This document shows positions 1 through 64,000 of a DNA stretch of 64,000 nt, in pieces. Location of the stretch: the NCBI GenBank assembly GCA_964016885.1, contig OZ024744.1, forward strand, positions 131,316,001 to 131,380,000, given 5' to 3'. The position numbers and the translations under genes were made by a program. Each line of letters starts with the position of its first letter. Within the stretch, counting starts at the first letter, position 1. The notes beneath the pieces are model-generated. The model had not been told where the DNA came from and searched no databases. It saw only the letters and a program-made list of their open reading frames with translations. The stretch is from Eledone cirrhosa. Its lineage: Eukaryota.

Positions 1-648
1 GGGGTTGAGTTAAGTTGGGGTTAAGTTAAGTTGGGGTTAAGTTAAGTTGGGGTTCAGTTAAGTTGGGGTTAAGTTGGGGTTAAATTAATTTGGGGTTAAG
101 TTAAGTTGGGGTTTAGTTTAGTTGGGGTTAAATTAAGTTGGGGTTAATTTAAGTTGGGGTTAAGTTAAGTTGCGGGTAATTTAAGTTGGGGTTAAGTTAA
201 GTTGGGGTTAAGTTAAGTTGGGGTTAAGTTAAGTTGGGGGTAAGTTAAGTTGGGGGTAAGTTAAGTTGGGGTTAAGTTAAGTTGGGGTTAAGTTAAGTTA
301 GGGTTAAGTTAAGTTGGGGTTGAGTTAAGTTGGGGTTAAGTTAAGTTGGGGTTATGTTAAGTTGGGGTTAAGTTAAGTTGGTTCGTTAAGTTGAGTTTAA
401 GTTAAGTGGGGTTAATTTAAGTTGGGGTTAAGTTAAGTTGGGGTTAAGTTAAGTTGGGGTTAAGTTAAGTTGGGGTTAAGTTAAGTTGGGGTTCAGTTAA
501 GTTGGGGTTAAGTCAAGTTGGGGTTAAGTTGGGGTTAAATTAATTTGGGGTTAAGTTAAGTTGGGGTTAAGTTAAGTTGGGGTTATGTTAAGTTGGGGTT
601 AAGTTAAGTTGGGGTTAAGTTAATTTGTGGTTAAGTTAAGTTGTGGTT

Positions 649-1041
649 AACCCCAACTTCACTCAACCCCACCTTAACTCAACCCCAACTTAACTTAAGC
701 CCAACTTCACTCAACCCCAACTTAACTTAACCCCAACTTCAGTCAACCCCAACTTAACTCAACCCCAACTTAACTTAACCCCAACTTAACTTAACCCTAA
801 CTTAACTTAACCCCAACTTAACTTAACTTCGACTTAACTTAACCCCAACTTAACTTAACCCCAACTTAACTTAACCCCAACTTAACTTAACCACAAATTA
901 ACTTAACCCCAACTTAAATTAACCCCAACTTGAATTAACCCCAACTTAACTTAACCCCAACTTAACTTAACCCCAACTTAAATTAACCCCAACTTGACTT
1001 AACCCCAAATTAACTTAACCCCAACTTAACTTAACCCCAAA
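649..1041 (-). repeat. Inverted satellite cassette, type A (393 bp)
   Basis: C-rich monomers between left junction TGTGGTT|AACCCC (648/649) and right junction CCCCAAA|TTCGGGG (1041/1042). Carries cassette markers CTTCACTCAACCCCACC, AACTTCGAC and CCACAAATT. Confidence 0.97.
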
Positions 1042-3520
1042 TTCGGGGTTAAGTTAAGTTGGGGTTAAATTAAGTTAGGCTTAACTTAAGTTGGGGTTAA
1101 GTTAATTTGGGGTTAAGTTGGGGTTAAGTTAAGTTAGGGTTAAGTTAAGTTGGGGTTGAGTTAAGTTGGGGTTAAGTTAAGTTGGGGTTAAGTTAAGTTG
1201 GAGTCAAGTTAAGTTGGGGTTAAAATTAAGTTGGGGTTAAATCAAGTTGGGGTTAAGTTAAAGTGGGGTTAATTTAGATGGGGTTAAGTTAAGTTGGGGC
1301 TAAGTTAAGTTGGGGCTAAGTTAAGTTGGGACTAAGTTAAGTTGGGGTTAAGTTAAGTTGGGGTTAAGTTAAGTTGGGGTTAATTTAAGTTGGGATTGAG
1401 TTAAGTTGGGGTTAAGTTAAGTTGGGGTTATATTAAGTTGAGGTTAAGTTAAGTTGGGGTTAAGTTAAGTTGGGGTTCAGTTAAGTTGCGGTTAAGTTAA
1501 GTTGGGGTTAAGTTAAGTTGGGGTTAAGTTAAGTTGGGGTTAAGTTAAGTTGGGGTCAAGTTAAGTTGGGGTTAAGTTAAGTTGGTTAGTTAAGTTGAGG
1601 TTAAGTTAAGTTGGGGTTAAGTTAAGTTGGGGTTAAGTTAAGTTGGGGTTAATTTAAGTTAGGGTTAAGTTAAGTTGGGGTTCAGTTAAGTTGGGGTTAA
1701 GTCAAGTTGGGGTTAAGTTGGGGTTAAATTAAGTTGGGGTTAAGTTAAGTTGGGGTCAAGTTAAGTTGGGGTTAAGTTAAGTTGGGGTTCAGTTAAGTTG
1801 GGGTTAATTCAAGTTGGGGTTAAGTTGGGGTTAAATTAAGTTGGGGCTAAGTTAAGTTGGGGCTAAGTTAAGTTGGGGCTAAGTTAAGTTGGGGTTCAGT
1901 TAAGTTGGGGTTAAGTTAAGTTTGGGTTAAGTTGGGGTTAAATTAAGTTGGGGTTAAGTTAAGTTGGGGTTTAGTTAAGTTGGGGTTAATTTAAGTTGGG
2001 GTTAATTTAAGTTGCGGTTAAGTTAAGTTGGGGTTAAGTTAAGTGGTGGTTATGTTAAGTTGGGGTTAAGTTAAGTTGGGGTTAATTTAAATTGGGGTTA
2101 AGTTAACTTTGTGGTTAAGTTAAGTTGGGGTTAAGTTAAGTTGGGGTTAAGTGAAGTTGGGGTTGCGTTAAGTCGGGGTTGAGTGAAGTTGGGGTTAAGT
2201 TAAGTTGGGGTTAATTTAAGTTGGGGTTAAGTTAAGTCGGGCTTAAGTTAAGTTGGGGTTAAGTTAATTTGGGGTTAAGTTAAGTTGGGGTTAAGTTAAG
2301 TTGGGGTTGAGTTAAGTTGGGGTTGAGTTAATTTAGGGTTAAGTTAAGTTGGGGTTAAGTTAAGTTGGGTTTAAGTTAAGTTGGGGTTAAATTAAGTTGG
2401 GGTTAAATTAAGTTGGGGTTAAGTTAAGTTGGGGGTAAGTTAAGTTGGGGTTCAGTTAAGTTGCGGTTAAGTTAAGTTGGGGTTAAGTTAAGTTGGGGTT
2501 AAGTTAAGTTGGGGTCAAGTTAAGTTGGGGTTATGTTAAGTTGGGGTTTAGTTAAGTTGGTGTTCATTTAAGTTGGGGTTAAGTTAAGTTTGGGTTAAGT
2601 TGGGGTTAAATTAAGTTGGGGTTAAGTTAAGTTGGGGTTAAGTTAAGTTGGGGTTAAGTTAAGTTGGGGTTAAGTTAAGTTGGGGTTAATTTAAGTTGGG
2701 GTTAAGTTAAGTTGCGGGTAATTTAAGTTGGGGTTAAGTTAAGTTGGGGTTAAGTTAAGTTGGGGTTAAGTTAAGTTGGGGTTAAGGTAAGTTGGGGTTA
2801 AGTTAAATTGGGGCTAAGTTAAGTTGGGGCTGAGTTAAGTTGGGGTTAAGTTAAGTTGGGGTTAAGTTAAGTTGGGGTTAAGTTAAGTTGGGGTTAAGTT
2901 AAGTTGGGGTTGAGTTAAGTTGGGGTTAAGTTAAGTAGGGGTAAGTTAAGTTGGGGTTCAGTTAAGTTGGGGTTAAGTTAAGTTGGGGTTAAGTTAAGTT
3001 GGGGTTAAGTTAAGTCGGGGTTAAGTTAAGTCGGGGTTAAGTTAAGTTAGGGTTAAGTTAAGTTGGAGTTAAGTTAAGTTGGGGTTGAGTTAAGTTGGGG
3101 TTGAGTTAAATTGGGGTTGAGTTAAGTTGGGGTTGAGTTAAGTTGGTGTTGAGTTAAGTTGGGGTTAAATTGAGTTGGGGTTAAATTAAGTTGGGGTTAA
3201 GTAAATTTGGGGGTAAGTTAAGTTGGGGGCAAGTTAAGTTGGGGCTAATTTAAGTTGGGGTTAAATTAAGTTGGGGTTACGTTAAGTTGGTGTTAAGTTA
3301 AGTTGGGGTTAATTTAAGTTGGGGTTAATTAAGTTAGGGTTAAGTTAAGTTGGGGTTAAGTTAAGTTGGGGTTAATTTAAGTTGGGGTTGAGTTAAGTTA
3401 GGGTTAAGTTAAGTTGGGGTTATATTAAGTTGGGGTTAAGTTAAGTTGGGGTTGAGTTAAGTTAGGGTTAAGTTAAGTTGGGGTTATATTAAGTTGGGGT
3501 TAAGTTATGTTGGAGTTAAG

Positions 3521-3540
3521 TTAAGTTAGGCCTAACTTAA
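3521..3540. other. Perfect 20-bp palindrome TTAAGTTAGGCCTAACTTAA (orphan copy, no adjacent cassette)
   Basis: The sequence equals its own reverse complement and is centred on AGGCCT. Other copies lie at 27890-27909 and 31280-31299. Confidence 0.93.
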
Positions 3541-5579
3541 GTTGGAGTTAAGTTAAGTTGGGGGTAAGTTAAGTTGGGGGTAAGTTAAGTTGGGGTTAAG
3601 TTAAGTTGGGGTTAAGTTGGGGTTAAGTTAAGTTAGGGTTAAGTTAAGTTGGGGTTGAGTTAAGTTAGGGTTAAGTTAAGTGGTGGTTATGTTAAGTTGG
3701 GGTGAAGTTAACTGGGGTTAATTTAAATTGGTGTTAAGTTAACTTTGTGGTTAAGTTAAGTTGGGGTTAAGTTAAGTTGGGGTTAAGTTAAGTTGGGGTT
3801 GAGTTAAGTTGGGGTTGAGTGAAGTTGGGGTTAAGTTAAGTTGGGGTTAATTTAAGTTGGGGTTAAGTTAAATCGGAGTTAAGTTAAGTTGGGGTTGAGT
3901 TAAGTTGGCGTTAATTTAAGTTGGGGCTAAGTTAAGTTGGGGTTAAGTTAAGTTGAGGTTAAGTTAAGTTGGGGTTGAGTTAAGTTGGGGTTGAGTTAAT
4001 TTGGGGTTAAGTTAAGTTGGGGTTAAGTTAAGTTGGGTTTAAGTTAAGTTGGGGTTAAATTAAGTTGGGGTTAAATTAAGTTGGGGTTAAGTTAAGTTGG
4101 GGGTAAGATAAGTTGGGAGCAAGTTAAGTTGGGGTTAAGTTAAGTTGGGGTTAAATTAAGTTGGGGTTAAGTTAAGTTGGGGTTATATTAAGTTGGGGTT
4201 AAGTTAAGTTGGGGTTAAGTTAAGTTGGGGTTCAGTTAAGTTGCGGTTAAGTTAAGTTGGGGTTAAGTTAAGTTGGGGTTAAGTTAAGTTGGGGTCAAGT
4301 TAAGTTGGGGTTAAGTTAAGTTTGGGTTAAGTTAAGTTGGGGCTAATTTAAGTTGGGGCTGAGTTAAGTTGGGGTTAAGTTAAGTTGGGGTTAAGTTAAT
4401 TTGGGGTTAAGTTGGGGTTAAGTTAATTTGGGGTTTATTTAAATTGGGGTTAAGTTAAGTTGGGGTTCAGTTAAGTTGGGGTTCAGTTAAGTTGGGGTTA
4501 AGTTAAGTTGGGGTTAAGTTAAGTTGGTTAGTTAAGTTGAGGTTAAGTTAAGTTGGGGTTAAGTTAAGTTGGGGTTAAGTTAAGTTGGGGTTAATTTAAG
4601 TTAGGGTTAAGTTAAGTTGGGGTTCAGTTAAGTTGGGGTTAAGTCAAGTTGGGGTTAAGTTGGGGTTAAATTAAGTTGGGGTTAAGTTAAGTTGGGGTCA
4701 AGTTAAGTTGGGGTTAAGTTAAGTTGGGGTTAAGTTAAGTTGGGGTTAAGTTAAGTTGGGGTTCAGTTAAGTTGGGGTTAATTCAAGTTGGGGTTAAGTT
4801 GGGGTTAAATTAAGTTGGGGCTAAGTTAAGTTGGGGCTAAGTTAAGTTGGGGCTAAGTTAAGTTGGGGTTCAGTTAAGTTGGGGTTAAGTTAAGTTTGGG
4901 TTAAGTTGGGGTTAAATTAAGTTGGGGTTAAGTTAAGTTGGGGTTTAGTTAAGTTGGGGTTAATTTAAGTTGGGGTTAATTTAAGTTGCGGTTAAGTTAA
5001 GTTGGGGTTAAGTTAAGTGGTGGTTATGTTAAGTTGGGGTTAAGTTAAGTTGGGGTTAATTTAAATTGGGGTTAAGTTAACTTTGTGGTTAAGTTAAGTT
5101 GGGGTTAAGTTAAGTTGGGGTTAAGTTAAGTTGGGGTTGCGTTAAGTCGGGGTTGAGTGAAGTTGGGGTTAAGTTAAGTTGGGGTTAATTTAAGTTGGGG
5201 TTAAGTTAAGTCGGGCTTAAGTTAAGTTGGGGTTAAGTTAATTTGGGGTTAAGTTAAGTTGGGGTTAAGTTAAGTTGGGGTTGAGTTAAGTTGGGGTTGA
5301 GTTAATTTAGGGTTAAGTTAAGTTGGGGTTAAGTTAAGTTGGGTTTAAGTTAAGTTGGGGTTAAATTAAGTTGGGGTTAAATTAAGTTGGGGTTAAGTTA
5401 AGTTGGGGGTAAGTTAAGTTGGGGGCAAGTTAAGTTGGGGTTAAGTTAAGTTGGGGTTAAATTAAGTTGGGGTTAAGTTTAGTTGGTGTTAAGTTAAGTT
5501 GGGGTTTATTTAAGTTGGGGTTAATTAAGTTGGGGCTGAGTTAAGTTGGGGCTGAATTAAGTTGGGGTTAAGTTAAGTT

Positions 5580-7120
5580 GGGGTTGAGTTAAGTTGGGGT
5601 TAAGTTAAGTTGGGGTTAAGTTAAGTTGGGGTTCAGTTAAGTTGGGGTTAAGTTGGGGTTAAATTAATTTGGGGTTAAGTTAAGTTGGGGTTTAGTTTAG
5701 TTGGGGTTAAATTAAGTTGGGGTTAATTTAAGTTGGGGTTAAGTTAAGTTGCGGGTAATTTAAGTTGGGGTTAAGTTAAGTTGGGGTTAAGTTAAGTTGG
5801 GGTTAAGTTAAGTTGGGGGTAAGTTAAGTTGGGGGTAAGTTAAGTTGGGGTTAAGTTAAGTTGGGGTTAAGTTAAGTTAGGGTTAAGTTAAGTTGGGGTT
5901 GAGTTAAGTTGGGGTTAAGTTAAGTTGGGGTTATGTTAAGTTGGGGTTAAGTTAAGTTGGTTCGTTAAGTTGAGTTTAAGTTAAGTGGGGTTAATTTAAG
6001 TTGGGGTTAAGTTAAGTTGGGGTTAAGTTAAGTTGGGGTTAAGTTAAGTTGGGGTTAAGTTAAGTTGGGGTTCAGTTAAGTTGGGGTTAAGTCAAGTTGG
6101 GGTTAAGTTGGGGTTAAATTAATTTGGGGTTAAGTTAAGTTGGGGTTAAGTTAAGTTGGGGTTATGTTAAGTTGGGGTTAAGTTAAGTTGGGGTTAAGTT
6201 AATTTGTGGTTAAGTTAAGTTGTGGTTAACCCCAACTTCACTCAACCCCACCTTAACTCAACCCCAACTTAACTTAAGCCCAACTTCACTCAACCCCAAC
6301 TTAACTTAACCCCAACTTCACTCAACCCCAACTTAACTCAACCCCAACTTAACTTAACCCCAACTTAACTTAACCCTAACTTAACTTAACCCCAACTTAA
6401 CTTAACTTCGACTTAACTTAACCCCAACTTAACTTAACCCCAACTTAACTTAACCCCAACTTAAATTAACCCCAACTTGAATTAACCCCAACTTAACTTA
6501 ACCCCAACTTAACTTAACCCCAACTTAAATTAACCCCAACTTGACTTAACCCCAAATTAACTTAACCCCAACTTAACTTAACCCCAAATTCGGGGTTAAG
6601 TTAAGTTGGGGTTAAATTAAGTTAGGCTTAACTTAAGTTGGGGTTAAGTTAATTTGGGGTTAAGTTGGGGTTAAGTTAAGTTAGGGTTAAGTTAAGTTGG
6701 GGTTGAGTTAAGTTGGGGTTAAGTTAAGTTGGGGTTAAGTTAAGTTGGGGTCAAGTTAAGTTGGGGTTAAAATTAAGTTGGGGTTAAATCAAGTTGGGGT
6801 TAAGTTAAAGTGGGGTTAATTTAGTTGGGGTTAAGTTAAGTTGGGGCTAAGTTAAGTTGGGGCTAAGTTAAGTTGGGACTAAGTTAAGTTGGGGTTAAGT
6901 TAAGTTGGGGTTAAGTTAAGTTGGGGTTAATTTAAGTTGGGATTGAGTTAAGTTGGGGTTAAGTTAAGTTGGGGTTATATTAAGTTGAGGTTAAGTTAAG
7001 TTGGGGTTAAGTTAAGTTGGGGTTCAGTTAAGTTGCGGTTAAGTTAAGTTGGGGTTAAGTTAAGTTGGGGTTAAGTTAAGTTGGGGTTAAGTTAAGTTGG
7101 GGTCAAGTTAAGTTGGGGTT
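5580..7120 (+). repeat. Segmental duplicate of ~1-1570 (offset 5579 at the start)
   Basis: Shared rare variants: 15-bp monomer AAGTGGGG (~405 / ~5984), AACTTAAGCCCAAC inside the cassette (~692 / ~6271) and AAAGTGGGG (~1260 / ~6807). Cassette starts are 649 and 6228. Confidence 0.85.
6228..6588 (-). repeat. Inverted satellite cassette, type A (361 bp)
   Basis: Same two junctions as 649-1041. It is 32 bp (two monomers) shorter and lacks the CCACAAATT monomer. Confidence 0.97.
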
Positions 7121-7654
7121 AAGTTAAGTTGGGGTTAAATTAAGTTGGGGTTAATTTAAGTTGGGGTTAAATCAAGTTGGGGTTAAGTTAAAGTGGGGTT
7201 AATTTAGTTGGGGTTAAGTTAAGTTGGGGCTAAGTTAAGTTGGGGCTAAGTTAAGTTGGGACTAAGTTAAGTTGGGGTTAAGTTAAGTTGGGGATAAGTT
7301 AAGTTGGGGTTAAGTTAAGTTGGGTTTAAGTTAAGTTGGGGTTAAGTTAAGTTGCGGTTAAGTTAAGTTGGTTAGTTAAGTTGAGTTTAAGTTAAGTTGG
7401 GGTTAATTTAAGTTGGGGTTAAGTTACGTTGGGGTTAAGTTAAGTTGGGGCTAAGTTAAGTTGGGGTTCAGTTAAGTTGGGGTTAAATCAATTTGGGGTT
7501 AAGTTGGGGTTAAATTAATTTGGGGTTAAGTTAAGTTGGGTTAAGTTAAGTTGGGGTTAAGTTAAGTTGGGGTTAAGTTAAGTTGGGGTTAAGTTAAGTT
7601 GGAGTTAAGTTAAGTTTGGGTTGAGTTAAGTTGGGGTTGAGTTAAATTGGGGTT

Positions 7655-9003
7655 AACTCCAACTTAAGTTAACCCCAACTTAACTTAACCCCAACTTCAC
7701 TCAACCCCAACTTAACTTAACCCCAACTTCACTCAACCCCAACTTAACTCAACCCCAACCTAACTTAACCCCAACTTCACTCAACCCCAACTTATCTTAA
7801 CCCCAACTTAATTTAACCCCATCTTAACCCCAACTTAACTTAACCCCAACTTAACTGAACCCCAACTTAACTTAACCCCAACTTAACTCAACCCCAACAT
7901 AACTTAAACCCAACTTAACTTAAACCCAACTTAACTTAACCCCAACTTAACTTAACCCCAACTTAACTCAACCCCAACTTAACTTAACCCCAACTTAACT
8001 CAGCCCCAACTTAACTCAGCCCCAACTTAACTAAGCCCCAACTTAACTTAACACCAACTTAACATAACCCCAACTTAACTTAACCCCAACTTAACTTAAC
8101 CCCAACTTAACTTAACCCCAATTTAAGTTGACCCCAACTTAAATTAACCCCACCTTAACTTAACCCCAACTTAACTTAACCCCAACTTAACTTAGCCCCA
8201 ACTTAACTTAGCCCCAACTTAACTTAGCCCCAACTTAACTTAACCCCAACTAAATTAACCCCAACTTAACTTAACCCCAACTTGATTTAACCCCAACTTA
8301 ATTTTAACCCCAAATTAACTTGACCCCAACTTAACTTAACCCCAACTTAACTTAACCCCAACTTAACTTAACCCCAACTTAATTTAACCCCAACTTAATT
8401 TAACCCCAACTTAACTTAAACCCAACTTAACTTTATCCCAACTTAACTTAACCCTAACTTAACTCAACCCCAACTTAACTCAACCCCAACTTAACTTAAC
8501 GCCAACTTAACTTAACCCCAACGTAACTTAACCCCAACTTCACTCAACCCCAACTTAACTCAACCCCAACTTAACTTAACCCCAACTTAACTTAACCCCA
8601 ACTTAACTTAACCACAAAGTTAACTTAACCCCAATTTAAATTAACCCCAACTTAACTTAACCCTAACTTAACTTAACCCCAACTTAACTTAGCCCCAACT
8701 TAACTTAGCCCCAACTTATCTTAGCCCCAACTTAACTTAACCCCAACTAAATTAACCCCAACTTAACTTAACCCCAACTTGACTTAACCCCAACTTAATT
8801 TTAACCCCAACTTAACTTGACCCCAACTTAACTTAACCCCAACTTAACTTAACCCCAACTTAACTCAACCCCAACTTAACTTAACCCCAACTTAACTTAA
8901 CCCCAAATTAACTTACCCAGAACTTAACTTACCCCCAACTTAACTTAACCCCAACTTAAGTTAAGACTAACTTAACTTAACCCCAACTTAACTTAACCCC
9001 GAA
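7655..9003 (-). repeat. Long C-rich block (1349 bp): type-B cassette start fused to the first arm of a large secondary inversion
   Basis: Begins with the type-B junction GGGGTT|AACTCCAACTTAAGTTAACCCC. Ends in CCCCGAA|TTTGGGG, the reverse complement of the usual right junction. Confidence 0.93.
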
Positions 9004-9348
9004 TTTGGGGTTAAGTTAAGTTGGGGTTAAGTTAAGTTGGGGTTAAGTCAAGTTGGGGTTAAGTTAAGTTGGGGTTAATTTAAGTTGGGGTTAATTTAAG
9101 TTGGGGTTAAGTTAATTTGTGGTTAAGTTAAGTTGGGGTTAAGTTAAGTTGGGGTTAAGTTAAGTCGAAGTTAAGTGAAGTCGGGGGTAAGTTAAGTTAG
9201 CGTTAAGTTAAGTTGGGGTTAAGTTAAGTTGGGGTTGAGTTAAGTTGGGGTTGAGTGAAGTTGGGGTTAAGTTAAGTTGGGGTTGAGTGAAGTTGGGGTT
9301 AAGTTAAGTTGGGGTTGAGTTAAGGTGGGGTTGAGTGAAGTTGGGGTT
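9004..9348 (+). repeat. Doubly inverted cassette (345 bp, G-rich): reverse complement of the cassette subtype at 34797 and 40366
   Basis: Contains GTCGAAGTTAAGTGAAGTCGG and TTAGCGTT, the reverse complements of CCGACTTCACTTAACTTCGAC and AACGCTAA in the 34797-35221 cassette. Confidence 0.92.
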
Positions 9349-10144
9349 AACCCCAACTTAACTTAACCACGAATTAACTTAACCCCAACTTAACTTAACC
9401 CCAACTTAACTTAACCCCAACTTAACTTAACCCCAAATTAATTTAACCCCAACTTAACCCCAACTTGACTTAACCCCAACTTAACTGAACCCCAAATTAA
9501 CTTAACCCCAACTTAACTTAACCCCAACTTAACTTAACCCCAACTTAACTTAACCCCAACTTAAAGTAACCCCAACTTAACTTAAACTCAACTTAACTAA
9601 CCAACTTAACTTAACCCCCATTTAAGTTGACCCCAACTTAAATTAACCCCACCTTAACTTAACCCCAACTTAACTTAACCCCAACTTAACTTAGCCCCAA
9701 CTTAACTTAGCCCCAACTTAACTTAGCCCCAACTTAACTTAACCCCAACTAAATTAACCCCAACTTAACTTAACCCCAACTTGACTTAACCCCAACTTAA
9801 TTTTAACCCCAACTTAACTTGACCCCAACTTAACTTAACCCCAACTTAACTTAACCCCAACTTAACTTACCCCCAACTTAACTTAACCCCAACTTAATTT
9901 AACCCCAACTTAACTTAAACACAACTTAACTTAACCCCAACTTAACTTAACCCTAAATTAACTCAACCCCAACTTAACTCAACCCCAACTTAAATAAACG
10001 CCAACTTAACTTAACCCCAACTTAACCCCAACTTAACTTAACCCCAACTTAACTTACCCAGAACTTAACTTACCCCCAACTTAACTTAACCCCAACTTAA
10101 GTTAAGCCTAACTTAACTTAACCCCAACTTAACTTAACCCCGAA
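9349..10144 (-). repeat. C-rich block (796 bp): second arm of the large secondary inversion
   Basis: Starts at GGGGTT|AACCCC followed by CCACGAATT (reverse complement of AATTCGTGG at ~34770). Ends in CCCCGAA|TTTGGGG. Confidence 0.93.
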
Positions 10145-11243
10145 TTTGGGGTTAAGTTAAGTTGGGGTTAATTTAAGTTGGGGTTAAGTTAAGTCGGGGT
10201 TAAGTTAAGTTGGGGGTAAGTTAAGTTGGGTGTGAGTTAAGTTGGGGTTAAGTTAATTTGTGGTTAAGTTAAGTTGGGGTTAAGTTAAGTTGGGGTTAAG
10301 TTAAGTTGGGGTTGAGTTAAGTTGGGGTTGAGTTAATTTAGGGTTAAGTTAAGTTGGGGTTAAGTTAAGTTGGGTTTAAGTTAAGTTGGGGTTAAATTAA
10401 GTTGGGGTTAAATTAAGTTGGGGTTAAGTTAAGTTGGGGGTAAGTTAAGTTGGGGGCAAGTTAAGTTGGGGTTAAGTTAAGTTGGGGTTAAATTAAGTTG
10501 GGGTTAAGTTTAGTTGGTGTTAAGTTAAGTTGGGGTTTATTTAAGTTGGGGTTAATTAAGTTGGGGCTGAGTTAAGTTGGGGCTGAATTAAGTTGGGGTT
10601 AAGTTAAGTTGGGGTTTAGTTAAGTTGGGGTTCAGTTAAGTTGGGGTTAAGTTGGGGTTAAATTAATTTGGGGTTAAGTTAAGTTGGGGTTTAGTTTAGT
10701 TGGGGTTAAATTAAGTTGGGGTTAATTTAAGTTGGGGTTAAGTTAAGTTGCGGGTAATTTACGTTGGGGTTAAGTTAAGTTGGGGTTAAGTTAAGTTGGG
10801 GTTAAGTTAAGTTGGGGGTAAGTTAAGTTGGGGGTAAGTTAAGTTGGGGGTAAGTTAAGTTGGGGTTAAGTTAAGTTGGGGTTAAGTTAAGTTAGGGTTA
10901 AGTTAAGTTGGGGTTGAGTTAAGTTGGGGTTAAGTTAAGTTGGGGTTATGTTAAGTTGGGGTTAAGTTAAGTTGGTTCGTTAAGTTGAGTTTAAGTTAAG
11001 TTGGGGTTAATTTCAGTTGGGGTTAAGTTAAGTTGGGGTTAAGTTAAGTTGGGGTTAAGTTAAGTTGGGGTTAAGTTAAGTTGGGGTTCAGTTAAGTTGG
11101 GGTTAAGTCAAGTTGGGGTTAAGTTGGGGTTAAATTAATTTGGGGTTAAGTTAAATTGGGGTTAAGTTAAGTTGTGGTTATGTTAAGTTGGGGTTAAGTT
11201 AAGTTGGGGTTAAGTTAATTTGTGGTTAAGTTAAGTTGTGGTT

Positions 11244-11684
11244 AACCCCAACTTCACTCAACCCCACCTTAACTCAACCCCAACTTAACTTAACCCCAAC
11301 TTCACTCAACCCCAACTTAACTTAACCCCAACTTCACTCAACCCCAACTTAACTCAACCCCAACTTAACTTAACCCCAACTTAACTTAACCCTAACTTAA
11401 CTTAACCCCAACTTAACTTAACTTCGACTTAACTTAACCCCAACTTAACTTAACCCCAACTTAACTTAACCCCAACTTAACTTAACCACAAATTAACTTA
11501 ACCCCAACTTAAATTAACCCCAACTTAAATTAACCCCAACTTAACTTAACCCCAACTTAACTTAACCCCAACTTAACTTAACCCCAACTTAACTCACACC
11601 CAACTTAACTTACCCCCAACTTAACTTAACCCCAACTTGACTTAACCCCAAATTAACTTAACCCCAACTTAACTTAACCCCAAA
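11244..11684 (-). repeat. Inverted satellite cassette, type A (441 bp)
   Basis: Junctions TGTGGTT|AACCCC and CCCCAAA|TTCGGGG. Markers AACTTCGAC, CCACAAATT and CTCACACCC. Confidence 0.97.
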
Positions 11685-13984
11685 TTCGGGGTTAAGTTAA
11701 GATGGGGTTAAATTAAGTTAGGCTTAACTTAAGTTGGGGTTAAGTTAAATTGGGGGTAAGTTAAGTTCTGGGTAAGTTAAGTTGGGGTTAAGTTAAGTTG
11801 GGGTTAAGTTGGGGTTAAGTTAAGTTAGGGTTAAGTTAAGTTGGGGTTGAGTTAAGTTGGGGTTAAGTTAAGTTGGGGTTAAGTTAAGTTGGGGTCAAGT
11901 TAAGTTGGGGTTAAAATTAAGTTGGGGTTAAATCAAGTTGGGGTTAAGTTAAGTTGGGGTTAATTTAGTTGGGGTTAAGTTAAGTTGGGGCTAAGTTAAG
12001 TTGGGGCTAAGTTAAGTTGGGACTAAGTTAAGTTGGGGTTAAGTTAAGTTGGGGTTAAGTTAAGTTGGGGTTAATTTAAATTGGGTTTAAGTTAAGTTGG
12101 GTTTAAGTTATGTTGGGGTTGAGTTAAGTTGGGGTTAAGTTAAGTTGGGGTTCAGTTAAGTTGGGGTTAAGTTAAGTTAGGGTTAAGATGGGGTTAAATT
12201 AAGTTGGGGTTAAGTTAAGTTGGGGTTAAGTTAAGTTGGGGTTAAGTTAAGTTGGGGTTAAGTTAAGTCGGGGTTAAGTTAAGTCGGGGTTAAGTTAAGT
12301 TAGGGTTAAGTTAAGTTGGAGTTAAGTTAAGTTGGGGTTGAGTTAAGTTGGGGTTGAGTTAAATTGGGGTGGAGTTAAGTTGGGGTTGAGTTAAGTTGGT
12401 GTTGAGTTAAGTTGGGGTTAAGTTAAGTTGGGGTTAAGTTAAGTGCAGTTAAGTTAAGTTGAGGTTAAGTTATGTAGGGGTTAAGTTAAGTTGGGGTTAA
12501 GTTAAGTTGGGGCTAAGTTAAGTTGGGGCTAAGTTAAGTTGGGGTTCAGTTAAGTTGGGGTTAAGTTAAGTTTGGGTTAAGTTGGGGTTAAATTAAGTTG
12601 GGGTTAAGTTAAGTTGGGGTTTAGTTAAGTTGGGGTTAATTTAAGTTGGGGTTAATTTAAGTTGCGGTTAAGTTAAGTAGGGGTTAATTTAAGTGGTGGT
12701 TATGTTAAGTTGGGGTTAAGTTAAGTTGGGGTTAATTTAAATTGGGGTTAAGTTAACTTTGTGGTTAAGTTAAGTTGGGGTTAAGTTAAGTTGGGGTTAA
12801 GTTAAGTTGGGGTTGCGTTAAGTTGGGGTTGAGTGAAGTTGGGGTTAAGTTAAGTTGGGGTTAATTTAAGTTGGGGTTAAGTTAAGTCGGGCTTAAGTTA
12901 AGTTGGGGTTGAGTTAAGTTGGGGTTAATTTAAGTTGGGGCTAAGTTAATTTGTGGTTAAGTTAAGTTGGGGTTAAGTTAAGTTGGGGTTAAGTTAAGTT
13001 GGGGTTGAGTTAAGTTGGGGTTGAGTTAATTTAGGGTTAAGTTAAGTTGGGGTTAAGTTAAGTTGGGTTTAAGTTAAGTTGGGGTTAAATTAAGTTGGGG
13101 TTAAATTAAGTTGGGGTTAAGTTAAGTTGGGGGTAAGTTAAGTTGGGGGCAAGTTAAGTTGGGGTTAAATTAAGTTGGGGTTAAGTTTAGTTGGTGTTAA
13201 GTTAAGTTGGGGTTTATTTAAGTTGGGGTTAATTAAGTTGGGGCTGAGTTAAGTTGGGGCTGAATTAAGTTGGGGTTAAGTTAAGTTGGGGTTGAGTTAA
13301 GTTGGGGTTAAGTTAAGTTGGGGTTAAGTTAAGTTGGGGTTAAGTTAAGTTGGGGTTTAGTTAAGTTGGGGTTCAGTTAAGTTGGGGTTAAGTTGGGGTT
13401 AAATTAATTTGGGGTTAAGTTAAGTTGGGGTTTAGTTTAGTTGGGGTTAAATTAAGTTGGGGTTAATTTAAGTTGGGGTTAAGTTAAGTTGCGGGTAATT
13501 TAAGTTGGGGTTAAGTTAAGTTGGGGTTAAGTTAAGTTGGGGTTAAGTTAAGTTGGGGGTAAGTTAAGTTGGGGGTAAGTTAAGTTGGGGGTAAGTTAAG
13601 TTGGGGTTAAGTTAAGTTGGGGTTAAGTTAAGTTAGGGTTAAGTTAAGTTGGGGTTGAGTTAAGTTGGGGTTAAGTTAAGTTGGGGTTATGTTAAGTTGG
13701 GGTTAAGTTAAGTTGGTTCGTTAAGTTGAGTTTAAGTTAAGTTGGGGTTAATTTAAGTTGGGGTTAAGTTAAGTTGGGGTTAAGTTAAGTTGGGGTTAAG
13801 TTAAGTTGGGGTTAAGTTAAGTTGTGGTTCAGTTAAGTTGGGGTTAAGTCAAATTGGGGTTAAGTTGGGGTTAAATTAATTTGGGGTTAAGTTAAGTTGG
13901 GGTTAAGTTAAGTTGTGGTTATGTTAAGTTGGGGTTAAGTTAAGTTGGGGTTAAGTTAATTTGTGGTTAAGTTAAGTTGTGGTT

Positions 13985-14425
13985 AACCCCAACTTCACTC
14001 AACCCCACCTTAACTCAACCCCAACTTAACTTAACCCCAACTTCACTCAACCCCAACTTAACTTAACCCCAACTTCACTCAACCCCAACTTAACTCAACC
14101 CCAACTTAACTTAACCCCAACTTAACTTAACCCTAACTTAACTTAACCCCAACTTAACTTAACTTCGACTTAACTTAACCCCAACTTAACTTAACCCCAA
14201 CTTAACTTAACCCCAACTTAACTTAACCACAAATTAACTTAACCCCAACTTAAATTAACCCCAACTTAAATTAACCCCAACTTAACTTAACCCCAACTTG
14301 ACTTAACCCCAACTTAACTTAACCCCAACTTAACTCACACCCAACTTAACTTACCCCCAACTTAACTTAACCCCAACTTGACTTAACCCCAAATTAACTT
14401 AACCCCAACTTAACTTAACCCCAAA
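13985..14425 (-). repeat. Inverted satellite cassette, type A (441 bp)
   Basis: Same junctions and markers as 11244-11684. Confidence 0.97.
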
Positions 14426-17400
14426 TTCGGGGTTAAGTTAAGTTGGGGTTAAATTAAGTTAGGCTTAACTTAAGTTGGGGTTAAGTTGGGGTTAAGTTAA
14501 GTTAGGGTTAAGTTAAGTTGGGGTTGAGTTAAGTTGGGGTTAAGTTAAGTTGGGGTTAAGTTAAGTTGGGGTCAAGTTAAGTTGGGGTTAAAATTAAGTT
14601 GGGGTTAAATCAAGTTGGGGTTAAGTTAAGTTGGGGTTAATTTAGTTGGGGTTAAGTTAAGTTGGGGCTAAGTTAAGTTGGGGCTAAGTTAAGTTGGGAC
14701 TAAGTTAAGTTGGGGTTAAGTTAAGTTGGGGTTAAGTTAAGTTGGGGTTAATTTAAATTGGGGTTAAGTTAAATTTGTGGTTAAGTTAAGTTGGGGTTAA
14801 GTTAAGTTGGGGTTAAGTTAAGTTGGGGTTGAGTTATGTTGGGGTTGAGTGAAGTTGGGGTTAAGTTAAGTTGGGGTTAAGTTGGCGTTAATTTAAGTTG
14901 GGGTTGAATTAAGTTGGGGTTGAGTTAATTTAGGGTTAAGTTAAGTTGGGGTTAAGTTAAGTTGGGTTTAAGTTAAGTTGGGGTTAAATTAAGTTGGGGT
15001 TAAATTAAGTTGGGGTTAAGTTAAGTTGGGGGTAGGTTAAGTTGGTGTTAAGTTAAGTTGGGGTTAAGTTAAGTTGGGGTTAAGTTAAGTTGGGGTCAAG
15101 TTAAGTTGGGGTTAAAATTAAGTTTGGGTTAAGTCAAGTTGGGGTTAAGTTAAGTTTGAGTTAATTTAGTTGGGGTTAAGTTAAGTTGGGGCTAAGTTAA
15201 GTTGGGGCTAAGTTAAGTTGGGGCTAAGTTAAGTTGGGGTTAAGTTAAGTTGGGGTTAATTTAAGTTGGGGTCAACTTAAATTGGGGTTAAGTTAAGTTG
15301 GGGTTAAGTTAAGTTGGGGTTAAGTTAAGTTGGGGTTAAGTTAAGTTGGTGTTAAGTTAAGTTGGGGCTTAGTTAAGTCGGGGCTGAGTTAAGTTGGGGC
15401 TGAGTTAAGTTGGGGTTAAGTTAAGTTGGGGTTGAGTTAAGTTGGGGTTAAGTTAAGTTGGGGTTAGGTTAAGTTGGGGTTAATTTAAGTTGGGTTTAAG
15501 TTATGTTGGGGTTGAGTTAAGTTGGGGTTAAGTTAAGTTGGGGTTCAGTTAAGTTGGGGTTAAGTTAAGTTGGGGTTAAGATGGGGTTAAATTAAGTTGG
15601 GGTTAAGTTAAGTTGGGGTTAAGTTAAGTTGGGGTTAAGTTAAGTCGGGGTTAAGTTAAGTCGGGGTTAAGTTAAGTTAGGGTTAAGTTAAGTTGGAGTT
15701 AAGTTAAGTTGGGGTTGAGTTAAGTTGGGGTTGAGTTAAATTGGGGTGGAGTTAAGTTGGGGTTGAGTTAAGTTGGTGTTGAATTAAGTTGGGGTTAAGT
15801 TAAGTTGGGGTTAAGTTAAGTGCAGTTAAGTTAAGTTGAGGTTAAGTTATGTAGGGGTTAAGTTAAGTTGGGGTTAAGTTAAGTTGGGGCTAAGTTAAGT
15901 TGGGGCTAAGTTAAGTTGGGGCTAAGTTAAGTTGGGGTTCAGTTAAGTTGGGGTTAAGTTAAGTTTGGGTTAAGTTGGGGTTAAATTAAGTTGGGGTTAA
16001 GTTAAGTTGGGGTTTAGTTAAGTTGGGGTTAAGTTAAGTTGGGGTTAATTTAAGTTGGGGTTAAGTTAAGTTGGGGTTAAGTTGGCGTTAAGTTAAGTTG
16101 GGGTTGAATTAAGTTGGGGTTGAGTTAATTTAGGGTTAAGTTAAGTTGGGGTTAAGTTAAGTTGGGTTTAAGTTAAGTTGGGGTTAAATTAAGTTGGGGT
16201 TAAATTAAGTTCGGGTTAAGTTAAGTTGGGGGTAAGTTAAGTTGGTGTTAAGTTAAGTTGGGGTTAAGTTAAGTTGGGGTTAAGTTAAGTTGGGGTCAAG
16301 TTAAGTTGGGGTTAAAATTAAGTTGGGGTTAAGTCAAGTTCGGGTTAAGTTAAGTTTGAGTTAATTTAGTTGGGGCTAAGTTAAGTTGGGGCTAAGTTAA
16401 GTTGGGGCTAAGTTAAGTTGGGGTTAAGTTAAGTTGGGGTTAAGTTAAGGTGGGGTTAATTTAAGTTGGGGTCAACTTAAATTGGGGTTAAGTTAAGTTG
16501 GGGTTAAGTTAAGTTGGGGTTAAGTTAAGTTGGGGTTAAGTTAAGTTGGGGTTAAGTTAAGTTGGTGTTAAGTTAAGTTGGGGCTAAGTTAAGTTGGGGC
16601 TGAGTTAAGTTGGGGCTGAGTTAAGTTGGGGTTAATTTAAGTTGGGGTTGAGTTAAGTTGGGGTTAAGTTAAGTTGGGGTTAAGTTAAGTTGGGGTTGAG
16701 TTAAGTTGGGGTTAAGTTAAGTTGGGGTTAAGTTAAGTTGGGGTTAAGTTAAGTTGGGGTTAAGTTAAGTCGGGGTTAAGTTAAGTCGGGGTTAAGTTAA
16801 GTTAGGGTTAAGTTAAGTTGGAGTTAAGTTAAGTTGGGGTTGAGTTAAGTTGGGGTTGAGTTAAATTGGGGTGGAGTTAAGTTGGGGTTGAGTTAAGTTG
16901 GTGTTGAGTTAAGTTGGGGTTAAGTTAAGTTGGGGTTAAGTTAAGTTGCAGTTAAGTTAAGTTGAGGTTAAGTTAAGTTGGGGTTAAGTTAAGTTGGGGT
17001 TAAGTTAAGTTGGGGCTAAGTTAAGTTGGGGCTAAGTTAAGTTGGGGCTAAGTTAAGTTGGGGTTCAGTTAAGTTGGGGTTAAGTTAAGTTGGTTAGTTA
17101 AGTTGAGTTTAATTTAAGTTGGGGTTAATTTAAGTTGGGGCTAAGTTAAGTTGGGGTTAAGTTAAGTTGGGGTTAAGTTAAGTTGGGGTTAAGTTAATTT
17201 GGGGTTCAGTTAAGTTGGGGTTAAGTCAAGTTGGGGTTAAGTTGGGGTTAAATTAATCTGGGGTTAAGTTATTGTTGGGGTTAAGTTAAGTTGGGGTTAA
17301 GTTAAGTTGGGGTTAAGTTAAGTTGGGGTTAAGTTAATTTGGGGTTGAGTTAATTTGGGGTTAAGTTAAGTTGGGGTTAAGTTAAGTTGGGTTTAAGTTA

Positions 17401-17506
17401 AATTGGGGTTAAATTAAGTTGGGGTTAAATTAAGTTGGGGTTAAGTTAAGTTGGGGGTAAGTTAAGTTGGGGGCAAGTTAATTTGTGGATAAGTTAAGTT
17501 GTGGTT

Positions 17507-17899
17507 AACCCCAACTTCACTCAACCCCACCTTAACTCAACCCCAACTTAACTTAACCCCAACTTCACTCAACCCCAACTTAACTCAACCCCAACTTAAC
17601 TTAACCCCAACTTAACTTAACCCTAACTTAACTTAACCCCAACTTAACTTAACTTCGACTTAACTTAACCCCAACTTAACTTAACCCCAACTTAACTTAA
17701 CCCCAACTTAACTTAACCACAAATTAACTTAACCCCAACTTAAATTAACCCCAACTTAAATTAACCCCAACTTAACTTAACCCCAACTTAACTTAACCCC
17801 AACTTAACTCACACCCAACTTAACTTACCCCCAACTTAACTTAACCCCAACTTGACTTAACCCCAAATTAACTTAACCCCAACTTAACTTAACCCCAAA
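17507..17899 (-). repeat. Inverted satellite cassette, type A with GTGGAT left flank (393 bp)
   Basis: Same junctions. The left flank GGGGGCAAGTTAATTTGTGGAT is shared with the copies at 25228, 49308 and 58918. Confidence 0.97.
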
Positions 17900-20800
17900 T
17901 TCGGGGTTAAGTTAAGTTGGGGTTAAATTAAGTTAGGCTTAACTTAAGTTGGGGTTAAGTTAAATTGGGGGTAAGTTAAGTTCTGGGTAAGTTAAGTTGG
18001 GGTTAAGTTAAGTTAGGGTTAAGTTAAGTTGGGTTTGAGTTAAGTTGGGGTTAAGTTAAGTTGGGGTTATGTTAAGTTGGGGTCAAGTTAAGTTGGGGTT
18101 AAAATTAAGTTGGGGTTAAATCAAGTTGGGGTTAAGTTAAGTTGGGGTTAATTTAGTTGGGGTTAAGTTAAGTTGGGGCTAAGTTAAGTTGGGGTTAAGT
18201 TAAGTTGGGGTTAAGTTAAGTTGGGGTTAATTTAAATTGGGGTTAAGTTAACTTTGTGGTTAAGTTAAGTTGGGGTTAAGTTAAGTTGGGGTTAAGTTAA
18301 GTTGGGGTTGAGTTAAGTTGGGGTTGAGTGAAGTTGGTGTTAAGTTAAGTTGGGGTTAAGTTGGCGTTAAGTTAAATTGGGGTTGAATTAAGTTGGGGTT
18401 GAGTTAATTTAGGGTTAAGTTAAGTTGGGGTTAAGTTAAGTTGGGTTTAAGTTAAGTTGGGGTTAAATTAAGTTGGGGTTAAATTAAGTTGGGGTTAAGT
18501 TAAGTTGGGGGTAAGTTAAGTTGGTGTTAAGTTAAGTTGGGGTTAAGTTAAGTTGGGGTCAAGTTAAGTTGGGGTTAAAATTAAGTTTGGGTTAAGTCAA
18601 GTTGGGGTTAAGTTAAGTTTGAGTTAATTTAGTTGGGGTTAAGTTAACTTGGGGCTAAGTTAAGTTGGGGCTAAGTTAAGTTGGGGCTAAGTTAAGTTGG
18701 GGTTAAGTTAAGTTGGGGTTAAGTTAAGGTGGGGTTAATTTAAGTTGGGGTCAACTTAAATTGGGGATAAGTTAAGTTGGGGTTACGTTAAGTTGGGGTT
18801 AAGTTAAGTTGGGGTTAAGTTAAGCTGGGGTTAAGTTAAGTTGGTGTTAAGTTAAGTTGGGGCTAAGTTAAGTTGGGGCTGAGTTAAGTTGGGGCTGAGT
18901 TAAGTTGGGGTTAATTTAAGTTGGGGTTGAGTTAAGTTGGGGTTAAGTTAAGTTGGGGTTAAGTTAAGTTGGGGTTAAGTTAAGTTGGGGTTGAGTTAAG
19001 TTGGGGTTAAGTTAAGTTGGGGTTAAGTTAAGTTGGGGTTCAGTTAAGTTGGGGTTAAGTTAAGTTGGGGTTAAGATGGGGTTAAATTAAGTTGGGGTTA
19101 AGTTAAGTTGGGGTTAAGTTAAGTTAGGGTTAAGTTAAGTTGGGGTTAAGTTAAGTCGGGGTTAAGTTAAGTCGGGGTTAAGTTAAGTTAGGGTTAAGTT
19201 AAGTTGGAGTTAAGTTAAGTTGGGGTTGAGTTAAGTTGGGGTTGAGTTGAATTGGGGTGGAGTTAAGTTGGGGTTGAGTTAAGTTGGTGTTGAGTTAAGT
19301 TGGGGTTAAGTTAAGTTGGGGTTAAGTTAAGTTGCAGTTAAGTTAAGTTGAGGTTAAGTTAAGTTGGGGTTAAGTTAAGTTGGGGTTAAGTTAAGTTGGG
19401 GTTAAGTTAAATGGGGCTAAGTTAAGTTGGGGCTAAGTTAAGTTGGTGTTCAGTTAAGTTGGGGTTAAGTTAAGTTTGGGTTAAGTTGGGGTTAAATTAA
19501 GTTGGGGTTAAGTTAAGTTGGGGTTTAGTTAAGTTGGGGTTAAGTTAAGTTGGGGTTAATTTAAGTTGGGGTTAAGTTAAGTTGGGGTTAAGTTGGCGTT
19601 AAGTTAAGTTGGGGTTGAATTAAGTTGGGGTTGAGTTAATTTAGGGTTAAGTTAAGTTGGGGTTAAGTTAAGTTGGGTTTAAGTTAAGTTGGGGTTAAAT
19701 TAAGTTGGGGTTAAATTAAGTTCGGGTTAAGTTAAGTTGGGGGTAAGTTAAGTTGGTGTTAAGTTAAGTTGGGGTTAAGTTAAGTTGGGGTTAAGTTAAG
19801 TTGGGGTTAAGTTAAGTTGGGGTTAAGTTAAGTCGGGGTTAAGTTAAGTCGGGGTTAAGTTAAGTTAGGGTTAAGTTAAGTTGGAGTTAAGTTAAGTTGG
19901 GGTTGAGTTAAGTTGGGGTTGAGTTAAATTGGGGTGGAGTTAAGTTGGGGTTGAGTTAAGTTGGTGTTGACTTAAGTTGGGGTTAAGTTAAGTTGGGGTT
20001 AAGTTAAGTGCAGTTAAGTTAAGTTGAGGTTAAGCTATGTAGGGGTTAAGTTAAGTTGGGGTTAAGTTAAGTTGGGGCTAAGTTAAGTTGGGGCTAAGTT
20101 AAGTTGGGGTTCAGTTAAGTTGGGGTTAAGTTAAGTTTGGGTTAAGTTGGGGTTAAATTAAGTTGGGGTTAAGTTAAGTTGGGGTTTAGTTAAGTTGGGG
20201 TTAATTTAAGTTGCGGTTAATTTAAGTTGCGGTTAAGTTAAGTTGGGGTTAAGTTAAGTGGTGGTTATGTTAAGTTGGGGTTAATTTAAGTTGGGGTTAA
20301 TTTAAATTGGGGTTAAGTTAACTTTGTGGTTAAGTTAAGTTGGGGTTAAGTTAAGTTGGGGTTGCGTTAAGTCGGGGTTGAGTGAAGTTGGGGTTAAGTT
20401 AAGTTGGGGTTAATTTAAGTTGGGGTTAAGTTAAGTCGGGCTTAAGTTAAGTTGGGGTTGAGTTAAGTTGGGGTTAATTTAAGTTGGGGCTAAGTTAATA
20501 TGTGGTTAAGTTAATTTGGGGTTAAGTTAAGTTGGGGTTAAGTTAAGTTGGGGTTGAGTTAAGTTGGGGTTGAGTTAATTTAGGGTTAAGTTAAGTTTGG
20601 GTTAAGTTAAGTTGGGTTTAAGTTAAGTTGGGGTTAAATTAAGTTGGGGTTAAATTAAGTTGGGGTTAAGTTAAGTTGGGGGTAAGTTAAGTTGGGGGCA
20701 AGTTAAATTGGGGTTAAGTTAAGTTGGGGTTAAATTAAGTTGGGGTTAAGTTTAGTTGGTGTTAAGTTAAGTTGGGGTTTATTTAAGTTGGGGTTAATTA

Positions 20801-21469
20801 AGTTGGGGCTGAGTTAAGTTGGGGCTGAATTAAGTTGGGTTTAAGTTAAGTTGGGGTTGAGTTAAGTTGGGGTTAAGATAAGTTGGGGTTAAGTTAAGTT
20901 GGGGTTAAGTTAAGTTGGGGTTTAGTTAAGTTGGGGTTCAGTTAAGTTGGGGTTAAGTTGGGGTTAAATTAATTTGGGGTTAAGTTAAGTTGGGGTTTAG
21001 TTTAGTTGGGGTTAAATTAAGTTGGGGTTAATTTAAGTTGGGGTTAAGTTAAGTTGCGGGTAATTTAAGTTGGGGTTAAGTTAAGTTGGGGTTAAGTTAA
21101 GTTGGGGTTAAGTTAAGTTAGGGTTAAGTTAAGTTGGGGTTGAGTTAAGTTGGGGTTAAGTTAAGTTGGGGTTATGTTAAGTTGGGGTTAAGTTAAGTTG
21201 GTTCGTTAAGTTGAGTTTAAGTTAAGTTGGGGTTAATTTAAGTTGGGGTTAAGTTAAGTTGGGGTTAAGTTAAGTTGGGGTTAAGTTAAGTTGGGGTTAA
21301 GTTAAGTTGGGGTTCAGTTAAGTTGGGGTTAAGTCAAGTTGGGGTTAAGTTGGGGTTAAATTAATTTGGGGTTAAGTTAAGTTGGGGTTAAGTTAAGTTG
21401 GGGTTATGTTAAGTTGGGGTTAAGTTAAGTTGGGGTTAAGTTAATTTGTGGTTAAGTTAAGTTGTGGTT

Positions 21470-21910
21470 AACCCCAACTTCACTCAACCCCACCTTAACT
21501 CAACCCCAACTTAACTTAACCCCAACTTCACTCAACCCCAACTTAACTTAACCCCAACTTCACTCAACCCCAACTTAACTCAACCCCAACTTAACTTAAC
21601 CCCAACTTAACTTAACCCTGACTTAACTTAACCCCAACTTAACTTAACTTCGACTTAACTTAACCCCAACTTAACTTAACCCCAACTTAACTTAACCCCA
21701 ACTTAACTTGACCACAAATTAACTTAACCCCAACTTAAATTAACCCCAACTTAAATTAACCCCAACTTAACTTAACCCCAACTTAACTTAACCCCAACTT
21801 AACTTAACCCCAACTTAACTCACACCCAACTTAACTTACCCCCAACTTAACTTAACCCCAACTTGACTTAACCCCAAATTAACTTAACCCCAACTTAACT
21901 TAACCCCAAA
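21470..21910 (-). repeat. Inverted satellite cassette, type A (441 bp)
   Basis: Same junctions and markers as 11244-11684. Confidence 0.97.
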
Positions 21911-23160
21911 TTCGGGGTTAAGTTAAGTTGGGGTTAAATTAAGTTAGGCTTAACTTAAGTTGGGGTTAAGTTAAATTGGGGGTAAGTTAAGTTCTGGGTA
22001 AGTTAAGTTGGGGTTAAGTTAATTTGGGGTTAAGTTGGGGTTAAGTTAAGTTAGGGTTAAGTTAAGTTGGGGTTGAGTTAAGTTGGGGTTAAGTTAAGTT
22101 GGGGTTAAGTTAAGTTGGGGTCAAGTTAAGTTGGGGTTAAAATTAAGTTGGGGTTAAATCAAGTTGGGGTTAAGTTAAGTTGAGGTTAATTTAGTTGGGG
22201 TTAAGTTAAGTTGGGGCTAAGTTAAGTTGGGGCTAAGTTAAGTTGGGACTAAGTTAAGTTGGGGTTAAGTTAAGTTGGGGTTAAGTTAAGTTGGGGTTAA
22301 TTTAAATTGGGGTTAAGTTAACTTTGTGGTTAAGTTAAGTTGGGGTTAAGTTAAGTTGGGGTTAAGTTAAGTTGGGGTTGAGTTAAGTTGGGGTTGAGTG
22401 AAGTTGGGGTTAAGTTAAGTTGGGGTTAAGTTGGCGTTAAGTTAAGTTGGGGTTGAATTAAGTTGGGGTTGAGTTAATTTAGGGTTAAGTTAAGTTGGGG
22501 TTAAGTTAAGTTGGGTTTAAGTTAAGTTGGGGTTAAATTAAGTTGGGGTTAAATTAAGTTGGGGTTAAGTTAAGTTGGGGGTAGGTTAAGTTGGTGTTAA
22601 GTTAAGTTGGGGTTAAGTTAAGTTGGGGTTAAGTTAAGTTGGGGTCAAGTTAAGTTGGGGTTAAAATTAAGTTTGGGTTAAGTCAAGTTGGGGTTAAGTT
22701 AAGTTTGAGTTAATTTAGTTGGGGTTAACTTAAGTTGGGGCTAAGTTAAGTTGGGGCTAAGTTAAGTTGGGGCTAAGTTAAGTTGGGGTTAAGTTAAGTT
22801 GGGGTTAAGTTAAGTTGGGGTTAATTTAAGTTGGGGTCAACTTAAATTGGGGATAAGTTAAGTTGGGGTTACGTTAAGTTGGGGTTAAGTTAAGTTGGGG
22901 TTAAGTTAAGTTGGGGTTAAGTTAAGTTGGTGTTAAGTTAAGTTGGGGCTAAGTTAAGTTGGGGCTGAGTTAAGTTGGGGCTGAGTTAAGTTGGGGTTAA
23001 TTTAAGTTGGGGTTGAGTTAAGTTGGGGTTAAGTTAAGTTGGGGTTAAGTTAAGTTGGGGTTAAGTTAAGTTGGGGTTGAGTTAAGTTGGGGTTAAGTTA
23101 AGTTGGGGTTAAGTTAAGTTGGGGTTCAGTTAAGTTGGCGTTAAGTTAAGTTGGGGTTAA

Positions 23161-24409
23161 GATGGGGTTAAATTAAGTTGGGGTTAAGTTAAGTTGGGGT
23201 TAAGTTAAGTTGGGGTTAAGTTAAGTTGGGGTTAAGTTAAGTCGGGGTTAAGTTAAGTCGGGGTTAAGTTAAGTTAGGGTTAAGTTAAGTTGGAGTTAAG
23301 TTAAGTTGGGGTTGAGTTAAGTTGGGGTTGAGTTAAATTGGGGTGGAGTTAAGTTGGGGTTGAGTTAAGTTGGTGTTGAGTTAAGTTGGGGTTAAGTTAA
23401 GTTGGGGTTAAGTTAAGTTGCAGTTAAGTTAAGTTGAGGTTAAGTTAAGTTGGGGTTAAGTTAAGTTGGGGTTAAGTTAAGTTGGGGCTAAGTTAAGTTG
23501 GGGCTAAGTTAAGTTGGGGCTAAGTTAAGTTGGGGTTCAGTTAAGTTGGGGTTAAGTTAAGTTTGGGTTAAGTTGGGGTTAAATTAAGTTGGGGTTAAGT
23601 TAAGTTGGGGTTTAGTTAAGTTGGGGTTAAGTTAAGTTGGGGTTAATTTAAGTTGGGGTTAAGTTAAGTTGGGGTTAAGTTGGCGTTAAGTTAAGTTGGG
23701 GTTGAATTAAGTTGGGGTTGAGTTAATTTAGGGTTAAGTTAAGTTGGGGTTAAGTTAAGTTGGGTTTAAGTTAAGTTGGGGTTAAATTAAGTTGGGGTTA
23801 AATTAACTTCGGGTTAAGTTAAGTTGGGGGTAAGTTAAGTTGGTGTTAAGTTAAGTTGGGGTTAAGTTAAGTTGGGGTTAAGTTAAGTTGGGGTCAAGTT
23901 AAGTTGGGGTTAAAATTAAGTTGGGGTTAAGTGAAGTTGGGGTTAAGTTAAGTTTGAGTTAATTTAGTTGGGGTTAAGTTAAGTTGGGGCTAAGTTAAGT
24001 TGGGGCTAAGTTAAGTTGGGGCTAAGTTAAGTTGGGGTTAAGTTAAGTTGGGGTTAAGTTAAGGTGGGGTTAATTTAAGTTGGGGTCAACTTAAATTGGG
24101 GTTAAGTTAAGTTGGGGTTAAGTTAAGTTGGGGTTAAGTTAAGTTGGGGTTAAGTTAAGTTGGGGTTAAGTTAAGTTGGTGTTAAGTTAAGTTGGGGCTA
24201 AGTTAAGTTGGGGCTGAGTTAAGTTGGGGCTGAGTTAAGTTGGGGTTAATTTAAGTTGGGGTTGAGTTAAGTTGGGGTTAAGTTAAGTTGGGGTTAAGTT
24301 AAGTTGGGGTTAAGTTAAGTTGGGGTTGAGTTAAGTTGGGGTTAAGTTAAGTTGGGGTTAAGTTAAGTTGGGGTTCAGTTAAGTTGCGGTTAAGTTAAGT
24401 TGGGGTTAA
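23161..24409 (+). repeat. One full copy of a ~1.25-kb higher-order repeat unit
   Basis: Marker AAGATGGGG recurs at 23161 and 24410 (1249 bp apart) and at 60518 and 61750 (1232 bp apart). The same ordered series of variant monomers lies between them. Confidence 0.85.
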
Positions 24410-25227
24410 GATGGGGTTAAATTAAGTTGGGGTTAAGTTAAGTTGGGGTTAAGTTAAGTTGGGGTTAAGTTAAGTTGGGGTTAAGTTAAGTCGGGGTTAA
24501 GTTAAGTCGGGGTTAAGTTAAGTTAGGGTTAAGTTAAGTTGGAGTTAAGTTAAGTTGGGGTTGAGTTAAGTTGGGGTTGAGTTAAATTGGGGTGGAGTTA
24601 AGTTGGGGTTGAGTTAAGTTGGTGTTGAGTTAAGTTGGGGTTAAGTTAAGTTGGGGTTAAGTTAAGTTGCAGTTAAGTTAAGTTGAGGTTAAGTTAAGTT
24701 GGGGTTAAGTTAAGTTGGGGTTAAGTTAAGTTGGGGCTAAGTTAAGTTGGGGCTAAGTTAAGTTGGGGCTAAGTTAAGTTGGGGTTCAGTTAAGTTGGGG
24801 TTAAGTTAAGTTGGTTAGTTAAGTTGAGTTTAATTTAAGTTGGGGTTAATTTAAGTTGGGGCTAAGTTAAGTTGGGGTTAAGTTAACTTGGGGTTAAGTT
24901 AAGTTGGGGTTAAGTTAATTTGGGGTTCAGTTAAGTTGGGGTTAAGTCAAGTTGGGGTTAAGTTGGGGTTAAATTAATCTGGGGTTAAGTTATTGTTGGG
25001 GTTAAGTTAAGTTGGGGTTAAGTTAAGTTGGGGTTAAGTTAAGTTGGGTTTAAGTTAATTTGGGGTTGAGTTAATTTGGGGTTAAGTTAAGTTGGGGTTA
25101 AGTTAAGTTGGGTTTAAGTTAAGTTGGGGTTAAATTAAGTTGGGGTTAAATTAAGTTGGGGTTAAGTTAAGTTGGGGGTAAGTTAAGTTGGGGGCAAGTT
25201 AATTTGTGGATGAGTTAAGTTGTGGTT

Positions 25228-25572
25228 AACCCCAACTTCACTCAACCCCACCTTAACTCAACCCCAACTTAACTTAACCCCAACTTAACTTAACCCTAAC
25301 TTAACTTAACCCCAACTTAACTTAACTTCGACTTAACTTAACCCCAACTTAACTTAACCCCAACTTAACTTAACCCCAACTTAACTTAACCACAAATTAA
25401 CTTAACCCCAACTTAAATTAACCCCAACTTAAATTAACCCCAACTTAACTTAACCCCAACTTAACTTAACCCCAACTTAACTCACACCCAACTTAACTTA
25501 CCCCCAACTTAACTTAACCCCAACTTGACTTAACCCCAAATTAACTTAACCCCAACTTAACTTAACCCCAAA
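25228..25572 (-). repeat. Inverted satellite cassette, type A with GTGGAT left flank (345 bp)
   Basis: Same junctions. Three monomers shorter than 17507-17899. Confidence 0.97.
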
Positions 25573-27372
25573 TTCGGGGTTAAGTTAAGTTGGGGTTAAA
25601 TTAAGTTAGGCTTAACTTAAGTTGGGGTTAAGTTAAATTGGGGGTAAGTTAAGTTCTGGGTAAGTTAAGTTGGGGTTAAGTTAAGTTGGGGTTAAGTTGG
25701 GGTTAAGTTAAGTTAGGGTTAAGTTAAGTTGGGGTTGAGTTAAGTTGGGGTTAAGTTAAGTTGGGGTTATGTTAAGTTGGGGTCAAGTTAAGTTGGGGTT
25801 AAAATTAAGTTGGGGTTAAATCAAGTTGGTGTTAAGTTAAGTTGGGGTTAATTTAGTTGGGGTTAAGTTAAGTTGGGGCTAAGTTAAGTTGGGGCTAAGT
25901 TAAGTTGGGGCTAAGTTAAGTTGGGGTTAAGTTAAGTTGGGGTTAAGTTAAGTTGGGGTTAATTTAAATTGGGGTTAAGTTAACTTCGTGGTTAAGTTAA
26001 GTTGGGGTTAAGTTAAGTTGGGGTTAAGTTAAGTTGGGGTTGAGTTAAGTTGGGGTTGAGTGAAGTTGGTGTTAAGTTAAGTTGGGGTTAAGTTGGCGTT
26101 AAGTTAAATTGGGGTTGAATTAAGTTGGGGTTGAGTTAATTTAGGGTTAAGTTAAGTTGGGGTTAAGTTAAGTTGGGTTTAAGTTAAGTTGGGGTTAAAT
26201 TAAGTTGGGGTTAAATTAAGTTGGGGTTAAGTTAAGTTGGGGGTAAGTTAAGTTGGTGTTAAGTTAAGTTGGGGTTAAGTTAAGTTGGGGTCAAGTTAAG
26301 TTGGGGTTAAAATTAAGTTTGGGTTAAGTCAAGTTGGGGTTAACTTAAGTTTGAGTTAATTTAGTTGGGGTTAAGTTAAGTTGGGGCTAAGTTAAGTTGG
26401 GGCTAAGTTAAGTTGGGGCTAAGTTAAGTTGGGGTTAAGTTAAGTTGGGGTTAAGTTAAGGTGGGGTTAATTTAAGTTGGGGTCAACTTAAATTGGGGAT
26501 AAGTTAAGTTGGGGTTACGTTAAGTTGGGGTTAAGTTAAGTTGGGGTTAAGTTAAGCTGGGGTTAAGTTAAGTTGGTGTTAAGTTAAGTTGGGGCTAAGT
26601 TAAGTTGGGGCTGAGTTAAGTTGGGGCTGAGTTAAGTTGGGGTTAATTTAAGTTGGGATTGAGTTAAGTTGGGGTTAAGTTAAGTTGGGGTTATATTAAG
26701 TTGAGGTTAAGTTAAGTTGGGGTTAAGTTAAGTTGGGGTTCAGTTAAGTTGCGGTTAAGTTCAGTTGGGGTTAAGTTAAGTTGGGGTTAAGTTAAGTTGG
26801 GGTTAAGTTAAGTTGGGGTCAAGTTAAGTTGGGGTTAAGTTAAGTTGGGATTAAGTTAAGTTGGGGTTAAGTTAAGTTGGGGTTAAGTTAAGTAGGGGTT
26901 AAGTTAAGTTGGGGTTAAGTTAAGTTGAGGTTAAGTTAAGTTGGGGTTAAATTAAGTTGGGGTTAATTTAAGTTGGGGTTAATTTAAGCTGGGGTTAAGT
27001 TAAGTTGGGGATAATTTAAGTTGGGGATAAGTTAAGTTGGGGTTAAGTTAAGTTGGGTTTAAGTTAAGTTGGGGTTAAGTTAAGTTGGGGTTAAGTTAAG
27101 TTGGTTAGTTAAGTTGAGTTTAAGTTAAGTTGGGGTTAACTTAAGTTGGGGTTAAGTTACGTTGGGGTTAAGTTAAGTTGGGGTTAAGTTAAGTTGGGGT
27201 TCAGTTAAGTTGGGGTTAAATCAAGTTGGGGTTAAGTTGGGGTTAAATTAATTTGGGGTTAAGTTAAGTTGGGGTTAAGTTAAGTTGGGGTTAAGTTAAG
27301 TTGGGGTTAAGTTAAGTTGGAGTTAAGTTAAGTTTGGGTTGAGTTAAGTTGGGGTTGAGTTAAATTGGGGTT

Positions 27373-27861
27373 AACTCCAACATAAGTTAACCCCAACTTA
27401 ACTTAACCCCAACTTCACTCAACCCCAACTTAACTTAACCCCAACTTCACTCAACCCCAACTTAACTCAACCCCAACTTAACTTAACCCCAACTTCACTC
27501 AACCCCAACTTATCTTAACCCCAACTTCACTCAACACCAACTTAACTCATCCCCAACTTAACTTAACCCCAACTTAACTTAACTCTAACTTAACTTAACC
27601 CCGACTTAACTTAACCTCGACTTAACTTAACCCCAACTTAATTTAACCCCAACTTAACTTAACCCCAACTTAACTTAACCACAAATTAACTTAACCCCAA
27701 CTTCAATTAACCCCAACTTAACTTAACCCCAACTTAACTTAACCCCAACTTAACTTAACCCCAACTTAACTCACACCCAACTTACCTTACCGCCAACTTA
27801 ACTTAACCCCAACTTGACTTAACCCCAACTTAACTTAACCCCAACTTAACTTAACCCCAAA
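27373..27861 (-). repeat. Inverted satellite cassette, type B (489 bp)
   Basis: Left junction GGGGTT|AACTCCAAC with the common right junction. B-specific markers CTTATCTT, AACCTCGAC, CTTCAATT and CTTACCTT. Followed by the AGGCCT palindrome. Confidence 0.97.
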
Positions 27862-30762
27862 TTCGGGGTTAAGTTATGTTGGGGTTAAGTTAAGTTAGGC
27901 CTAACTTAAGTTGGAGTTAAGTTAAGTTGGGGGTAAGTTAAGTTGGGGGTAAGTTAAGTTGGGGTTAAGTTAAGTTGGGGTTAAGTTGGGGTTAAGTTAA
28001 GTTAGGGTTAAGTTAATTTGGGGTTGAGTTAAGTTGGGGTTAAGTTAAGTGGTGGTTATGTTAAGTTGGGGTGAAGTTAACTGGGGTTAATTTAAATTGG
28101 TGTTAAGTTAACTTTGTGGTTAAGTTAAGTTGGGGTTAAGTTAAGTTGGGGTTAAGTTAAGTTGGGGTTGAGTTAAGTTGGGGTTGAGTGAAGTTGGGGT
28201 TAAGTTAAGTTGGGGTTAATTTAAGTTGGGGTTAAGTTAAATCGGAGTTAAGTTAAGTTGGGGTTGAGTTAAGTTGGCGTTAATTTAAGTTGGGGCTAAG
28301 TTAAGTTGGGGTTAAGTTAAGTTGAGGTTAAGTTAAGTTGGGGTTGAGTTAAGTTGGGGTTGAGTTAATTTGGGGTTAAGTTAAGTTGGGGTTAAGTTAA
28401 GTTGGGTTTAAGTTAAGTTGGGGTTAAATTAAGTTGGCGTTAAATTAAGTTGGGGTTAAGTTAAGTTGGGGGTAAGATAAGTTGGGGGCAAGTTAAGTTG
28501 GGGTTAAGTTAAGTTGCGGTTAAATTAAGTTGGGGTTAAGTTAAGTTGGGGTTATATTAAGTCGGGGTTAAGTTAAGTTGGTGTTCATTTAAGTTGGGGT
28601 TAAGTTAAGTTTGGGTTAAGTTGGGGTTAAATTAAGTTGGGGTTAAGTTAAGTTGGGGTTAAGTTAAGTTGGGGTTAAGTTAAGTTGGGGTTCAGTTAAG
28701 TTGGGGTTAAGTTAAGTTGGGGTTAAGATGGGGTTAAATTAAGTTGGGGTTAAGTTAAGTTGGGGTTAAGTTAAATTGGGGTTAAGTTAAGTTGGGGTTA
28801 AGTTAAGTCGGGGTTAAGTTAAGTCGGGGTTAAGTTAAGTTAGGGTTAAGTTAAGTTGGAGTTAAGTTAAGTTGGGGTTGAGTTAAGTTGGGGTTGAGTT
28901 AAATTGGGGTGGAGTTAAGTTGGGGTTGAGTTAAGTTGGTGTTGAGTTAAGTTGGGGTTAAGTTAAGTTGGGGTTAAGTTAAGTTGCAGTTAAGTTAAGT
29001 TGAGGTTAAGTTAAGTTGGGGTTAAGTTAAGTTGGGGTTAAGTTAAGTTGGGGCTAAGTTAAGTTGGGGCTAAGTTAAGTTGGGGCTAAGTTAAGTTGGG
29101 GTTCAGTTAAGTTGGGGTTAAGTTAAGTTTGGGTTAAGTTGGGGTTAAATTAAGTTGGGGTTAAGTTAAGTTGGGGTTTAGTTAAGTTGGGGTTAAGTTA
29201 AGTTGGGGTTAATTTAAGTTGGGGTTAAGTTAAGTTGGGGTTAAGTTAAGTGGTAGTTATGTTAAGGTGGGGTTAAGTTAAGTTGGGGTTAATTTAAATT
29301 GGGGTTAAGTTAACTTTGTGGTTAAGTTAAGTTGGGGTTAAGTTAAGTTGGGGTTAAGTTAAGTTGGGGTTCAGTTAAGTTGCGGTTAAGTTAAGTTGGG
29401 GTTAAGTTAAGTTGGGGTTAAGTTAAGTTGGGGTTAAGTTAAGTTGGGGTCAAGTTAAGTTGGGGTTAAGTTAAGTTGGGGTTAAGTTAAGTTGGTTAGT
29501 TAAGTTGAGTTTAATTTAAGTTGGGGTTAATTTAAGTTGGGGCTAAGTTAAGTTGGGGTTAAGTTAAGTTGGGGTTAAGTTAAGTTGGGGTTAAGTTAAT
29601 TTGGGGTTCAGTTAAGTTGGGGTTAAGTCAAGTTGGGGTTAAGTTGGGGTTAAATTAATCTGGGGTTAAGTTATTGTTGGGGTTAAGTTAAGTTGGGGTT
29701 AAGTTAAGTTGGGGTTAAGTTAAGTTGGGGTTAAGTTAATTTGGGGTTGAGTTAATTTGGGGTTAAGTTAAGTTGGGGTTAAGTTAAGTTGGGTTTAAGT
29801 TAAGTTGGGGTTAAATTAAGTTGGGGTTAAATTAAGTTGGGGTTAAGTTAAGTTGGGGGTAAGTTAAGTTAGGGGCAAGTTAAGTTGGGGTTAAGTTAAG
29901 TTGGGGTTAAATTAAGTTGGGGTTACGTTAAGTTGGTGTTAAGTTAAGTTGGGGTTAATTTAAGTTGGGGTTAATGAAGTTGGGGTTAAGTTAAGTTGGG
30001 GTTAAGTTAAGTTGGGGTTAATTTAAGTTGGGATTGAGTTAAGTTGGGGTTAAGTTAAGTTGGGTTATATTAAGTTGAGGTTAAGTTAAGTTGGGGTTAA
30101 GTTAAGTTGGGGTTCAGTTAAGTTGCGGTTAAGTTAAGTTGGGGTTAAGTTAAGTTGGGGTTAAGTTAAGTTGGGGTTAAGTTAAGTTGGGGTCAAGTTA
30201 AGTTGGGGTTAAGTTAAGTTGGGATTAAGTTAAGTTGGGGTTAAGTTAAGTTGGGGTTAAGTTAAGTAGGGGTTAAGTTAAGTTGGGGTTAAGTTAAGTT
30301 GAGGTTAAGTTAAGTTGGAGTTAAATTAAGTTGGGGTTAATTTAAGTTGGGGTTAATTTAAGCTGGGGTTAAGTTAAGTTGGGGATAATTTAAGTTGGGG
30401 ATGAGTTAAGTTGGGGTTAAGTTAAGTTGGGTTTACGTTAAGTTGGGGTTAAGTTAAGTTGGGGTTAAGTTAAGTTGGTTAGTTAAGTTGAGTTTAAGTT
30501 AAGTTGGGGTTAATTTAAGTTGGGGTTAAGTTACGTTGGGGTTAAGTTAAGTTGGGGTTAAGTTAAGTTGGGGTTCAGTTAAGTTGGGGTTAAATCATGT
30601 TGGGGTTAAGTTGGGGTTAAATTAATTTGGGGTTAAGTTAAGTTGGGGTTAAGTTAAGTTGGGGTTAAGTTAAGTTGGGGTTAAGTTAAGTTGGGGTTAA
30701 GTTAAGTTGGAGTTAAGTTAAGTTTGGGTTGAGTTAAGTTGGGGTTGAGTTAAATTGGGGTT

Positions 30763-31251
30763 AACTCCAACTTAAGTTAACCCCAACTTAACTTAACCGC
30801 AACTTCACTCAACCCCAACTTAACATAACCCCAACTTCACTCAACCCCAACTTAACTCAACCCCAACTTAACTTAACCCCAACTTCACTCAACCCCAACT
30901 TATCTTAACCCCAACTTCACTCAACCCCAACTTAACTCAACCCCAACTTAACTTAACCCCAACTTAACTTAACCCTAACTTAACTTAACCCCGACTTAAC
31001 TTAACCTCGACTTAACTTAACCCCAACTTAATTTAACCCCAACTTAACTTAACCCCAACTTAACTTAACCACAAATTAACTTAACCCCAACTTCAATTAA
31101 CCCCAACTTAACTTAACCCCAACTTAACTTAACCCCAACTTAACTTAACCCCAACTTAACTCACACCCAACTTACCTTACCCCCAACTTAACTTAACCCC
31201 AACTTGACTTAACCCCAACTTAACTTAACCCCAACTTAACTTAACCCCAAA
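30763..31251 (-). repeat. Inverted satellite cassette, type B (489 bp)
   Basis: Near-identical to 27373-27861 at offset 3390, with duplicated flanks on both sides. Confidence 0.97.
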
Positions 31252-33269
31252 TTCGGGGTTAAGTTATGTTGGGGTTAAGTTAAGTTAGGCCTAACTTAAG
31301 TTGGAGTTAAGTTAAGTTGGGGGTAAGTTAAGTTGGGGGTAAGTTAAGTTGGGGTTAAGTTAAGTTGGGGTTAAGTTGGGGTTAAGTTAAGTTAGGGTTA
31401 AGTTAAGTTGGGGTTGAGTTAAGTTGGGGTTAAGTTAAGTGGTGGTTATGTTAAGTTGGGGTGAAGTTAACTGGGGTTAATTTAAATTGGTGTTAAGTTA
31501 ACTTTGTGGTTAAGTTAAGTTGGGGTTAAGTTAAGTTGGGGTTAAGTTAAGTTGGGGTTGAGTTAAGTTGAGGTTGAGTGAAGTTGGGGTTAAGTTAAGT
31601 TGGGGTTAATTTAAGTTGGGGTTAAGTGAAATCGGAGTTAAGTTAAGTTGGGGTTGAGTTAAGTTGGCGTTAATTTAAGTTGGGGCTAAGTTAAGTTGGG
31701 GTTAAGTTAAGTTGAGGTTAAGTTAAGTTGGGGTTGAGTTAAGTTGGGGTTGAGTTAATTTGGGGTTAAGTTAAGTTGGGGTTAAGTTAAGTTGGGTTTA
31801 AGTTAAGTTGGGGTTAAATTAAGTTGGGGTTAAATTAAGTTGGGGTTAAGTTAAGTTGGGGGTAAGATAAGTTGGTCGCAAGTTAAGTTGGGGTTAAGTT
31901 AAGTTGGGGTTAAATTAAGTTGGGGTTAAGTTAAGTTGGGGTTATATTAAGTCGGGGTTAAGTTAAGTTGGTGTTCATTTAAGTTGGGGTTAAGTTAAGT
32001 TTGGGTTAAGTTGGGGTTAAATTAAGTTGGGGTTAAGTTAAGTTGGGGTTAAGTTAAGTTGGGGTTAAGTTAAGTTGGGGTTAAGTTAAGTTGGGGTTAA
32101 TTTAAGTTGGGGTTAAGTTAAGTTGCGGGTAATTTAAGTTGGGGTTAAGTTAAGTTGGGGTTAAGTTAAGTTGGGGTTAAGTTAAGTTGGGGTTAAGGTA
32201 AGTTGGGGTTAAGTTAAGTTGGGGCTAAGTTAAGTTGGGGCTGAGTTAAGTTGGGGTTAAGTTAAGTTGGGGTTAAGTTAAGTTGGGGTTAAGTTAAGTT
32301 GGGGTTAAGTTAAGTTGGGGTTGAGTTAAGTTGGGGTTAAGTTAAGTAGGGGTAAGTTAAGTTGGGGTTCAGTTAAGTTGGGGTTAAGTTAAGTTGGGGT
32401 TAAGATGGGGTTAAATTAAGTTGGGGTTAAGTTAAGTTGGGGTTAAGTTAAGTTGGGGTTAAGTTAATTTGGGGTTAAGTTAAGTCGGGGTTAAGTTAAG
32501 TCGGGGTTAAGTTAAGTTAGGGTTAAGTTAAGTTGGAGTTAAGTTAAGTTGGGGTTGAGTTAAGTTGGGGTTGAGTTAAATTGGGGTTGAGTTAAGTTGG
32601 GGTTGAGTTAAGTTGGTGTTGAGTTAAGTTGGGGTTAAATTAAGTTGGGGTTAAATTAAGTTGGGGTTAAGTAAATTTGGGGGTAAGTTAAGTTGGGGGC
32701 AAGTTAAGTTGGGGCTAAGTTAAGTTGGGGTTAAATTAAGTTGGGGTTACGTTAAGTTGGTGTTAAGTTAAGTTGGGGTTAATTTAAGTTGGGGTTAATT
32801 AAGTTAGGGTTAAGTTAAGTTGGGGTTAAGTTAAGTTGGGGTTAATTTAAGTTGGGGTTGAGTTAAGTTAGGGTTAAGTTAAGTTGGGGTTTATTAAGTT
32901 GGGGTTAAGTTAAGTTGGGGTTAAGTTAAGTTGGGGTTCAGTTAAGTTGCGGTTAAGTTAAGTTGGGGTTAAGTTAAGTTGGGGTTAAGTTAAGTTGGGG
33001 TTAAGTTAAGTTGGGGTCAAGTTAAGTTGGGGTTAAGTTAAGTTGGGGTTAAGTTAAGTTGGGGTTAATTTAAGTTGGGGTTAAGTTAAGTTGGGGTTAA
33101 GTTAAGTTGGGGTTAATTTAAGTTGGGGTTAAGTTAAGTTGGGGTTCAGTTAAGTTGGGGTTAAGTCAAGTTGGGGTTAAGTTGGGGTTAAATTAATTTG
33201 GGGTTAAGTTAAGTTGGGGTTAAGTTAAGTTGGGGTTATTTTAAGTTGGGGTTAAGTTAAGTTGTGGTT

Positions 33270-33694
33270 AACCCCAACTTCACTCAACCCCACCTTAACT
33301 CAACCCCAACTTAACTTAACCCCAACTTCACTCAACCCCAACTTAACTTAACCCCAACTTCACTCAACCCCAACTTAAATCAACCCCAACTTAACATAAC
33401 CCCAACTTAACTTAACCCTAACTTAACTTAACCCCGACTTAACTTAACTTCGACTTAACTTAACCCCAACTTAACTTAACCCCAACTTAACTTAACCCCA
33501 ACTTAACTTAACCACAAATTAACTTAACCCCAACTTAAATTAACCCCAACTTAAATTAACCCCAACTTAACTTAACCCCAACTTAACTTAACCCCAACTT
33601 AACTCACACCCAACTTAACTTACCCCCAACTTAACTTAACCCCAACTTGACTTAACCCCAAATTAACTTAACCCCAACTTAACTTAACCCCAAA
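33270..33694 (-). repeat. Inverted satellite cassette, type A (425 bp)
   Basis: Junctions TGTGGTT|AACCCC and CCCCAAA|TTCGGGG. Confidence 0.97.
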
Positions 33695-34796
33695 TTCGGG
33701 GTTAAGTTAAGTTGGGGTTAAGTTAAGTTAGGCTTAACTTATGTTGGGGTTAAGTTAAGTTGGGGGTAAGTTAAGTTCTGGGTAAGTTAAGTTGGGGTTA
33801 AGTTAAGTTGGGGTTAAGTTGGGGTTAAGTTAAGTTAGGGTTAAGTTAAGTTGGGGTTGAGTTAAGTTGGGGTTAAGTTAAGTTAGGGTTAAGTTAAGTT
33901 GGGGTCAAGTTAAGTTGGGGTTAAAATTAAGTTGGGGTTAAGTCAAGTTGGGGCTAAGTTAAGTTGGGGCTAAGTTAAGTTGGGGCTACGTTAAGTTGGG
34001 GTTAAGTTAAGTTGGGGTTAAGTTAAGTTGGGGTTAATTTAAATTGGGGTTAAGTTAACTTTGTGGTTAAGTTAAGTTGGGGTAAAGTTAAGTTGGGGTT
34101 AAGTTAAGTTGGGGTTGAGTTAAGTTGGGGTTGATTCAAGTTGGGGTTAAGTTAAGTTGGGGTTAAGTTAAGTTGGCGTTTATTTAAGTTGGGGTTGAGT
34201 TAAGTTGGGGTTGAGTTAATTTAGGGTTAAGTTAAGTTGGGGTTAAGTTAAGTTGTGTTTAAGTTAAGTTGGGGTTAAATTAAGTTGGGGTTAAGTTAAG
34301 TTGGGGGTAAGTTAAGTTGGGGTTAAGTTAAGTTGTGGTTAAGTTAAGTTGGGGTTAAGTTAAGTTGGGGTCAAGTTAAGTTGGGGTTAAAATTAAGTTG
34401 GGGTTAAGTCAAGTTGGGGTTAAGTTAAGTTGGGGTTAATTTAGTTGGGGTTAAGTTAAGTTGGGGCTAAGTTAAGTTGGGGCTAAGTTAAGTTGCGGCT
34501 AAGTTAAGTTGGGGTTAAGTTAAGTTGGGGTTAAGTTAAGGTGGGGTTAATTTAAGTTGGGGTCAACTTAAATTGGGGTTAAGTTAAGTTGGTTAGTTAA
34601 GTTGAGTTTAAGTTAAGTTGGGGTTAATTTAAGTTGGGGTTAAGTTAAGTTGGGGTTAAGTTAAGTTGGGGTTAAGTTAAGTTGGGGTTAAGTTAATTTG
34701 GGGTTCAGTTAAGTTGGGGTTAAGTCAAGTTGGGGTTAAGTTGGGGTTAAATTAAGTTGGGGTTAAGTTAATTCGTGGTTAAGTTAAGTTGGGGTT

Positions 34797-35221
34797 AACC
34801 CCAACTTCACTCAACCCCACCTTAACTCAACCCCAACTTAACTTAACCCCAACTTCACTCAACCCCAATTTAACTTAACCCCAACTTCACTCAACCCCAA
34901 CTTAACTCAACCCCAACTTAACTTAACCCCAACTTAACTTAACGCTAACTTAACTTAACCCCGACTTCACTTAACTTCGACTTAACTTAACCCCAACTTA
35001 ACTTAACCCCAACTTAACTTAACCCCAACTTAACTTAACCACAAATTAACTTAACCCCAACTTAAATTAACCCCAACTTAAATTAACCCCAACTTAACTT
35101 AACCCCAACTTAACTTAACCCCAACTTAACTCACACCCAACTTAACTTACCCCCAACTTAACTTAACCCCAACTTGACTTAACCCCAACTTAACTTAACC
35201 CCAACTTAACTTAACCCCAAA
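34797..35221 (-). repeat. Inverted satellite cassette, type A with AATTCGTGG flank (425 bp)
   Basis: Perfect left junction AAGTTGGGGTT|AACCCCAACTT. Markers AACGCTAA and CCGACTTCAC. Confidence 0.97.
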
Positions 35222-38200
35222 TTCGGGGTTAAGTTAAGTTGGGGTTAAGTTAAGTTAGGCTTAACTTAAGTTGGGGTTAAGTTAAGTTGGGGGTAAGTTA
35301 AGTTCTGGGTAAGTTAATTTGGGGTTAAGTTAAGTTGGGGTTAAGTTGGGGTTAAGTTAAGTTAGGGTTAAGTTAAGTTGGGGTTGATTTAAGTTGGGGT
35401 TAAGTTAAGTTGGGGTTAAGTTAAGTTGGGGTCAAGTTAAGTTGGGGTTAAAATTAAGTTGGGGTTAAGTCAAGTTGGGGTTAACTTAAGTTGGGGTTAA
35501 TTTAGTTGGGGTTAAGTTAAGTTGGGGCTAAGATAAGTTGGGGCTAAGTTAAGTTGGGGCTAAGTTAAGTTGGGGTTAAGTTAAGTTAGGGTTAAGTTAA
35601 GTTGGGGTTAATTTAAATTGGGGTTAAGTTAACTTTGTAGCTAAGTTAAGTTGGGGTTAAGTTAAGTTGGGGTTAAGTTAAGTTGGGGTTGAGTTAAGTT
35701 GGGGTTGAGTGAAGTTGGGGTTGAGTTAAGTTGGGGTTGAGTTAATTTAGGGTTAAGTTAAGTTGGGGTAAAGTTAAGTTGTGTTTAAGTTAAGTTGGGG
35801 TTCAATTAAGTTGGGGTTAAATTAAGTTGGGGTTAAGTTAAGTTGGGGGAAAGTTAAGTTGGGGTTAAGTTAAGTTGGGGTTAAGTTAAGTTGGGGTTAA
35901 GTTAAGTTGGGGTCAAGTTAATTTGGGGTTAAAATTAAGTTGGGGTTAAATCAAGTTGGGGTTAAGTTAAGTTGGGGTTAATTTAGTTGGGGTTAAGTTA
36001 AGTTGGGGCTAAGTTAAGTTGGGGCTAAGTTAAGTTGGGGCTAAGTTAAGTTGGGGTTAAGTTAAGTTGGGGTTAAGTTAAGGTGGGGTTAATTTAAGTT
36101 GGGGTCAACTTAAATTGGGGTTAAGTTAAGTTGGGGTTAAGTTAAGTTGGGGTTAAGTTAAGTTGGGGTTAAGTTAAGTTGGTGTTAAGTTAAGTTGGGG
36201 CTTAGTTAAGTTGGGGCTGAGTTAAGTTGGGGCTGAGTTAAGTTGGGGTTAAGTTAAGTTGGGGTTGAGTTAAGTTGGGGTTAAGTTAAGTTGGGGTTAA
36301 GTTAAGTTGGGGTTAAGTTAAGTTGGGTTTAAGTTATGTTGGGGTTGAGTTAAGTTGGGGTTAAGTTAAGTTGGGGTTCAGTTAAGTTGGGGTTAAGTTA
36401 AGTTGGGGTTAAGATGGGGTTAAATTAAGTTGGGGTTAAGTTAAGTTGGGGTTAAGTTAAGTTGGGGTTAAGTTAAGTTGGGGTTAAGTTAAGTCGGGGT
36501 TAAGTTAAGTCGGGGTTAAGTTAAGTTAGGGTTAAGTTAAGTTGGGGCTAAGTTAAGTTGGGGCTAAGTTAAGTTGGGGCTAAGTTAAGTTGGGGTTCAG
36601 TTAAGTTGGGGTTAAGTTAAGTTTGGGTTAAGTTGGGGTTAAATTAAGTTGGGGTTAAGTTAAGTTGGGGTTTAGTTAAGTTGGGGTTAATTTAAGTTGG
36701 GGTTAATTTAAGTTGCGGTTAAGTTAAGTTGGGGTTAAGTTAAGTGGTGGTTATGTTAAGTTGGGGTTAAGTAAAGTTGGGGTTAATTTAAATTGGGGTT
36801 AAGTTAACTTTGTGGTTAAGTTAAGTTGGGGTTAAGTTAAGTTGGGGTTAATTTAAGTTGGGGTTAAGTTAAGTCGGGCTTAAGTTAAGTTGGGGTTGAG
36901 TTAAGTTGGGGTTAATTTAAGTTGGGGCTAAGTTAATTTGTGGTTAAGTTAAGTTGGGGTTAAGTTAAGTTGGGGTTAAGTTAAGTTGGGGTTGAGTTAA
37001 GTTGGGGTTGAGTTAATTTAGGGTTAAGTTAAGTTGGGGTTAAGTTAAGTTGGGTTTAAGTTAAGTTGGGGGTAAGTTAAGTTGGGGGCAAGTTAAGTTG
37101 GGGTTAAGTTAAGTTGGGGTTAAATTAAGTTGGGGTTAAGTTTAGTTGGTGTTAAGTTAAGTTGGGGTTTATTTAAGTTGGGGTTAATTAAGTTGGGGCT
37201 GAGTTAAGTTGGGGCTGAATTAAGTTGGGGTTAAGTTAAGTTGGGGTTGAGTTAAGTTGGGGTTAAGTTAAGTTGGGGTTAAGTTGAGTTGGGGTTAAGT
37301 TAAGTTGGGGTTTAGTTAAGTTGGGGTTCAGTTAAGTTGGGGTTAAGTTGGGGTTAAATTAATTTGGGGTTAAGTTAAGTTGGGGTTTAGTTTAGTTGGG
37401 GTTAAATTAAGTTGGAGTTAATTTAAGTTGGGGTTAAGTTAAGTTGCGGGTAATTTAAGTTGGGGTTAAGTTAAGTTGGGGTTAAGTTAAGTTGGGGGTA
37501 AGTTAAGTTGGGGGTAAGTTAAGTTGGGGGTAAGTTAAGTTGGGGTTAAGTTAAGTTGGGGTTAAGTTAAGTTAGGGTTAAGTTAAGTTGGGGTTGAGTT
37601 AAGTTGGGGTTAAGTTAAGTTGGGGTTATGTTAAGTTGGGGTTAAGTTAAGTTGGTTCGTTAAGTTGAGTTTAAGTTAAGTTGGGGTTAATTTAAGTTGG
37701 GGTTAAGTTAAGTTGGGGTTAAGTTAAGTTGGGGTTAATTTAAATTGGGGTTAAGTTAACTTTGTGGCTAAGTTAAGTTGGGGTTAAGTTAAGTTGGGGT
37801 TAAGTTAAGTTGGGGTTGAGTTAAGTTGGGGTTGAGTGAAGTTGGGGTTAAGTTACGTTGGGGTTAAGTTAAGTTGGCGTTAAGTTAAGTTGGGGTTGAG
37901 TTAAGTTTGGGTTGAGTTAATTTAGGGTTAAGTTAAGTTGGGGTAAAGTTAAGTTGGGTTTAAGTTAAGTTGGGGTTAAATTAAGTTGGGGTTAAATTAA
38001 GTTGGGGTTAAGTTAAGTTGGGGGTAAGTTAAGTTGGGGTTAAGTTAAGTTGGGGTTAAGTTAAGTTGGGGTTAAGTTAAGTTGGGGTCAAGTTAATTTG
38101 GGGTTAAAATTAAGTTGGGGTTAAATCAAGTTGGGGTTAAGTTAAGTTGGGGTTAATTTAGTTGGGGTTAAGTTAAGTTGGGGCTAAGTTAAGTTGGGGC

Positions 38201-40365
38201 TAAGTTAAGTTGGGGCTAAGTTAAGTTGGGGTTATGTTAAGTTGGGGTTAAGTTAAGGTGGGGTTAATTTAAGTTGGGGTCAACTTAAATTGGGGTTAAG
38301 TTAAGTTGGGGTTAAGTTAAGTTGGGGTTAAGTTAAGTTGGGGTTAAGTTAAGTTGGTGTTAAGTTAAGTTGGGGCTTAGTTAAGTTGGGGCTGAGTTAA
38401 GTTGGGGCTGAGTTAAGTTGGGGTTAAGTTAAGTTGGGGTTGAGTTAAGTTGGGGTTAAGTTAAGTTGGGGTTAAGTTAAGTTGGGGTTAAGTTAAGTTG
38501 GGTTTAAGTTATGTTGGGGTTGAGTTAAGTTGGGGTTAAGTTAAGTTGGGGTTCAGTTAAGTTGGGGTTAAGTTAAGTTGGGGTTAAGATGGGGTTAAAT
38601 TAAGTTGGGGTTAAGTTAAGTTGGGGTTAAGTTAAGTTGGGGTTAAGTTAAGTTGGGGTTAAGTTAAGTCGGGGTTAAGTTAAGTCGGGGTTAAGTTAAG
38701 TTAGGGTTAAGTTAAGTTGGAGTTAAGTTAAGTTGGGGTTGAGTTAAGTTGGGGTTGAGTTAAATTGGGGTGGAGTTAAGTTGGGGTTAAGTTAAGTTGG
38801 TGTTGAGTTAAGTTGGGGTTAAGTTAAGTTGGGGTTAAGTTAAGTGCAGTTAAGTTAAGTTGAGGTTAAGTTATGTAGGGGTTAAGTTAAGTTGGGGTTA
38901 AGTTAAGTTGGGGCTAAGTTAAGTTGGGGCTAAGTTAAGTTGGGGCTAAGTTAAGTTGGGGTTCAGTTAAGTTGGGGTTAAGTTAAGTTTGGGTTAAGTT
39001 GGGGTTAAATTAAGTTGGGGTTAAGTTAAGTTGGGGTTAAGTTAAGTTGGGGTTAAGTTAAGTTGGGGTTAAGTTAAGTCGGGGTTAAGTTAAGTCGGGG
39101 TTAAGTTAAGTTAGGGTTAAGTTAAGTTGGAGTTAAGTTAAGTTGGGGTTGAGTTAAGTTGGGGTTGAGTTAAATTGGGGTGGAGTTAAGTTGGGGTTGA
39201 GTTAAGTTGGTGTTGAGTTAAGTTGGGGTTAAGTTAAGTTGGGGTTAAGTTAAGTTGCAGTTAAGTTAAGTTGAGGTTAAGTTAAGTTGGGGTTAAGTTA
39301 AGTTGGGGTTAAGTTAAGTTGGGGCTAAGTTAAGTTGGGGCTAAGTTAAGTTGGGGCTAAGTTAAGTTGGGGTTCAGTTAAGTTGGGGTTAAGTTAAGTT
39401 TGGGTTAAGTTGGGGTTAAATTAAGTTGGGGTTAAGTTAAGTTGGGGTTTAGTTAAGTTGGGGTTAAGTTAAGTTGGGGTTAATTTAAGTTGGCGTTAAG
39501 TTAAGTTGGGGTTAAGTTGGCGTTAAGTTAAGTTGGGGTTGAATTAAGTTGGGGTTGAGTTAATTTAGGGTTAAGTTAAGTTGGGGTTAAGTTAAGTTGG
39601 GGTTAATTTAAATTGGGGTTAAGTTAACTTTGTGGTTAAGTTAAGTTGGGGTAAAGTTAAGTTGGGGTTAAGTTAAGTTGGGGTTGAGTTAAGTTGGGGT
39701 TGAGTCAAGTTGGGGTTAAGTTAAGTTGGGGTTAAGTTAAGTTGGCGTTTATTTAAGTTGGGGTTGAGTTAAGTTGGGGTTGAGTTAATTTAGGGTTAAG
39801 TTAAGTTGGGGTTAAGTTAAGTTGTGTTTAAGTTAAGTTGGGGTTAAATTAAGTTGGGGTTAAGTTAAGTTGGGGGTAAGTTAAGTTGGGGTTAAGTTAA
39901 GTTGGGGTTAAGTTAAGTTGGGGTTAAGTTAAGTTGGGGTCAAGTTAAGTTGGGGTTAAAATTAAGTTGGGGTTAAGTCAAGTTGGGGTTAAGTTAAGTT
40001 GGGGTTAATTTAGTTGGGGTTAAGTTAAGTTGGGGCTAAGTTAAGTTGGGGCTAAGTTAAGTTGCGGCTAAGTTAAGTTGGGGTTAAGTTAAGTTGGGGT
40101 TAAGTTAAGGTGGGGTTAATTTAAGTTGGGGTCAACTTAAATTGGGGTTAAGTTAAGTTGGTTAGTTAAGTTGAGTTTAAGTTAAGTTGGGGTTAATTTA
40201 AGTCGGGGTTAAGTTAAGTTGGGGTTAAGTTAAGTTGGGGTTAAGTTAAGTTGGGGTTAAGTTAATTTGGGGTTCAGTTAAGTTGGGGTTAAGTCAAGTT
40301 GGGGTTAAGTTGGGGTTAAATTAAGTTGGGGTTAAGTTAATTCGTGGTTAAGTTAAGTTGGGGTT

Positions 40366-40790
40366 AACCCCAACTTCACTCAACCCCACCTTAACTCAAC
40401 CCCAACTTAACTTAACCCCAACTTCACTCAACCCCAACTTAACTTAACCCCAACTTCACTCAACCCCAACTTAACTCAACCCCAACTTAACTTAACCCCA
40501 ACTTAACTTAACGCTAACTTAACTTAACCCCGACTTCACTTAACTTCGACTTAACTTAACCCCAACTTAACTTAACCCCAACTTAACTTAACCCCAACTT
40601 AACTTAACCACAAATTAACTTAACCCCAACTTAAATTAACCCCAACTTAAATTAACCCCAACTTAACTTAACCCCAACTTAACTTAACCCCAACTTAACT
40701 CACACCCAACTTAACTTACCCCCAACTTAACTTAACCCCAACTTGACTTAACCCCAACTTAACTTAACCCCAACTTAACTTAACCCCAAA
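40366..40790 (-). repeat. Inverted satellite cassette, duplicate of 34797-35221 (425 bp)
   Basis: Offset 5569. Flank markers GTTGCGGCT (34492 / 40061) and ATTCGTGG (34771 / 40340) show the same offset. Confidence 0.97.
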
Positions 40791-43700
40791 TTCGGGGTTA
40801 AGTTAAGTTGGGGTTAAGTTAAGTTAGGCTTAACTTAAGTTGGGGTTAAGTTAAGTTGGGGTTATGTTAAGTTGGGGTTAAGTTAAGTTGGTTCGTTAAG
40901 TTGAGTTTAAGTTAAGTTGGGGTTAATTTAAGTTGGGGTGAAGTTAAGTTGGGGTTAAGTTAAGTTGGGGTTAATTTAAATTGGGGTTAAGTTAACTTTG
41001 TGGCTAAGTTAAGTTGGGGTTAAGTTAAGTTGGGGTTAAGTTAAGTTGGGGTTGAGTTAAGTTGGGGTTGAGTGAAGTTGGGGTTAAGTTACGTTGGGGT
41101 TAAGTTAAGTTGGCGTTAAGTTAAGTTGGGGTTGAGTTAAGTTTGGGTTGAGTTAATTTAGGGTTAAGTTAAGTTGGGGTAAAGTTAAGTTGGGTTTAAG
41201 TTAAGTTGGGGTTAAATTAAGTTGGGGTTAAATTAAGTTGGGGTTAAGTTAAGTTGGGGGTAAGTTAAGTTGGGGTTAAGTTAAGTTGGGGTTAAGTTAA
41301 GTTGGGGTTAAGTTAAGTTGGGGTCAAGTTAATTTGGGGTTAAAATTAAGTTGGGGTTAAATCAAGTTGGGGTTAAGTTAAGTTGGGGTTAATTTAGTTG
41401 GGGTTAAGTTAAGTTGGGGCTAAGTTAAGTTGGGGCTAAGTTAAGTTGGGGCTAAGTTAAGTTGGGGTTAAGTTAAGTTGGGGTTAAGTTAAGGTGGGGT
41501 TAATTTAAGTTGGGGTCAACTTAAATTGGGGTTAAGTTAAGTTGGGGTTAAGTTAAGTTGGGGTTAAGTTAAGTTGGGGTTAAGTTAAGTTGGTGTTACG
41601 TTAAGTTGGGGCTTAGTTAAGTTGGGGCTGAGTTAAGTTGGGGCTGAGTTAAGTTGGGGTTAAGTTAAGTTGGGGTTGAGTTAAGTTGGGGTTAAGTTAA
41701 GTTGGGGTTAAGTTAAGTTGGGGTTAAGTTAAGTTGGGTTTAAGTTATGTTGGGGTTGAGTTAAGTTGGGGTTAAGTTAAGTTGGGGTTCAGTTAAGTTG
41801 GGGTTAAGTTAAGTTGGGGTTAAGATGGGGTTAAATTAAGTTGGGGTTAAGTTAAGTTGGGGTTAAGTTAAGTTGGGGTTAAGTTAAGTTGGGGTTAAGT
41901 TAAGTCGGGGTTAAGTTAAGTCGGGGTTAAGTTAAGTTAGGGTTAAGTTAAGTTGGAGTTAAGTTAAGTTGGGGTTGAGTTAAGTTGGGGTTGAGTTAAA
42001 TTGGGGTGGAGTTAAGTTGGGGTTAAGTTAAGTTGGTGTTGAGTTAAGTTGGGGTTAAGTTAAGTTGGGGTTAAGTTAAGTGCAGTTAAGTTAAGTTGAG
42101 GTTAAGTTATGTAGGGGTTAAGTTAAGTTGGGGTTAAGTTAAGTTGGGGCTAAGTTAAGTTGGGGCTAAGTTAAGTTGGGGCTAAGTTAAGTTGGGGTTC
42201 AGTTAAGTTGGGGTTAAGTTAAGTTTGGGTTAAGTTGGGGTTAAATTAAGTTGGGGTTAAGTTAAGTTGGGGTTAAGTTAAGTTGGGGTTAAGTTAAGTT
42301 GGGGTTAAGTTAAGTCGGGGTTAAGTTAAGTCAGGGTTAAGTTAAGTTAGGGTTAAGTTAAGTTGGAGTTAAGTTAAGTTGGGGTTGAGTTAAGTTGGGG
42401 TTGAGTTAAATTGGGGTGGAGTTAAGTTGGGGTTGAGTTAAGTTGGTGTTGAGTTAAGTTGGGGTTAAGTTAAGTTGGGGTTAAGTTAAGTTGCAGTTAA
42501 GTTAAGTTGAGGTTAAGTTAAGTTGGGGTTAAGTTAAGTTGGGGTTAAGTTAAGTTGGGGCTAAGTTAAGTTGGGGCTAAGTTAAGTTGGGGCTAACTTA
42601 AGTTGGGGTTCAGTTAAGTTGGGGTTAAGTTAAGTTTGGGTTAAGTTGGGGTTAAATTAAGTTGGGGTTAAGTTAAGTTGGGGTTTAGTTAAGTTGGGGT
42701 TAAGTTAAGTTGGGGTTAATTTAAGTTGGGGTTAAGTTAAGTTGGGGTTAAGTTGGCGTTAAGTTAAGTTGGGGTTGAATTAAGTTGGGGTTGAGTTAAT
42801 TTAGGGTTAAGTTAAGTTGGGGTTAAGTTAAGTTGGGTTTAAGTTAAGTTGGGGTTAAATTAAGTTGGGGTTAAATTAAGTTCGGGTTAAGTTAAGTTGG
42901 GGGTAAGTTAAGTTGGTGTTAAGTTAAGTTGGGGTTAAGTTAAGTTGGGGTTAAGTTAAGTTGGGGTCAAGTTAAGTTGGGGTTAAAATTAAGTTGGGGT
43001 TAAGTCAAGTTGGGGTTAAGTTAAGTTTGAGTTAATTTAGTTGGGGTTAAGTTAAGTTGGGGCTAAGTTAAGTTGGGGCTAAGGTAAGTTGGGGCTAAGT
43101 TAAGTTGGGGTTAAGTTAAGTTGGGGTTAAGTTAAGGTGGGGTTAATTTAAGTTGGGGTCAACTTAAATTGGGGTTAAGTTAAGTTGGGGTTAAGTTAAG
43201 TTGGGGTTAAGTTAAGTTGGAGTTAAGTTAAGTTGGGGTTAAGTTAAGTTGGTGTTAAGTTAAGTTGGGGCTAAGTTAAGTTGGGGCTGAGTTAAGTTGG
43301 GGCTGAGTTAAGTTGGGGTTAATTTAAGTTGGGGTTGAGTTAAGTTGGGGTTAAGTTAAGTTGGGGTTAAGTTAAGTTGGGGTTAAGTTAAGTTGGGGTT
43401 GAGTTAAGTTGGGGTTAAGTTAAGTTGGGGTTAAGTTAAGTTGGGGTTCAGTTAAGTTGGGGTTAAGTTAAGTTGGGGTTAAGATGGGGTTAAATTAAGT
43501 TGGGGTTAAGTTAAGTTGGGGTTAAGTTAAGTTGGGGTTAAGTTAAGTCGGGGTTAAGTTAAGTCGGGGTTAAGTTAAGTTAGGGTTAAGTTAAGTTGGA
43601 GTTAAGTTAAGTTGGGGTTGAGTTAAGTTGGGGTTGAGTTAAATTGGGGTGGAGTTAAGTTGGTGTTGAGTGAAGTTGGGGTTAAGTTACGTTGGGGTTA

Positions 43701-46700
43701 AGTTAAGTTGGCGTTGAGTTAAGTTGGGGTTGAGTTAAGTTGGGGTTGAGTTAATTTAGGGTTAAGTTAAGTTGGGGTAAAGTTAAGTTGTGTTTAAGTT
43801 AAGTTGGGGTTAAATTAAGTTGGGGTTAAATTAAGTTGGGGTTAAGTTAAGTTGGGGGAAAGTTAAGTTGGGGTTAAGTTAAGTTGGGGTTAAGTTAAGT
43901 TGAGGTTAAGTTAAGTTGGGGTCAAGTTAATTTGGGGTTAAAATTAAGTTGGGGTTAAATCAAGTTGGGGTTAAGTTAAGTTGGGGTTAATTTAGTTGGG
44001 GTTAAGTTAAGTTGGGGCTAAGTTAAGTTGGGGCTAAGTTAAGTTGGGGCTAAGTTAAGTTGGGGTTAAGTTAAGTTGGGGTTAAGTTAAGGTGGGGTTA
44101 ATTTAAGTTGGGGTCAACTTAAATTGGGGTTAAGTTAAGTTGGGGTTAAGTTAAGTTGGGGTTAAGTTAAGTTGGGGTTAAGTTAAGTTGGTGTTAAGTT
44201 AAGTTGGGGCTTAGTTAAGTTGGGGCTGAGTTAAGTTGGGGCTGAGTTAAGTTGGGGTTAAGTTAAGTTGGGGTTGAGTTAAGTTGGGGTTAAGTTAAGT
44301 TGGGGTTAAGTTAAGTTGGGGTTAAGTTAAGTTGGGTTTAAGTTATGTTGGGGTTGAGTTAAGTTGGGGTTAAGTTAAGTTGGGGTTCAGTTAAGTTGGG
44401 GTTAAGTTAAGTTGGGGTTAAGATGGGGTTAAATTAAGTTGGGGTTAAGTTAAGTTGGGGTTAAGTTAAGTTGGGGTTAAGTTAAGTTGGGGTTAAGTTA
44501 AGTCGGGGTTAAGTTAAGTCGGGGTTAAGTTAAGTTAGGGTTAAGTTAAGTTGGAGTTAAGTTAAGTTGGGGTTGAGTTAAGTTGGGGTTGAGTTAAATT
44601 GGGGTGGAGTTAAGTTGGGGTTAAGTTAAGTTGGTGTTGAGTTAAGTTGGGGTCAAGTTAAGTTGGGGTTAAGTTAAGTGCAGTTAAGTTAAGTTGAGGT
44701 TAAGTTGTGTAGGGGTTAAGTTAAGTTGGGGTTAAGTTAAGTTGGGGCTAAGTTAAGTTGGGGCTAAGTTAAGTTGGGGCTAAGTTAAGTTGGGGTTCAG
44801 TTAAGTTGGGGTTAAGTTAAGTTTGGGTTAATTTGGGGTTAAATTAAGTTGGGGTTAAGTTAAGTTGGGGTTTAGTTAAGTTGGGGTTAATTTAAGTTGG
44901 GGTTAATTTAAGTTGCGGTTAAGTTAAGTTGGGGTTAAGTTAAGTGGTGGTTATGTTAAGTTGGGGTTAAGTTAAGTTGGGGTTAATTTAAATTGGGGTT
45001 AAGTTAACTTTGTGGTTAAGTTAAGTTGGGGTTAAGTTAAGTTGGGGTTAAGTTAAGTTGGGGTTGCGTTAAGTTGGGGTTGAGTGAAGTTGGGGTTAAG
45101 TTAAGTTGGGGTTAATTTAAGTTGGGGTTAAGTTAAGTCGGGCTTAAGTTAAGTTGGGGTTGAGTTAAGTTGGGGTTAATTTAAGTTGGGGCTAAGTTAA
45201 TTTGTGGTTAAGTTAAGTTGGGGTTAAGTTAAGTTGGGGTTAAGTTAAGTTGGGGTTGAGTTAAGTTGGGGTTGAGTTAATTTAGGGTTAAGTTAAGTTG
45301 GGGTTAAGTTAAGTTGGGTTTAAGTTAAGTTGGGGGTAAGTTAAGTTGGGGGCAAGTTAAGTTGGGGTTAAGTTAAGTTGGGGTTAAATTAAGTTGGGGT
45401 TAAGTTTAGTTGGTGTTAAGTTAAGTTGGGGTTTATTTAAGTTGGGGTTAATTAGGTTGGGGCTGAGTTAAGTTGGGGCTGAATTAAGTTGGGGTTAAGT
45501 TAAGTTGGGGTTGAGTTAAGTTGGGGTTAAGTTAAGTTGGGGTTAAGTTGAGTTGGGGTTAAGTTAAGTTGGGGTTTAGTTAAGTTGGGGTTCAGTTAAG
45601 TTGGGGTTAAGTTGGGGTTAAATTAATTTGGGGTTAAGTTAAGTTGGGGTTTAGTTTAGTTGGGGTTAAATTAAGTTGGAGTTAATTTAAGTTGGGGTTA
45701 AGTTAAGTTGCGGGTAATTTAAGTTGGGGTTAAGTTAAGTTGGGGTTAAGTTAAGTTGGGGGTAAGTTAAGTTGGGGGTAAGTTAAGTTGGGGGTAAGTT
45801 AAGTTGGGGTTAAGTTAAGTTGGGGTTAAGTTAAGTTAGGGTTAAGTTAAGTTGGGGTTGAGTTAAGTTGGGGTTAAGTTAAGTTGGGGTTATGTTAAGT
45901 TGGGGTTAAGTTAAGTTGGTTCGTTAAGTTGAGTTTAAGTTAAGTTGGGGTTAATTTAAGTTGGGGTTAAGTTAAGTTGGGGTTAAGTTAAGTTGGGGTT
46001 AATTTAAATTGGGGTTAAGTTAACTTTGTGGCTAAGTTAAGTTGGGGTTAAGTTAAGTTGGGGTTAAGTTAAGTTGGGGTTGAGTTAAGTTGGGGTTAAG
46101 TTAAGTTGGCGTTAAGTTAAGTTGGGGTTGAGTTAAGTTTGGGTTGAGTTAATTTAGGGTTAAGTTAAGTTGGGGTAAAGTTAAGTTGGGTTTAAGTTAA
46201 GTTGGGGTTAAATTAAGTTGGGGTTAAATTAAGTTGGGGTTAAGTTAAGTTGGGGGTAAGTTAAGTTGGGGTTAAGTTAAGTTGGGGTTAAGTTAAGTTG
46301 GGGTTAAGTTAAGTTGGGGTCAAGTTAATTTGGGGTTAAAATTAAGTTGGGGTTAAATCAAGTTGGGGTTAAGTTAAGTTGGGGTTAATTTAGTTGGGGT
46401 TAAGTTAAGTTGGGGCTAAGTTAAGTTGGGGCTAAGTTAAGTTGGGGCTAAGTTAAGTTGGGGTTAAGTTAAGTTGGGGTTAAGTTAAGGTGGGGTTAAT
46501 TTAAGTTGGGGTCAACTTAAATTGGGGTTAAGTTAAGTTGGGGTTAAGTTAAGTTGGGGTTAAGTTAAGTTGGGGTTAAGTTAAGTTGGTGTTAAGTTAA
46601 GTTGGGGCTTAGTTAAGTTGGGGCTGAGTTAAGTTGGGGCTGAGTTAAGTTGGGGTTAAGTTAAGTTGGGGTTGAGTTAAGTTGGGGTTAAGTTAAGTTG

Positions 46701-49307
46701 GGGTTAAGTTAAGTTGGGGTTAAGTTAAGTTGGGTTTAAGTTATGTTGGGGTTGAGTTAAGTTGGGGTTAAGTTAAGTTGTGGTTCAGTTAAGTTGGGGT
46801 TAAGTTAAGTTGGGGTTAAGATGGGGTTAAATTAAGTTGGGGTTAAGTTAAGTTGGGGTTAAGTTAAGTTGGGGTTAAGTTAAGTTGGGGTTAAGTTAAG
46901 TCGGGGTTAAGTTAAGTCGGGGTTAAGTTAAGTTAGGGTTAAGTTAAGTTGGAGTTAAGTTAAGTTAGGGTTGAGTTAAGTTGGGGTTGAGTTAAATTGG
47001 GGTGGAGTTAAGTTGGGGTTAAGTTAAGTTGGTGTTGAGTTAAGTTGGGGTTAAGTTAAGTTGGGGTTAAGTTAAGTTGGGGTTAAGTTAAGTTGCAGTT
47101 AAGTTAAGTTGAGGTTAAGTTAAGTTGGGGTTAAGTTAAGTTGGGGTTAAGTTAAGTTGGGGCTAAGTTAAGTTGGGGCTAAGTTAAGTTGGGGCTAAGT
47201 TAAGTTGGGGTTCAGTTAAGTTGGGGTTAAGTTAAGTTTGGGTTAAGTTGGGGTTAAATTAAGTTGGGGTTAAGTTAAGTTGGGGTTAAGTTAAGTTGGG
47301 GTTAAGTTAAGTTGGGGTTAAGTTAAGTCGGGGTTAAGTTAAGTCGGGGTTAAGTTAAGTTAGGGTTAAGTTAAGTTGGAGTTAAGTTAAGTTGGGGTTG
47401 AGTTAAGTTGGGGTTGAGTTAAATTGGGGTGGAGTTAAGTTGGGGTTGAGTTAAGTTGGTGTTGAGTTAAGTTGGGGTTAAGTTAAGTTGGGGTTAAGTT
47501 AAGTTGCAGTTAAGTTAAGTTGAGGTTAAGTTAAGTTGGGGTTAAGTTAAGTTGGGGTTAAGTTAAGTTGGGGCTAAGTTAAGTTGGGGCTAAGTTAAGT
47601 TGGGGCTAAGTTAAGTTGGGGTTCAGTTAAGTTGGGGTTAAGTTAAGTTTGGGTTAAGTTGGGGTTAAATTAAGTTGGGGTTAAGTTAAGTTGGGGTTTA
47701 GTTAAGTTGGGGTTAAGTTAAGTTGGGGTTAATTTAAGTTGGGGTTAAGTTAAGTTGGGGTTAAGTTGGCGTTAAGTTAAGTTGGGGTTGAATTAAGTTG
47801 GGGTTGAGTTAATTTAGGGTTAAGTTAAGTTGGGGTTAAGTTAAGTTGGGTTTAAGTTAAGTTGGGGTTAAATTAAGTTGGGGTTAAATTAAGTTAAGTT
47901 AAGTTGGGGGTAAGTTAAGTTGGTGTTAAGTTAAGTTGGGGTTAAGTTAAGTTGGGGTTAAGTTAAGTTGGGGTCAAGTTAAGTTGGGGTTAAAATTAAG
48001 TTGGGGTTAAGTCAAGTTGGGGTTAAGTTAAGTTTGAGTTAATTTAGTTGGGGTTAAGTTAAGTTGGGGCTAAGTTAAGTTGGGGCTAAGTTAAGTTGGG
48101 GCTAAGTTAAGTTGGGGTTAAGTTAAGTTGGGGTTAAGTTAAGGTGGGGTTAATTTAAGTTGGGGTCAACTTAAATTGGGGTTAAGTTAAGTTGGGGTTA
48201 AGTTAAGTTGGGGTTAAGTTAAGTTGGGGTTAAGTTAAGTTGGGGTTAAGTTAAGTTGGTGTTAAGTTAAGTTGGGGCTAAGTTAAGTTGGGGCTGAGTT
48301 AAGTTGGGGCTGAGTTAAGTTGGGGTTAATTTAAGTTGGGGTTGAGTTAAGTTGGGGTTAAGTTAAGTTGGGGTTAAGTTAAGTTGGGGTTAAGTTAAGT
48401 TGGGGTTGAGTTAAGTTGGGGTTAAGTTAAGTTGGGGTTAAGTTAAGTTGGGGTTCAGTTAAGTTGGGGTTAAGTTAAGTTGGGGTTAAGATGGGGTTAA
48501 ATTAAGTTGGGGTTAAGTTAAGTTGGGGTTAAGTTAAGTTGGGGTTAAGTTAAGTTGGGGTTAAGTTAAGTCGGGGTTAAGTTAAGTCGGGGTTAAGTTA
48601 AGTTAGGGTTAAGTTAAGTTGGAGTTAAGTTAAGTTGGGGTTGAGTTAAGTTGGGGTTGAGTTAAATTGGGGTGGAGTTAAGTTGGGGTTGAGTTAAGTT
48701 GGTGTTGAGTTAAGTTGGGGTTAAGTTAAGTTGGGGTTAAGTTAAGTTGCAGTTAAGTTAAGTTGAGGTTAAGTTAAGTTGGGGTTAAGTTAAGTTGGGG
48801 TTAAGTTAAGTTGGGGCTAAGTTAAGTTGGGGCTAAGTTAAGTTGGGGCTAAGTTAAGTTGGGGTTCAGTTAAGTTGGGGTTAAGTTAAGTTGGTTAGTT
48901 AAGTTGAGTTTAATTTAAGTTGGGGTTAATTTAAGTTGGGGCTAAGTTAAGTTGGGGTTAAGTTAAGTTGGGGTTAAGTTAAGTTGGGGTTAAGTTAATT
49001 TGGGGTTCAGTTAAGTTGGGGTTAAGTCAAGTTGGGGTTAAGTTGGGGTTAAATTAATCTGGGGTTAAGTTATTGTTGGGGTTAAGTTAAGTTGGGGTTA
49101 AGTTAAGTTGGGGTTAAGTTAAGTTGGGGTTAAGTTAATTTGGGGTTGAGTTAATTTGGGGTTAAGTTAAGTTGGGGTTAAGTTAAGTTGGGTTTAAGTT
49201 AAGTTGGGGTTAAATTAAGTTGGGGTTAAATTAAGTTGGGGTTAAGTTAAGTTGGGGGTAAGTTAAGTTGGGGGCAAGTTAATTTGTGGATAAGTTAAGT
49301 TGTGGTT

Positions 49308-49700
49308 AACCCCAACTTCACTCAACCCCACCTTAACTCAACCCCAACTTAACTTAACCCCAACTTCACTCAACCCCAACTTAACTCAACCCCAACTTAA
49401 CTTAACCCCAACTTAACTTAACCCTAACTTAACTTAACCCCAACTTAACGTAACTTCGACTTAACTTAACCCCAACTTAACTTAACCCCAACTTAACTTA
49501 ACCCCAACTTAACTTAACCACAAATTAACTTAACCCCAACTTAAATTAACCCCAACTTAAATTAACCCCAACTTAACTTAACCCCAACTTAACTTAACCC
49601 CAACTTAACTCACACCCAACTTAACTTACCCCCAACTTAACTTAACCCCAACTTGACTTAACCCCAAATTAACTTAACCCCAACTTAACTTAACCCCAAA
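49308..49700 (-). repeat. Inverted satellite cassette, type A with GTGGAT left flank (393 bp)
   Basis: Same junctions and length as 17507-17899. Confidence 0.97.
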
Positions 49701-52700
49701 TTCGGGGTTAAGTTAAGTTGGGGTTAAATTAAGTTAGGCTTAACTTAAGTTGGGGTTAAGTTAAATTGGGGGTAAGTTAAGTTCTGGGTAAGTTAAGTTG
49801 GGGTTAAGTTAAGTTGGGGTTAAGTTGGGTTTAAGTTAAGTTAGGGTTAAGTTAAGTTGGGGTTGAGTTAAGTTGGGGTTAAGTTAAGTTGGGGTTATGT
49901 TAAGTTGGGGTCAAGTTAAGTTGGGGTTAAAATTAAGTTGGGGTTAAATCAAGTTGGGGTTAAGTTAAGTTGGGGTTAATTTAGTTGGGGTTAAGTTAAG
50001 TTGGGGCTAAGTTAAGTTGGGGCTAAGTTAAGTTGGGGCTAAGTTAAGTTGGGGTTAAGTTAAGTTGGGGTTAAGTTAAGTTGGGGTTAATTTAAATTGG
50101 GGTTAAGTTAACTTTGTGGTTAAGTTAAGTTGGGGTTAAGTTAAGTTGGGGTTAAGTTAAGTTGGGGTTGAGTTAAGTTGGGGTTGAGTGAAGTTGGTGT
50201 TAAGTTAAGTTGGGGTTAAGTTGGCGTTAAGTTAAATTGGGGTTGAGTTAATTTAGGGTTAAGTTAAGTTGGGGGTAAGTTAAGTTGGGGGTAAGTTAAG
50301 TTGGGGGTAAGTTAAGTTGGGGTTAAGTTAAGTTGGGGTTAAGTTAAGTTAGGGTTAAGTTAAGTTGGGGTTGAGTTAAGTTGGGGTTAAGTTAAGTTGG
50401 GGTTATGTTAAGTTGGGGTTAAGTTAAGTTGGTTCGTTAAGTTGAGTTTAAGTTAAGTTGGGGTTAATTTAAGTTGGGGTTAAGTTAAGTTGGGGTTAAG
50501 TTAAGTTGGGGTTAATTTAAATTGGGGTTAAGTTAACTTTGTGGCTAAGTTAAGTTGGGGTTAAGTTAAGTTGGGGTTAAGTTAAGTTGGGGTTGAGTTA
50601 AGTTGGGGTTGAGTGAAGTTGGGGTTAAGTTACGTTGGGGTTAAGTTAAGTTGGCGTTAAGTTAAGTTGGGGTTGAGTTAAGTTTGGGTTGAGTTAATTT
50701 AGGGTTAAGTTAAGTTGGGGTAAAGTTAAGTTGGGTTTAAGTTAAGTTGGGGTTAAATTAAGTTGGGGTTAAATTAAGTTGGGGTTAAGTTAAGTTGGGG
50801 GTAAGTTAAGTTGGGGTTAAGTTAAGTTGGGGTTAAGTTAAGTTGGGGTTAAGTTAAGTTGGGGTCAAGTTAATTTGGGGTTAAAATTAAGTTGGGGTTA
50901 AATCAAGTTGGGGTTAAGTTAAGTTGGGGTTAATTTAGTTGGGGTTAAGTTAAGTTGGGGCTAAGTTAAGTTGGGGCTAAGTTAAGTTGGGGCTAAGTTA
51001 AGTTGGGGTTAAGTTAAGTTGGGGTTAAGTTAAGGTGGGGTTAATTTAAGTTGGGGTCAACTTAAATTGGGGTTAAGTTAAGTTGGGGTTAAGTTAAGTT
51101 GGGGTTAATTTAAGTTGGGGTTAAGTTAAGTTGGTGTTAAGTTAAGTTGGGGCTTAGTTAAGTTGGGGCTGAGTTAAGTTGGGGCTGAGTTAAGTTGGGG
51201 TTAAGTTAAGTTGGGGTTGAGTTAAGTTGGGGTTAAGTTAAGTTGGGGTTAAGTTAAGTTGGGGTTAAGTTAAGTTGGGTTTAAGTTATGTTGGGGTTGA
51301 GTTAAGTTGGGGTTAAGTTAAGTTGGGGTTCAGTTAAGTTGGGGTTAAGTTAAGTTGGGGTTAAGATGGGGTTAAATTAAGTTGGGGTTAAGTTAAGTTG
51401 GGGTTAAGTTAAGTTGGGGTTAAGTTAAGTTGGGGTTAAGTTAAGTCGGGGTTAAGTTAAGTCGGGGTTAAGTTAAGTTAGGGTTAAGTTAAGTTGGAGT
51501 TAAGTTAAGTTGGGGTTGAGTTAAGTTGGGGTTGAGTTAAATTGGGGTGGAGTTAAGTTGGGGTTAAGTTAAGTTGGTGTTGAGTTAAGTTGGGGTTAAG
51601 TTAAGTTGGGGTTAAGTTAAGTGCAGTTAAGTTAAGTTGAGGTTAAGTTATGTAGGGGTTAAGTTAAGTTGGGGTTAAGTTAAGTTGGGGCTAAGTTAAG
51701 TTGGGGCTAAGTTAAGTTGGGGCTAAGTTAAGTTGGGGTTCAGTTAAGTTGGGGTTAAGTTAAGTTTGGGTTAAGTTGGGGTTAAATTAAGTTGGGGTTA
51801 AGTTAAGTTGGGGTTAAGTTAAGTTGGGGTTAAGTTAAGTTGGGGTTAAGTTAAGTCGGGGTTAAGTTAAGTCAGGGTTAAGTTAAGTTAGGGTTAAGTT
51901 AAGTTGGAGTTAAGTTAAGTTGGGGTTGAGTTAAGTTGGGGTTGAGTTAAATTGGGGTGGAGTTAAGTTGGGGTTGAGTTAAGTTGGTGTTGAGTTAAGT
52001 TGGGGTTAAGTTAAGTTGCAGTTAAGTTAAGTTGAGGTTAAGTTAAGTTGGGGTTAAGTTAAGTTGGGGTTAAGTTAAGTTGGGGCTAAGTTAAGTTGGG
52101 GCTAAGTTAAGTTGGGGCTAAGTTAAGTTGGGGTTCAGTTAAGTTGGGGTTAAGTTAAGTTTGGGTTAAGTTGGGGTTAAATTAAGTTGGGGTTAAGTTA
52201 AGTTGGGGTTTAGTTAAGTTGGGGTTAAGTTAAGTTGGGGTTAATTTAAGTTGGGGTTAAGTTAAGTTGGGGTTAAGTTGGCGTTAAGTTAAGTTGGGGT
52301 TGAATTAAGTTGGGGTTGAGTTAATTTAGGGTTAAGTTAAGTTGGGGTTAAGTTAAGTTGGGTTTAAGTTAAGTTGGGGTTAAATTAAGTTGGGGTTAAA
52401 TTAAGTTCGGGTTAAGTTAAGTTGGGGGTAAGTTAAGTTGGTGTTAAGTTAAGTTGGGGTTAAGTTAAGTTGGGGTTAAGTTAAGTTGGGGTCAAGTTAA
52501 GTTGGGGTTAAAATTAAGTTGGGGTTAAGTCAAGTTGGGGTTAAGTTAAGTTTGAGTTAATTTAGTTGGGGTTAAGTTAAGTTGGGGCTAAGTTAAGTTG
52601 GGGCTAAGTTAAGTTGGGGCTAAGTTAAGTTGGGGTTAAGTTAAGTTGGGGTTAAGTTAAGGTGGGGTTAATTTAAGTTGGGGTCAACTTAAATTGGGGT

Positions 52701-55700
52701 TAAGTTAAGTTGGGGTTAAGTTAAGTTGGGGTTAAGTTAAGTTGGAGTTAAGTTAAGTTGGGGTTAAGTTAAGTTGGTGTTAAGTTAAGTTGGGGCTAAG
52801 TTAAGTTGGGGCTGAGTTAAGTTGGGGCTGAGTTAAGTTGGGGTTAATTTAAGTTGGGGTTGAGTTAAGTTGGGGTTAAGTTAAGTTGGGGTTAAGTTAA
52901 GTTGGGGTTAAGTTAAGTTGGGGTTGAGTTAAGTTGGGGTTAAGTTAAGTTGGGGTTAAGTTAAGTTGGGGTTCAGTTAAGTTGGGGTTAAGTTAAGTTG
53001 GGGTTAAGATGGGGTTAAATTAAGTTGGGGTTAAGTTAAGTTGGGGTTAAGTTAATTTGGGGTTAAGTTAAGTCGGGGTTAAGTTAAGTCGGGGTTAAGT
53101 TAAGTTAGGGTTAAGTTAAGTTGGAGTTAAGTTAAGTTGGGGTTAAGTTAAGTTGGGGTTGAGTTAAATTGGGGTGGAGTTAAGTTGGGGTTGAGTGAAG
53201 TTGGGGTTAAGTTACGTTGGGGTTAAGTTAAGTTGGCGTTGAGTTAAGTTGGGGTTGAGTTAAGTTGGGGTTGAGTTAATTTAGGGTTAAGTTAAGTTGG
53301 GGTAAAGTTAAGTTGTGTTTAAGTTAAGTTGGGGTTAAATTAAGTTGGGGTTAAATTAAGTTGGGGTTAAGTTAAGTTGGGGGAAAGTTAAGTTGGGGTT
53401 AAGTTAAGTTGGGGTTAAGTTAAGTTGAGGTTAAGTTAAGTTGGGGTCAAGTTAATTTGGGGTTAAAATTAAGTTGGGGTTAAATCAAGTTGGGGTTAAG
53501 TTAAGTTGGGGTTAATTTAGTTGGGGTTAAGTTAAGTTGGGGCTAAGTTAAGTTGGGGCTAAGTTAAGTTGGGGCTAAGTTAAGTTGGGGTTAAGTTAAG
53601 TTGGGGTTAAGTTAAGGTGGGGTTAATTTAAGTTGGGGTCAACTTAAATTGGGGTTAAGTTAAGTTGGGGTTAAGTTAAGTTGGGGTTAAGTTAAGTTGG
53701 GGTTAAGTTAAGTTGGTGTTAAGTTAAGTTGGGGCTTAGTTAAGTTGGGGCTGAGTTAAGTTGGGGCTGAGTTAAGTTGGGGTTAAGTTAAGTTGGGGTT
53801 GAGTTAAGTTGGGGTTAAGTTAAGTTGGGGTTAAGTTAAGTTGGGGTTAAGTTAAGTTGGGTTTAAGTTATGTTGGGGTTGAGTTAAGTTGGGGTTAAGT
53901 TAAGTTGGGGTTCAGTTAAGTTGGGGTTAAGTTAAGTTGGGGTTAAGATGGGGTTAAATTAAGTTGGGGTTAAGTTAAGTTGGGGTTAAGTTAAGTTGGG
54001 GTTAAGTTAAGTTGGGGTTAAGTTAAGTCGGGGTTAAGTTAAGTCGGGGTTAAGTTAAGTTAGGGTTAAGTTAAGTTGGAGTTAAGTTAAGTTGGGGTTG
54101 AGTTAAGTTGGGGTTGAGTTAAATTGGGGTGGAGTTAAGTTGGGGTTAAGTTAAGTTGGTGTTGAGTTAAGTTGGGGTCAAGTTAAGTTGGGGTTAAGTT
54201 AAGTGCAGTTAAGTTAAGTTGAGGTTAAGTTGTGTAGGGGTTAAGTTAAGTTGGGGTTAAGTTAAGTTGGGGCTAAGTTAAGTTGGGGCTGAGTTAAGTT
54301 GGGGCTAAGTTAAGTTGGGGTTCAGTTAAGTTGGGGTTAAGTTAAGTTTGGGTTAATTTGGGGTTAAATTAAGTTGGGGTTAAGTTAAGTTGGGGTTTAG
54401 TTAAGTTGGGGTTAATTTAAGTTGGGGTTAATTTAAGTTGCGGTTAAGTTAAGTTGGGGTTAAGTTAAGTGGTGGTTATGTTAAGTTGGGGTTAAGTTAA
54501 GTTGGGGTTAATTTAAATTGGGGTTAAGTTAACTTTGTGGTTAAGTTAAGTTGGGGTTAAGTTAAGTTGGGGTTAAGTTAAGTTGGGGTTGCGTTAAGTT
54601 GGGGTTGAGTGAAGTTGGGGTTAAGTTAAGTTGGGGTTAATTTAAGTTGGGGTTAAGTTAAGTCGGGCTTAAGTTAAGTTGGGGTTGAGTTAAGTTGGGG
54701 TTAATTTAAGTTGGGGCTAAGTTAATTTGTGGTTAAGTTAAGTTGGGGTTAAGTTAAGTTGGGGTTAAGTTAAGTTGGGGTTGAGTTAAGTTGGGGTTGA
54801 GTTAATTTAGGGTTAAGTTAAGTTGGGGTTAAGTTAAGTTGGGTTTAAGTTAAGTTGGGGGTAAGTTAAGTTGGGGGCAAGTTAAGTTGGGGTTAAGTTA
54901 AGTTGGGGTTAAATTAAGTTGGGGTTAAGTTTAGTTGGTGTTAAGTTAAGTTGGGGTTTATTTAAGTTGGGGTTAATTAGGTTGGGGCTGAGTTAAGTTG
55001 GGGCTGAATTAAGTTGGGGTTAAGTTAAGTTGGGGTTGAGTTAAGTTGGGGTTAAGTTAAGTTGGGGTTAAGTTGAGTTGAGGTTAAGTTAAGTTGGGGT
55101 TTAGTTAAGTTGGGGTTCAGTTAAGTTGGGGTTAAGTTGGGGTTAAATTAATTTGGGGTTAAGTTAAGTTGGGGTTTAGTTTAGTTGGGGTTAAATTAAG
55201 TTGGAGTTAATTTAAGTTGGGGTTAAGTTAAGTTGCGGGTAATTTAAGTTGGGGTTAAGTTAAGTTGGGGTTAAGTTAAGTTGGGGGTAAGTTAAGTTGG
55301 GGGTAAGTTAAGTTGGGGGTAAGTTAAGTTGGGGTTAAGTTAAGTTGGGGTTAAGTTAAGTTAGGGTTAAGTTAAGTTGGGGTTGAGTTAAGTTGGGGTT
55401 AAGTTAAGTTGGGGTTATGTTAAGTTGGGGTTAAGTTAAGTTGGTTCGTTAAGTTGAGTTTAAGTTAAGTTGGGGTTAATTTAAGTTGGGGTTAAGTTAA
55501 GTTGGGGTTAAGTTAAGTTGGGGTTAATTTAAATTGGGGTTAAGTTAACTTTGTGGCTAAGTTAAGTTGGGGTTAAGTTAAGTTGGGGTTAAGTTAAGTT
55601 GGGGTTGAGTTAAGTTGGGGTTGAGTGAAGTTGGGGTTAAGTTACGTTGGGGTTAAGTTAAGTTGGCGTTAAGTTAAGTTGGGGTTGAGTTAAGTTTGGG

Positions 55701-58700
55701 TTGAGTTAATTTAGGGTTAAGTTAAGTTGGGGTAAAGTTAAGTTGGGTTTAAGTTAAGTTGGGGTTAAATTAAGTTGGGGTTAAATTAAGTTGGGGTTAA
55801 GTTAAGTTGGGGGTAAGTTAAGTTGGGGTTAAGTTAAGTTGGGGTTAAGTTAAGTTGGGGTTAAGTTAAGTTGGGGTCAAGTTAATTTGGGGTTAAAATT
55901 AAGTTGGGGTTAAATCAAGTTGGGGTTAAGTTAAGTTGGGTTTAATTTAGTTGGGGTTAAGTTAAGTTGGGGCTAAGTTAAGTTGGGGCTAAGTTAAGTT
56001 GGGGCTAAGTTAAGTTGGGGTTAAGTTAAGGTGGGGTTAATTTAAGTTGGGGTCAACTTAAATTGGGGTTAAGTTAAGTTGGGGTTAAGTTAAGTTGGGG
56101 TTAAGTTAAGTTGGGGTTAAGTTAAGTTGGTGTTAAGTTAAGTTGGGGCTTAGTTAAGTTGGGGCTGAGTTAAGTTGGGGCTGAGTTAAGTTGGGGTTAA
56201 GTTAAGTTGGGGTTGAGTTAAGTTGGGGTTAAGTTAAGTTGGGGTTAAGTTAAGTTGGGGTTAAGTTAAGTTGGGTTTAAGTTATGTTGGGGTTGAGTTA
56301 AGTTGGGGTTAAGTTAAGTTGTGGTTCAGTTAAGTTGGGGTTAAGTTAAGTTGGGGTTAAGATGGGGTTAAATTAAGTTGGGGTTAAGTTAAGTTGGGGT
56401 TAAGTTAAGTTGGGGTTAAGTTAAGTTGGGGTTAAGTTAAGTCGGGGTTAAGTTAAGTCGGGGTTAAGTTAAGTTAGGGTTAAGTTAAGTTGGAGTTAAG
56501 TTAAGTTAGGGTTGAGTTAAGTTGGGGTTGAGTTAAATTGGGGTGGAGTTAAGTTGGGGTTAAGTTAAGTTGGTGTTGAGTTAAGTTGGGGTTAAGTTAA
56601 GTTGGGGTTAAGTTAAGTGCAGTTAAGTTAAGTTGAGGTTAAGTTATGTAGGGGTTAAGTTAAGTTGGGGTTAAGTTAAGTTGGGGCTAAGTTAAGTTGG
56701 GGCTAAGTTAAGTTGGGGCTAAGTTAAGTTGGGGTTCAGTTAAGTTGGGGTTAAGTTAAGTTTGGGTTAAGTTGGGGTTAAATTAAGTTGGGGTTAAGTT
56801 AAGTTGGGGTTAAGTTAAGTTGGGGTTAAGTTAAGTTGGGGTTAAGTTAAGTCGGGGTTAAGTTAAGTCGGGGTTAAGTTAAGTTAGGGTTAAGTTAAGT
56901 TGGAGTTAAGTTAAGTTGGGGTTGAGTTAAGTTGGGGTTGAGTTAAATTGGGGTGGAGTTAAGTTGGGGTTGAGTTAAGTTGGTGTTGAGTTAAGTTGGG
57001 GTTAAGTTAAGTTGGGGTTAAGTTAAGTTGCAGTTAAGTTAAGTTGAGGTTAAGTTAAGTTGGGGTTAAGTTAAGTTGGGGTTAAGTTAAGTTGGGGCTA
57101 AGTTAAGTTGGGGCTAAGTTAAGTTGGGGCTAAGTTAAGTTGGGGTTCAGTTAAGTTGGGGTTAAGTTAAGTTTGGGTTAAGTTGGGGTTAAATTAAGTT
57201 GGGGTTAAGTTAAGTTGGGGTTTAGTTAAGTTGGGGTTAAGTTAAGTTGGGGTTAATTTAAGTTGGGGTTAAGTTAAGTTGGGGTTAAGTTGGCGTTAAG
57301 TTAAGTTGGGGTTGAATTAAGTTGGGGTTGAGTTAATTTAGGGTTAAGTTAAGTTGGGGTTAAGTTAAGTTGGGTTTAAGTTAAGTTGGGGTTAAATTAA
57401 GTTGGGGTTAAATTAAGTTCGGGTTAAGTTAAGTTGGGGGTAAGTTAAGTTGGTGTTAAGTTAAGTTGGGGTTAAGTTAAGTTGGGGTTAAGTTAAGTTG
57501 GGGTCAAGTTAAGTTGGGGTTAAAATTAAGTTGGGGTTAAGTCAAGTTGGGGTTAAGTTAAGTTTGAGTTAATTTAGTTGGGGTTAAGTTAAGTTGGGGC
57601 TAAGTTAAGTTGGGGCTAAGTTAAGTTGGGGTTAAGTTAAGTTGGGGTTAAGTTAAGTTGGGGCTAAGTTAAGTTGGGGCTGAGTTAAGTTGGGGCTGAG
57701 TTAAGTTGGGGTTAATTTAAGTTGGGGTTGAGTTAAGTTGGGGTTAAGTTAAGTTGGGGTTAAGTTAAGTTGGGGTTAAGTTAAGTTGGGGTTGAGTTAA
57801 GTTGGGGTTAAGTTAAGTTGGGGTTAAGTTAAGTTGGGGTTCAGTTAAGTTGGGGTTAAGTTAAGTTGGTGTTAAGTTAAGTTGGGGCTAAGTTAAGTTG
57901 GGGCTGAGTTAAGTTGGGGCTGAGTTAAGTTGGGGTTAATTTAAGTTGGGGTTGAGTTAAGTTGGGGTTAAGTTAAGTTGGGGTTAAGTTAAGTTGGGGT
58001 TAAGTTAAGTTGGGGTTGAGTTAAGTTGGGGTTAAGTTAAGTTGGGGTTAAGTTAAGTTGGGGTTCAGTTAAGTTGGGGTTAAGTTAAGTTGGGGTTAAG
58101 ATGGGGTTAAATTAAGTTGGGGTTAAGTTAAGTTGGGGTTAAGTTAAGTTGGGGTTAAGTTAAGTTGGGGTTAAGTTAAGTCGGGGTTAAGTTAAGTCGG
58201 GGTTAAGTTAAGTTAGGGTTAAGTTAAGTTGGAGTTAAGTTAAGTTGGGGTTGAGTTAAGTTGGGGTTGAGTTAAATTGGGGTGGAGTTAAGTTGGGGTT
58301 GAGTTAAGTTGGTGTTGAGTTAAGTTGGGGTTAAGTTAAGTTGGGGTTAAGTTAAGTTGCAGTTAAGTTAAGTTGAGGTTAAGTTAAGTTGGGGTTAAGT
58401 TAAGTTGGGGTTAAGTTAAGTTGGGGCTAAGTTAAGTTGGGGCTAAGTTAAGTTGGGGCTAAGTTAAGTTGGGGTTCAGTTAAGTTGGGGTTAAGTTAAG
58501 TTGGTTAGTTAAGTTGAGTTTAATTTAAGTTGGGGTTAATTTAAGTTGGGGCTAAGTTAAGTTGGGGTTAAGTTAAGTTGGGGTTAAGTTAAGTTGGGGT
58601 TAAGTTAATTTGGGGTTCAGTTAAGTTGGGGTTAAGTCAAGTTGGGGTTAAGTTGGGGTTAAATTAATCTGGGGTTAAGTTATTGTTGGGGTTAAGTTAA

Positions 58701-58917
58701 GTTGGGGTTAAGTTAAGTTGGGGTTAAGTTAAGTTGGGGTTAAGTTAATTTGGGGTTGAGTTAATTTGGGGTTAAGTTAAGTTGGGGTTAAGTTAAGTTG
58801 GGTTTAAGTTAAGTTGGGGTTAAATTAAGTTGGGGTTAAATTAAGTTGGGGTTAAGTTAAGTTGGGGGTAAGTTAAGTTGGGGGCAAGTTAATTTGTGGA
58901 TAAGTTAAGTTGTGGTT

Positions 58918-59299
58918 AACCCCAACTTCACTCAACCCCACCTTAACTCAACCCCAACTTAACTTAACCCCAACTTCACTCAACCCCAACTTAACTCAAC
59001 CCCAACTTAACTTAACCCCAACTTAACTTAACTTAACCCCAACTTAACTTAACTTCGACTTAACTTAACCCCAACTTAACTTAACCCCAACTTAACTTAA
59101 CCCCAACTTAACTTAACCACAAATTAACTTAACCCCAACTTAAATTAACCCCAACTTAAATTAACCCCAACTTAACTTAACCCCAACTTAACTTAACCCC
59201 AACTTAACTCACACCCAACTTAACTTACCCCCAACTTAACTTAACCCCAACTTGACTTAACCCCAAATTAACTTAACCCCAACTTAACTTAACCCCAAA
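58918..59299 (-). repeat. Inverted satellite cassette, type A with GTGGAT left flank (382 bp)
   Basis: Same junctions. An 11-bp deletion near 59030 removes the CCCTAA monomer core. Confidence 0.97.
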
Positions 59300-62200
59300 T
59301 TCGGGGTTAAGTTAAGTTGGGGTTAAATTAAGTTAGGCTTAACTTAAGTTGGGGTTAAGTTAAATTGGGGGTAAGTTAAGTTCTGGGTAAGTTAAGTTGG
59401 GGTTAAGTTAAGTTGCGGTTAAGTTGGGGTTAAGTTAAGTTAGGGTTAAGTTAAGTTGGGGTTGAGTTAAGTTGGGGTTAAGTTAAGTTGGGGTTATGTT
59501 AAGTTGGGGTCAAGTTAAGTTGGGGTTAAAATTAAGTTGGGGTTAAATCAAGTTGGGGTTAAGTTAAGTTGGGGTTAATTTAGTTGGGGTTAAGTTAAGT
59601 TGGGGCTAAGTTAAGTTGGGGCTAAGTTAAGTTGGGGCTAAGTTAAGTTGGGGTTAAGTTAAGTTGGGGTTAAGTTAAGTTGGGGTTAATTTAAATTGGG
59701 GTTAAGTTAACTTTGTGGTTAAGTTAAGTTGGGGTTAAGTTAAGTTGGGGTTAAGTTAAGTTGGGGTTGAGTTAAGTTGGGGTTGAGTGAAGTTGGTGTT
59801 AAGTTAAGTTGGGGTTAAGTTGGCGTTAAGTTAAATTGGGGTTGAATTAAGTTGGGGTTGAGTTAATTTAGGGTTAAGTTAAGTTGGGGTTAAGTTAAGT
59901 TGGGTTTAAGTTAAGTTGGGGTTAAATTAAGTTGGGGTTAAATTAAGTTGGGGTTAAGTTAAGTTGGGGGTAAGTTAAGTTGGTGTTAAGTTAAGTTGGG
60001 GTTAAGTTAAGTTGGGGTCAAGTTAAGTTGGGGTTAAAATTAAGTTTGGGTTAAGTCAAGTTGGGGTTAAGTTAAGTTTGAGTTAATTTAGTTGGGATTA
60101 AGTTAAGTTGGGGCTAAGTTAAGTTGGGGCTAAGTTAAGTTGGGGTTAAGTTAAGTTGGGGTTAAGTTAAGGTGGGGTTAATTTAAGTTGGGCTCAACTT
60201 AAATTGGGGATAAGTTAAGTTGGGGTTACGTTAAGTTGGGGTTAAGTTAAGTTGGGGTTAAGTTAAGCTGGGGTTAAGTTAAGTTGGTGTTAAGTTAAGT
60301 TGGGGCTAAGTTAAGTTGGGGCTGAGTTAAGTTGGGGCTGAGTTAAGTTGGGGTTAATTTAAGTTGGGGTTGAGTTAAGTTGGGGTTAAGTTAAGTTGGG
60401 GTTAAGTTAAGTTGGGGTTAAGTTAAGTTGGGGTTGAGTTAAGTTGGGGTTAAGTTAAGTTGGGGTTAAATTAAGTTGGGGTTCAGTTAAGTTGGGGTTA
60501 AGTTAAGTTGGGGTTAAGATGGGGTTAAATTAAGTTGGGGTTAAGTTAAGTTGGGGTTAAGTTAAGTTAGGGTTAAGTTAAGTTGGGGTTAAGTTAAGTC
60601 GGGGTTAAGTTAAGTCGGGGTTAAGTTAAGTTAGGGTTAAGTTAAGTTGGAGTTAAGTTAAGTTGGGGTTGAGTTAAGTTGGGGTTGAGTTAAATTGGGG
60701 TGGAGTTAAGTTGGGGTTGAGTTAAGTTGGTGTTGAGTTAAGTTGGGGTTAAGTTAAGTTGGGGTTAAGTTAAGTTGCAGTTAAGTTAAGTTGAGGTTAA
60801 GTTAAGTTGGGGTTAAGTTAAGTTGGGGTTAAGTTAAGTTGGGGCTAAGTTAAATGGGGCTAAGTTAAGTTGGGGCTAAGTTAAGTTGGGGTTCAGTTAA
60901 GTTGGGGTTAAGTTAAGTTTGGGTTAAGTTGGGGTTAAATTAAGTTGGGGTTAAGTTAAGTTGGGGTTTAGTTAAGTTGGGGTTAAGTTAAGTTGGGGTT
61001 AATTTAAGTTGGGGTTAAGTTAAGTTGGGGTTAAGTTGGCGTTAAGTTAAGTTGGGGTTGAATTAAGTTGGGGTTGAGTTAATTTAGGGTTAAGTTAAGT
61101 TGGGGTTAAGTTAAGTTGGGTTTAAGTTAAGTTGGGGTTAAATTAAGTTGGGGTTAAATTAAGTTCGGGTTAAGTTAAGTTGGGGGTAAGTTAAGTTGGT
61201 GTTAAGTTAAGTTGGGGTTAAGTTAAGTTGGGGTTAAGTTAAGTTGGGGTCAAGTTAAGTTGGGGTTAAAATTAAGTTGGGGTTAAGTCAAGTTGGGGTT
61301 AAGTTAAGTTTGAGTTAATTTAGTTGGGGTTAAGTTAAGTTGGGGCTAAGTTAAGTTGGGGCTAAGTTAAGTTGGGGCTAAGTTAAGTTGGGGTTAAGTT
61401 AAGTTGGGGTGAAGTTAAGGTGGGGTTAATTTAAGTTGGGGTCAACTTAAATTGGGGTTAAGTTAAGTTGGGGTTAAGTTAAGTTGGGGTTAAGTTAAGT
61501 TGGGGTTAAGTTAAGTTGGTGTTAAGTTAAGTTGGGCCTAAGTTAAGTTGGGGCTGAGTTAAGTTGGGGCTGAGTTAAGTTGGGGTTAATTTAAGTTGGG
61601 GTTGAGTTAAGTTGGGGTTAAGTTAAGTTGGGGTTAAGTTAAGTTGGGGTTAAGTTAAGTTGGGGTTGAGTTAAGTTGGGGTTAAGTTAAGTTGGGGTTA
61701 AGTTAAGTTGGGGTTCAGTTAAGTTGGGTTTAAGTTAAGTTGGGGTTAAGATGGGGTTAAATTAAGTTGGGGTTAAGTTAAGTTGGGGTTAAGTTAAGTT
61801 GGGGTTAAGTTAAGTTGGGGTTAAGTTAAGTCGGGGTTAAGTTAAGTCGGGGTTAAGTTAAGTTATGGTTAAGTTAAGTTGGAGTTAAGTTAAGTTGGGG
61901 TTGAGTTAAGTTGGGGTTGAGTTAAATTGGGGTGGAGTTAAGTTGGGGTTGAGTTAAGTTGGTGTTGAGTTAAGTTGGGGTTAAGTTAAGTTGGGGTTAA
62001 GTTAAGTTGCAGTTAAGTTAAGTTGAGGTTAAGTTAAGTTGGGGTTAAGTTAAGTTGGGGTTAAGTTAAGTTGGGGCTAAGTTAAGTTGGGGCTAAGTTA
62101 AGTTGGGGCTAAGTTAAGTTGGGGTTCAGTTAAGTTGGGGTTAAGTTAAGTTTGGGTTAAGTTGGGGTTAAATTAAGTTGGGGTTAAGTTAAGTTGGGGT

Positions 62201-62829
62201 TTAGTTAAGTTGGGGTTAAGTTAAGTTGGGGTTAATTTAAGTTGGGGTTAAGTTAAGTTGGGGTTAAGTTAAGTGGTGGTTATGTTAAGTTGGGGTTAAG
62301 TTAAGTTGGGGTTAATTTAAATTGGGGTTAAGTTAACTTTGTGGTTAAGTTAAGTTGGGGTTAAGTTAAGTTGGGGTTAAGTTAAGTTGGGGTTCAGTTA
62401 AGTTGCGGTTAAGTTAAGTTGGGGTTAAGTTAAGTTGGGGTTAAGTTAAGTTGGGGTTAAGTTAAGTTGGGGTCAAGTTAATTTGGGGTTAAGTTAAGTT
62501 GGGGTTAAGTTAAGTTGGTTAGTTAAGTTGAGTTTAATTTAAGTTGGGGCTAAGTTAAGTTGGGGTTAAGTTAAGTTGGGGTTAAGTTAAGTTGGGGTTT
62601 AGTTAAGTTGGGGTTAAGTTAAGTTGGGGTTAATTTAAGTTGGGGTTAAGTTAAGTTGGGGTTAAGTTAAGTGGTGGTTATGTTAAGTTGGGGTTAAGTT
62701 AAGTTGGGGTTAATTTAAATTGGGGTTAAGTTAACTTTGTGGTTAAGTTAAGTTGGGGTTAAGTTAAGTTGGGGTTAAGTTAAGTTGGGGTTCAGTTAAG
62801 TTGCGGTTAATTTAAGTTGGGGCTAAGTT

Positions 62830-64000
62830 AAGTTGGGGTTAAGTTAAGTTGGGGTTAAGTTAAGTTGGGGTTAAGTTAATTTGGGGTTCAGTTAAGTTGG
62901 GGTTAAGTCAAGTTGGGGTTAAGTTGGGGTTAAATTAATCTGGGGTTAAGTTATTGTTGGGGTTAAGTTAAGTTGGGGTTAAGTTAAGTTGGGGTTAAGT
63001 TAAGTTGGGGTTAAGTTAATTTGGGGTTGAGTTAATTTGGGGTTAAGTTAAGTTGGGGTTAAGTTAAGTTGGGTTTAAGTTAAGTTGGGGTTAAATTAAG
63101 TTGGGGTGAAATTAAGTTGGGGTTAAGTTAAGTTGGGGGTAAGTTAAGTTGGGGGCAAGTTAAGTTGGGGTTAAGTTAAGTTGGGGTTAAATTAAGTTGG
63201 GGTTACGTTAAGTTGGTGTTAAGTTAAGTTGGGGTTAATTTAAGTTGGGGTTAATGAAGTTGGGGTTAAGTTAAGTTGGGGTTAAGTTAAGTTGGGGTTA
63301 ATTTAAGTTGGGATTGAGTTAAGTTGGGGTTAAGTTAAGTTGGGGTTATATTAAGTTGAGGTTAAGTTAAGTTGGGGTTAAGTTAAGTTGGGGTTCAGTT
63401 AAGTTGCGGTTAAGTTAAGTTGGGGTTAAGTTAAGTTGGGGTTAAGTTAAGTTGGGGTTAAGTTAAGTTGGGGTCAAGTTAAGTTGGGGTTAAGTTAAGT
63501 TGGGATTAAGTTAAGTTGGGGTTAAGTTAAGTTGGGGTTAAGTTAAGTAGGGGTTAAGTTAAGTTGGGGTTAAGTTAAGTTGAGGTTAAGTTAAGTTGGG
63601 GTTAAATTAAGTTGGGGTTAATTTAAGTTGGGGTTAATTTAAGCTGGGGTTAAGTTAAGTTGGGGATAATTTAAGTTGGGGATAAGTTAAGTTGGGGTTA
63701 AGTTAAGTTGGGTTTAAGTTAAGTTGGGGTTAAGTTAAGTTGGGGTTAAGTTAAGTTGGTTAGTTAAGTTGAGTTTAAGTTAAGTTGGGGTTAACTTAAG
63801 TTGGGGTTAAGTTACGTTGGGGTTAAGTTAAGTTGGGGTTAAGTTAAGTTGGGGTTCAGTTAAGTTGGGGTTAAATCAAGTTGGGGTTAAGTTGGGGTTA
63901 AATTAATTTGGGGTTAAGTTAAGTTGGGGTTAAGTTAAGTTGGGGTTAAGTTAAGTTGGGGTTAAGTTAAGTTGGGGTTAAGTTAAGTTGGAGTTAAGTT
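62830..64000 (+). repeat. Distant duplicate of ~29550-30720 (offset 33280-33281)
   Basis: ATTGTT at 29673 / 62953, TTAATGAAG at 29971 / 63251 and GGAG at 30709 / 63990. Confidence 0.85.

Follow-up and report, generated by a model that had tools for sequence, protein, structure and literature searches.

A short inverted cassette, likely of single origin, multiplied along a 16-bp satellite array of Eledone cirrhosa

Introduction

The stretch of DNA analysed here, 64,000 nucleotides long and referred to as the window, is from position 1 to 64000 a 16-bp satellite with the consensus GGGGTTAAGTTAAGTT, G-rich on the + strand, which is interrupted repeatedly by short segments of opposite orientation. 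The locus raises two questions: whether these segments descend from one inversion or from many, and whether they are kept by selection or simply multiply together with the array. At present, inversion sites conserved in satellites are taken to be candidates for a functional role, as in Tribolium (PMC13081366). TmSat1 and TmSat2 of T. madens and TfSat01 and TfSat03 of T. freemani show macro-dyad symmetries whose inversion sites are conserved, and the authors leave the choice between function and co-propagation undecided (PMC13081366, PMC12581902).

Results

The array holding the window covers about 8.3 Mb (G000:C28, ~127.0-135.3 Mb) and ends ~1.2 Mb short of the contig end. About 0.69 Mb of sequence was read in the region, comprising the window and 622 kb in 69 other stretches of C28. 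Two-state strand segmentation divided the window into 33 segments with 32 switches and returned the 14 inverted cassettes of the original prediction, with exactly the starts given there, from 649 to 58918 (Table 1). The regularities claimed for them were found as well. The right junction said to be identical in all, CCCCAAATTCGGGG, has 14 forward matches in the window; all 14 cassettes begin at GTT/AAC (12 with AACCCC, 2 with AACTCC), in line with a GTTAAC-centred start; and monomer comparison showed the internal variant monomers in a common order. The lengths follow 16n+9 in 13 of 14 cases by the measure of the prediction, the remaining cassette being that of 382 at 58918, where a 21-mer replaces two monomers and leaves 11 bp less. 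The total of 32 switches was correct, but the 14 cassettes account for only 28 of them; four are supplied by a nested inverted block of 2.6 kb (7655-~10275) that was absent from the prediction.

The nested block is bounded by two half-cassettes and includes a fifteenth cassette in reverse orientation. A simple reciprocal inversion was rejected as its origin, since the two half-cassettes belong to different subtypes, and at least two exchanges are needed for the same reason. The block, known from the assembly alone, contains no new junction.

Table 1. Features of the window. Cassette lengths run through the C of AAATTC and thus differ from those of the original prediction, which were measured differently.
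Feature	Position	Strand	Basis or relation
Left junction, example; G-to-C switch, no spacer, centre at the monomer's first TTAA	643..654		
Cassette type A, 396 bp	649..1044	-	segmentation and monomer comparison
Right junction, example; C-to-G switch, CCCCAAATTCGGGG, 6-nt centre	1035..1048		
Cassette type A, 364 bp	6228..6591	-	block-duplicated sister of 649
Left half of type-B cassette, left boundary of nested block	7655..7809	-	0 mismatches in 155 bp against type-B copies in L007 and L010
Inverted ordinary array	7810..9000	-	sister haplotype of forward 35225-~36500
Fifteenth cassette, reverse-oriented, 348 bp	9001..9348	+	nearest relative 40366, divergence 0.3%
Inverted ordinary array	9349..10141	-	sister of forward 33698-34796
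Reverse-oriented right half-cassette, right boundary of nested block	10142..10275 (end approximate)	+	merges in phase with the forward array
Cassette type A, 444 bp	11244..11687	-	
Cassette type A, 444 bp	13985..14428	-	
Cassette type A, 396 bp	17507..17902	-	
Cassette type A, 444 bp	21470..21913	-	
Cassette type A, 348 bp	25228..25575	-	
Cassette type B, 492 bp, start AACTCC	27373..27864	-	
Cassette type B, 492 bp	30763..31254	-	
Cassette type A, 428 bp	33270..33697	-	
Cassette type A, 428 bp	34797..35224	-	
Cassette type A, 428 bp	40366..40793	-	
Cassette type A, 396 bp	49308..49703	-	
Cassette type A with 11-bp deletion, 385 bp	58918..59302	-	

Each cassette was predicted to make two spacer-less imperfect palindromes, which was true of the left junction; the right one has a 6-nt centre. 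The arms are 89-91% identical (0.885-0.915), the same as random pairs from the array (0.904 +/- 0.020, n=60). Perfect central arms measure only 3-11 bp at the left junction and 12-32 bp around the 6-nt centre of the right one; a fragile long palindrome would have nearly perfect arms and a perfect centre of some length, and no cassette has these. At the left junction, longer arms tend to go with shorter perfect centres (3-11 bp in the window, medians of 27 and 14 bp in the shorter families), but this trend was dropped, being opposite at the right junction and having only three related lineages behind it.

The same junctions were found far outside the window. In the 622 kb of C28 we recorded 305 switches, and the junction phases of the window were shared by 151 of the 152 from G to C and by 152 of the 153 from C to G, therefore pointing to one ancestral event. 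Genome matches to the right-junction family numbered 746 (721 forward, 25 reverse; control 0), all on C28 among the 100 of 746 matches listed. The 24-mer pattern of the window gave 150 genome matches and its reversed control none, with just two of the 150 in reverse orientation, both in the nested block. The window's cassette was absent from the C2 and C18 samples. Another pattern search, for other consensus-flanked C-to-G junctions, returned the known family only; it overlooked a C18 junction described below, so such searches are not exhaustive.

Subfamilies of 89-350 bp characterise other domains of the array, and the variant order is common to subfamilies from 89 to 492 bp. Among subfamilies the junction core, the cassette length (89-492 bp) and the perfect-arm length (2-43 bp) vary freely. 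The right junction of the window, predicted to be fixed, is in fact a derived form, its counterpart in shorter subfamilies elsewhere in the array being CCCCAAAGTCGG[G/A]G. The single origin, the amplification with flanks and the resizing by whole monomers, all part of the original prediction, were supported and extend over the whole array.

The window itself is a mosaic of duplicated blocks, 0.6-1.5 kb each and 98.5-100% identical, as found by a seed scan of the window against itself, and near-identical duplicated blocks carry the cassette with both flanks. The block 29-878 equals 5608-6457 at 99.9%, cassettes 649 and 6228 being block-duplicated sisters; 27274-28668 equals 30664-32058 at 99%, with the type-B cassettes 27373 and 30763; and 34002-35292 equals 39571-40861 at 99.7%, with cassettes 34797 and 40366. 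Substitution divergence among the 14 cassettes and one inverted copy had a pairwise mean of 1.7% (0-8.6%), compared to 8.7% for random array pairs (80 pairs of 400 bp).

Switches of this kind could be artefacts of the assembly or of fold-back reads, an explanation which we regard as extremely improbable. There are gaps of 200 N and poorly polished stretches in the vicinity (124.69, 131.987 and 132.79 Mb). The window, however, contains no N, and the C28 cassettes carry heritable variants with subfamily structure. They were also considered as mirrors of their adjacent flanks, as a fold-back artefact or recent hairpin fill-in would leave, and this was rejected, the arm identity being at background level. 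Among read-derived contigs, one from X3 (105 bp, depth 251, 1 difference) spans the left junction with 52 + 50 bases; the right junction lies within contigs from X3 and X4 (54 bp, depth 480 and 363, 0 differences), flanked by 30 + 24 bases, which is below the 31-base bridging rule, and both runs may come from the assembly's own sample. RAD-seq runs X6, X7 and X8, along with X1 and X2 (organisms A and B), listed no junction-bridging record and were uninformative, as 82-93% of RAD reads continue into unrelated sequence.

How the inversion arose is indicated by junctions formed independently. On C18 a separate cassette of 142 bp is present in 3 copies with TTAA at both joints. It repeats its own left flank in inverted orientation and shares with it the 4C7C and 5G7T9T variants; on the G strand 4C7C occurred only at the 3 C18 cassette sites among 4,970 sampled monomers. 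An inverted copy of the own flank with TTAA at the joints points to replication template switching. TTAA also forms the centre of a switch that arose de novo at C28:131.9646 Mb. In total, four of five independent junctions are TTAA-centred, compared to a chance expectation of 11-12 in 256 phase pairs (~4-5%), and the fifth is a TTAA-centred joint minus 4 bases. This holds for the right junction of the window, which corresponds to a perfect TTAA-centred joint minus its 4 central bases and has no intact TTAA left.

As origin model we use the four-point template switch of Loytynoja and Goldman 2017 (PMC5453318). A polymerase would have left its template for the opposite strand at one TTAA, synthesised some hundreds of bases of reverse copy there and returned at a further TTAA, and the present right junction would have formed by subsequent loss of the 4 central bases. 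Mirroring of the adjacent flank is true for the C18 family only. In the C28 cassette the mirror signal is weak, consisting only of a 5G-5G pair in monomers 5-6 of both right-junction arms, so this cassette may instead have been inverted in place within one repeat copy. A clean two-break inversion at equivalent sites is not favoured, because an 11-mer or partial monomer is needed at both breaks.

Enzymes of the piggyBac type are specific for TTAA. The TTAA centre of the left junction, and the preference of independent junctions for this motif, could accordingly reflect a mobile unit inserted at TTAA by a transposase, or many separate inversions that converged on the same phase. We consider both very improbable: diagnostic flank variants are common to copies on both sides, which largely refutes them, the right junction lacks TTAA and has a private 6-nt centre in 152 of the 153 sampled C-to-G switches, and the cassettes consist of satellite monomers only. 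A single template switch at TTAA, with the ~750 copies of the inverted piece multiplied as neutral passengers, is the likely account.

The neutral part of this account was compared with ordinary variants of the same array, all comparisons resting on one assembly. The flank shared between copies had a pairwise median of 11 monomers per junction, against 0-1 at random anchors and 1-31 at 8 neutral variant markers. Cassettes occur at 2.15 per 10 kb and neutral markers at 1.6-4.2. The right-flank marker was found without the junction in 4 of 42 cases, the range in 7 neutral pairs being 0/13 to 9/17 (an eighth pattern gave no match). Nearest-neighbour divergence was 0.32% for cassettes, 0.66% and 0.76% for their flanks and 0.22-1.01% for 8 neutral control blocks, 7 of which lie above the cassettes; mild selection could give the same pattern.

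That slow divergence, a weak hint, is one of three points in favour of junctions selected as structural or regulatory landmarks, whether as sites of hairpins or cruciforms, as loops bound by proteins or as sources of array-silencing hairpin RNA. The second is folding: single-stranded 200-nt junction pieces reach -67 to -84 kcal/mol, compared to -9 to -22 for plain array. The third is that the same idea has been put forward as a hypothesis for the Tribolium inversion sites (PMC13081366, PMC12581902). We nevertheless consider selection of this kind improbable. Junction spacing is irregular, 794-9599 bp with a CV of 0.54 over 144 kb; a triplet periodicity was local (131.06-131.31 Mb only), and the constant unit length of a classical fixed-period higher-order repeat was not observed. 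No switch was present in 19 of 19 samples of three domains, 127.0-130.246 Mb (9/9), 131.82-131.96 Mb (6/6) and 133.6-134.21 Mb (4/4). Core, length and perfect arm drift freely between subfamilies, copy density is that of ordinary variants, and the independent C18 cassette has only 3 copies. The suggestion that the cassettes may be functional hence found no support in their spacing or distribution. As neutral passengers, the cassettes would have spread with kilobase block duplications, by unequal exchange or slippage, and gain and loss of whole monomers would have produced the subfamilies that mark the array domains. They would be tolerated since hairpins would form rarely, the arms being only ~90% identical and the perfect centres short.

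Array turnover driven by the cassettes, also suggested by the original prediction, was borne out in a narrow sense only. Half-cassettes form the boundary of larger inversions at window positions 7655 and 10142, at C28:133.3554 Mb and at C28:124.5995 Mb, thus at 4 of 5 boundaries examined; this count omits the boundaries of large C-rich domains at 131.987, 132.794 and 124.69 Mb, because they adjoin N gaps. Cassettes therefore likely seed rare in-phase inversions. Since the cassette has the sense of the bulk array's opposite strand, an in-phase exchange inside it would flip longer tracts without a new junction, and the nested block may be one product. We tentatively extend this to the cassette as a built-in orientation adapter and main route to the kilobase-to-megabase inversions of the satellite, which is possible but doubtful.

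Excess breakage or loss at junctions, in comparison to ordinary variants, was not seen. This bears on a further explanation, quite improbable in our view, in which the palindromes are fragile sites: hairpin cleavage and break-induced copying would let them drive array turnover and amplify themselves. Their arms, 350-490 bp with ~90% identity and centres of 0-6 nt, fall within what is still recombinogenic in yeast (PMC10164571), one junction was deleted and re-fused at C28:130.4748 Mb, and the inversion boundaries lying within cassettes would fit. Against it, flank sharing at junctions is no shorter than at neutral markers, the rate of orphan flanks is ordinary, the only reverse matches of the window's 24-mer are the two of the nested block, and equally young duplications occur in cassette-free stretches, such as 44576-46076 and 54101-55601 (99.9% identical).

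Discussion

Retention of so many switches, called unusual in the original prediction, is less so than stated, given the conserved inversion sites of Tribolium satellites, which number thousands, and the effect of divergent arms in yeast. Here as in Tribolium, orientation switches lie inside megabase arrays (thousands of them in Tribolium) and the sites are near-identical among copies (98.2-98.9% in Tribolium). The Tribolium subarrays are several kb long, tend to symmetry and occur across chromosomes. In contrast, the present locus has a minority-strand cassette of 0.1-0.5 kb within 1-9 kb of majority strand, in a simple 16-bp satellite and patchily in one array; multi-kb inverted subarrays of near-equal length were not found, the minority segments measuring 89-492 bp against 1.1-9.2 kb. 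A further difference is that the cassette can be followed back to one event and set against neutral markers. Another parallel is the 1061-bp satellite unit of T. brevicornis with its two ~470-bp inverted subunits (cited in PMC12581902), where an inverted segment of ~0.4-0.5 kb is likewise propagated within an amplified unit; there every monomer carries the inversion and the period is regular, whereas the C28 cassettes are irregularly spaced and missing from much of the array.

In yeast, arms of 86-94% identity lower inverted-repeat rearrangement 15-58 fold below perfect arms, still leaving it raised (PMC10164571). The cassettes resemble this Alu-IR model in having arms of a few hundred bases with short or no spacer and identity in that range (PMC10164571; review PMC7999016); they differ in that the assembly gives no sign of excess loss or breakage, apart from rare remodelled copies. 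Cichlid centromeres are organised around inverted 'centroids' and likewise have satellite blocks alternating in orientation, but each centromere has four blocks and a single pair of non-satellite elements of ~15 kb, tied to the methylation dip (PMC13652916), for which the present array shows no counterpart. The template-switch mutations described in PMC5453318, which the C18 cassette fits directly, are single events of tens of bases in unique sequence; here the inverted pieces measure 140-490 bp, lie in a satellite and are amplified up to ~750-fold, a local source for the C28 cassette being only suggested. Our literature search, judged mostly from listings, returned none that describes a short inverted cassette amplified within a simple satellite, and a search with five k-mers of the repeat gave nine papers, by title none on this satellite.

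Against the functional reading of conserved inversion sites, the C28 array stands as a counter-example, in which one traceable event has led to ~750 conserved copies that behave as neutral variants. It holds its own controls, namely megabase domains of this repeat that lack cassettes and an independent replicate of 3 copies, so that function versus hitch-hiking becomes directly testable in this array. Back-to-back palindromes of 350-490 bp and ~90% identity can evidently persist by hundreds, and the array suggests how large strand switches arise without new junctions. If the cassette does act as an orientation adapter, one copying slip would set the inversion rate of the whole array, read-through transcripts would fold into a ~400-bp hairpin RNA able to silence it, and the locus may represent a first stage of macro-dyad architecture.

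Cassettes and Their Presence in Reads

Strand segmentation of the window gave 32 strand switches. Fourteen C-rich cassettes, i.e., short pieces inverted within the G-rich satellite, were confirmed at the originally predicted starts, all with the common right end CCCCAAATTCGGGG (14/14) and with variant monomers in the same order. The predicted length of 16n+9 held, by the measure of that prediction, for 13 of the 14, the remaining copy being 11 bp shorter. Mean divergence between cassettes was 1.7%, compared with 8.7% in 80 random array pairs. A nested inverted block, from 7655 to about 10275, accounts for the other four switches; it contains a 15th cassette, reverse-oriented (Table), and two half-cassettes (single cassette ends).

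The left (G-to-C) junction was recovered from reads, in a contig of sequencing run X3 spanning it with 52 + 50 bases at a depth of 251. The right (C-to-G) junction is present with 0 differences in contigs of X3 and of a second run, X4, flanked there by just 30 and 24 bases; both runs are possibly from the assembly's own sample. The RAD-seq runs and two runs from other organisms were uninformative, with no junction-spanning record among those listed. A fold-back artefact was considered and rejected, since the cassettes are not mirror images of their flanks and have heritable subfamilies, which are unexpected from such an artefact. The cassettes are real.

Coordinates of selected cassettes and of the nested block end
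Feature	Location	Remarks
15th cassette	window 9001-9348	reverse-oriented; within nested inverted block
Left end of nested block		155 bp identical to type-B cassette (subtype starting AACTCC), then in phase into inverted array
Independent 142-bp cassette, copy 1	L081:5120-5261 = G000:C18 10.129 Mb	TTAA at both joints
Independent 142-bp cassette, copy 2	L081:8220-8361 = G000:C18 10.132 Mb	TTAA at both joints
Independent 142-bp cassette, copy 3	L083:5796-5937 = G000:C18 10.189 Mb	TTAA at both joints

The Satellite Array

A 16-bp satellite (consensus GGGGTTAAGTTAAGTT, 4,033 copies, 87% matches, G-rich on the + strand) fills the window, which sits in the 3.0-Gb assembly at G000:C28:131,316,001-131,380,000. 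On contig C28 the start of the array lies within 126.8-127.0 Mb and its end within 135.2-135.4 Mb; the array is a mosaic of 0.6-1.5-kb blocks, 98.5-100% identical, some with cassettes and some without. Throughout the window (1-64000) the monomer parses as TTAAG-TTAAG-TTGGGG, with two self-complementary TTAA words; we take it to resemble the arthropod TTAGG-type telomere repeats. The C28 contig end (sampled stretch L038) carries a CA-rich repeat different from the 16-mer.

Several unrelated satellites flank the array (L021, L022, L023, L097; G000:C28 120, 124, 126, 135.6 Mb), and those of L022 and L097, one on each side, appear to be of the same family in opposite orientation. At G000:C2 209.2-209.3 Mb (L039, L040) short 16-mer tracts lie within a ~520-bp tandem unit together with ~300 bp of other sequence, and in RAD-seq reads short tracts also continue into unrelated DNA; the 16-mer may have originated as a repeat inside some dispersed element. 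At G000:C28 124.598 Mb (L059:1-1473) a half-cassette is adjoined by a diverged 32-bp G-rich satellite, which has GGGGTT and TAAG-containing words in the same design and is probably related to the 16-mer and older than it. Within the array at G000:C28 132.2-132.8 Mb (L018:1-700, 2940-4600; L019:1-1800; L041, L045, L061) an AT-rich repeat containing short subrepeats is co-amplified; it has its own inverted segment of ~190-200 bp and is in some places joined directly to truncated cassettes. A TTAGG-like 16-mer tract, TTTTAACCTAACCTAA, stands beside a 200-N gap at G000:C28 132.794 and 131.986 Mb (L062:3743-5300, L079:5500-6000), followed by degraded C-rich sequence resembling long-read base-calling error, and how the domains bounded by gaps are oriented may reflect a choice made in scaffolding.

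A Single Family Probably Arising at TTAA

Genome-wide, the 24-base junction of the window had 148 forward and 2 reverse matches, and a degenerate junction pattern 721 forward and 25 reverse (control, 0); two of these reverse matches fall inside the window, and the remaining 23 come from a block at 124.61-124.69 Mb. Shorter relatives, measuring 89-220 bp at 130.25-131.3 and 133-135 Mb and about 140-350 bp at 132.0-132.8 Mb, show the left phase of the window cassettes and related variants, with CCCCAAAGTCGG as their junction core. Outside the window (69 stretches, 622 kb), 151 of 152 G-to-C and 152 of 153 C-to-G switches belonged to one family. No switch was found in any of the samples at 127.0-130.246 Mb (9/9), 131.82-131.96 Mb (6/6) and 133.6-134.21 Mb (4/4). 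We therefore infer a single ancestral event amplified in patches; the single origin originally proposed is strongly supported by the junction family shared across sampled C28.

The first TTAA of the monomer forms the centre of the left junction. The right junction core reads as a perfect second-TTAA joint from which the four central bases are missing, as a four-base central deletion would leave it. A search for junctions in other phases revealed an independent cassette (Table) in a second array of the same 16-mer, sampled at 10.0-10.4 Mb of contig C18. It shares two variants with its own left flank; on the G strand, one of the two was seen at only those three places among 4,970 monomers. The cassette is therefore a local inverted copy of that flank. 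It exceeds the flank by two central monomers, consistent with either inter-strand switching or a central deletion that came later. The only de novo G-to-C switch in the sampled stretches of C28, at 131.9646 Mb (L078:4580), is centred on the second TTAA, does not mirror its flank, and opens a C-rich domain of ~23 kb ending at a gap. Altogether, four of five independent junctions are TTAA-centred, compared with 11-12 of 256 possible phase pairs. These junctions and the local inverted copy on C18 match the four-point template-switch model (PMC5453318), and the cassettes likely arose by template switch. For the C28 cassette the sole hint of a local source is a 5G-5G pair, placed equally far out on the two arms of the right junction, so an in-place inversion is also possible there.

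Palindrome Arms and Fragility

Arm identity was 0.885-0.915, and random array pairs were alike (0.904 +/- 0.020). The perfect central arm measured 3-11 bp at left junctions (null median 15) and 12-32 bp, flanking a 6-nt centre, at right junctions. Computed single-strand folding per 200 nt was -67 to -84 kcal/mol at junctions vs -9 to -22 in plain array. In yeast (PMC10164571), rearrangement rates fall about 15-fold at 94% and 58-fold at 86% arm identity, so by analogy a lowered yet nonzero fragility would be expected here. One remodelled junction was seen at 130.4748 Mb (L101:3688-3808), where the right junction and monomers on both sides are deleted and the ends re-fused at TTAA into a perfect palindrome.

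Spread and Larger Inversions

In a contiguous 144 kb, shared flank at junctions had a median of 11 monomers each side, compared with 0-1 at random anchors and 1-31 at eight neutral variant markers (up to 26 copies per marker), and cassette density was 2.15 per 10 kb vs 1.6-4.2 for markers. Of 42 occurrences of the right-flank marker, 4 were without the junction, within the range of seven neutral pairs; junction spacing was 0.8-9.6 kb (CV 0.54). Passive amplification is likely. Counting against it, nearest-neighbour divergence in cassettes was 0.32%, half that of their own flanks and lower than in seven of eight control blocks. Neighbour choice biases central divergence values downward, and conversion without an orientation flip is possible only from another cassette, but mild selection could also produce this. 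The suggested function of the cassettes is unsupported.

The inverted array of the nested block is a sister of the forward array at 33.7-36.5 kb, and its right end is the reverse half of a different cassette subtype, in phase with the forward array; both exchanges, known from the assembly alone, were same-sense and made no new junction. A large C-rich domain terminates in a half-cassette at 133.3554 Mb, and the 124.6-Mb block starts with a half-cassette fused to the related G-rich 32-bp satellite. With three gap-adjacent boundaries left out, four of the five examined boundaries of larger inversions reuse a cassette (two of the four from one block) and one is de novo. The cassettes are therefore likely rare orientation adapters, and likely seed larger inversions occasionally.

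Relation to Known Systems

Partial coverage of the literature gave no account of the 16-bp repeat, nor of any short inverted cassette that had been amplified and compared with neutral markers. Known local rearrangements include inverted tandem duplication and template switching (PMC5829575), and cichlid centroids (PMC13652916) differ in design from the C28 cassettes. Tribolium satellites have conserved inversion sites by the thousand, whose function is described as unproven, with co-propagation allowed as an alternative (PMC13081366, PMC12581902), and PMC12581902 cites T. brevicornis monomers that contain ~470-bp inverted subunits. The C28 cassettes work like the Tribolium sites, but the array is not classed with them because one defining feature, multi-kb near-symmetric subarrays, is missing.

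Follow-up and report, generated by a model that had tools for sequence, protein, structure and literature searches.

Results

A G-rich satellite array with inverted cassettes

The 64-kb window, that is, the whole stretch of DNA analyzed here, consists of a single satellite array with a 16-bp unit, GGGGTTAAGTTAAGTT, as delineated with TRF. This array, which is at least 5 Mb long, is G-rich on the plus strand and is interspersed with short, C-rich inverted segments that are referred to here as cassettes. The window contains 16 C-rich blocks, of which 14 are cassettes of 336-464 bp. The remaining two, at 7673-8997 and 9351-10138, are set apart from these cassettes and are the subject of this report. 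The 16 C-to-G junctions in the window show the same split: 14 have the standard form, CCCCAAATTCGGGG, and two, at 8997-9007 and 10138-10148, have its reverse complement, CCCCGAATTTGGGG. A preliminary sequence-only reading had placed flipped right junctions at 9003/9004 and 10144/10145 and nowhere else, and within the window the flipped motif is indeed found at positions 8997 and 10138 alone.

Flipped junctions are scarce on larger scales, amounting to 2 of 312 in 864 kb of the array. With a looser junction motif, 1.464 Mb yielded 440 junctions in the standard orientation and three flipped ones (n = 443), two of them at this locus. The three fall into two blocks, the second of which spans 23.5 kb, lies 640 kb away and is interrupted close to one end by a gap of 200 N. 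Genome-wide, a 28-mer of the flipped junction was detected twice in the forward and 148 times in the reverse orientation.

The cassettes themselves are not uniform; the class denoted type B accounts for 20 of about 310. They carry private markers, such as a 31-mer that occurs 111 times in reverse and once in forward orientation in 864 kb, and their junctions across the array belong to a few shared classes. Given these private markers, the small number of junction classes and the rarity of flips, the spread of the cassettes looks like tandem amplification of a higher-order repeat rather than repeated inversion. The strand switches of the array, several hundred in number, belong for the most part to a few shared junction classes, which fits the amplification of a few old events, and secondary inversions are rare. 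The suggestion, made from the sequence alone, that inversion is self-propagating in this array is at odds with the 440 to 3 ratio and the confinement of the flipped motifs to two blocks. Lag autocorrelation was uninformative on the higher-order period, the register being shifted by indels. A keyword search of the literature on octopus satellite DNA, tandem repeats and the centromere retrieved nothing relevant.

An inverted block bounded by cryptic breakpoints

Positions 7797-10313 of the window are a 2.5-kb block of the array in reverse orientation (Table 1). The sequence at its left edge is readily assigned: 7649-7810 is 1-4 edits away from each of the 20 type-B cassettes and at least 12 edits away from every other cassette. 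At the right edge lies a flipped cassette remnant with two markers, GGGGGTAAG and GGGTGTGAG, that are found on the plus strand only here. Its closest relatives, at 4 edits, are six 356-bp cassettes located 36-252 kb upstream, compared to 8-17 edits for the ends of type-B cassettes. The four positions at which the remnant differs from every cassette (10172, 10177, 10190 and 10195) all fall within the array-like patch listed in Table 1.

Table 1. Features of the inverted block and its paralogs, in window coordinates
Feature	Position	Strand	Basis or remark
G-to-C junction of the type-B cassette, GGGGTTAACTCCAACTTAAGTTAACCCC	7649-7676	+	19 exact copies in 864 kb with this one counted
Remaining left portion of the type-B cassette, ~138 bp (usual length 468 bp)	7673-7810	+	Alignments
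Left switch window, 14 bp, CTTAACCCCAACTT	7797-7810	.	Common to type-B cassette and reverse-complemented array; join without insert
Inverted array, C-rich on the + strand	7811-8997	-	Reverse complement collinear with 35225-36425
Flipped C-to-G cassette junction, CCCCGAATTTGGGG	8997-9010	-	Junction motif
Complete flipped cassette, G-rich here, of the plain-GGGGTTAACCCC-junction type	9007-9346	-	80 bp (16+64) missing compared to 34799-35215
Palindromic junction GGGGTTAACCCC, reading identically once flipped	9343-9354	.	
Inverted array	9351-10141	-	Reverse complement collinear with 33698-34791; 338+16 bp missing, 48 bp extra
Second flipped C-to-G junction, CCCCGAATTTGGGG	10138-10151	-	Junction motif
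Flipped remnant (166 bp) of a cassette right end	10148-10313	-	Edit distances
Patch in the remnant resembling co-oriented array, not a cassette	10148-10212	+	65-mer exact copies: 16 forward, 0 reverse (864 kb)
Right switch window, up to 65 bp	10249-10313	.	Common to flipped 356-bp-class cassette and same-strand array; join without insert
Nearest collinear paralog of the block, in normal orientation	33526-36439	+	
Paralogous super-unit	30404-37719	+	Type-B cassette, ~2.0 kb array, cassette, ~1.1 kb array, cassette, array

The sequence-only reading had the block entered from inside a type-B cassette and left from within a flipped cassette straight into G-rich array, and the alignments place the two switches accordingly. 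Identity to the type-B cassette ends at 7796-7810 and identity to the reverse-complemented array begins at 7797, so that the two overlap by 14 bp. At the exit, identity to the flipped cassette of the 356-bp class extends to 10313, and the same-strand array matches perfectly from 10249, an overlap of up to 65 bp. Thus, as anticipated, both switch points lie in homology between cassette and array, with no inserted base at either. The left join consists of 14 bp of perfect identity within approximately 88% similarity; this identity could extend to 28 bp if the lost local copy of the array carried a GATAAG variant.

The accompanying proposal that no new breakpoint was created does not hold. The 47-mer across the left switch is unique in the genome, and the 101-mer across the right switch (10230-10330) occurs just once in 864 kb. 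Both switch points are new, although cryptic, breakpoints. Logan contigs from four sequencing runs cover the locus in pieces of 31-105 bp, too short to span the structure. In three of these runs, all three from a single sample, 0.51-0.60 of the sampled words are present. Contigs of 31-43 bp cross the left switch (7765-7845) with word depths of 5500-9000, which exceeds the depth of a word present about 220 times in 864 kb, indicating that such short words are not specific to the locus.

One of many paralogs

The block was also described as a reverse-complement, collinear copy, with internal deletions, of the segment at about 33.5-36.4 kb, and the alignment bears this out. The reverse complement of 7797-10313 is collinear with 33526-36439 over 2421 aligned bases, with 25 mismatches and 8 indels (98.97% identity); compared to that segment, the block lacks 338+16+16+64+27+32 bp and contains 48+48 bp extra. 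All five pairs of rare markers on which the comparison was based are present where they had been reported. The reverse-complement partners of these markers occur 22, 1, 2, 2 and 2 times in the window, and those of three of the five are also found at 39.7-40.5 kb. A BLAST search of the reversed segment against the window gave matches of 88-94% throughout the array and was dropped as evidence for that reason; paralogs were ranked instead by edit-distance mapping and anchored global alignment. In this ranking, 33526-36439 is at the top of 454 anchors in 1.46 Mb, with a score of 2302, followed by a runner-up at 2249 and a median of 1695.

Most of the block is made of common sequence: 2000 of its 2478 40-mers have 10 or more reverse-complement matches in 864 kb. 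Another 307 have no such match and are private to the block. Rare 40-mers that, at the scale of the window, tied the block to 33.5-36.4 kb alone disappear at the 864-kb scope, where none of the 19 with one or two matches leads to 33-36 kb. The segment at 33.5-36.4 kb is therefore one of many paralogs, not a unique sister. A structural twin of the block, namely, a cassette, a G-rich gap of 700-900 bp and a cassette of about 336-340 bp, was not found among the 10 cassette pairs with such a gap.

Both the block and its flanks map onto the same paralogous super-unit, 30404-37719. The left flank (7297-7810) differs from 30404-30918 by 9 mismatches in 514 positions, the right flank (10389-11039) differs from 37021-37719 by 5 mismatches in 635, and 10284-10379 is an exact match to 36964-37059. 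Divergence from the super-unit is similar in all three parts, at 1.75% for the left flank, 1.03% for the block and 0.79% for the right flank. Relative to this super-unit, a paralog that serves as the reference in place of the ancestral allele, the stretches on either side of the inverted segment are shorter by about 2607 bp and 489-554 bp. Sequence is likewise absent relative to all 174 copies, within the array, of the marker adjoining the left switch. Among the five best anchors for the block, four are cassettes directly downstream of a type-B cassette, and the 356-bp class is the first cassette after type B in all seven upstream units. The block is the native successor of a type-B cassette.

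Discussion

A proposed rearrangement in place

The collinearity of the flanks, the similar divergence of all three parts, the class of the cassette remnant and the native order of the cassettes together fit an inversion in place with flanking deletions better than a copy from 33.5-36.4 kb. We consider the chances about even that a single local super-unit was rearranged where it stood by two homology-guided strand switches, with about 2.9 kb inverted and about 2.6 kb and 0.5 kb removed on either side. Under this scenario, the locus at 7.3-11.0 kb would at first have been a tandem paralog of what is now the 30.4-37.7 kb unit, an ancestor reconstructed from paralogs, in the assumed order of type-B cassette, array, cassette, array, cassette, array. 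While the DNA was being replicated or a break repaired, an end lying in the type-B cassette would have paired with array monomers some 5.5 kb further on, which would be possible because the cassette was already inverted relative to the array. Extension of this end would then have run in the reverse direction, across the full length of one cassette and into the following one, where the new strand, once again co-oriented with the array, could pair about 0.5 kb beyond the first switch, allowing synthesis to continue. The short identity within ~88% homeology at the junctions fits either template switching or annealing. This would have been one rare event, with the cassettes multiplying by tandem amplification of the higher-order repeat instead.

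Since both switches occur where an inverted cassette matches array monomers, without inserts, the cassettes served as inverted-homology handles in this event. That much of the earlier proposal, in which the handles enable the copying of kilobase-scale segments, is retained; the copying from 33.5-36.4 kb is not needed. The type-B units are heterogeneous, the required layout being present in only 4 of 20. Right-flank-like sequence is common in the array (92 copies of a right-flank 66-mer in 864 kb), so that flank collinearity taken by itself carries little weight.

Competing scenarios

In its simplest form, an inversion in place would be reciprocal, and this form is ruled out: none of the extant cassettes joins a type-B left part to the right part seen here, and none of the 174 copies of the left-switch marker in the array has the right-flank 66-mer within 569 bp. 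Non-allelic homologous recombination (NAHR) between inverted repeats yields simple balanced inversions, as with inverted low-copy repeats in human genomic disorders. The present locus resembles such cases in having inverted homologous sequence at both breakpoints; it differs from them in that the product is unbalanced relative to any paralog and that perfect identity at one join is limited to 14 bp within ~88% similarity, far from long, highly identical inverted repeats. A reciprocal product is likewise missing, the far-end remnant being 8-17 edits from type B and 4 from the 356-bp class, and in no paralog are both array sides adjacent.

A second scenario has two steps. Reciprocal recombination of the type-B cassette with array of inverted homology, located about 5.5 kb downstream, would invert the whole interval, and a later unequal exchange between the flipped cassette, by then co-oriented, and the array would delete about 3.2 kb, taking the second inversion junction with it. 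The end product is the same as that of the two strand switches, and indels are so numerous here, with 8 separating the closest paralogs, that reciprocal inversion followed by deletion is indistinguishable from a single event. Indels of 16-338 bp are indeed common between paralogs, and the right switch, where direct repeats are perfectly identical over up to 65 bp, would suit unequal exchange. In the available portions of a study of mouse centromeric satellites, NAHR is proposed for inversions (PMC12583555). Nevertheless, this scenario calls for two events, with the deletion removing exactly the reciprocal junction, and no intermediate with three flipped junctions is found in 1.46 Mb. The first exchange would moreover have to proceed on 14 bp of identity within ~88% homeology, which is short for homologous recombination. 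We regard this sequence of events as rather unlikely.

The model proposed in the sequence-only reading, in which an inverted duplicate of 33.5-36.4 kb, or of another distant paralog, was pasted into a type-B cassette, appears less probable still, and we consider it quite unlikely. It draws on the rank of 33526-36439 as the best collinear match among 454 anchors and on the position of the entry and exit within cassette-array homology. However, the similarity of the block to 33.5-36.4 kb does not exceed that of its flanks to the flanks of that unit, the block has no 40-mer in common with that copy alone while 307 of 2478 are private to it, and the remnant class is absent at 33.5 kb (4 edits to the 356-bp class versus 9 mismatches in the 287-bp alignment block 33526-33812). 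In addition, a type-B recipient and a donor that natively follows type B would have come together by coincidence.

An artefact of assembly or library construction, such as a chimeric or misoriented piece, is a further candidate in a hard-to-assemble satellite of at least 5 Mb, and the only other flipped-junction block in 1.46 Mb is the one with the gap. Against this, the block does not duplicate any assembled sequence in reverse, its best match having 25 mismatches and 8 indels, and the exact reverse copy expected of a fold-back or chimeric read is absent, with 307 of 2478 40-mers unmatched in 864 kb. Furthermore, joins of 14-65 bp of identity would fall well short of what an overlap-based mis-join of accurate long reads requires, and there is not a single N in the window. 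An artefact accordingly seems highly improbable.

Relation to known rearrangements

Neither strand switching within satellites nor inversion with deletions at its flanks is new. In the available portions of the respective reports, strand switches are described within arrays of human HSat3, beta-satellite and divergent alpha-satellite, and of mouse minor satellite, with hundreds of switch points whose number scales with array length, suggesting co-amplification with the array (10.1101/2021.07.12.452052; 10.64898/2026.07.22.740206; PMC12583555). The array analyzed here is like these, as far as they are described there, in that one monomer family occurs in both orientations in one array: the 16-bp monomer that precedes the switch also follows it, in the opposite orientation, and the inverted part is homologous to array in the normal orientation elsewhere (33526-36439). 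It is unlike them in its 16-bp monomer and in that the switches take the form of short cassettes, with few junction classes, built into a higher-order repeat. Furthermore, the rearranged unit already contained cassettes, and hence old junctions reappear flipped; in the portions of these three sources considered, nested events of this kind are not described at base resolution.

The excerpts available from two other papers describe as classes of rearrangement both inversions with flanking deletions (delINVdel or 'Del(s)+Inv'), attributed to FoSTeS/MMBIR template switching, and FoSTeS/MMBIR with 3-25 bp of microhomology (PMC5338099; PMC3439969). As in the former, so far as those excerpts go, the inverted segment would have lost sequence at either edge, to judge by the paralogous super-unit, and both joins show short identity (14 bp and up to 65 bp), with no long insert and no long perfect repeats. 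Unlike in the cases described there, the deletions are deduced from paralogous repeat units rather than from an ancestral allele, and the joins draw their identity from inverted cassettes that the array already possessed, not from chance microhomology.

Implications

The block probably reflects one local rearrangement, of a kind already known, rather than a self-spreading process, and no functional consequence of it is evident. A more far-reaching possibility, which we consider very unlikely, is that the cassettes are standing sites of inverted homology at which repair or replication repeatedly flips and trims kilobase-sized units. If inversion did beget inversion in this manner, this block and the 23.5-kb block 640 kb away would be the visible survivors of a frequent process shaping satellites rich in strand switches.

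The locus provides a base-resolved example of an array with inverted blocks that was rearranged again. Because this took place with no new kind of strand-switch junction, maps of orientation alone would overlook real breakpoints, and this bears on the interpretation of strand-switch counts in satellites.

Organization of the array and its cassettes

The window (C28:131,316,001-131,380,000, C28 being the sequence that holds it, in a genome of 3.0 Gb) is a single tandem array of the 16-bp unit GGGGTTAAGTTAAGTT, as identified with TRF. Its + strand is G-rich, and GC skew falls at each short C-rich interruption. Mapping of G and C runs delineated 16 C-rich blocks, of which 14 are cassettes, that is, short inverted blocks of 336-464 bp each; the other two mark a longer segment of reversed array at 7797-10313, hereafter the inverted block.

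All G-to-C switches are centred on GGTTAACC, with a few differing lead-ins (GGGGTTAACTCCAACTTAAGTTAACCCC in the type-B cassettes), and include the palindrome GGGGTTAACCCC. The C-to-G switch reads CCCCAAATTCGGGG in 14 of the 16 cases in the window. Across 864 kb of array, the flipped form accounts for 2 of 312 C-to-G junctions; C-rich blocks measure 123-468 bp in 310 of 312 cases. Genome-wide, a 28-mer around the flipped junction is present 148 times in reverse and twice in forward orientation, both times in the inverted block, which bears out the sequence-only reading that the flipped right junction is confined to this locus. The junctions at both cassette ends are palindromes or close to it, in the window and in the 864 kb around it: a single change separates CCCCAAATTCGGGG from the perfect palindrome CCCCGAATTCGGGG, found 3 times in the 864 kb. 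This would fit a first cassette that arose by strand switching at two palindromes of the monomer, TTAA and AATT.

The array extends over at least 5 Mb, the same satellite being found in every 2-kb sample from C28:128,000,001-133,002,000. At 133.0 Mb the whole sample is reversed (76 C-type words, 0 G-type), which places a large-scale change of orientation somewhere between 132.2 and 133.0 Mb. At C28:131.99-132.18 Mb (window-relative about 696-864 kb), a non-satellite, AT-rich element (about 0.6-1.2 kb) breaks up the array at many points; it is built from short internal repeats around TTTTTCGAAAA and is spaced near-regularly, as if part of a higher-order unit.

Features of the inverted block, its flanks and the second flipped locus (window-relative unless marked C28)
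Feature	Position	Matching position	Detail
C-rich blocks at the inverted block	7673-8997 and 9351-10138		336-bp G-rich piece between them
Flipped C-to-G junctions	8997-9007 and 10138-10148		read CCCCGAATTTGGGG, the reverse complement of CCCCAAATTCGGGG
Left flank	7297-7810	30404-30918	9 mismatches in 514
Right flank, first part	10284-10379	36964-37059	exact
Right flank, second part	10389-11039	37021-37719	5 mismatches in 635
Block with the third flipped motif	C28:131,964,588-131,988,061 (648588-672061)		C-rich, 23.5 kb long, lying about 640 kb downstream

Closest paralog and probable local origin of the inverted block

The inverted block had been described as a reverse-complement sister of the segment at 33.5-36.4 kb, and the five marker pairs adduced for this all lie where they were reported. 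Their partners occur 22, 1, 2, 2 and 2 times in the window, three of them also at 39.7-40.5 kb. Plain BLAST proved uninformative as a test of this relationship, with all array matching all array at 88-94%. In an anchored global alignment of the reverse complement of 7797-10313 with the stretch following every cassette (454 anchors in 1.46 Mb), 33526-36439 ranked first (score 2302; next 2249; median 1695), with 2421 bases aligned and 25 mismatches (98.97% identity), compared to 48 mismatches for the runner-up at 71.2-74.6 kb. Six gaps reflect 338, 16, 16, 64, 27 and 32 bp absent from the segment, and two others 48 bp extra each in the segment. The collinear match is thus real. Most of the block is widely repeated, however: in 864 kb, 2000 of its 2478 40-mers have ten or more reverse-complement matches and 307 lack any; 19 have only one or two, and not one of these points to 33-36 kb. 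Many 128-bp and 256-bp pieces are equally near several paralogs by edit distance. Given these 40-mer counts, the segment at 33.5-36.4 kb is the closest of a family rather than a private partner. The stretch 34151-35347, with a plain-junction cassette at 34799-35215, and 39720-40861, with the paralogous cassette at 40368-40784, are near-identical tandem paralogs sharing about 650 bp of upstream array; in two 128-bp pieces, the middle of the inverted block is slightly nearer the latter (0 versus 1 edit).

For the left part of the locus (7649-7810), each of 20 type-B cassettes is within 1-4 edits, whereas all other cassettes are 12 or more edits away. Of the five best anchors for the inverted block, four are the cassette directly downstream of a type-B cassette. 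In several type-B units, a type-B cassette of 468 bp is followed by 1.5-2.0 kb of array, a cassette, 1.0-1.1 kb of array, a further cassette and array. The block is thus native downstream sequence of a type-B cassette. Compared with the 30.4-37.7 kb unit, the locus runs directly to 30918, lacks about 2607 bp, continues inverted from 36439 back to 33526, lacks about 489-554 bp, and is direct again from about 36929-36994. Because divergence from that unit is similar in the left flank, block and right flank (1.75%, 1.03% and 0.79%), one paralogous unit was most likely rearranged in place. The flipped remnant, the cassette piece at 10138-10313 that follows the second flipped junction, belongs to a 356-bp class that comes first after type-B in 7 of 7 upstream units and so fits a local origin. 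The best collinear match of the sequence-only reading stands, but a later copy from 33.5-36.4 kb is unlikely; the remnant's class is also not the one present at 33.5 kb.

Directly after the second flipped junction, 65 bp (10148-10212) are exactly co-oriented array (16 forward and 0 reverse copies in 864 kb) and match no cassette, with cassette-specific markers returning at 10213-10248. This could be a conversion patch gained once the remnant and the array ran in the same direction, or a trace of heteroduplex repair during the event itself.

Cryptic breakpoints and possible routes of rearrangement

On the left, type-B cassettes (27.4 and 30.8 kb) are matched up to the T at 7796 and reverse-complemented array from 7797, the first departure from the cassette being at 7811; 14 bp (7797-7810) are common to both parents, a window that may reach 28 bp, because the variant by which 7796 seems specific to cassettes is found in some array copies too. 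On the right, 10196-10313 of the flipped cassette are identical to six cassettes of 356 bp that lie 36-252 kb upstream, and same-strand array is identical from 10249, so that up to 65 bp are shared. Neither switch has inserted bases, and both lie in cassette-versus-array homology, as anticipated. The notion that no new breakpoint was created fails: a 47-mer across the left switch is unique in the genome, and a 101-mer across the right one (10230-10330) is unique in 864 kb. Judged from sequence, both are real, though cryptic, breakpoints. Words of 31-43 bp across the left switch (7783-7821) are unique or almost unique in 864 kb of assembled sequence and reach a depth of 5500-9000 in contigs (31-105 bp) from three runs of one sample; therefore, this monomer-variant pair must be abundant elsewhere, in the rest of the array or on other chromosomes.

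An assembly artefact is improbable, given that alignment and 40-mers show the block not to be a reversed duplicate of assembled sequence, and joins as short as these should not have led an overlap assembler astray. After a reciprocal exchange, the rest of the same type-B cassette, flipped, would be expected at the far end, and no sequence would be missing. Two observations speak against such a simple balanced inversion: the remnant lies 8-17 edits away from type-B ends but 4 from the 356-bp class, and is therefore not type-B; and a right-flank 66-mer falls within 569 bp after the left-switch marker in 0 of 174 array copies of that marker. They leave a single event with two strand switches, giving an inversion with flanking deletions, or a balanced inversion whose second junction was later deleted. 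Indels are plainly common in the array (8 between the closest paralogs) and the present assembly is compatible with either route, but the two-step route needs more events, and 14 bp of identity in sequence that is otherwise roughly 88% similar is more in keeping with template switching or annealing than with homologous exchange. We consider the two-step route unlikely and favor the single event, at about even odds of its being correct. Inversions flanked by deletions are a described class, attributed to FoSTeS/MMBIR with microhomology of 3-25 bp in the accessible text of two reports (PMC5338099; PMC3439969).

Spread of cassettes and relation to known strand switches

The cassettes had been proposed to drive self-propagating inversion, of which we found no sign: a loose junction motif gave 440 standard and 3 flipped junctions in 1.464 Mb, two of the latter in the inverted block, and markers private to cassettes are found in 864 kb 111 times in cassette orientation against once flipped. 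Taken together with shared junction classes, these counts make it look as though cassettes spread by tandem amplification of a higher-order repeat. The block holding the third flipped motif opens with 3012 bp of C-rich array; next come CCCCGACTTAGGGC, which differs at one base from the local standard junction when that is reverse-complemented, and a flipped, G-rich cassette of 171 bp, and 20,281 bp of C-rich array complete it. Its left boundary is a new junction form, GGGGTTATGTTAACTTAACCCC, not seen elsewhere, and a gap of 200 N precedes its right end by about 700 bp.

Strand switches within satellite arrays are already well documented. More than 200, scaling with array length, are reported for human HSat3 and beta-satellite arrays, and frequent inversions, attributed to NAHR, for mouse minor satellite (bioRxiv 10.1101/2021.07.12.452052; bioRxiv 10.64898/2026.07.22.740206; PMC12583555). 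The inverted block adds one more case, base-resolved, in a 16-bp satellite. What is particular here is that cassettes were already present in the unit when it was rearranged; as a result, existing junctions turn up in flipped form, and homology conceals the true breakpoints.
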